A DNA stretch of 32,000 bases from Candidatus Saccharimonadota bacterium (lineage in GTDB: Archaea > Nanohalarchaeota > Nanosalinia > Nanosalinales > Nanosalinaceae). How positions within the stretch are numbered: position 1 is the first letter of the stretch; each line of letters starts with the position of its first letter. Of the stretch, positions 1 to 32,000 are shown piece after piece. Both the position numbers and the translations under genes were made by a program. The notes below the pieces were generated by a model. That model was not told the origin of the DNA, did no database searches, and saw only the letters and a program-made list of their open reading frames with translations. The DNA lies in contig CP012986.1 in NCBI GenBank assembly GCA_001761425.1, positions 150,001 through 182,000 of the forward strand. The letters are read 5' to 3'.

Positions 1-958
1 AGAAGTAGAGGATCACGCAGATTCTGTCGAAGAGGACAGGATGGGCAATCTTGTCGCCAGAAAAGGAGATGGTGATGAAACCTTGATGATCGCAGCTCAT
101 ATGGATCAGATAGGCCTTGCTGTTAAAGATGTGGATGAGAACGGCTTTATCAGGTTTTCAAAGATTGGAGGCATTACGCTTCAGTCCTTGATGAATCAGA
201 GGGTTACTATCCATACTGAGACTGGCAGAGTTACCGGTGTTTTGGGTATGAAGCCCCCACATCTTATGGATAAGGAAAACAGGGATAAGTTGCCTGAGAA
301 AGAACAGCTTTTCATCGATATCGGTGCTGAAGACGATGAAGAGGTCGATGAGCTTGGTGTAAACGTCGGTGATACTATAACGTTCGAGAGAGATGCAAAG
401 GATCTTCAAAACGATTATATTACAGGCCTTGCGCTTGATAACCGTGTTGGAGTAGCTGTAGCGATCAAAGTACTGGAGGAATATGAAGCGGATACAGAGC
501 TTGCTGTTGTCTTTTCCACACAGGAAGAAGTCGGTTTGAAGGGCGCAAAGACTGCTGCTTTCAATGTCAGTCCGGATGCTGCACTAGCTGTTGATGTCTC
601 GATCGCGGGGGATGTTCCTGGTATCGAGCCTACTGAGACAAAGCTCGGTACGGGAGAAGGTGTTGACCTCCAGATGGTCCAGAGCTCTGGCAGAGGCCTT
701 ATCACTCCTGAGACGGTCAGGAACTGGCTTGTCGAGACTGCGGAGGAAGGCGATCATGAGTACATCCGTACAGTTATGGAGGGCGGGGCCACCGATGCAG
801 CAAAGATAGAGCTAGTTAAGGAAGGAATCCCTACAGGGTCGATCGGAGTGCCTATGAGACACATGCATTCCTCCACGGAAGTCGTTAAAATGTCAGATGT
901 CAAGGCCACAGCAGAGTTCGTGACCGACGCCGCTGAATCATTCGGCGAAAAATTCTAG
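1..958 (+). CDS. M42-family metallo-aminopeptidase (FrvX/TET-like), 5'-truncated by the window edge
   Basis: The frame is open to nt 2 upstream of the listed Met (…EVEDHADSVEEDR-MGNL…), so the N-terminus lies off-window. M42 hallmarks are present: AHMDQIG, LDNRVG, FSTQEEVGLKGA, AVDVS, HSSTE. Confidence 0.8.
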   Translation, partial: EVEDHADSVEEDRMGNLVARKGDGDETLMIAAHMDQIGLAVKDVDENGFIRFSKIGGITLQSLMNQRVTIHTETGRVTGVLGMKPPHLMDKENRDKLPEKEQLFIDIGAEDDEEVDELGVNVGDTITFERDAKDLQNDYITGLALDNRVGVAVAIKVLEEYEADTELAVVFSTQEEVGLKGAKTAAFNVSPDAALAVDVSIAGDVPGIEPTETKLGTGEGVDLQMVQSSGRGLITPETVRNWLVETAEEGDHEYIRTVMEGGATDAAKIELVKEGIPTGSIGVPMRHMHSSTEVVKMSDVKATAEFVTDAAESFGEKF

Positions 959-982
959 AGGCCTCACATTTTCCTTTATTTT

Positions 983-2188
983 TTATTCGTATCTGAGTGC
1001 TTCTGCTGGTTCAAGGCCTGCTGCTCTTCTCGCCGGTAAAACTCCTGAGATAATCCCTAGTACGAGGGAGAAGACCAGACTGCCCAGTAGAAGGTCGAGG
1101 CCGAGGTAGGGCCTTATTGCGAGGGCTGTGAACTGTGAGGCACCGATTGATGCGGTCCAGGAGAGCGTTACTCCCAGTATGAGGCCTGTTATTCCTCCGA
1201 GGAGGCCTACTGCTCCTGATTCCAGGAGGAAGAGGGCCATTATCTGCCTGTTTTTTGCGCCGATGGCTTTCATGACTCCGATCTCTCTTGTTCTCTGGCT
1301 TACTGAGGTGTACATTGAGTTCATGATGCCTACTGCTCCTACGAAAAGGGATATGGATGCGATTCCTATGACTACTCCTCTTACGACGTCTAGTATGCCC
1401 TGGAATGAGGCGACGAGATCCTCCTGGGTGGATACTGTGAAAGTTTCCTCGCCTTCTTCTGTGCCTCTGCGGTTTCTTATCTGTTTTTCTACGTCTTCTT
1501 TTACTTCTCCTGGTTCGAATCCTTCGTCTGCTTCTCCGAAGAGCCAGTCATAGTTTTCAGGCCTATCCATGAGGTCTCTGGACGAGCTGAGGGTCATTAT
1601 GACTGCTGTATCTATTGAAGGGTCTCCTGTAGGTTCGAGGACTCCGACCGCTCTGTGTTTGACATCATCTACATTGATGTTTGATCTTACACCCAGTTCT
1701 TCATCGAAGACCTGGTCTGCGACTCTGCTTCCCAGGACGATGTTGTACCTGTCGTTTTCACGTATCATCCTTCCTTCTCCAATCTCCATCGCCCAGCTCT
1801 CCATGACAAGGTCTATGTTCTCGTTCGCCGGGATACCTATCACCGGTAAAAATTCGGTCTGCTCTCCGACACTGACACCGGTGTTCATGAAAAGTGCTCC
1901 TTCGGCTCTTGAAATCCCGCGGGTTGAACGCATAGCCTCTAAATCCTGATCTGTCAACGGTTTTGCTTCTTCCCCTCCAGAGGTCAGGCTTCCGCCCGGA
2001 TTGACAAATATCTTGTTTCCGCCAATACTCTGGAACTCCTGCTGTATCGAAGATTCAAGGCCCTGTCCCAGCGAGACTAGAGCTACGACAGCTGAGATAC
2101 CGATGAATATACCTATCACTGTCAGCACAGTCCTCCTCTTCCTCCGGAAGATATTCCGGTAACTCATTTTCACGTACTCTTCTATCAT
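983..2188 (-). CDS. ABC transporter permease, MacB/FtsX family
   Basis: N-terminal TM, large extracytoplasmic domain and a C-terminal FtsX-type TM bundle (GIMNSMYTSVSQRTREIGVMKAIGA). Paralogous to the upstream 401-aa gene. ATGA start/stop overlap at 2185-2188. Confidence 0.8.
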   Translation of the reverse strand: MIEEYVKMSYRNIFRRKRRTVLTVIGIFIGISAVVALVSLGQGLESSIQQEFQSIGGNKIFVNPGGSLTSGGEEAKPLTDQDLEAMRSTRGISRAEGALFMNTGVSVGEQTEFLPVIGIPANENIDLVMESWAMEIGEGRMIRENDRYNIVLGSRVADQVFDEELGVRSNINVDDVKHRAVGVLEPTGDPSIDTAVIMTLSSSRDLMDRPENYDWLFGEADEGFEPGEVKEDVEKQIRNRRGTEEGEETFTVSTQEDLVASFQGILDVVRGVVIGIASISLFVGAVGIMNSMYTSVSQRTREIGVMKAIGAKNRQIMALFLLESGAVGLLGGITGLILGVTLSWTASIGASQFTALAIRPYLGLDLLLGSLVFSLVLGIISGVLPARRAAGLEPAEALRYE

Positions 2189-3390
2189 TTCTCGTACCTC
2201 AAGGCCTCCACAGGATTCATTTTAGCTGCTTTTCGCGCAGGGAAGAAACCGGAGACAGTACCCACAACAAAAGCAAATGCCAGGGAACCGAAGATCAGCT
2301 CCGGACTGGCACCTGGTTCCATAGGAAGGCCTACCTGCTCAGAGATAATACCTGAAGCACCGTAGCTGATAGCCAGGCCTCCGATTACTCCGAGCAATCC
2401 TCCGATAAGGCCTATCATTCCGCTTTCTATAAGGAAGATTCTCAGTATCTGCCAGTTTGTGGCTCCTACGGCTTTCATCACTCCTATCTCCTTGGTTCTT
2501 TCCGTAACAGAAGTGTACATTGTGTTCATGATGCCTACTCCTCCGACCAGAAGTGAGATAGCTCCAAGGCCTACAAGAAATCCTCTGATAAGAGCTAGCT
2601 GGCTCGTGAAAGAATCGATGATATCTGAAGCGGTGTTTGTAGTAAAGTCTTCTTCTCCTTCTTCAAGGCCTCTGCTTCTTCTGAGCTCTTCTCTTATATT
2701 TCCCTCGACTTCTGAAGGCGTGAATCCTCCGCTGATTCTTGCTGTTATCTCATCGTATTCGTCTTCTTTCCCTGTAAGTTCTCTCGCCTGGTCTGTTTCC
2801 ATGTAGATGGAGCCTCCAGGCCTTCCGGAGGCTTCTACTATCCCTACTACTCTGTATTCTGTCCCGTTTATGTCCAGTTTGTTTCTGAGCGTGATTTCGT
2901 CTTCAAATGCGTTTTCTGCTGCGTTTTCTGTCAGTACAATGCTGTAGGTGTCCGTGTTGCGGATGAATCTTCCTTTCGTTGTTTCAAGGCCGTTCGTCTC
3001 CTGTATGAGGGATGATCTCTCTCCGCCGGGAAGGCCTGTTATTGAGAGGTAGCTGGTTTCCTGGCTGTATCTGACCTGTTTTCTGGCTGAGATGGTTCCT
3101 AGGGCCTGTTCTACTCCTCTGCTGTTTCTTACTGTTTGGAGGCTGTCTTCTGTCAGTTTGGCGGTGCTTGAGGTGAAGCTTGATGCTATGCTGTTTCCTC
3201 CAGGTGATATGTAGACTTTGTCTCCTCCGAGTTCCTGGAATTCTGACTGTACGGAGTTTTGAAGGCCTTGGCCGATGGATATGAGTGCGACTATGGCAAG
3301 TATGCCTACGAGTGTGCCGAGGATGGTGAGCCAGGAACGTTTTTTCCTGTATCTTATGTTCCTGGCTGCTAGTCTGAAGGAGTCGAGCAT
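2185..3390 (-). CDS. ABC transporter permease, MacB/FtsX family (paralog)
   Basis: Same architecture and length (401 aa) as 983-2188. Motif GIMNTMYTSVTERTKEIGVMKAVGA. C-terminus …PVEALRYEK matches …PAEALRYE of its neighbour. Confidence 0.8.
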   Translation of the reverse strand: MLDSFRLAARNIRYRKKRSWLTILGTLVGILAIVALISIGQGLQNSVQSEFQELGGDKVYISPGGNSIASSFTSSTAKLTEDSLQTVRNSRGVEQALGTISARKQVRYSQETSYLSITGLPGGERSSLIQETNGLETTKGRFIRNTDTYSIVLTENAAENAFEDEITLRNKLDINGTEYRVVGIVEASGRPGGSIYMETDQARELTGKEDEYDEITARISGGFTPSEVEGNIREELRRSRGLEEGEEDFTTNTASDIIDSFTSQLALIRGFLVGLGAISLLVGGVGIMNTMYTSVTERTKEIGVMKAVGATNWQILRIFLIESGMIGLIGGLLGVIGGLAISYGASGIISEQVGLPMEPGASPELIFGSLAFAFVVGTVSGFFPARKAAKMNPVEALRYEK

Positions 3391-3414
3391 CGGTCTGTCT
3401 GAGGCCTTGGATGT

Positions 3415-4584
3415 TTATTTTCTCCTTCTCCAGTAGACGATTCCTGCTATGAAGATAATCAGTGCTATGATAGCTGGCAGGATTGGGTTTCCTCCGCTCT
3501 GTGTGTAGAGGCTCTGTTCTTCTGATGTCAGTACGTTGAACTGTGCTTCCTGTGTTTCTGTTTTTTCGTTGCCGTTTTCCTGGTAGGTTATCTCTACCGG
3601 TATCTGTGCTGAGTCGGCTGTTTCGTTTGCGTATACCTCTACTTCTGCTGTCTGGTAGTCGTCTGGGTTCATGTCTCCGAGGTAGACGCTGTTCCCTGAA
3701 AGGATTCTGTATCCGTCAGCTTCCTGTGCGTTGATCTTGACAAAGTTGGCGGTTCCCTCTCCTCTGTTCACTAATCTGAGTGTTACTGTGCCTTTTGCAC
3801 CTGCTGGGATGCCTTCCTCGTTGTTGACTCCTAGTTCGATGTTTGGCTCTCCGCCTACGACTATTCCTGTGCTGTCCTGTTTCTGGAGAGATGCTCCGGC
3901 TTCGTTCTCATAGTTCAGGCTGATAGGAACACTGTAAACTCCGTTTTCCGCTGACCTGCCGATATTGAGGTCGAAGGATATTTCTCTTGTCTGGTCTGGA
4001 GCCATTTCTCCGATCCTTTTGCCGGAGGTTCCTGAAGTGACGATAGGTGTCTGCTCTCCGGGGTTGAGCGAGAGCTCTATGTTTCTGAAGTATGCGTTAG
4101 CAGTGTTTTCCAGAGTCATGTTCATGGTTTTTGTAGTGCCTGAGACCACTTTATCCGGGAACTCAACGTCCTTGATGGTCAGTCCGTCGTCGTCAGCTTT
4201 CAGATCCACGTTCATAAGATGTGTCCGGGAGTTTCCATCTATCCTTGAGATGAATTTCAGCTCTTCCTGTCCCTGTAAGGCGTTCGGATCTACACGTGTC
4301 TGAAGACGGAACTGGTAGGTGTCACCTTCCTCAAGAGAAGCTATCCTCCAGCTCCTGGTATTATCAGGGTCCACAGAGAAAGGATAATTCTCCGCAAATC
4401 TGATAGAAACATTTTCAGCTTCTTCTGTGCCTGTATTCGTCACTTTGAACCTTACATCCGCGTACTGCCCCACTTTCAAAGGGTCTGGCTCAGTACTCAT
4501 CTTCTGAACCTCGACGTTAGGGCTTGCTGCCGCAAAACCTGAGAAAATGATTAGAAATGCCGTGATTGTAGCTAGTCGTTTCAT
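3415..4584 (-). CDS. Secreted, C-terminally anchored protein with repeated CARDB/S-layer-like beta domains (COG1361-like)
   Basis: I place the start at the internal Met (MKRLATITAFLIIFSGFAAA signal peptide, ATG at 4584), 5 nt after the ATPase stop. The listed 430-aa ORF adds a basic extension overlapping the ATPase gene. C-terminal TM plus RRRK (…PAIIALIIFIAGIVYWRRRK). The domain call is by resemblance only. Confidence 0.55.
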   Translation of the reverse strand: MKRLATITAFLIIFSGFAAASPNVEVQKMSTEPDPLKVGQYADVRFKVTNTGTEEAENVSIRFAENYPFSVDPDNTRSWRIASLEEGDTYQFRLQTRVDPNALQGQEELKFISRIDGNSRTHLMNVDLKADDDGLTIKDVEFPDKVVSGTTKTMNMTLENTANAYFRNIELSLNPGEQTPIVTSGTSGKRIGEMAPDQTREISFDLNIGRSAENGVYSVPISLNYENEAGASLQKQDSTGIVVGGEPNIELGVNNEEGIPAGAKGTVTLRLVNRGEGTANFVKINAQEADGYRILSGNSVYLGDMNPDDYQTAEVEVYANETADSAQIPVEITYQENGNEKTETQEAQFNVLTSEEQSLYTQSGGNPILPAIIALIIFIAGIVYWRRRK

Positions 4585-4588
4585 AGTA

Positions 4589-5356
4589 TTATTTATCTCC
4601 GTCAGAGGCCTCATCTTCCTGTTTTGAGGTCTTTTCTTCTTTTTTATCTGTTCTTCTGTCTGTAAGATCGTAGCTTTCCTCTTTCTCCTTTCTTTCTGTG
4701 ACTCCATCTGTTATGTCGACGATGTATTCTGCGTACTGGGCGTCATGAGGGTCGTGTGTGACCATGATGATTGTTTTACCTTCACTGTTCAGGTCTTCAA
4801 GCAGTTCCATGACTTTGTCTCCTGTATCTGTGTCCAGGTTCCCTGTCGGCTCGTCCGCAAGAAGGATATCAGGATCGTTTGCCAGAGCTCTCGCGATCGA
4901 TACTCTCTGCTGCTGGCCTCCTGAAAGTTCTGAAGGCATATGGCCGAGTCTGTCTCCGAGACCCATTTCGGTCAGGAGTTTTTCGGACCTCTCCATCCTC
5001 TTTTTTCTGCTCTTGCCTCTGAAAAGCATCGGCAGTGCAACGTTTTCCCGCGCTGTCATAGAAGAGATCAAATTGAACTTCTGAAATACGAAGCCAACTT
5101 TCTTACTTCTCAGAACCGCCAACTCGTTCTCAGTCAGGGTCGATAGATCCTCTCCGTCAAGCTCTACTTTCCCTCTGGTAGGTATGTCCAAAGCCCCGAC
5201 CATGTTCATCAAAGTACTTTTACCGGAGCCTGAAGGCCCCATGATCGCGACGAAGTCACCGCTTTCGATCTCCAGGTCCGAACCTCTCAAGGCCTGAACG
5301 GTGTTTTCACCCATCCTGTACTCTTTCACGACTTCATCCAGCTTGATCAGGGCCAT
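4589..5356 (-). CDS. ABC transporter ATP-binding protein (MacB/LolD-type)
   Basis: Walker [10 protein letters not shown], signature LSGGQQQRV, Walker [14 protein letters not shown]-loop MVTHD. Start preferred at MALIKLDEV (ATG 5356). An alternative start at 5386 adds 10 aa. Acidic/basic C-terminal tail. Confidence 0.9.
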
Positions 5357-5461
5357 GTTAAGGCCTTCCTCTCCGAGGTTTATCAACTCTTCGGAAACAT
5401 TCGATTTTCATGAAATATTCGTGTTTTAATAGTGTTAACCTACTAAATTGGTGGTAGAGCC

Positions 5462-5977
5462 ATGACAGGTCAGGGTCCCAGGGAAAGAGTTATTCAGGCC
5501 TTTGAACAGAGCGCTAGTTTGTACGGTTTTAACGAGAGCTATGCACGTCTTTATGGTATCCTGTATTTTGAAGGGGAGAAGACGATGGATGAGCTGGTAG
5601 AGTGTACTGGATTCTCCAAGTCTACTGTTTCCAGAGGTGTGAATAAGCTGGAGGATATTTACATGGTCGAGAGCAGGAAAAAGGAAGGGGAGGGAAAGAC
5701 CAGGTTTTATTCTGCGGAGGAGGATCTGGAGTCTGCTTTCATGAAGATAATGGAAAATGAGGGGGAAAGAGAGATAGAGATAATGAGAGAGGCTCTGGAA
5801 AAAGCCGAGGAAGAGATGGAGGAAGAGGGCGACGAAGAAGGCCTTGAGAAGGTCAGGAACCTCAAAAAGTTTTACTCGCGCTCTGAGAAATTTCTGAACC
5901 TGGTGAAGAAGATGCCTAGGGGGAAGATGCTTGATAAGTTGTCCAGAGCTGTTGACAGGATGATTCCCGGGGATTAA
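5462..5977 (+). CDS. Winged-helix transcriptional regulator (GbsR/MarR-like, COG1510-type) with an acidic coiled C-terminus
   Basis: The stretch ARLYGILYFEGEKTMDELVECTGFSKSTVSRGVNKLEDIYMVE fits an HTH plus wing. Divergently transcribed from the ABC operon. Confidence 0.6.
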   Translation: MTGQGPRERVIQAFEQSASLYGFNESYARLYGILYFEGEKTMDELVECTGFSKSTVSRGVNKLEDIYMVESRKKEGEGKTRFYSAEEDLESAFMKIMENEGEREIEIMREALEKAEEEMEEEGDEEGLEKVRNLKKFYSRSEKFLNLVKKMPRGKMLDKLSRAVDRMIPGD

Positions 5978-6312
5978 CTTTTTTCGGTTATGCGGTTCAG
6001 TATGAATTCTGTTTTGCCTCTGTGTATCGTAGCTTTTCCAGAGGCCTTTACGTGAAGGCCTTCGTATAGCAGAAGGTCTTCGTTGTATGTTAGAGCTGTT
6101 ATCTTTTCTCCGTTGTCTTCAAGCCTGAAGAACTGTGTTTCACCTCTTTTTGAAAGGTTTTTGATCTTTCCGCTTACAGTTATTTTATCGCCGACCATGT
6201 CCTGGTTTATGTCTTGTATTTCAACTTTTCCTGGCTTTTTTCCGGCGGTTTGGTGCATCAGGAGGAGGCCTGAGAAGATGAGGCCTGTGATCAGTATTTT
6301 ATCTTTTTTCAC
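5974..6312 (-). CDS. Membrane-anchored OB-fold protein
   Basis: N-terminal TM (ILITGLIFSGLLLM) followed by an OB-like beta-rich domain (GDKITVSGKIKNLSKRGETQFFRLEDNGEKITAL…). Its GTG start overlaps the thpR TGA stop (GTGA at 6309-6312). Confidence 0.45.
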   Translation of the reverse strand: MKKDKILITGLIFSGLLLMHQTAGKKPGKVEIQDINQDMVGDKITVSGKIKNLSKRGETQFFRLEDNGEKITALTYNEDLLLYEGLHVKASGKATIHRGKTEFILNRITEKS

Positions 6313-6845
6313 AGTTTTTTCTCCGCTAGCTCTGTGTATTCTGTGCCTTCTGGTCCTAGTTCGCTTTTGAACAGCTTTACTTTTTCGACTTTGATCTTTC
6401 CGATTTCCTGGCTTCTGTGTTCGTTGAAGGCCTTTTCCAGTTTCTTTTTCTGTTTGCCTGAGAGGTTTTCGACTCTGAGAAGGGTTATATGTGGTTTGAA
6501 TTCGTGGTCGTTACTGCTTTCTACTCCGTGTTTTGAGGCTTTTTCCTGGAGTCCGTAGATTTTGGGGTGCTCGGCTCCAGCCCAGATCACGCGGATGTAG
6601 TCTTCGCTGGGGAAAGCGCCGAGGCCTTTGATTTTCAGGTTGAAGGGTTCTGTGTCGATGTTTTCGAGGCCTTTCTCTATTTTCTGGATTTTTTTCTGGT
6701 TTACGTCTTTGAAGAATTCGAGGGTGATGTGCATCTTCTCTTTTTTGACAGGTTTGAATCCGAGGTCCAGGCGGTTTCTTACCTGTTCGAGTTTTTCGAG
6801 GATCTGTTCGTTTTCTATGTCGATGGCGGAGAAGACGCGGGCCAT
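6309..6845 (-). CDS. thpR: RNA 2',3'-cyclic phosphodiesterase (2H family, LigT/ThpR)
   Basis: Two H-x-T-x motifs at the typical spacing (MHITLEF and KPHITLLR). The 178-aa length is typical. Confidence 0.85.
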   Translation of the reverse strand: MARVFSAIDIENEQILEKLEQVRNRLDLGFKPVKKEKMHITLEFFKDVNQKKIQKIEKGLENIDTEPFNLKIKGLGAFPSEDYIRVIWAGAEHPKIYGLQEKASKHGVESSNDHEFKPHITLLRVENLSGKQKKKLEKAFNEHRSQEIGKIKVEKVKLFKSELGPEGTEYTELAEKKL

Positions 6846-6899
6846 ACATTCTTTTAATGCTATGTTCCTAATAAAACGGTGTAAGGTGTCAAACTTAGA

Positions 6900-7160
6900 A
6901 TGTCAGATAATCCACGCGCCAGCGAGATAATTGAAAAGACTGTAGTTTCAGAGGAACACGGGAAAAAATACGGGACGATTGACGATATCTCTTTCGTGTC
7001 GGATACTGGCGAGTTGATGAATCTTCTGATCACGGACACTACCCAGCACCTGGATGAAAACAAGCTCCAGGAGGACAGGAGAGGCCGAAGTATCATCCCG
7101 TTCTCCGCAGTTAGAAGCGTCGGAGACTTCGTCATCGTTACAGAAGACGACATCATGTAA
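6900..7160 (+). CDS. PRC-barrel domain protein
   Basis: Small 86-aa protein with a PRC-barrel-like pattern: EKTVVSEEHGKKYGTIDDISFVSDTGELMNLLI … IIPFSAVRSVGDFVIV. Confidence 0.6.
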   Translation: MSDNPRASEIIEKTVVSEEHGKKYGTIDDISFVSDTGELMNLLITDTTQHLDENKLQEDRRGRSIIPFSAVRSVGDFVIVTEDDIM

Positions 7161-7176
7161 AAAAGGCCTTTCTTAG

Positions 7177-7530
7177 ATGAAAGCTGATTTAGGCCTTGAA
7201 GAGGTAGGAGAAGAGGTTCTTGGGCGAGGATACGAGACGGGAACAGCTGCGGACCCCAGAGTTCCAAGCATCGAATGGGAAAAGAATGTAGGCCTTTACA
7301 GGTTAAAGGTTTACAGTGAGGAGTTTCTCCAGAACGATTCGAGAGCTGTCGCCGGAAATACTCTTGAGGACGTCTTCAAGAAACAGGTCTCGGAGGAAAA
7401 CGATTTCTATGTTGAAGTTGCAGTCCCTACTGATGGTTTGAGGCCTGAAAGAGAGATTTATACTTTTTCGGAGGAAGAGCTTGAACAGGGCCTTAGAGAA
7501 GTAATTGAGGAGTACGCTGAGGATTACTGA
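7177..7530 (+). CDS. Hypothetical acidic protein
   Basis: 117-aa ORF with acidic composition typical of the window. Followed by a T7 run. I recognise no family. Confidence 0.5.
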   Translation: MKADLGLEEVGEEVLGRGYETGTAADPRVPSIEWEKNVGLYRLKVYSEEFLQNDSRAVAGNTLEDVFKKQVSEENDFYVEVAVPTDGLRPEREIYTFSEEELEQGLREVIEEYAEDY

Positions 7531-7540
7531 TTTTTTTCTT
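7531..7540 (+). terminator. Oligo-T tract after the 7177-7530 gene
   Basis: TTTTTTT lies immediately after the TGA stop. Archaeal termination typically uses oligo-T. Confidence 0.4.
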
Positions 7541-7585
7541 CTGTCGTCTCTTCACCTTTCTTTTATATTTTTAAGTTTTCCAGGG

Positions 7586-8293
7586 TCAGGATTCCTGGAG
7601 TTTTTCTGCCTTCCTGATCTGTGCTGAGGCGTTTAGCAGCAGGAAATCCAGTTTTTCGGCTTTCTCCATCAGCTCCTGTGAGATTTTTCTGATTTCTTCT
7701 TTCATCTCTTCCAAGCTTCCAACTTTTTCCTCCGTCTCCTTGCTGAGGCCTTTTCTGTTGAATTCTACGGTTTTAAGATATCTTGAGGTGGTTAGAAAAT
7801 GGTGGACGTGTTTTTCCCGGATTTCGTGGAGCAGGTCGTTTTCGATCTCTTTTTCTGTCCTGTTCAGGGCCTTTTCGTCAGGATATTTTCTGAGGCCGGT
7901 CTTCCAGAGGTCTCTGGGTTCGTGTTCTCTGTTTTCCAGAATTTTGACTGTGTTTTCCAGGCATGAGATGGCTGTGCCGTAGGCCTCTGTCAGATGTGTA
8001 TTGTCTTTTTTGCTGTGTTCTGCGTACTTTTTTTCCAGTTTTTCTATTTTTTTCTCTAGCTCTGCTGTTTCAAGGCCTTCTGTGCTGTTTTTGGCTTTTT
8101 CCAGTTTCTTTGTTTTTTTCCTGTAGAATTTCAGTGCTTTGAGGTGTTTTCTTGTTTCTCCCGGGAATCCGGCTTCTGTTACAGCTTTCTTCAGATTTTC
8201 TGTCTCTCCGAGTTCTTCTTCTATTGATTCTCTGTTTTTCTCAATTTCTTTTCTGCAGTGTTCTGTAAGCTCTGATAGTTTTTCTCTGGCCAT
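7586..8293 (-). CDS. Hypothetical Lys/Glu-rich coiled-coil protein
   Basis: 235-aa ORF with an ATG start, helical heptad-like K/E composition and no signal peptide. It lies 14 nt downstream of the 8308-8955 gene, so a likely operon. Confidence 0.55.
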   Translation of the reverse strand: MAREKLSELTEHCRKEIEKNRESIEEELGETENLKKAVTEAGFPGETRKHLKALKFYRKKTKKLEKAKNSTEGLETAELEKKIEKLEKKYAEHSKKDNTHLTEAYGTAISCLENTVKILENREHEPRDLWKTGLRKYPDEKALNRTEKEIENDLLHEIREKHVHHFLTTSRYLKTVEFNRKGLSKETEEKVGSLEEMKEEIRKISQELMEKAEKLDFLLLNASAQIRKAEKLQES

Positions 8294-8307
8294 ATTTTTT
8301 CTCCGGA

Positions 8308-8955
8308 TTATGCTGTGATTTCTTTTCCTTCCCTATATCGGTTTTGGAACTCGTTAACTGCTCTGCTGAGGCCTTCCCATCTCAACGTGTTTTCTCCTTC
8401 GAGATCTTTAACCTCCTCTATGTAGGAACCTACCTGTTCAAGGCCTTCGCTGAATCTGTATGCTCCTTCGAGGGAGAAGTAGTTGTCGTCCGTGGTTCTT
8501 GGGAGTTCAGGCATTTCTTTTCCACTGAATTTTTCCGGATTCTTGCTAGGACCCCAGATTTTCGGGTCTGAGTGGAACAGGTAGTCGTTTCCTGTAGAGT
8601 CTCTGTATCCGGTTATGTGTACTCCCAGGAGGCCTGAATCCAGGTCTGAGTTGAGGGCGTCTTTTCTGCCTGTTTTTTCATTTCCTCTGTCCAGGGTTTC
8701 TGCGATATCGATGTTGTAGAAAAATCCGTCTTCGTCTATCTCTTCGTCTCTTGACAGGAAATTTTTTGCCTCTTCGCTGTTAGGAGGGTTGGTCGTGTTG
8801 ATTTCCACTTCGTAGTTGAGGTCGCCTTCTTCGCCGAACTCTTTTTCAGTATCTAGCTCTCTGAATACTTCCAGGTCTATTCCTTCTGAAAGCGTTCTCT
8901 TGCTGTAGTTCTCCCATTCTCCGGGGAAGATAGGATCCTGATAATGAAAGCTCAC
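8308..8955 (-). CDS. Hypothetical acidic protein
   Basis: 215-aa ORF with a GTG start. I recognise no family. Confidence 0.5.
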   Translation of the reverse strand: MSFHYQDPIFPGEWENYSKRTLSEGIDLEVFRELDTEKEFGEEGDLNYEVEINTTNPPNSEEAKNFLSRDEEIDEDGFFYNIDIAETLDRGNEKTGRKDALNSDLDSGLLGVHITGYRDSTGNDYLFHSDPKIWGPSKNPEKFSGKEMPELPRTTDDNYFSLEGAYRFSEGLEQVGSYIEEVKDLEGENTLRWEGLSRAVNEFQNRYREGKEITA

Positions 8956-9067
8956 AAATTGGTAATACTCGTACAGAAATAAATATCTTGTCGTTACTCA
9001 AAGATGACAAAAAGCGTCTGGTTTGTTTAGGCCTCAGTGATTTAACTTTCGAGGCCTCCAAATACTT

Positions 9068-9319
9068 TTGATGTCTGAGGAAAGTGATTCTGTAAGTTAT
9101 CGGAACGGTGAGGCCTTTGTAGAGGGTGTGCGTGAGATACCTCTGATCCAGGTCTTCGAGCACTATGAGGTCAGGAAGAAAGATGCTGAAAACGTTGCAG
9201 AGACTCTTGGACTTACTGAATCCGATGTCAGGAAGGGTATCAGTTACTGGCGTTCAAGGCCTGAAGTTTACGAGGATCTTGAGGACAGGATTGAGGTTAC
9301 AGCAGTAAGGACGCCGTAA
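9068..9319 (+). CDS. Small hypothetical protein, possibly a DUF433-like HTH
   Basis: 83 aa. The pattern GEAFVEGVREIPLIQVFEHY…ETLGLTESDVRKGISYW resembles DUF433. This is resemblance only. Confidence 0.4.
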   Translation: MMSEESDSVSYRNGEAFVEGVREIPLIQVFEHYEVRKKDAENVAETLGLTESDVRKGISYWRSRPEVYEDLEDRIEVTAVRTP

Positions 9320-9663
9320 AACCTATTGCTGATGTCGTCAGTGGACAAGACCCTGATTTTGGTGATGCTGGCTCTAATCAGTCTTCTGAAGATGTAGTAA
9401 ATGATTTTCTTGATGGGAAGGAAGGCCTTTCTCGGGATAACCTGGTTTCCTCCGCCTGTTATCTTGATGGACAGGTTTCTGGAGTTGAATGGACTAGAGA
9501 TGGTTCAGAACTTGGTGTTTATGTCTCTGGGCGTGGAGAAGAGTTTTCGTTGACTTATGCTGTGGAAGGTGAGTCAGGCCCTATTCTTGGAGTTGATGAA
9601 CAGGTTTTGGAGGATAGGCTGGATGAGATGTACAGGAACGCTGTGTTTGAGTCGATGAGTTAG
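9295..9663 (+). pseudogene. Start-less coding-like open frame (122 codons), possibly a frameshifted continuation of 9068-9319 or a decaying gene
   Basis: The frame is open from the stop at 9292-9294 to TAG at 9661-9663 and encodes acidic, protein-like sequence (…DFLDGKEGLSRDNLVSSACYLDGQVSGVEWTRDGSELGVYVSGRGEEFSLTYAVEGESGPILGVDEQVLEDRLDEMYRNAVFESMS). The first ATG/GTG/TTG in frame is TTG at 9550. The frame overlaps the 3' end of the upstream ORF in the -1 frame. Confidence 0.35.
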
Positions 9664-9693
9664 AGAAAAATTGAAATGAATGGGGGCCTGAGA

Positions 9694-9706
9694 AGGCCTT
9701 TTTTTG
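9694..9706. terminator. AGGCCT plus T7 tract between convergent transcription units
   Basis: AGAAGGCCTTTTTTTG lies between the + frame ending at 9663 and the radA stop at 9708. An A-run (9665-9670) gives oligo-T on the minus strand. Confidence 0.35.
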
Positions 9707-9707
9707 T

Positions 9708-10658
9708 TTATCCGTCGATGATTCCTGGGTCTTTGACCTTGAAGACTGCTTCTCCTTCGGGCATGTAGGGTGAGTCGACGAGTCTTGCGATTCTTTTGTC
9801 TTTCTTGCTTTTTCTGAGGTAGAGTCTGACTGCGGAGTTGTGTGCGACGATGTGGCCTCCAATGGCTTTTGTAGGGTCTCCGAACATCTGGTCCGGGTTG
9901 GACATAACCTGGTTTGTGACCACTACAGCAGCGTTGTGGCTGTTGGCAAGCCTTAGCAGTGTTGTCATGTGCTTGTTGAGTTTTTGCTGTCTCTTTGCCA
10001 GTTCTCCACGACCTACGTAGTCTGATCTGAACTGTGCTGTAAGGCTGTCTACGATGATAAGGCCTACGTCGTTGTTCTGACAGATTTCCTGGGCTTCGTC
10101 TGCGAGGAGCATCTGGTGGTCTGAGTTGAAGGCTCTTGCGACGTGGATGCGTTCCAGAACTTCATCTGGGTCCTGGTCGTTGGCATCTGCCATCTGTTCG
10201 ATTCTTGTAGGTGTGAAGGTGTCTTCTGTGTCAAGGTAGACGACTTCACGGTCCAGGCCTCCTTCTTCTTCAGGTAGCTGTACGTTTACTGAGAGCTGGT
10301 GGCTCATCTGTGTTTTTGCGGATCCGTATTCTCCGTAGAACTCTGTGATTGCCTGGGTTTCCACTCCTCCGCCCAGGATTTCGTCCACGTTGTCACTGCT
10401 TGTTGTGATCCTTTGCATCTTTTCTCTCTGTTCGTACTTGGCCTTTCCGGACTCGAAACCGAGGTCTAGATGCTTCCTTGCTTCTGTGATGATGCTCTGG
10501 GCCTTCTTGTCTCCAAGGTCGGCTACTTCACCGAGTTCTCCTGAACTCATTGTTGCGATGGACATCAGTTCTTCGTATCCTGCTTCTCTAAGTTTTTCTG
10601 CGGTCTTTCCTCCCACTCCTTTGATATCTTCAAGATCTACGTCTTCTTTCTCTGCCAT
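9708..10658 (-). CDS. radA: DNA repair and recombination protein RadA
   Basis: N-terminal HhH ([16 protein letters not shown]), Walker [10 protein letters not shown], Walker B LIIVDSL. Typical 316-aa archaeal Rad51/RecA homolog. Confidence 0.95.
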
Positions 10659-10722
10659 TAGAAATCCCCTCTGTAATCTTTGTATTGTAAAGCTGTTTGA
10701 ATTTGTCTCATAGTACTGTTTT

Positions 10723-11715
10723 TCAGGCCTCCATTATATCCAGGAGCTGTTCAAGTTCTTTTTCCGTGTCGAGTACGCTGTAGCTGTTTGTGATAAGTTC
10801 TATCCGGCCGAAGTAATCGTTGTAGCGTGTACGGCCTTCGAGTTCCACTTCTTTTCCTGCGACGCCTTCTGCAGATTCCTCTACTGTTTCTACGTCTCCT
10901 TCAAGTTCTTCGTCTTCTTCCATGTCAAGCAGGTCTCTTGCCTGGTCTCTGAAGAAGACTCCTCTGATGCTGTCGGTTCCATCGTCGATAACCGCTGAGA
11001 TCGCCAGTGCATACTCTGGATCGACTTCTCCGTGTTCCTCACAGACGTGATTGCCGTCTTCGTCTTCTCTAACAGAGTCTTCACATTCAGGACATGTCGT
11101 GTAGAAAGGATTGGATGTATAAACGTTCAGTACCATGCCTCTGACCCTGTAGGTAGCTCCTTCTTCGCTTACATCTATGATCGAGGCCTCCTGTGCCTCG
11201 TTAGGATTCTTGACTTCAGGTATGTCATCGTCGTCCGCCATCTTGACCTGGACTTCGTCTCCAAGCCTGAGCTCTGCGTTACCCTGGTTGTCTTCGACCG
11301 AGTAGGCGCCTGAGATCTCGATGACGTCGTCTTCCTCAATCTTTTCCGCAATCTCTGTCTGCTCATCCCAGAGTGTTACTCTGATGGTACCGGTTTCGTC
11401 GCCGAGAACCAGGTTCTGTACTCTACCGTCTTCCTCATCGTCGTCACGTTCGAAAGTATTTATATCACTTATATCGACTACACGGGCCTTGATATGGACT
11501 TTTCTCATCTCAGGGACGACATTCTCTATCTTGAGTTCTCCGTCTCCCTGCTCTGCGATCTGAACGCCGTGTTCTTTAGCAACTAGGTGTACGGCTCCTT
11601 CCTCTGATACAAGGCCTTCGAACTCTTCCATTTTCTCCTCGATGTTTTCTCTTACTTCGTCTTCTTCGAGTTCTGTCTCTTCAACTATTTTGGCGATTAT
11701 GTCCTCGACTTCCAT
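10723..11715 (-). CDS. Replication protein A-like ssDNA-binding protein (OB folds plus zinc ribbon)
   Basis: OB-fold-like repeats ([19 protein letters not shown]…) and a Cys/His zinc element ([22 protein letters not shown]). Located between the histone gene and radA. Confidence 0.75.
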
Positions 11716-11834
11716 GTTTCAGAAACCGGATGGAAAGCTTAAATCCCTGATGTCCTACCGGAACTTGCGGAAGTTGCGGAAGCCAGGCCTCTAGAAAAAG
11801 AAGAGGACAGGAGAGATGAGGGGAAAAATGTCAA

Positions 11835-12032
11835 CTAGTTCAGGGCGTCTCTTACGTCTTCTGCTCTGACAGTCTTCCTTCCCTTCTCTTCGGCGATTGC
11901 AATTGTTTCCTCGGCGACGTCGCCTGCGAACATTTCCAGGACCTGGCCGAGTTCTTCAGCACCGTCCTCGGAAACTCTCTTGTCTCCCTGAGTCTTGATC
12001 ATATCCTTCATCTTTGCAACGGAAAATTCCAT
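11835..12032 (-). CDS. Archaeal histone (HMf family, single histone fold)
   Basis: 65 aa. …RVSEDGAEELGQVLEMFAGDVAEETIAIAEEKGRKTVRAEDVRDAL matches the archaeal histone fold pattern (RVS…A…GRKT…ED). Confidence 0.85.
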   Translation of the reverse strand: MEFSVAKMKDMIKTQGDKRVSEDGAEELGQVLEMFAGDVAEETIAIAEEKGRKTVRAEDVRDALN

Positions 12033-12180
12033 TTTCTACCACCTGTAAAGACTAACCTGCCCGTATTAATTTAAACAGGCCGGTTACCGCCACCTAACAT
12101 GGTTGACCGCGGGCCTGCGAACATCCGGAAAATTCTTAACGGGGGAAACATAATTACATTGTGGGGGAATTAAAGGGGGA

Positions 12181-12462
12181 ATGGGAGAATCTCTTCAGGA
12201 GTTTTTTGTAAACGTCAAATCAGCTAAAATACTGGTAAATCTAAGTAATCCCTCCACGGATAACTACGCCTCAGAGATCTCAAGCAACGTAGGCTGCACA
12301 TACTCCCACACCGTCAGGATTCTCCATAAATTCGACGACAGAGGCCTTGTAGAGACGAATAAAGAAGGCAGGAAAAAAATGATAGAACTCACAGAAGACG
12401 GAAGAGATATCGCACAGGATCTGGGAGACCTGATACACAGTCTTCAGCAGGCGGAAAACTAG
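12181..12462 (+). CDS. Small winged-helix DNA-binding protein
   Basis: NYASEISSNVGCTYSHTVRILHKFDDRGLVETNKEGRKKMIELTEDG fits HTH plus wing. Confidence 0.55.
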   Translation: MGESLQEFFVNVKSAKILVNLSNPSTDNYASEISSNVGCTYSHTVRILHKFDDRGLVETNKEGRKKMIELTEDGRDIAQDLGDLIHSLQQAEN

Positions 12463-12534
12463 ATCAGCAGAAGGCCTTTTCAACGAGTTTCTGGAAGTTT
12501 TTCCCTTGTATGAGTTTTTTGTACTGATAACTAA

Positions 12535-12924
12535 TTACTCAGGGTTTGAGACAGTTACTTCGTAGCCTTCGGGTGGTGATGCCCCGTCCTCTAATCCGTA
12601 TCTCTCGATTTCTCTCACAAGATCTTCGGCAACTTCCTTGGCATCGAACTCCTCGCCGTACATACCGCGGGAGACAGCCCTGCCGCTCATGAACTCTTCA
12701 AAACTGTCTTCCTCCATAACACTGTAGACATCATCAAAGATGACGGCAGATGCATCCACAGTCAACCTGGCTCTTTCCGAAGGACTGTGCTCGCCTATCT
12801 CAAACAGGTAACCTCTTCTCTCACTCTCATCTACCTCAGGCAAATGACCTGGCTCACCGTAAAGAATCCTCTCCGGCGAACCATCCTCTTCAACAACACT
12901 CTGCAACTCAAAATTATCGCTCAT
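12535..12924 (-). CDS. Hypothetical acidic protein
   Basis: 129-aa ORF with an ATG start. I recognise no family. Confidence 0.5.
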   Translation of the reverse strand: MSDNFELQSVVEEDGSPERILYGEPGHLPEVDESERRGYLFEIGEHSPSERARLTVDASAVIFDDVYSVMEEDSFEEFMSGRAVSRGMYGEEFDAKEVAEDLVREIERYGLEDGASPPEGYEVTVSNPE

Positions 12925-13046
12925 ATGTCATCAACCAGTAGCAAAAAATAAAAAACTGAGGCCTTCTCGTTGACCACAAGATCTCACCTCTGTAGCCCGC
13001 GGTAAAAGCCGGGAAAAAGGCCTTTGATCCTGTAAAGAACTCACAA

Positions 13047-13223
13047 ATGTACTCGGGCTCGATCTATGTTCTGTTAGCCAGCGGATACGAGAAGACTGTC
13101 ACAGAGCTGAAAAAATCTCTGAGAAGGCCTTTCCTGGCACATTTTGCTCCTTATATCTCACATCTCAAACGAAAAAGAGTGTTAATTATAGACGAACATA
13201 CAATGTTTTTAGAAAGGCTTTGA
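13047..13223 (+). CDS. Candidate 58-aa wHTH-like small protein (below the ORF-track cutoff)
   Basis: ATG at 13047 to TGA at 13221-13223: MYSGSIYVLLASGYEKTVTELKKSLRRPFLAHFAPYISHLKRKRVLIIDEHTMFLERL. The helix-turn-helix-like pattern is weak evidence only. Confidence 0.3.
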   Translation: MYSGSIYVLLASGYEKTVTELKKSLRRPFLAHFAPYISHLKRKRVLIIDEHTMFLERL

Positions 13224-13294
13224 TGTTTCTCTAAAGTAAAAACGTATCGAGGCCTGGTGAAGGATTTTTACGGTAGAAGGCCTATACGTGTGTT

Positions 13295-13501
13295 GTGAGG
13301 ATTACGAAGATCCAGGATGATGGTGAGCGTTTTATTATACATGGAGATGGAAGGCTTCTACAGGAGCTGAAAGAGGTATTCGACAATATGACACTGGGAG
13401 TGTCTGTTACGCCCTCAGAAAAAGGTGTCGCCAACATTCTGTACACTGAAAATAACAGAGATCTCGTCCTCAGAGTACTGAATGACCATACTGAGAAATG
13501 A
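13295..13501 (+). CDS. Small hypothetical protein (GTG start)
   Basis: 68 aa with acidic composition like the bulk proteome. The overlapping minus-strand 83-aa ORF is Ser/Thr/Cys-rich and looks non-coding. Confidence 0.35.
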   Translation: MRITKIQDDGERFIIHGDGRLLQELKEVFDNMTLGVSVTPSEKGVANILYTENNRDLVLRVLNDHTEK

Positions 13502-13595
13502 GTAAGATATGAGTTTTTGAGAGTTGTACACACTCATTAAGTTCCTGAGTGTTCAAATGCCGCGAACATCGAAGCGTATAGAGAAAGGCCTCACA

Positions 13596-13757
13596 ATAAA
13601 GAAGGTATACAAGAAATATGGTCGAAGTCGTTTTCTGGTATCTTCTTGGTGCATTAGCTTGGGGTCGCGACCCAGATCTGCTATAGCATAAAGAAGGTAT
13701 ATCTTCGGCGTGTGAGAGGCCTGATGTGGTTTACCATGGGCGTGTTATACCTTCTTT
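13596..13757. repeat. Local repeat set: ATAAAGAAGGTATA twice direct, plus one inverted copy
   Basis: Direct copies at 13596-13609 and 13688-13701. The inverted TATACCTTCTTT at 13746-13757 can pair with the second copy. The 12-bp palindrome GGGTCGCGACCC at 13662-13673 lies between them. A T-run at 13766-13771 follows. Confidence 0.55.
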
Positions 13758-13822
13758 GTTAAGGCTTTTTTCGCTATTTTTCTTCTGAAATACGGCGAGT
13801 GTGTAATCTGTTCGAACACTCG

Positions 13823-14467
13823 TTACCTCTGTCCTGAAACGTATATATCTCTCGCATCTTCTGGGCTGTAATGTATCTCGGTATGGAATCCTTTGTCTTT
13901 CAGGTGCGAGGCTATATTTTCTGCGTAGGCCTTCTGGTTCTCCCGGGAGTCATCTTCGAGTTCTGGCATCTGGTATCTGTTTACTCCTCTCATCGTGTAC
14001 AGCAGGGCGGAGTCGCTGTCTTTTAGCAGTCTGTCCGATGTGCTGGTGATCCTCTTGAAGGCGTTGTTTAAGGCTCTATCTCTCTCCTCTGGGTCGGTGT
14101 AATCGAACTGATGGAGATCGGTCTCTGGTTCTATCTGCGGCCTCAGAGCTGTGATAGTATCGTCCGCGATAGCCCAGCCGTATTCAAAATCAAAACCTTC
14201 TCCTGTGTAGCCATGTGTTGTTACAGGTGCTACAGATACCTCATCTCTCCTTGAGAAGCCTCCTTTCGGTGTAAGGCCTACTATCTCTTCTGTCTCGCTC
14301 TCCTCTATCATGCTCTCTTCGACCTGTGTCTCGTGTGGCCAAACAAAGGCCTTCTCAGGCTCTATATCCATCTCTGACAGCCAGCTACCTAGACCGACTC
14401 CGTTCCCAGGAACGAGGTTGTTCACATCATCTGAACTCTCGTGGACTCCCCTGTTTCTCATTTTCAC
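13823..14467 (-). CDS. Hypothetical acidic protein
   Basis: 214-aa ORF with a GTG start at 14467. An alternative ATG lies at 14461. I recognise no family. Confidence 0.5.
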   Translation of the reverse strand: MKMRNRGVHESSDDVNNLVPGNGVGLGSWLSEMDIEPEKAFVWPHETQVEESMIEESETEEIVGLTPKGGFSRRDEVSVAPVTTHGYTGEGFDFEYGWAIADDTITALRPQIEPETDLHQFDYTDPEERDRALNNAFKRITSTSDRLLKDSDSALLYTMRGVNRYQMPELEDDSRENQKAYAENIASHLKDKGFHTEIHYSPEDARDIYVSGQR

Positions 14468-14766
14468 CTAACAGTGTTAACACAAGACTTTAAAAGGTGC
14501 TGAATATTCGGCTGTAATTAACACTCTTTTCTTCCATGTTGTTTGTATTTTTTGAACATTCTGGGGTGTTTGTGAGTACAGGAAGGAGTATTTAGGCCTC
14601 AAATGATCAATCTGCTGCGTGGCTTGTGATCAGATCGGTTACAGGATTCCTGAGGATGTGAATTCCGGAAGGCCTTTGCGATTACACCAAGGATCATGAG
14701 GTGTAGTTGTTCAGAAGGGACTTTCTGGATAAGTAACAAGAAGATGTGAGTCCAATCTGTAGGTAT

Positions 14767-15801
14767 ATGACTGAGACTATGTTTGGAAGGATCAGAGAGA
14801 GGATGGATAAGGAAGGCCTTGAGCTTTTAGTGTTGAGTGATTCGGAGAATATTCTCTGGGCTACGGGTGAGGAGTTCTCCGGGTATATCTTCGTCACTCA
14901 GGGTGGGGTTGAGGCCTTGCTTCCACGGTTCTACAGATATGAGGATCTCTCTATGTTTGACAGTGTAAGCTTTGGGTTCAAGAGAACTGATTACCATGAA
15001 CTGCTTGGTGAAAAGGCCTCAGAGTTCTCTGGTCTGGAGGCAGCGATAGATGAGGAAAACGAGAAACTGGAGGATGAACTGGATGCTGAAGTTACAGATC
15101 TGGTTATGGAACTGAGAAAAGTCAAGACCGAGGAAGAGATTAAAAAGATCGTGAAGGCCTGTGAGATAACAGATGACGCACTGGAAGATCTGAGAGAAGA
15201 CCTGTTTTCAGGTCTTACAGAGTGGGAGGCGGTTGGAAGGCTAAAGAAATTCTATGTAGATGAAGAAGTGGAAGAGGCCTTTATCACGAATGAGGGCGAG
15301 TCCCTGGTCCAGAGGAATAGTTTGAGGCCTCACCGAGGCCCGGAGTCAGAGGAGGTTGAGGAAGATGATCTTGTGATAGTTGATACCGGTGCTCGGTATG
15401 AGAATTACTGTGCTGATGTGACCAGGACGTACTGTGAAAACCCTTCTGAAGAGCAGAGAAAGCTTTTCCAGGATGTTAAAGAGGTCCAGGAAGAGATGAT
15501 CGACATGATGGAGGATGGAAGGCCTATAGCGGATGTGAAACAGCTGGAGCTTGATATGTTCAAGGAAAAAGGCTATGATATAGAGGAAAATGTTCTTTAC
15601 TACAGTCACAGCATCGGTGTGGTCGCTCACGAATCTCCTACGATCACACATGAAAGTGAAGAAGAGTTCAGGGATGGAATGGCGGTTACTATAGAGCCAG
15701 GCCTTCACGTAAAAGGCCTGGGAGGAGTCAGGATAGAGGATACAGTTGTTGTCAGAGAAGATGGAGCCGAGAGGCTTTCGAAGTCGCCCAGAGAGCTCTA
15801 G
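14767..15801 (+). CDS. M24-family Xaa-Pro peptidase
   Basis: The pita-bread metal ligand pattern is present: DTGARYENYCADVTRT, HSIG, TIEPG, VRIED. I prefer the ATG at 14767 (or 14779) over the listed GTG at 14746. Confidence 0.85.
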   Translation: MTETMFGRIRERMDKEGLELLVLSDSENILWATGEEFSGYIFVTQGGVEALLPRFYRYEDLSMFDSVSFGFKRTDYHELLGEKASEFSGLEAAIDEENEKLEDELDAEVTDLVMELRKVKTEEEIKKIVKACEITDDALEDLREDLFSGLTEWEAVGRLKKFYVDEEVEEAFITNEGESLVQRNSLRPHRGPESEEVEEDDLVIVDTGARYENYCADVTRTYCENPSEEQRKLFQDVKEVQEEMIDMMEDGRPIADVKQLELDMFKEKGYDIEENVLYYSHSIGVVAHESPTITHESEEEFRDGMAVTIEPGLHVKGLGGVRIEDTVVVREDGAERLSKSPREL

Positions 15802-16625
15802 CTCTGGGCTTCTTCTCTGATATCTTCGTATAGTTCCTGTGTGTCGTAGCCGAACTCGTTTCCTGGAAATGTTCTTGAGATCTGCTGTGGTTCGTTTACT
15901 CCGGTTATCGAGTCCTCCTGTAAGTACCAGTCAGCACCGGTTCCTAGTTCTTGGTATTCTTCTTCGTCTATGATGTCGGCCCAGCTATCTGGGTCGTAGT
16001 CTTCCAGTAGTTCATCTGTTACCTGGTATCCTTCTCCCTCTACAGGACCTGGAACTGCCTTTAGCTCATAATTGCTTCCATCTATCTGTCCGCTGTAGCT
16101 CTGTTCAGTACCTGTCTGAGTATCTGTTGGTGTGTCTGTAGTGGTATCTGTTTCTGTGGGTGTTTCTGTATCAGTAGGCCTTTCTGTGGGCGTATCTGGA
16201 TTATCTGTCTCTGTGTATCTGTCCGCAGCTCCGCCTTCATTAGGAGTTTCTGTACTGGTCTGGTTGGCAGCCGGTGGCCCGGCGCCGCCAAAGCCACCGA
16301 TTCCTCCGACTCCTTCTACATTGCCGTCCAGCTCACCGTCAGAATACTTGTCAGCCGCAGCACCTGCAGCCAAAAGGCCTGCTGCACCTGCGACCGCTCT
16401 CAAAGCGTTTCTGCGTCCCTCATCTATCTCTCCGCTCTCTGAATCCCTGGCTCCGGTAATACTGTAAATTTTATCGCGGGGTGCTGTATAGAGGCCTTTT
16501 ATTCCGCCACCGGCAGCGACTGCGCCGTGCTTCAGTCTTCCTGTTAATCCGGGTGGTTCTTCTGGAGGGTTCTCTTCTTTTCCCAGATCTCCTGTGAAGT
16601 CTTCAGGTCCTATGTCATTTGCCAT
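15798..16625 (-). CDS. Membrane/secreted protein, paralog A (conserved N-region, RR-hydrophobic segment, Thr/Pro/Glu linker, conserved C-terminal domain)
   Basis: 275 aa. …EGRRNALRAVAGAAGLLAAGAAADKYSDGELDGN…, then a TETPTETDTTTDTPTDTQTGTE linker. The C-terminal ~100 aa are near-identical to 20723-21499. Confidence 0.6.
   Translation of the reverse strand: MANDIGPEDFTGDLGKEENPPEEPPGLTGRLKHGAVAAGGGIKGLYTAPRDKIYSITGARDSESGEIDEGRRNALRAVAGAAGLLAAGAAADKYSDGELDGNVEGVGGIGGFGGAGPPAANQTSTETPNEGGAADRYTETDNPDTPTERPTDTETPTETDTTTDTPTDTQTGTEQSYSGQIDGSNYELKAVPGPVEGEGYQVTDELLEDYDPDSWADIIDEEEYQELGTGADWYLQEDSITGVNEPQQISRTFPGNEFGYDTQELYEDIREEAQS
15801..16130 (-). repeat. Copy A of a ~330-bp dispersed direct repeat (the C-terminal domain of the paralogs)
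   Basis: Aligns without gaps to 20723-21052 at an offset of 4,922 bp. In the core (15922-16060 vs 20844-20982) I count 128 identical positions out of 139. Confidence 0.8.
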
Positions 16626-16631
16626 GGGGAG

Positions 16632-17789
16632 TCACCTGATGCTTTGAGAACTTTCAGATCCAAGGTATTCCAGTTTTTGAAACGAGAAGTTGCCTTCAGT
16701 GCTGAAATCTTCGTGGTCGGCCATACCGTGCCTCATCATTTCCTGAACGGCATCGGCCAGCGTACTGTAGCATTCATCGGCCACTGCATTACCAAGTTCC
16801 TGATAACCTTCTTCCATGGCCTCGAGTCTTTCTCTGGCGTATTCTAGCTCTTCTTCATCGACATTTCCTTCCGCTTTCTCAATCACTGTCTGGATTCCAT
16901 CTCTTGCTTGGTCGAGAGATGATGCGTACTGTGCTATGAGGTAGGCCTCTTCCTCCATGGCCTTTTTTCCTTTGCTCAAAACTCCGGACTGTCCAGCGAC
17001 TTCTGCGTTACTGTGGCTGTACTCCTCTTCGCCCAGGGCGTTTTCGAGAAGTGATGCCCGGCTTTCACTTACCTGGGCAAGTATATCAAGTTCTCTTGCG
17101 TGAGGCCTTCCTTTTCCGCCGAGCTGCTGTGATGTTTCGACTGCCTGTCTGTAGGCCTCATCTACGTAGTTGTTTACTGTGTTCACAAGCTCTTGTTCGA
17201 TGGCTTCTTCCTCTGCTTCTGCTCGAAGCACTATGTCTTCAATTATCCTTCTTGTCTCTCTTTTTCCATCTGTTATGGAGAGTCTCTGCTCCAGCTTTTC
17301 TCCCCAGGTTCCTTCGAGGGCCTGTTCTGGGTTCTCGTAGCTGTCGAGGTGTGCTGTGCTTTCCAGAAATTCGTTTAGAGATTCCTCGGAAAGTTCCTTC
17401 ACAGAGTCTATGCGTCCCTGGAACTCGGATCTCAGCTCTCTTTTTTCCTCTTTCCTGGATACCAGCCGGTCAATATACTCGGATACTGTACCGCCCTCTA
17501 CATGAATCGTCGCGCTTTCTGCCGGTGCCAGTTCCTCCGTCTCGATTTTATCCAGGTCATTGGAGACTTCTATCTCGGTGTCTGTTATCCTTTTACTCTC
17601 CGGGGAGTGTCTCCACTCATAGTCTTCAGGTATCCCCTGCTCCGCACGGGCAATAACCTCGTCGTATACCTGTTCTATGCTGTCAAGGCCTTCTTCAATC
17701 GCCAGGGTCCTCGACCTTACTTCACCAGATTTTTCCGGTATATTACTTAGACTGTCAATTAAGCCATCTTCGGAGTTTATATTATTCAT
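16632..17789 (-). CDS. Hypothetical acidic helical protein
   Basis: 385 aa with no signal peptide or TM, Glu-rich and predicted helical. Its stop lies 6 nt before the paralog A start, so a likely operon. Confidence 0.6.
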   Translation of the reverse strand: MNNINSEDGLIDSLSNIPEKSGEVRSRTLAIEEGLDSIEQVYDEVIARAEQGIPEDYEWRHSPESKRITDTEIEVSNDLDKIETEELAPAESATIHVEGGTVSEYIDRLVSRKEEKRELRSEFQGRIDSVKELSEESLNEFLESTAHLDSYENPEQALEGTWGEKLEQRLSITDGKRETRRIIEDIVLRAEAEEEAIEQELVNTVNNYVDEAYRQAVETSQQLGGKGRPHARELDILAQVSESRASLLENALGEEEYSHSNAEVAGQSGVLSKGKKAMEEEAYLIAQYASSLDQARDGIQTVIEKAEGNVDEEELEYARERLEAMEEGYQELGNAVADECYSTLADAVQEMMRHGMADHEDFSTEGNFSFQKLEYLGSESSQSIR

Positions 17790-17835
17790 TGTTAGATTTC
17801 GACCTGTAAAAACAAGCGAGGCCCTATCTAAAAGG
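17790..17835 (-). promoter_or_regulatory. Upstream element with a TATA-like box (TTTTAGATA on the minus strand), copy A
   Basis: The box at 17825-17833 lies 36-44 nt upstream of the ATG at 17789. The element is duplicated at 21589-21637. Confidence 0.45.
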
Positions 17836-17916
17836 AATTCTTACAGTGAAAAACCTGTGAAACTACGTGAATCATACAAGACACATGTTTACTGAAGTAA
17901 AGAAAACATCGAGGCC

Positions 17917-18870
17917 TTAAGTCTGTAAGAGGCCGTTCTCGTCGATTTCTTCTTTCCTGATCCGTGTGGAAGATATTATGTCTCCGTTTTCTGCTTCCAG
18001 TTTCTTGAGCACGTGAATTTCAAGCTTTTCTCTTCCAAGTTCTTTTCTCTTCGAATTTATTTTCCGGCCGTTTTCCTCTGTTTCTGGCGTGATGATTAAA
18101 GATTCTCCTTCTTCGAGAGAGTTGCCGTATATTCCGTTCAGTTCTATTGTTCTGAATTCCTCCAGTCCATGGTCTTTGAGAAAGGCCTCGACGTTTTCTC
18201 TACGTTCGTCAAAACTGTGTCTGGGCTTGGTGCCGAGTTTTTCTCTCAGCATCTCGTCTGAGGAGACTCCTATATCTATCTTTTTTCCTCTTTCGATCGC
18301 TGACAGAAGCATGTAGCGGTGTCCGGAATGGAAAAAATCCCAGCTGCCGCCGATAATCAGGTGTTCAGATCTTTCAAGATCAAGTATTTCTCTGCAGAAA
18401 TTTTTGTTCTGTTCGCTGGCCTCCATAAGCACAGCACCTTTTTTCCATAGGCCGTAAGCAATTACGGAGTCTTTGGGAGCAAAAAGCACTGCTGGAAGGC
18501 CAAGGAGATCTTCCTCGCCGTCGATAACAACTTTTGTCTGACATCTAAGTGCTGAGGCCTTCCTGACAGCTTCCATGGCTTCCCCTGTTATCTTCCCTGC
18601 CGGATTTTCTGCGTTAAAAGTTCTCTCTGACGTTAAGTCATCCTTTCCCCTTTTTTCAAGGCCTTCTCTCTGTGTTTTACCGTCTATTACTTTCAGATCG
18701 GCATCGATGTCGGATTCTTCGATGTCGTGTGATACTCTGTCGCCTACAGCTATTATCCTGCTGTAGTCTTTTTCCCTGAGCTTTTCTATAAGCTCTTCTC
18801 CTTTCACTGTTTCTCCGCGGGGTTCTCTCAGTTTTTCCCTGTCCTGTTCGGTTACCTCATAAACTGGCAC
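17917..18870 (-). CDS. Bifunctional CoA-synthesis protein: DUF359-type GTP-dependent dephospho-CoA kinase (N-terminal) fused to archaeal phosphopantetheine adenylyltransferase (C-terminal)
   Basis: N-terminal half: IIAVGDRVSHD, VIDGKTQRE, NPAGKITGEA, VIDGEEDLLGLPAVLFAP. C-terminal half: GGSWDFFHSGHRYML (HxGH nucleotidyltransferase motif), …ITPETEENGRKIN…, ISSTRIR. GTG start. Confidence 0.8.
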   Translation of the reverse strand: MPVYEVTEQDREKLREPRGETVKGEELIEKLREKDYSRIIAVGDRVSHDIEESDIDADLKVIDGKTQREGLEKRGKDDLTSERTFNAENPAGKITGEAMEAVRKASALRCQTKVVIDGEEDLLGLPAVLFAPKDSVIAYGLWKKGAVLMEASEQNKNFCREILDLERSEHLIIGGSWDFFHSGHRYMLLSAIERGKKIDIGVSSDEMLREKLGTKPRHSFDERRENVEAFLKDHGLEEFRTIELNGIYGNSLEEGESLIITPETEENGRKINSKRKELGREKLEIHVLKKLEAENGDIISSTRIRKEEIDENGLLQT

Positions 18871-18898
18871 TCTGTATAAAATAGAGGTCTGAGGCCTT

Positions 18899-20710
18899 TT
18901 ATCCTTTCCAGACCGTTGAATTGAAGGATGAGATTATCCTTCTGCGGAAGGCTACTGCCAGGGCTGTGATAAGGCCTAGGACGGCTGTGAATGTTTTCCA
19001 GGTTGTGGCTGAAGAAGAAAATCCTCCTGTAGCTACCTGTCTCTCTCCTTCTATAACCGGTGCGTTAAGGCCTGTCGTCCTCGTGATCTCCTTGGAATCG
19101 CTGTCTCCCTGGACCTCTGCCACGGTTCTGAACGTGTTTTCGCCTTTTCTGATGATCGTATCGAAACATACTTCTCCCGAAGCGGTTTTCTCTCCTTTTT
19201 TATCCCCGTTGTGATAAAACTCTACGTCGGGTTGTCCCTCGGAAACGACTTCTGGACAGACAGAGATTCTGTTATCGGCCTCAGTGTTTGAAGAAGTGGT
19301 GATGGAGGTTATAGAGACGGTAGGCGTTACTTCAAGAGTTACAGTGTTTTCAAGGCCTTCCGATTTTGCTTTCACCTGTTTTTTACCTACTGTTTCAGGC
19401 CTTATCGTCCATTCGTATTCTCCTTCGTCGCTGGTCTGTGTCTGGCCTACTGTTCTTTCATCGAGGATTATTTCTACTTCTTTGTCCGTGTTTCTGTCTC
19501 CTTCGAGTTTTCCGGAGATCTTTGTGGATTCTCCTATCTGTATCGTGTTTCTTTCCAGGTTTGCTGTTATCTGGTCGGGTGTGAGGGCATCTATTATGCC
19601 GGTGAAAAATCCTCCGCTGTCTGAGCTACTGGAACTTCCTTGGTTGTCCGTGTCATCGTCGCTTTCTCCTGGTGATGAGTCTCCGGTATCTTCGTCTTCA
19701 TCGCTGTTGTCGTCTTCGCTGTTGTCATTGTCTCCGTCCTGATCGTTGTCAGATGAGTCATCGTTATCGTTTTCGGAGTCGTCGTTATCTGTGCTGTCGT
19801 CCTCTTGTTCGTTGTTTTCCTCCTCTGTTCCGTCGTCGTTTTCAGCTGTTTCGTTGTTCCATCCTTCATCATTCTCGGCGGTTTCATTGTCCCATCCTTC
19901 ATCGTTTTCGGCAGTATCGTTATCCCAGGATCCGTCGTCATTATCTGCTGTTCCGTCATCCCACTGTTCATTGCTTTCCTGTGTTCCATCGTCATTGTTA
20001 TCTGCTGTCTCGTTGTTCCAGGAGCTGTCGTCGTTTTCAGCTGTCTCGTTATCCCACTGTTCATCGTTTTCCGCAGCATCATCCTCGGAGCTTTCAGAAC
20101 CTTCATCGGTTCCTGAAGAAGAGTCTTCACTGCCGTCGTTGTTGTCTGCTGTTCCGTCGTCCCAGGAACTTTCCTGACCTTCTTCCGAATCACCTTCCGA
20201 GGACGAGCTATCGCTGTCACCGTCCTCTGAGTCCGAATCATCTGCTGTACCGCTGTCCCAGTCGGAGTCGGAGGAATCATCTGTGCTTTCCGAGTCATCG
20301 GAACCCGAATCAGAGCCGTCCGAATCATCTGAATTTTCCGAACTATCGGAATCGCCAGTATCAGAACTATCGTCATCGGCAGTTCCGTCATCCCAGTCGG
20401 ATCCGCTGTTGGTGTCCGAACTACTGTCATCAGAGGAGGAATCGTCAGTATCGTCCCCGGCTGTGTCGTCGTCCCAACCAGAATCGGAGGAGCTACTTCC
20501 GTCGTCGTCATCTTCAGCAGTTCCATCGTCCCAGCTGGAATCGGAGGAATCATCTCCTGAGCCTGAATCCCAGCTAGAATCGCTTTCGGAGCTGCCTCCA
20601 TCACTGTCATCTGCTGTACCGCTGTCCCAGGCACCGGAAACAGCAGCCGCTCCAAGGAACAAAGTACAGAAAATTACCAGTCCTATTAACAGCAGTTTAC
20701 GCTCATTCAT
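18899..20710 (-). CDS. Hyper-acidic Asp/Ser-rich surface protein with 13 Trp-Asp repeats, a beta-rich C-terminal region and a C-terminal membrane anchor
   Basis: Signal peptide MNERKLLLIGLVIFCTLFLGAAAVSGA. The repeat W-[DN]-x-x-T-A-[DE]-[DN] occurs 13 times. C-terminal …TGGFSSSATTWKTFTAVLGLITALAVAFRRR…. Confidence 0.7.
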   Translation of the reverse strand: MNERKLLLIGLVIFCTLFLGAAAVSGAWDSGTADDSDGGSSESDSSWDSGSGDDSSDSSWDDGTAEDDDDGSSSSDSGWDDDTAGDDTDDSSSDDSSSDTNSGSDWDDGTADDDSSDTGDSDSSENSDDSDGSDSGSDDSESTDDSSDSDWDSGTADDSDSEDGDSDSSSSEGDSEEGQESSWDDGTADNNDGSEDSSSGTDEGSESSEDDAAENDEQWDNETAENDDSSWNNETADNNDDGTQESNEQWDDGTADNDDGSWDNDTAENDEGWDNETAENDEGWNNETAENDDGTEEENNEQEDDSTDNDDSENDNDDSSDNDQDGDNDNSEDDNSDEDEDTGDSSPGESDDDTDNQGSSSSSDSGGFFTGIIDALTPDQITANLERNTIQIGESTKISGKLEGDRNTDKEVEIILDERTVGQTQTSDEGEYEWTIRPETVGKKQVKAKSEGLENTVTLEVTPTVSITSITTSSNTEADNRISVCPEVVSEGQPDVEFYHNGDKKGEKTASGEVCFDTIIRKGENTFRTVAEVQGDSDSKEITRTTGLNAPVIEGERQVATGGFSSSATTWKTFTAVLGLITALAVAFRRRIISSFNSTVWKG

Positions 20711-20722
20711 TGAGTTCTAACC

Positions 20723-21052
20723 TCAGTTAGCTTCTTCTCTGATATCCTCATACAGGTCATCTGTGTCGTACCCGAACTCGTTCCCCGGAAAGGTCCTCGA
20801 AACTCTTTGACGCTCATTAATCCCTACAATCGCATCCTCCTGCAAGTACCAGTCAGCACCGGTACCCAGTTCTTGGTATTCTTCTTCGTCTATGATGTTG
20901 GCCCAGCCGTCTGAGTCGTAGTCTTCCAGTAGTTCATCTGTCACCTGGTATCCCTCTCCCTCTACAGGACCGGGTACAGCCTGAAGCTCGTAACCGCTTC
21001 CGTCTATCTCTCCACTGTAACTTTCCTCTGTACCTGTCTGAGTATCGGTAGG
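20723..21052 (-). repeat. Copy B of the ~330-bp dispersed direct repeat
   Basis: See copy A. The offset is 4,922 bp with no indels across the C-terminal domain. Confidence 0.8.
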
Positions 21053-21499
21053 GCTTTCAGTACCGGTTTCGGTTTCTGTAGGCCTTTCAGTGGATGTCTC
21101 TGTATCTGGTTCCTCGGTGTTGGTGTCTGTAGGCCTTTCTGTTTCTGCGGGAGTATCTGAACCTGGCTCTCCGCCTGGTGTGGAGCCGTCCTGAGAGCTT
21201 TTGTTGCCCAGGAAGCCTGCTAGAGGCCCTCTGGAGTCTTCGCTTAGATTGCCGTCCAGTTCGCCGTCTGAGTATTTGTCCGCGATGGCTCCTGTTCCAA
21301 GGCCTGCTCCGAGGACGCTGATGCCCTGGACAACTTTTCTGCGGTCCTGGTTGATGCTGCCGTCATTTTCTGTAACGCCTGTGGCGTCGTAGATTGCATC
21401 TCTGGGCCTGGTATAGGCTTTCTTCAGGGCTCCTGAGGCTTTGCTGAATCCGTTTTCAAGGCCTTTGCGGACGCCTGAAAATCTTTGCCCGCTGCTCAT
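20723..21499 (-). CDS. Membrane/secreted protein, paralog B
   Basis: Same architecture as 15798-16625 (…QDRRKVVQGISVLGAGLGTGAIADKYSDGELDGN…, TE/TP linker, conserved C-terminal domain). ATG at 21499 is preferred. The listed GTG at 21508 is an alternative. It lies 12 nt upstream of the 603-aa gene. Confidence 0.6.
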   Translation of the reverse strand: MSSGQRFSGVRKGLENGFSKASGALKKAYTRPRDAIYDATGVTENDGSINQDRRKVVQGISVLGAGLGTGAIADKYSDGELDGNLSEDSRGPLAGFLGNKSSQDGSTPGGEPGSDTPAETERPTDTNTEEPDTETSTERPTETETGTESPTDTQTGTEESYSGEIDGSGYELQAVPGPVEGEGYQVTDELLEDYDSDGWANIIDEEEYQELGTGADWYLQEDAIVGINERQRVSRTFPGNEFGYDTDDLYEDIREEAN

Positions 21500-21591
21500 T
21501 TCTGACACCTGGAGGAGGCTTCCTGAGGTTTTGAGGCCTTTACAGGGCTTTTACCGGTGTTGTCAACTCTTCTGGGTGTTTGAAAGTTCAT
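21496..21591 (-). other. 31-codon upstream ORF whose TGA overlaps the paralog B ATG (ATGA); likely a remnant of a deleted 385-aa-type gene
   Basis: MNFQTPRRVDNTGKSPVKASKPQEASSRCQK. Its ATG sits in the same position relative to the duplicated upstream element as the ATG of 16632-17789. Confidence 0.3.
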
Positions 21592-21637
21592 TGCTGGTTC
21601 TCGACCTGTTAAACTGAGGTAGGCCTTATCTAAAACC
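21589..21637 (-). promoter_or_regulatory. Upstream element with a TATA-like box, copy B
   Basis: An ungapped alignment to 17787-17835 gives 35 of 47 identical positions. The TTTTAGATA box at 21627-21635 abuts the stop codon of the signal peptidase gene. Confidence 0.45.
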
Positions 21638-22276
21638 GTTTGTTATGTTGTAGAAGTTCTGCAGGCATGTATGTGTTGCTTTGATTGTGGAGGGATGCAT
21701 GTTTTTTTCTTTCTCTAGAGATGTGGTTTTTTCGTCTGCTGTTGGTGTTCTCTCCCGTTTTTTGTTTTTTAGCTGGTCGAATAGGGTTTCTATCTGGCCT
21801 TTCATCAGGAGGATTGAGGGCAGGATTATGAAGGCTGTGATGAAAAGCGGGCTTCTTGAGGCCTTTATGAGGTATCCTAGGTGGGGTATGGAGAATGCTC
21901 TTTTTCCTTCTATCTTGTATGATGGTGTCCATCCTGGATCTGGTGATGGGTTTGCGTCTCCTTTGGTCTTGAATTCTACTGTGTAGTTTCCTTCTCTCGT
22001 ATCTGTTACTCTGTGCGTGACTCTCTCTGCGTCCAGGCGTGAATCGTTCGGTGTGAAAACTATCACGTCTCCCGTTTCTATCCTGTCGGCAGGGATTTCC
22101 TGCATGTAGATTACCGAGCCGGTAGGCATCTCCGGAGCCATAGATCCTGATTCCACGATGTAGGCCTCGAGCCCGAGGTACTGTGGTACGATGAACAGGA
22201 GGTAAGGGGTTGCGATCAAAACGATAGGCAACCATAGAAAAAGATTTTTCCTCGATTTCAGAGCTTCCAGTACCAT
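21626..22276 (-). CDS. Type I signal peptidase, archaeal/eukaryotic Sec11-SipW type (S26B)
   Basis: N-terminal TM. Catalytic Ser in ESGSMAP, His in VTHRV, conserved KGDAN, and a C-terminal TM (LFITAFIILPSILL). Confidence 0.8.
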   Translation of the reverse strand: MVLEALKSRKNLFLWLPIVLIATPYLLFIVPQYLGLEAYIVESGSMAPEMPTGSVIYMQEIPADRIETGDVIVFTPNDSRLDAERVTHRVTDTREGNYTVEFKTKGDANPSPDPGWTPSYKIEGKRAFSIPHLGYLIKASRSPLFITAFIILPSILLMKGQIETLFDQLKNKKRERTPTADEKTTSLEKEKNMHPSTIKATHTCLQNFYNITNGFR

Positions 22277-22365
22277 TTTTCTTTTTCCTTTTTTCTCGCC
22301 GGGTTTAAAGTATGAAGGCCTTCCCTCTGGTTGAGGGAGGGAAGACCAGATTTTTACCAGCTAGT

Positions 22366-23283
22366 TCAGTGTTTTTTCTTTTTCTCGTGTTTTTCTTTGT
22401 CTTTGGACTTTTCTCCTTCGTCCTTTTTACTGTCTTTCTCTTCTTTCTTGTCTGTGCTGGTTTTGTTTTCTTTACTTGATTTTTCCTTTGTCTTCTTGGA
22501 TTTCTCTACTTCTTTTTCGCTGTGTTCGTAGGATTTATTGCTTTCCTTTTCTTCGTAGTCTTTCTTGCTTTCTTTGTCTTTGCTTGTTTCTTTCTTGGAC
22601 TTTTCGGTTTCTTTCTTTTCTTCCTTGTCTTTGTCGTAGTTTTTACTGTCTGAATTTTCTTCTTTCTTCTTTTTTTCGTCGTAGCTTGTCTCTGAGCTGT
22701 CTTTTGTCTTGTTCTTTTCCTTGTAGCTTTCGTCTTTTTTCTGTTTTTCGCTCTGTGACTCGCTACTCTTTTTATGGTCTTTGTAGTCTCTTTTGTAGTC
22801 TACACTGTACTCTACGGATCCTTTCTGAAGATGTTCGTTTGAGGATTCGTATTTTTCCTTGTACATCTGAGTTTTCTCTTTCTGGTTGATGTACTTCTGT
22901 CTGAACTCTTCTTTCTTCTCTTTTTCTTCTTCGTAGAGTTTCTTGTACTCTTCAGAGTTTTTGTCTACGGTCTTGGAGAGGTTCTTGTAATGCTTCATCT
23001 TGCTCTCCATCTTATCCAGTTTGCTTTCCAGGTCGGAAGACTCTTTCTTCTCTTTCTCGTACTTCTGTTTGTATTTCTGAGTCTCTTCCCTCTTGTTCTC
23101 TAACTCTTTTTCCATGGAATCCATCTTCTTCTCCATCTCTACCATCTTTTTCTCGTAATCGGAGCTATCCTTATCTCCGCTGAAGGTATCCCAGCTATTA
23201 TTGGTCGCTGCAACGGTCCCTATACCGGTAACCGAAGCAATCAGGCCAATAGTGATTAAAGAGATCAAAATTTCCCGGTTCAT
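22366..23283 (-). CDS. Secreted Lys/Glu/Ser-rich low-complexity protein
   Basis: I place the start at ATG 23283 (MNREILISLITIGLIASVTGIGTVAA…), 8 nt after a GGAGGTGA Shine-Dalgarno. The listed GTG at 23295 lies inside that SD. The rest is K/E/S-rich and probably coiled. Confidence 0.6.
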   Translation of the reverse strand: MNREILISLITIGLIASVTGIGTVAATNNSWDTFSGDKDSSDYEKKMVEMEKKMDSMEKELENKREETQKYKQKYEKEKKESSDLESKLDKMESKMKHYKNLSKTVDKNSEEYKKLYEEEKEKKEEFRQKYINQKEKTQMYKEKYESSNEHLQKGSVEYSVDYKRDYKDHKKSSESQSEKQKKDESYKEKNKTKDSSETSYDEKKKKEENSDSKNYDKDKEEKKETEKSKKETSKDKESKKDYEEKESNKSYEHSEKEVEKSKKTKEKSSKENKTSTDKKEEKDSKKDEGEKSKDKEKHEKKKKH

Positions 23284-23291
23284 AACTAAAT

Positions 23292-23299
23292 TCACCTCC
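23292..23299 (-). promoter_or_regulatory. Shine-Dalgarno GGAGGTGA
   Basis: The plus strand reads TCACCTCC. The spacing to the ATG at 23283 is 8 nt. Confidence 0.5.
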
Positions 23300-23562
23300 T
23301 TTAAATCAAACCTGCTTTCTCAGGAAGTTAACAGGAAACCCCTGGGGATCATCGCCCCCTATAGCTCAGGTTTTCAACACCAAATAATTGTATTTCCTTT
23401 AATAACCTCTTTGTTGCACTAAGAGGCCTTCAAAAATACAGAAAAAACTTTATATTACCTACAAAGGCCTCAAACAGAGAATAAGCACGGTAAAGATTAT
23501 GATAAACTCTCTCTAAATATCGAACTATCCTGAAAAATATCTGATAGGTTAAATGTTTTCTG

Positions 23563-24171
23563 CTAGGTGAAATCGTGTTTCTTCAGCTTTTCACTGATCC
23601 TGTCCTGAGATACTCTTGAAATGTCGGGTTCAAGGCCTTCTTCCAGGCTTACGACGGTTTTACAGAGTTTTTTAAGGTGGCTGGCGCTGATCTCGGATAT
23701 TTCCGGTGCTGCGATGCTTACTTTGACTGCTCCGTGTTTCATGGCGCTTCCTATAACTGCTGCTATCCTGTTGCTGTCAAGTACTGAGCTGTCGACGATC
23801 AAAACGTTTTTTCCGGAGACCGGCTTGTCTTCTCTGGAGTATTCTCTCTTTTTAAGGCCTAAAGTCCTCGCCTTGACGATCCTGGCCCGGTCTATGAACG
23901 CTCCGGAGACGTTGAACTCGTCTTTAACCAGTCGGTCGACCCAGGCGGTTCCATCGTCAGTGACTCCTGCTACTATTACATCGCTTTCTCCCGGGACTTT
24001 GATGCTCTCCGAGAATCTTAGATCAAGATCTGCTTTCAGATTATCTGAAACAGCTTTCGCAACCCTGAAACCTTCCACAGAACTGCATAAAACAATATCT
24101 GGGTTTACACTGGCATCTGAAACTTTATCCGCCAACTTGCTTCCGGCTTCATCTCCATCATTCAGAGACAT
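23563..24171 (-). CDS. Phosphoribosyltransferase-like protein (COG1926-like, degenerate PRPP motif)
   Basis: GKNVLIVDSSVLDSNRIAAVIGSAMKHGAVKVSIAAP resembles the PRTase PRPP loop. ATG at 24171 is preferred over the listed TTG at 24177. Confidence 0.45.
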   Translation of the reverse strand: MSLNDGDEAGSKLADKVSDASVNPDIVLCSSVEGFRVAKAVSDNLKADLDLRFSESIKVPGESDVIVAGVTDDGTAWVDRLVKDEFNVSGAFIDRARIVKARTLGLKKREYSREDKPVSGKNVLIVDSSVLDSNRIAAVIGSAMKHGAVKVSIAAPEISEISASHLKKLCKTVVSLEEGLEPDISRVSQDRISEKLKKHDFT

Positions 24172-24357
24172 GTACAATTACTCCTCACAGGGACTTAAAA
24201 CCGATTCTACACATGAAAAGTAGTGTTCTTTAACCAAGGTAAAGACATAACTGAAAAGACACGTGTTAAAACACCGGATCAAGAACTCAGTAAAAACTGA
24301 GAGCTGTGAAAGGCCTCAGATGCTGTAGAAAGAGAAAATTAAGGCCTCGAGATCTTT

Positions 24358-24750
24358 TTAATCTTCAGGGCTGGCTGGAGGCCTTCCCAGGATTTCCACT
24401 TCGTATCCTTCAGGGTCTTTAACGAATGCATAGTTGCCAGGGCATTCTTCGGGAGGCCTGTAGTCTTCTCCGCCGGCCTTGACAGCTTTCTCGCATGCAT
24501 TTTTCAGTTTTTGATCTTTCTCGGTGTGTACGGCGATGTGGCCGAAGCCTTGGCCTTTCTCGTATTTTTCGTCTTCTCCGTGGTTGTAGGTAAGTTCTAG
24601 CTCTGCTGTCTGGTTTTCAGGTCCGAGGAAGTATAGGTTAAAGGTGTCGTGTTCACTTTTCGCCTTGAGTTCCCAGTTGAAGGCCTTTTTGTAGAAGTCT
24701 ATTACTTTTTCAGGATCTGATACTCTCAGCATTGTGTGAGCTATTTTCAT
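24358..24750 (-). CDS. gloA: Lactoylglutathione lyase / glyoxalase I (VOC superfamily)
   Basis: HTMLRVSDPEKVIDFYKKAF…, ELELTYNHG, GFGHIAV, AFVKDPEGYEVEIL. Confidence 0.75.
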   Translation of the reverse strand: MKIAHTMLRVSDPEKVIDFYKKAFNWELKAKSEHDTFNLYFLGPENQTAELELTYNHGEDEKYEKGQGFGHIAVHTEKDQKLKNACEKAVKAGGEDYRPPEECPGNYAFVKDPEGYEVEILGRPPASPED

Positions 24751-24782
24751 ATCTTAAAGAAGGCCTCCAGTTTTTTGTCTGT

Positions 24783-25169
24783 TTAGTTCTGAGGTAGGAT
24801 GTTAACTGATTCGGTGTGTTTGCTTCCTTCCAGGTCGTTGAAGAACTGGATTACTTTTTCTGCGACGCCGTTTGTGTGAAAGACTTCCAGGCAGTTCTCT
24901 CCGTCCAGCTTGCTGTGCAGCTGTGTTGTGATAACGTCGTTGAACTCGTGAGCTATCTCTGCTATTTTCTGTTCTTTCCTGTGTGGGTGGCGTGCGATAA
25001 CAACTGCGTTCAGGTCTCCTTCCAGCCTCTTGTTATCCATCACCTTCTGGTGCAGGTTCTCCACGGCCTTCCGTATTAGCTCGCTTCTACCGCTGAAGCT
25101 GGCATTTTCCTGTATGTCATCAATTTTAACCAGAGTGTCCTCGTCCAGAGACAGACTTATTATATCCAT
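24783..25169 (-). CDS. nikR: NikR-family metal-responsive regulator (ribbon-helix-helix plus C-terminal metal-binding domain)
   Basis: N-terminal RHH (ISLSLDEDTLVKIDD…GRSELIRKAVENL) and a His-containing C-terminal domain (VIARHPHRKE…, EVFHTNG). Confidence 0.7.
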   Translation of the reverse strand: MDIISLSLDEDTLVKIDDIQENASFSGRSELIRKAVENLHQKVMDNKRLEGDLNAVVIARHPHRKEQKIAEIAHEFNDVITTQLHSKLDGENCLEVFHTNGVAEKVIQFFNDLEGSKHTESVNILPQN

Positions 25170-25177
25170 AACAGGGA

Positions 25178-25207
25178 ATTAATAGGAGTGCTTAAAAAGT
25201 TATTAAT
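25178..25207. promoter_or_regulatory. 7-bp inverted repeat ATTAATA-N16-TATTAAT in the divergent nikR-like/ZIP promoter region
   Basis: The arms at 25178-25184 and 25201-25207 are perfect reverse complements with a 16-nt spacer. Each arm also sits about 27-37 nt from one of the two start codons, so they could be TATA boxes. Confidence 0.35.
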
Positions 25208-25219
25208 CAAGTGGTGTGT

Positions 25220-25954
25220 ATGGTAATTGGAACTACGCTAATAGCGCTTTTTGCCACAACACTGCTTTCAGGCCTTGGAGCACTGTTTCTGGGCCTCAGC
25301 GAAGAAAGAACGGATGAACTAACACCTTACCTTGTATCTCTATCCGCAGGAACGATATTTGGAGGAGTCTTCATACATCTCGTGTTCAAACTGGCCAATA
25401 AACTAGGTTACACACGGGAAACAGGTCTTTTAGTCCTTGGAGGCATGTTCCTGTCACTGTTGCTGGAGAGGCTGGTCCACTGGCACTGTCACAACCAGGA
25501 TCATCACGTCGAGGCCTTCTCCTACGTCCTTCTGGCGGGAGACGCGGTTCACAACGTCCTCGATGGTATTCTGGTAGCATCAAGCTTTCTGGCGGGCTTT
25601 CCGGCAGGAATAGCAGCAACTATCGGAGTCATGCTGCACAAAGTTCCAAAAGAAGCTGGGGACTTCGGTGTACTTGTACAGAGCGGATTCTCAAGACTCA
25701 AAGCGATCGGATTTAACATAGGGGTAAGCCTGTTCATGTTCGCAGGTGCAGGGATTGTACTGGGCCTTGCATCGGTAGCAGGAAACGTCAACCTGTACCT
25801 GCTGCCTCTGGTGATCGGAAACTTCGTCTACATCGCAGGAAGCGACCTCTTACCGCGGTTCAAGGCTGAAGATAATCTCATGCTGCACTCGATAATGTTT
25901 TCGACAGGTGTAGCAGTCATGTACGCAGTACCTTACGTCAAAGGCCTGATATAG
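25220..25954 (+). CDS. ZIP-family divalent metal transporter (ZupT-like)
   Basis: Multi-TM protein. HNVLDGILVASSF and HKVPKEAGDFGVL match ZIP signature helices. His-rich loop HWHCHNQDHH. ATG at 25220 is preferred over the GTG at 25211. Confidence 0.8.
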   Translation: MVIGTTLIALFATTLLSGLGALFLGLSEERTDELTPYLVSLSAGTIFGGVFIHLVFKLANKLGYTRETGLLVLGGMFLSLLLERLVHWHCHNQDHHVEAFSYVLLAGDAVHNVLDGILVASSFLAGFPAGIAATIGVMLHKVPKEAGDFGVLVQSGFSRLKAIGFNIGVSLFMFAGAGIVLGLASVAGNVNLYLLPLVIGNFVYIAGSDLLPRFKAEDNLMLHSIMFSTGVAVMYAVPYVKGLI

Positions 25955-25958
25955 GCCT

Positions 25959-25970
25959 TCTACGTTTTTT
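25959..25970 (+). terminator. Oligo-T tract after the ZIP gene
   Basis: …TAGGCCTTCTACGTTTTTTC. A T6 run follows two AGGCCT copies (25942-25947, 25953-25958) that flank the stop. Confidence 0.4.
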
Positions 25971-26054
25971 CTCTGTGAGACAATCTCATCACAGGACTTT
26001 AATCCGCAGAAAAATACCAGATGGAGAGTAGAGGCCCGGATAAGGTTCTGGTTT

Positions 26055-27128
26055 CTAGATAAAGTCTTTTACGGTCTCGAAGAAGGATTTGTCTGTTTTT
26101 TTCTCTTTTTTGTGTTTTTCAAAGATTTCCTCGTCTTCCTCGCTGACATCTTCTGGTATTTCGACATCCAGTTTTACGAAGAGGTCGCCGTAGCCTCTTC
26201 TTCCGGGCATGCCTTTTCCAGAGAGACGCAGGACCTGGCCGGGCTGTGCGCCTTCGGGAACGGTCACGCTGTAGGTTCCTGATGGTGCGTCTATCTCGGC
26301 TTCTGCGCCCAGTACTGCGTCTCCGAGGCCTAAGTCAAGGGTGGTGAACAGGTCTGAATCACGTCTTTCGAACTCTTTGCTTGCCTCTACGGTTACGAAG
26401 ATATACAGGTCGCCTGGACGACCTTTCTTTGAGGCGTTGCCTTTACGTTCAATTCTAACTTTCTGGCCGTCTCTTACTCCTTCAGGAATATCTACTGTGA
26501 TTTGTTCTTCTTTCTCTACAAGGCCTTTGCCGCTGCATTTGCTGCATTTTTCATCTGGTATCTCTCCTGTTCCGTTACATTCCTGGCATTCCTGTACTGT
26601 CTGTGCTCTTCCCAGAGGTGTTCTCTCAATCTTCTGTACACGGCCTTCTCCGTCGCAGTTGGAACAGGTTGTAGTATCTCCGTTTTCAGCTCCTGTGCCG
26701 TTACAGGCCTCGCATTCATGCTTCCTCGAGACTTCAAAAGTCTTTTCTACGCCTTTGTAGGCCTCTTCCAGTGTTATCCTGGTCTGTATCTTCAGATTCG
26801 CGCCTTTTTGCTGTCTTCTTTTTCTTCTGCGTCCGCCGCCTCCGAAGATCTGTTCGAAGATATCCTGGAAGTTTGAAGCTGCTCTGCGTTTGCCTCTACC
26901 GGCGTGGCCTTCAACTCCCTGTTTTCCGAACTGGTCGTACTTCTTCCTCTTATCCTCATCGGAGAGAACATCGTAGGCCTTGTTAATCTTTTTGAACTTT
27001 TCCTCGTCCGCTGTATCGCTGTTGGAATCAGGATGGTATTTTTTCGCCTTTTTCCTGTAGGCTTTCTTGATTTCGTCTTGGCTTGCGTCTTCGTTTACGC
27101 CTAGAGTTCTGTAGTATTCTTTGGTCAT
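26055..27128 (-). CDS. dnaJ: Chaperone DnaJ (Hsp40, type I)
   Basis: J domain with HPD, a Gly-rich linker and four CxxCxGxG motifs ([32 protein letters not shown]). Confidence 0.95.
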
Positions 27129-27162
27129 GGTTTTTTATTCTTCTGTTGGTCGTGTGCTGATT

Positions 27163-27348
27163 ATGGATTTTTTTGAACTCGAAGATCTTGAGGAAGACAG
27201 GAAATTCTGGGTGCTTGTAATCGGTTTCAGCTTCGGCTCAGGTCTTCTCCAGCTTATTCTTGGTGAATCCTTGATGGCTATCACGGCCTTTGGAGCCGCT
27301 GGCATCCTGGCGATTTTAGCCCATCAGAAACTGGATGGAGAGGCCTGA
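27163..27348 (+). CDS. Candidate small two-TM membrane protein, antisense-oriented between dnaK and dnaJ
   Basis: MDFFELEDLEEDRKFWVLVIGFSFGSGLLQLILGESLMAITAFGAAGILAILAHQKLDGEA. It fills the 230-nt dnaK-dnaJ spacer. There is no homology evidence. Confidence 0.3.
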   Translation: MDFFELEDLEEDRKFWVLVIGFSFGSGLLQLILGESLMAITAFGAAGILAILAHQKLDGEA

Positions 27349-27358
27349 AAACAGGCCT

Positions 27359-29275
27359 TTACTCTTCTTCGTCCTCTGTGTCTACTTCTTCGTAGTCTGC
27401 GTCGACTACTTCGTCTTCTCCACCTTGCTGTGGGCCTCCGCCCATGTTCATGTTCTGTGCGGCTTGTTTGAGGTCTTCTTCGCTCATGTTGGATGGATCG
27501 AAGCCGCCCATTCCTCCTGGGCCTTCTCCGTCGTACATTTCCTGGCCGATCTCCTGAAGCTTCTCTTCAAGATCTTCGATTGCTTCTTCGATTTCCTCCT
27601 TTGCTTCTTCAAGGTCGTCGGCGTCTTCCGTATCTTCTCTTACTTCTTCAAGGCCTTTGACAGCTTCCTGTACTTCTTCGATGACTTCTTTGTCCAGTTC
27701 GTCTTCGAAGTTGTCGAGTTGGCTCTCTGCCTGGTTGACCATGGAATCCGCCTTGTTCTGGGCCTCGATGAACTCTCTTTTCAGTTTGTCTTCTTCCTCG
27801 TGTTTCTCTGCTTCTTCCTTCATATCTTCGATTTCATCGTCGTCGAGGCGGGAAGCGTCGTCTATACTGATTGAGGCCTCTTCTCCGCTCTGTTGTTCTT
27901 CCGCTGAGACCTGGAGGATTCCGTCGGAGTCGATTTCGAACGTTACTTCGATCTGTGGCTGTCCTGCGGGAGCTGGTGGAAGGCCTTGCAGGTTGAACTG
28001 GCCTAGGGACTTGTTGTCTTTTGCCATTTCTCTTTCTCCCTGTACTACGTGGACTGTGACCATTGTCTGGTTGTCCTGTGCTGTCGTGAAGGTCTTGGAT
28101 TCTTCAGCAGGGATCGTGGTGTTTTCTTCGATTAGTGTCTCTGTGAGGCCTCCCTTTACTTCTACGCCCAGTGAGAGAGGTGCTACGTCGAGTAGCAGGA
28201 TGTCGTCCATATCTCCACTGATGCTTCCTGCCTGGATTGCTGCTCCGTCTGCTACTGCTTCTGCAGGGTTGATTTCCTGGTTAGGTTTCTGGCCTGTGAT
28301 GGCCTGTACGTGTTCACGGACTGCTGGGACTCTTGTGGTTCCTCCGACGAGGATGACTTCGTCGATCGCTGATTTGTCGACTCCTGCGTCTTCGATGGCT
28401 TTTTCTGTAGGATCTGTGGTTTTCTGGATCAGGCCTTCGACGAGTTCTTCGAACCTGGATCTTGTAAGCTCCGTATCTACGTTGTAGGTGTCTCCGTCTT
28501 CCTGGTGGATGAACGGGATGTTGATTTTGGTCTTTTTAAGTGAGGAGAGTTCTTTCTTTGCCTCTTCAGCGTTTTCTCTGATTCTCTGCATTGCCTCGTC
28601 GTTTTCTGAGAGGTCGATTTCATTCTCTTCCTCGAATTCTTCAAGTATGTAGTCTACGATCTCTTGGTCGAAATCGTCTCCTCCGAGGTCGTTGATTCCT
28701 TCTGTCGACTGGACTTCGTAGATTCCGTCTCCCATCTCCAGAAGGGTTACGTCGAAAGTTCCTCCTCCGAAGTCGTATACAAGAACAGTCTGATCCTTGT
28801 CATCGTCCAGTCCATAGGCTAAGGAGGCTGCTGTAGGTTCATTCAGGATTCTTTCAACTTCAAGGCCTGCGATCTCTCCAGCGTCCTTTGTCGCCTGCCT
28901 CTGAGTATCATCAAAATGTGCAGGAACTGTAATTACTGCCTTATCGAACTTCTCACCTGTTTTCTCTTCTGCGTCGTTTTTCAGCTTCTGGAGGATCTTC
29001 GCGGAAATTTCCTGTGGAGTATAGTCCTCTCCCTCAAGCTCCACACTGTAATCCTCTCCCATGTGGCGCTTGATAGATTTCACGGTATTTCCCTGGTTCG
29101 TCAGCATCTGGTTCTTTGCCGGCTTACCGACTAGCAGCTCATCGTCGTCGAAAGCAACGACTGAAGGCGTCACACGTTCGCCCTCTACATTTTCAATTAT
29201 CTTTGATTCGCCGTCTTTTACATAAGCCATTGCACTTCTTGTCGTACCAAGGTCGATACCTAGAATCTTTCCCAT
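27359..29275 (-). CDS. dnaK: Chaperone DnaK (Hsp70)
   Basis: [26 protein letters not shown] and an acidic C-terminal tail. Start placed at [12 protein letters not shown] (ATG 29275) rather than the listed 29308. Confidence 0.97.
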
Positions 29276-29367
29276 TTGAACTACACCTGTTTTTACAGAC
29301 AACAACAAAAACTTTTAAACTGAACGCCCGGCCTTAGAATCGATTTAAAACGCCCTGAGAGGCCTCT

Positions 29368-29877
29368 TTATTCTTCCTGTTCTCCTGTTTTCTCGCTGAC
29401 CACTACTTCGGCAGGCCTCAGAACTTTTTCTCCGTACATGTAGCCAGGCCTTTTCTGCTCCAGAATTTTTCTTTCCTCTTCGTGTTCTCGTGTTTCAACG
29501 GCGTTATGGATGTTGGGGTCGAATTCTTCTCCCTGTGCGTCGATCCTCTGAAGGCCTTTTTTCTCCAGGGTCTCATACAGCTGGTCGGAAACCATTTTCA
29601 CTCCCTGTAAAAGTGTGGAATCTTCGTCTGCGGACATGATTGCGCGCTCTAAGTTATCCATGACTGAGATCAGCTCCTGTGCAAGTTTTTCCCGGGCCTG
29701 TTCTTTGTGTCTTTCTTTCCTTTCATCTTCTTTCTTTTTGTAGTTCTCGAAGTCGGCCTTTGCCTTCTTTGCTTTTTCTTCCCATTCTGAAGATTCTTTT
29801 TCTGCTTCGATCGATCTTTTCTCCATTTCCTCTAGTGCTTCGATAAGTTCCTCGCGGGACAGGTTTTCGTAGTTCAT
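29368..29877 (-). CDS. grpE: Nucleotide exchange factor GrpE
   Basis: Coiled N-terminus, FENYKKK…, a GrpE core (…DNLERA…, …GEEFDPNIHNAV…, …GYMYGEKVLRPAEVVV). Lies upstream of dnaK. Confidence 0.9.
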   Translation of the reverse strand: MNYENLSREELIEALEEMEKRSIEAEKESSEWEEKAKKAKADFENYKKKEDERKERHKEQAREKLAQELISVMDNLERAIMSADEDSTLLQGVKMVSDQLYETLEKKGLQRIDAQGEEFDPNIHNAVETREHEEERKILEQKRPGYMYGEKVLRPAEVVVSEKTGEQEE

Positions 29878-29958
29878 ACAGCCGAAAGATAGGCCTTGAA
29901 GTTTTTAATTCGGTACGAAAAACCAGAAACTCTTAACTGTTACCTTCAAGTAGTAACC

Positions 29959-30711
29959 ATGGTCGGGGGTTACTGGGGTCACGAAGATTATTCTAGCGGT
30001 GTAGAGGTGCAGGGTTCGCTGGATACTGTGCCTGAGGACCTTGGTATCGATGTCCATGATTCGAACGTTAATGAGGACGATATCTACTGGGCTGAGGCCT
30101 GTGAGACAGGAGAGGCAGTTCTGGTTAAGGATGGGGATGTCGAGTTTGGTAACGCGCCGCCCGCGAATTTGCTGGCCTATGAACTGTTTTCTGATACAGA
30201 TATTACTGTACCGGACGTCGGATACTCTGCTGAGAGAGATGAGGTTTATATAGAAATCCTGGAAGGCTACGATGGGACTGTACAGTCGATAGGCGAGGGA
30301 AATCAGAGCGACTTTATGAAATGCGTTGCTGCAAAGGCCTTGATCGGTGATCCGGATCTAATGCATAATATAGGAAAGGTGGAGGATGGCTACGCGTTGA
30401 TCGATCCTGATCAGGCTGGTGCACCGATCTTTACTTTTGAGGAGGATGTCTTCGATTACTTGGAGGTTATTAACTCCGGAACCTCCTTCGATATCTCGCG
30501 CCAGGATTTCAGAGAAGCTGTGGAGAAGGTCTCTGGAAAAGTAGGTGAAGGCCGTCTTGAGGCCTCTCTGGAAAAACTTGAAGTTTTCAAGGAGAGTATC
30601 CCGGCTTACGCTAATTTTGAGCCGGATTTTATACGCGGTAATTTCCGGTCTGCGTCTGAAGGTTTTCAGAAAATTAAGACGGAGGAAAGGCCTCTGGTTC
30701 CGAAGAGTTGA
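29959..30711 (+). CDS. Hypothetical acidic protein
   Basis: Start preferred at ATG 29959 (MVGGYWGHEDY…) rather than the listed TTG at 29896. I recognise no family. Confidence 0.5.
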   Translation: MVGGYWGHEDYSSGVEVQGSLDTVPEDLGIDVHDSNVNEDDIYWAEACETGEAVLVKDGDVEFGNAPPANLLAYELFSDTDITVPDVGYSAERDEVYIEILEGYDGTVQSIGEGNQSDFMKCVAAKALIGDPDLMHNIGKVEDGYALIDPDQAGAPIFTFEEDVFDYLEVINSGTSFDISRQDFREAVEKVSGKVGEGRLEASLEKLEVFKESIPAYANFEPDFIRGNFRSASEGFQKIKTEERPLVPKS

Positions 30712-30737
30712 TATACTTTCTTTGTTAAGAACTGTTT

Positions 30738-31220
30738 ATGGCTGAAGAGGATCATCCTTTTGCTGATGCTACGGCGCGCAAAACCTCTACAATAGTTACT
30801 AAACACAGTATTGCGGTTCCTGAGGATGAACAGAAGTTCAAGAAGTCGGAGAGAGCATGGAACTGGGAAAAGATTGTCGACCTCATCTTCCCTGAGGAAC
30901 AGTCGCCTAAGCGGAACAGGTATGCGAAGATCTTTCTCCGTGAATTAAAGGATGAAGGCACTATAAACTCGGAGAAGCTGAATGCGTTCGATGAATGGGG
31001 TCATGAAAAAGGAAAATCAAATCTGAAGAACAATATTTTGCCAAAGCTACGTCGTATAGGAATTATACAGTACGAATATATTGAATATCGAGGCGAGAGA
31101 GAAGGTTCTAAAGGCCGTCGCAAAATTATCAAGCCAGCAAAATCTTTTACTTCGATACTGGACTCTATGGCGAACGGTTGGTCTACATTCGAGTCAGCTG
31201 CGTACCAGAATCATGACTAA
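30738..31220 (+). CDS. Hypothetical basic protein, possibly wHTH DNA-binding
   Basis: 160 aa and Lys/Arg-rich, unlike the acidic bulk proteome. …NLKNNILPKLRRIGIIQYEYIEYRG… looks like a recognition helix plus wing. It contains no AGGCCT. Confidence 0.45.
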   Translation: MAEEDHPFADATARKTSTIVTKHSIAVPEDEQKFKKSERAWNWEKIVDLIFPEEQSPKRNRYAKIFLRELKDEGTINSEKLNAFDEWGHEKGKSNLKNNILPKLRRIGIIQYEYIEYRGEREGSKGRRKIIKPAKSFTSILDSMANGWSTFESAAYQNHD

Positions 31221-31339
31221 GGCCTTTCAAATCCGGTTATTTTGTTTTATCGTTATGAGATAGATATCTCTAAGGCCTCTGGACGCTACAGCTTCTCTTT
31301 CAAATTCTTAGAGGGCTGTGGCTGTAACGAGGTTTGCCT

Positions 31340-31800
31340 TTGCCGAGACTTCAGTTTCCTCTCTGCGGTCTTCCTCTGACTGTGCCTGAAGCTCTGTCTC
31401 GAAGTTGCGTGTGTTGGCGTTCATTGTGGTGTTTTACCTCTATGTTTTCGTGTTTTGATCGTCGGGTTGACGCATCCGGGAAGTTTGTATAGGGTCGGAG
31501 GCAGGTTCCACCTTGCAAGCAGAACCTGCCCTGTTGGCCTAGTTCCGTCAAGAGCATAACATGCTCCCTTAACCTCTGTGTCCCATAGAGGCAGAGGAAC
31601 CGGTACCAATCAAATAACCTTGGTATTCACGGTCGGTCGTTGGCCCGTCATTCAGGCCAAGACTTCATCCCGCTTTACTCTGCCAGGAAATAATTAATAA
31701 TGGAGAATGTAGCCTTGGCCTGGTTATGAGTGGGTCTCACCAGATCCATTGACATACACATGTTTCCAGCGGACCATGTAGTATTAACCAAGGCCATTTT
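31340..31800 (+). ncRNA. Candidate structured ncRNA of undetermined class (RNase P RNA or SRP RNA should be tested); strand tentative
   Basis: ORF-poor and locally GC-richer. Consecutive perfect stems at 31345-31400, 31460-31472, 31500-31530 (9 bp), 31552-31566, 31573-31597, 31599-31633 and 31640-31660. There is a long-range stem at 31717-31726/31785-31795. A 10-bp pairing 31440-31449/31703-31712 works only on the + strand because it has 3 G-U pairs. Confidence 0.35.
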
Positions 31801-31842
31801 CGACAAATTGTAATAGCCAGCCCACGTTTAAAAGTCTTCCCT

Positions 31843-32000
31843 TCAATCAAGGTGAGGCTCGAAAATATCTGCTCTCAACCGGTTATGCGTGCGCTCAAGA
31901 AGATCTCTGAGATTCACGGTATCATACTGGTTGTACTCGACCAGTTTACGTAAGGCCTCTTCATCTCCTTCTTTCTCATATTTTTTCCACAGCCTGATAG
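31843..32000 (-). CDS. 3' end of a gene extending past the window; RNase H-like/DnaQ-fold exonuclease C-terminus (YprB/COG3359-like)
   Basis: The minus-strand frame reads …IRLWKKYEKEGDEEALRKLVEYNQYDTVNLRDLLERAHNRLRADIFEPHLD, with the stop at 31843-31845. The YNxxDVxxL-type motif is typical of that family. Resemblance only. Confidence 0.4.
   Translation of the reverse strand, partial: IRLWKKYEKEGDEEALRKLVEYNQYDTVNLRDLLERTHNRLRADIFEPHLD

Follow-up and report, generated by a model that had tools for sequence, protein, structure and literature searches.

The hexamer AGGCCT, a palindrome and the site recognized by StuI, recurs so frequently in one stretch of nanohaloarchaeal DNA that the question arises of whether the word accompanies the genes and signals encoded there or is favoured as DNA in its own right, and, if so, by what. 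The stretch analysed (the window, 32 000 nt) is part of a 1.125 Mb contig from a tiny salt-loving archaeon of the Nanohaloarchaeota (DPANN).

Abundance and layout of AGGCCT in the window

A reading of the sequence alone had put AGGCCT at about 140 copies, a 15-20 fold excess. The exact count was 139 in 32 kb against an expectation of 6.9-7.9, an excess of 18-20 fold, and 100 dinucleotide-preserving shuffles of the window yielded a mean of 7.87 copies (sd 2.89, maximum 16). AGGCCT was the most frequent hexamer (139), followed by GGCCTT (91) and TTTTTC (90), in DNA of 47.1% GC. Comparison with Markov models had also been proposed; an order 1 model expects 7.8 copies and bears out the excess, while expectations of 26, 66 and 128 were obtained at orders 2, 3 and 4, and the maximal-order model is uninformative because AGGCC (160) and GGCCT (180) derive nearly all of their copies from the hexamer itself. 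The density of 4.3 per kb (1 per 230 bp) extrapolates to ∼4900 sites over 1.125 Mb, and the 9.2 kb that follow on the contig had 4.6 per kb.

The excess was specific to the full hexamer. GGCC tetramers numbered 225, of which 139 (62%) lay within AGGCCT, and the one-off outer variants had just 5-16 copies each in the window, as the sequence-only reading had described. GGCC with both flanks wrong occurred at 0.54 times expectation (0.48 times in low genomes, that is, relatives lacking the excess), and no other palindrome was enriched comparably in any locus. Compared with low genomes, one-off variants at the outer positions were present at 1.7-3.2 times and those at the inner positions at 0.67-1.28 times. 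Half-sites were also favoured; Gly-Leu following an incompatible residue was encoded as GGC-CTN in 36% versus 10% of cases.

The sites and genes to which the text refers are as follows.

1..32000, no strand: 139 bare AGGCCT hexamers scattered over the window, on average 231 nt apart (CV of the spacing 0.98)
959..964, no strand: site immediately 3' of the M42 peptidase gene, adjoining its TAG stop codon
9694..9699: intergenic site with seven consecutive Ts after it; only four other non-coding sites have a T-run or A-run alongside
17912..17917, minus strand: site overlapping the stop codon of gene 17917-18870 as TAA-GGCCT
21621-21626 and 31220-31225: sites with a stop overlap arranged like that at 17912..17917 (TAA-GGCCT)
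25953-25958: site overlapping its stop codon as TAG-GCCT
27341..27358: pair of sites starting at 27341 and 27353, 12 nt apart, the second adjoining the dnaK stop codon
26055..27128, minus strand: dnaJ, five sites (26326, 26521, 26705, 26759, 26975)
27359..29275, minus strand: dnaK (HSP70), six sites (27651, 27874, 27981, 28146, 28431, 28863)
29368..29877, minus strand: grpE, three sites (29413, 29446, 29552)
19403..21079: longest interval free of sites (1.68 kb), within and beside the 603-aa gene 18899-20710
22366..23283, minus strand: low-GC gene (38% GC), zero sites, one unrealised compatible position

With genes delimited as annotated on the source contig, 106 sites were in coding DNA (3.74 per kb, ∼17 times expectation), and 29 intergenic sites plus four straddling a gene boundary made up the remainder (7.98 per kb, ∼48 times). 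The intergenic positions listed from the sequence alone were all genuine sites (959-964, 3402-3407, 7164-7169, 9694-9699, 12472-12477 and 18892-18897, with the pairs 24311-24316/24342-24347, 25942-25947/25953-25958 and 27341-27346/27353-27358). A stop codon lay no more than 12 nt before thirteen of the 33 non-coding sites, and at four sites the hexamer and the stop codon overlapped (TAA-GGCCT or TAG-GCCT). Short-range spacing was Poisson-like, and nothing was conserved in the flanks beyond a weak R at -1 and a weak Y at +1. All three coding frames were used: xxA-GGC-CTx at 56 sites, xAG-GCC-Txx at 32 and AGG-CCT at 18. The predominance of x-Gly-Leu (53% of coding sites) over Glu/Lys-Ala and Arg-Pro agrees with what had been read from the translations.

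Many sites had been described as extended into A-run/GGCC/T-run palindromes and bidirectional oligo-T terminators had been proposed, neither of which was upheld. TTT or AAA flanked only 5 of the 33 non-coding sites, the palindrome extended past the hexamer at 39/139 sites and not at the other 100, and a 6 bp palindrome has no hairpin capacity. The stem-loop inverted repeat and subsequent T-run of an intrinsic terminator was not the arrangement found, and there were no Rfam or tRNA matches.

The word is favoured at the level of DNA

Synonymous codons were shuffled within genes, a check proposed in the earlier reading. The shuffled genes contained 17.1±3.7 copies (maximum 28) compared with 97 observed (∼5.7-fold), and because this null lies so far under the observed count, Gly-Leu abundance and codon bias cannot explain the excess. 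Peptide positions compatible with the word were realised as AGGCCT in 104 of 142 cases in the window (∼73%; 64-76%), including all six in dnaK. Pooled over loci, high genomes, which carry the excess, realised 136/176 compatible positions (77%) and low genomes 20/223 (9%), an odds ratio of ∼34. Enrichment was of the same order at synonymous positions and between genes (∼48 fold), as expected from one uniform force.

The idea of a DNA word selected and tucked into tolerant dipeptides was borne out by these data and then exceeded. Of 43 site columns examined in conserved genes, 30 are positions at which relatives without the excess encode amino acids incompatible with the word. Amino acid replacements at sites in DnaJ and a neighbouring gene were common to separate high clades; one dnaJ site is E-A-C where genomes without the excess encode x-E-C. 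An [EK]-G-L site in grpE was present in 7/7 high genomes and 3/17 low genomes. AGGCCT acts as a bare DNA word, which a genome-wide directional force creates and maintains wherever sequence constraints allow. The force is strong, fixing specific synonymous codons at about three-quarters of compatible positions and accompanying amino acid replacements.

The longest site-free stretch is accounted for by a scarcity of compatible peptides, as gene 18899-20710 has five compatible positions, four of which are realised. The low-GC gene at 22366..23283 may be a more recent arrival. A smaller share of compatible positions was realised <30 nt from another site (59% within the window and 55% over eight further loci, versus ∼75% elsewhere); a longer-range effect of distance seen in the window was not replicated (p = 0.18).

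Distribution among relatives

Relatives were compared at 29 related DnaK loci, each sampled over about 20 kb only, with neighbour-joining trees constructed on 3-4 proteins. The excess was bimodal. Eight loci had 9-23 times the expected number of sites and most others were near chance, so the question of whether related genomes share the excess received a divided answer. Among the high genomes, the 1.125 Mb contig of the window, NZ_CP180230.1 and CP046106.1 are complete. The excess occurred in separate clades, and one low genome was nested within a high clade, ((L019 high, L028 low) 99%, L021 high) 100% bootstrap; the low genome, L028, retained 2/37 of the sites in L019. The trait is labile and switches on and off among close relatives. 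This on/off distribution, and the nested low genome in particular, suggests that the force requires a factor subject to gain and loss among lineages.

Between high genomes 53-80% of sites were conserved, compared with 17-26% for average hexamers (3-4 times better), although with sites at saturation positional conservation cannot tell selection from repair bias. The codon position following the word (CTN) varied freely among high genomes, so inheritance of intact blocks does not by itself account for the sites. Strain differences at sites were mostly C/T transitions and included the symmetric pairs AGGCCT/AGATCT and AGGCCT/AAGCTT, as in the following example.

7191..7196 (coordinates inferred from alignment column 7484): strain-variable site, AGGCCT here and AGATCT in two strains 97.7% identical

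Known counterparts and possible causes

The closest likeness is to HIP1 (GCGATCGC) and the alternate HIPs of cyanobacteria, which are short palindromes, over-represented 15-300 fold and scattered as bare words both within and outside coding DNA (PMC4390886, PMC5861425). HIPs are conserved at orthologous positions, some lineages lack them or have others in their place, and the one-off variants of HIP1 are concentrated at the outer positions (PMC4390886). AGGCCT shares these properties: a short palindrome at ≥15 times expectation, one-off variants skewed towards the two terminal positions, a bare dispersed word in coding and non-coding DNA outside any longer repeat, and orthologous-site conservation above background. 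Moreover, CAGGCCTG, which contains AGGCCT, is over-represented in Synechococcus PCC 6312 (PMC5861425). AGGCCT is not HIP1 proper, being another word, a hexamer rather than an octamer, in a DPANN archaeon rather than a cyanobacterium. At 1 per 230 bp it is ∼4 times denser than the saturation of ∼1 per kb discussed by Elhai 2015 (PMC4390886). It differs from HIPs also in that compatible codon contexts are near saturation, in the amino acid replacements common to high clades, and in that a cognate methyltransferase was not found in the 41.5 kb read. We consider that AGGCCT is subject to a HIP-type, DNA-level and lineage-variable drive or selection in a subset of Nanohaloarchaeota, with a probability of about 0.9.

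The likeliest candidate for the factor is a DNA methyltransferase that recognizes AGGCCT as StuI does, either an orphan or part of a mobile module. Methylation would favour the site-bearing strand in mismatch repair or recombination, by analogy with the ratchet that Elhai proposed for cyanobacterial HIPs; sites would then build up to ∼1 per 230 bp and would decay by neutral drift after loss of the factor. The complete scheme, combining a HIP-type palindrome, a lineage-variable factor and such a methyltransferase with biased repair, is put at a little under even odds. Alternate HIPs of cyanobacteria are found together with methyltransferases of the corresponding specificity (PMC4390886), and Nanohaloarchaea encode Dcm-like methyltransferases, one of which is without an assigned motif (PMC11001535). 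No methyltransferase, Vsr or MutH-like gene was present in the 41.5 kb read from the genome, nor was a cognate endonuclease gene seen locally. DPANN archaea are not known to possess methyl-directed mismatch repair.

AGGCCT is a type II restriction-modification recognition sequence, methylated as AgGCcT in Alcanivorax borkumensis SK2, where 1674 sites in the whole genome amount to a density well below the 4.3 per kb of the window (PMC12128166). StuI-type systems have the identical recognition word, a type II palindrome in which both strands become methylated. Targets of restriction-modification are, however, normally neutral or avoided in the host, as opposed to the 20-fold excess found here.

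Alternatively, AGGCCT may be read by a chromosomal protein, with natural selection acting on its density rather than a repair ratchet; it could serve to discriminate strands or direct nicking during repair, to load a nucleoid or segregation protein, or as an epigenetic mark. Xu, Lawrence & Durand 2018 favour selection for a function over repair bias in the case of HIP1 (PMC5861425). Conservation 3-4 times above that of average hexamers is consistent with such a role, and the reduced realisation <30 nt from a neighbouring site hints at diminishing returns. The density resembles that of GATC in E. coli (∼1 per 240 bp), the Dam/MutH site, which is likewise palindromic and usable on both strands when methylated, although GATC has only four bases and occurs at about the level of chance, and no sign of MutH, MutS or MutL was obtained here. 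Against this, the organism has a small genome, in which selection would need to act on thousands of individually trivial sites (∼4900), even at the expense of the amino acid sequence of chaperones. The spacing is Poisson-like, the longer-range effect of distance was not replicated, and the existence of close relatives without the trait indicates that it is dispensable. We regard a selected functional site as rather unlikely, with about one chance in five left to it in our judgement.

Slightly less probable again is a DNA uptake sequence, spread by preferential uptake and recombination through molecular drive like the Haemophilus USS and the Neisseria DUS. Import of host DNA by Nanohaloarchaea has been suggested (PMC6642349), and genes for RadA and RPA are present in the window. 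The footprint is also similar: a hyper-abundant, conserved and lineage-specific word, accommodated in tolerant peptides in all frames and denser intergenically, which molecular drive alone could accumulate. The uptake sequences known so far lack symmetry, are 9-12 nt long and are found about once per kb, often as inverted pairs forming terminators, and they require competence machinery. AGGCCT, by contrast, is a palindromic hexamer with unconserved flanks and is identical to a type II enzyme site, and a 20-fold enrichment of a 6-mer discriminates poorly against foreign DNA. No competence genes were seen, and the same word occurs in separate clades, whereas uptake sequences would show diverging dialects.

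Very short patch repair alone, in which an m5C methyltransferase and a Vsr-like T:G endonuclease would over-correct near-cognate sites to AGGCCT, appears very improbable. The principle is established by Dcm/Vsr at CCWGG in E. coli, a methyltransferase site over-represented via biased repair, and the strain differences are mostly C/T transitions. The effect at CCWGG is modest, with depletion of the T-containing variants, in contrast to the 20-fold excess of AGGCCT, of which the deamination-type variants were undepleted relative to low genomes (0.85 for AGGTCT/AGACCT, 1.01 for AGGCTT/AAGCCT). Furthermore, most conversions from the codons of low genomes need transversions (for example GGA to GGC, GCA to GCC). 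The x-Gly-Leu share of coding sites and the T-runs at some intergenic sites would suit a by-product of amino acid or codon usage, terminators, hairpins or a mobile repeat, but these were rejected as next to impossible given the codon-shuffle null, the intergenic enrichment, the unconserved flanks with few palindromic extensions, and relatives that have the same proteins and similar GC yet realise 9% of compatible positions against 77%.

A HIP-type palindrome is the reading that we prefer, and AGGCCT is best regarded as an archaeal counterpart of the palindromes, themselves still unexplained, that are represented in cyanobacteria by HIP1.

Abundance and placement of AGGCCT

AGGCCT was present in exactly 139 copies in the 32,000 bases of the window, against 7.9±2.9 copies (maximum 16) in dinucleotide-preserving shuffles, and was the top-ranking single hexamer. 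The sequence-only reading had counted about 140 copies by eye and had described the one-off outer variants as each uncommon; both statements were borne out, with 5–16 copies of each variant and 62% of the GGCC tetramers of the window lying within AGGCCT. The first 20.7 kb of the window matched JGI metagenome contig 3300010222 Ga0136257_100001, of 1.125 Mb, at 100% identity. The 9.2 kb extending rightward beyond the window still carried 4.6 sites/kb. The Markov expectation was 7.8 at order 1 and 128 at order 4, with the lower orders spanning 8–66. The maximal-order comparison, which had been proposed as a check, thus fell near the observed 139, yet was rejected as an invalid null here because the pentamers AGGCC and GGCCT consist of the hexamer itself. 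The excess survived the other proposed check, synonymous-codon shuffling within genes, in which the mean was 17.1±3.7 copies and the maximum 28, compared with an observed 97. This shuffle, together with relatives that have the same peptides, rules out codon or dipeptide bias as the cause.

The division into coding and intergenic DNA, and the coding phases, were taken from the gene calls recorded for the source contig; other gene models were long-ORF approximations. Coding DNA contained 106 sites (3.74/kb, ∼17 fold), while 29 were intergenic and four lay across a gene boundary (7.98/kb, ∼48 fold at 41% GC). Thirteen of the 33 non-coding sites were located within 12 nt past a stop codon, and in four the A or AG of the stop codon itself opens the word, in agreement with the earlier impression of intergenic placement, often at gene ends. 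The suggestion that the sites form part of bidirectional oligo-T terminators fails, because only five of the 33 non-coding sites were flanked by a T-run or A-run; a hairpin role was likewise rejected, the palindrome ending at six bases in 100 of the 139 sites.

The word is otherwise bare. Flanking columns were unconserved save for a purine at −1 and a pyrimidine at +1, a preference found at 76% of sites here, at 54–66% in the other genomes with a strong excess of AGGCCT (high genomes; those near chance are termed low) and at 56–62% for control words. The core is therefore the hexamer only, and a longer repeat, a REP/MITE element or an extended motif was discounted owing to the unconserved flanks. 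The spacing of sites was Poisson-like (mean 231 nt, CV 0.98).

The genes of the window and its flank are ordinary housekeeping genes, encoding M42 and M24 peptidases, a MacB/FtsX ABC transporter, RadA, RPA, a histone, LigT, NikR, a ZIP transporter, DnaJ, DnaK and GrpE; the flank past the window also encodes a family B DNA polymerase and an Ogg-type glycosylase. No tRNA or Rfam family was found in the window. Individual features were as follows.

11835-12032, 65-aa histone-fold gene (CBFD_NFYB_HMF); a second is at 11910-12107 of locus L275, ∼20 kb apart
15798-16625, minus strand, 275-aa product; no Pfam match
20723-21508, minus strand, 261-aa product; neighbouring paralogue of the preceding gene (81–84% identity over ∼365 nt); no Pfam match
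22366-23283, 305-aa gene; no Pfam match, 38% GC, zero AGGCCT (neighbours 45–53% GC, 3–8 sites/kb)
27359-29308, minus strand, DnaK; matches solely in Nanohaloarchaeota, the best being a Ca. Nanohalobium MAG at 90% identity

The gene at 22366-23283 may be recently acquired DNA that is not yet of local composition.

Codon context and distribution among relatives

Within genes the phases were xxA-GGC-CTx (56 sites), xAG-GCC-Txx (32) and AGG-CCT (18), as anticipated from a main x-Gly-Leu phase with minor Glu/Lys-Ala and Arg-Pro phases. Compatible positions (those at which the peptide permits AGGCCT) were realised at 64–76% in every peptide class: x-Gly-Leu 54/71, [KEQ]-Ala-[FLSYCW] 27/42 and Arg-Pro 15/22. 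On the recorded gene calls the total was 104 of 142. The number of sites per gene is therefore governed mainly by the number of compatible peptides. Half-sites are preferred at places that cannot accommodate AGGCCT in full: when Gly-Leu followed a residue without an NNA codon, high genomes wrote it GGC-CTN 36% of the time and low genomes 10%. Compatible positions within 30 nt of another site were filled at a lower rate (window 59%, eight other loci 55%) than the rest (∼75%). Only this effect held; interference over longer range, apparent in the window (p=0.003), failed to recur in the eight other loci (p=0.18).

To compare relatives, 29 nanohaloarchaeal DnaK loci were each sampled over ∼20 kb around dnaK. 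The excess was bimodal. AGGCCT reached 15–23 times expectation in the window and in L001, L009, L012, L019, L021 and L024, 9 times in L020 and 3.4 times in L008 and L011; the remaining loci were at ∼1 times or below. Related genomes share the excess in part, NZ_CP180230.1 being one of the high ones, and most of them lack it. No other palindrome was enriched to comparable strength in any locus, low genomes included. GGCC overall was at 0.64 of expectation in the low loci (among L002–L029), and, among 4-bp palindromes, TCGA had the greatest excess in most of L002–L029 (z up to 15).

In ten orthologous genes, 69–89% of compatible positions were realised in high genomes, 0–29% in low genomes and 31–43% in L008 and L011; the dnaK of L009, out of frame in the codon alignment, was retained in the L009 fraction and omitted from trees and amino-acid tests. 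Pooled counts were 136/176 for high and 20/223 for low genomes, an odds ratio of ∼34. The intergenic enrichment of 48 fold is of similar magnitude, which fits the action of a single uniform force. At conserved peptides low genomes were spread over synonymous codons, while high genomes all spell AGGCCT. The next codon position of CTN varied freely in high genomes, so their sites are not recently shared blocks. The intermediate locus L020 (CP046106.1, strain M3_22, 1-21887) also over-represented the half-sites AGGCCN 2.7–4.2 fold and, in conserved genes, realised 81% of the compatible positions. Its lineage could be in the course of acquiring or shedding the word, or its specificity could be relaxed.

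Conservation, turnover and protein change

Between high genomes 53–80% of sites were conserved, compared with 17–26% for average hexamers, and this extended to distant clades (window and L009, 62% against 17%). Between the high L019 and the low L028 (MAG JBEQAY01), only 2 of 37 sites were kept. Positional conservation cannot separate the possible explanations, since saturation of ∼75% allows independent re-creation to mimic it. Neighbour-joining trees from three to four proteins, with site codons removed, gave ((L019, L028) 99%, L021) 100%, together with (window, L001) and (L012, L024), both at 100%, and unresolved deeper nodes. A low genome is thus nested within a high clade, indicating that the trait is labile, and loss of the word by L028 is the parsimonious reading.

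At several positions L028 has the amino acids of low genomes, where a derived residue is common to L019, L021 and other high clades. In the gene that follows grpE, for example, L028 and low genomes have KGK and high genomes KGL; in DnaJ, x-E-C likewise stands against E-A-C. Either the L028 residues reverted after loss, or the high lineages converged; amino-acid replacements at sites were common to separate high clades. In conserved genes, low genomes mostly encoded an incompatible peptide in 30 of 43 site columns, and compatible peptides per 1,000 codons were ∼50% more numerous in high genomes. The influence of the word therefore extends past codon choice to the proteins themselves. The earlier proposal that it is tucked into tolerant dipeptides stands in so far as 64–76% of compatible positions are occupied in all phases, but it does not account for these columns.

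Strains of 97.7% identity had 86 of ∼94 sites in common, with eight differing. Seven mismatches fell within sites against 12.4 expected, mostly C/T; these events are too few to show polarity. Numerous strains of the species are present in existing metagenomes. At ∼7191-7196 and ∼7715-7720 (alignment columns 7484 and 8008) the strains differed as AGGCCT/AGATCT and AGGCCT/AAGCTT, the outcome to be expected if the symmetric cytosines were deaminated on each strand. Both of these palindrome-to-palindrome double transitions sit in locally divergent stretches.

A highly iterated palindrome and its possible origin

The pattern fits a highly iterated palindrome (HIP) of the cyanobacterial kind. HIP1 is over-represented by 15–300 fold; it is conserved and dispersed, has been lost or replaced in certain lineages, and shows its one-off variants at outer positions (PMC5861425; PMC4390886). 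AGGCCT is alike in all of these respects. Its one-off variants pile up only at the outer positions, which were 1.7–3.2 fold those of low genomes, against 0.67–1.28 fold for inner positions. AGGCCT differs from the cyanobacterial HIPs in being a hexamer at ∼4 times their density, archaeal, and on or off between sister lineages. Xu et al. reported that CAGGCCTG, which contains AGGCCT, is over-represented in Synechococcus PCC 6312 (PMC5861425).

Elhai associated alternate HIPs with methyltransferases whose specificity matches and proposed a ratchet: methylation of a site newly arisen on the nascent strand misdirects mismatch repair, and the mutation is retained (PMC4390886). A ratchet of this type would permit any base change and would predict the outer-position pattern of variants. 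StuI recognises AGGCCT, and an Alcanivorax restriction-modification system methylates this word as AgGCcT (PMC12128166); a cultured nanohaloarchaeon has two Dcm-like methyltransferases with a single detected motif, GDGcHC (PMC11001535, PMC10266531). On account of the ratchet model, the StuI-site methylation and the second Dcm-like enzyme that has no detected motif, we favour, as a step that we infer, a lineage-variable methyltransferase of AGGCCT specificity that would act together with biased repair.

No methyltransferase or nuclease of interest was found in the 41.5 kb read (Pfam on 30 window proteins, recorded annotations for the flank), and regular expressions for methyltransferase motifs had no match in any nanohaloarchaeal locus. 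A metagenome scan for a HaeIII-like motif spelled GGA-GGC-CT had at least 120 matches, none of those listed being AGGCCT-rich, and close bacterial homologues dominated the matches listed in a protein search with M.HaeIII (query sequence verified). No viral homologues of the window RPA were found. A scan for clusters of three AGGCCT gave a few AGGCCT-rich viral contigs. L156 (IMGVR_UViG_3300029432_000018, 1-3639) carries 13 sites over 3.6 kb (36% GC, ∼33 fold). L237 (1-10794) carries 22 sites over 10.8 kb (53% GC), together with genes for Rep3, ParA, an integrase, a PD-(D/E)XK nuclease and a DnaB-primase. Iteration of AGGCCT may extend to other organisms or to mobile elements of theirs, these two contigs being viral or plasmid-like.

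Selection maintaining AGGCCT as a site read by a chromosomal protein would leave nearly the same footprint as methylation with biased repair, and we consider it improbable, though a genuine contender. Spread by a recombination drive of the uptake-sequence type, the footprint of which would be equally similar, appears somewhat less probable again. Very-short-patch repair as the sole cause is highly improbable: deamination-type variants of AGGCCT were not depleted, and many conversions from the codons preferred in low genomes require transversions. GGCC outside AGGCCT was under-represented in both groups (0.54 high, 0.48 low).

Beyond the favoured methyltransferase and biased repair, a broader proposal, which taken as a whole we regard as speculative and rather unlikely, is that AGGCCT is the cis signal of an undescribed, horizontally mobile archaeal system, on or off between sister lineages, acting either in methyl-directed strand discrimination with a StuI-like enzyme pair or as the first DNA-uptake or self-recognition sequence of Archaea. 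If so, its molecular drive would be strong enough to rewrite codons genome-wide and would be accompanied by identical residue changes in the essential chaperones of separate lineages.

A literature search found no paper tying AGGCCT, StuI or iterated palindromes to nanohaloarchaea or haloarchaea and, so far as it shows, AGGCCT is the first HIP-type element that we can document in Archaea. To our knowledge, HIP1 has been known for ∼25 years without agreement on its origin or function. Almost all cyanobacteria carry it, and clean comparisons are therefore scarce. Sister lineages with and without the AGGCCT excess, such as L019 and L028, make the responsible factor directly findable, and the HIP-like phenomenon is now placed in small DPANN genomes of ∼1 Mb. 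In practice AGGCCT can also serve to bin nanohaloarchaeal contigs and to recognise DNA of recent acquisition, and a DNA-level drive that reshapes proteins bears on phylogenetics and on the reading of 'selection' in these genomes.
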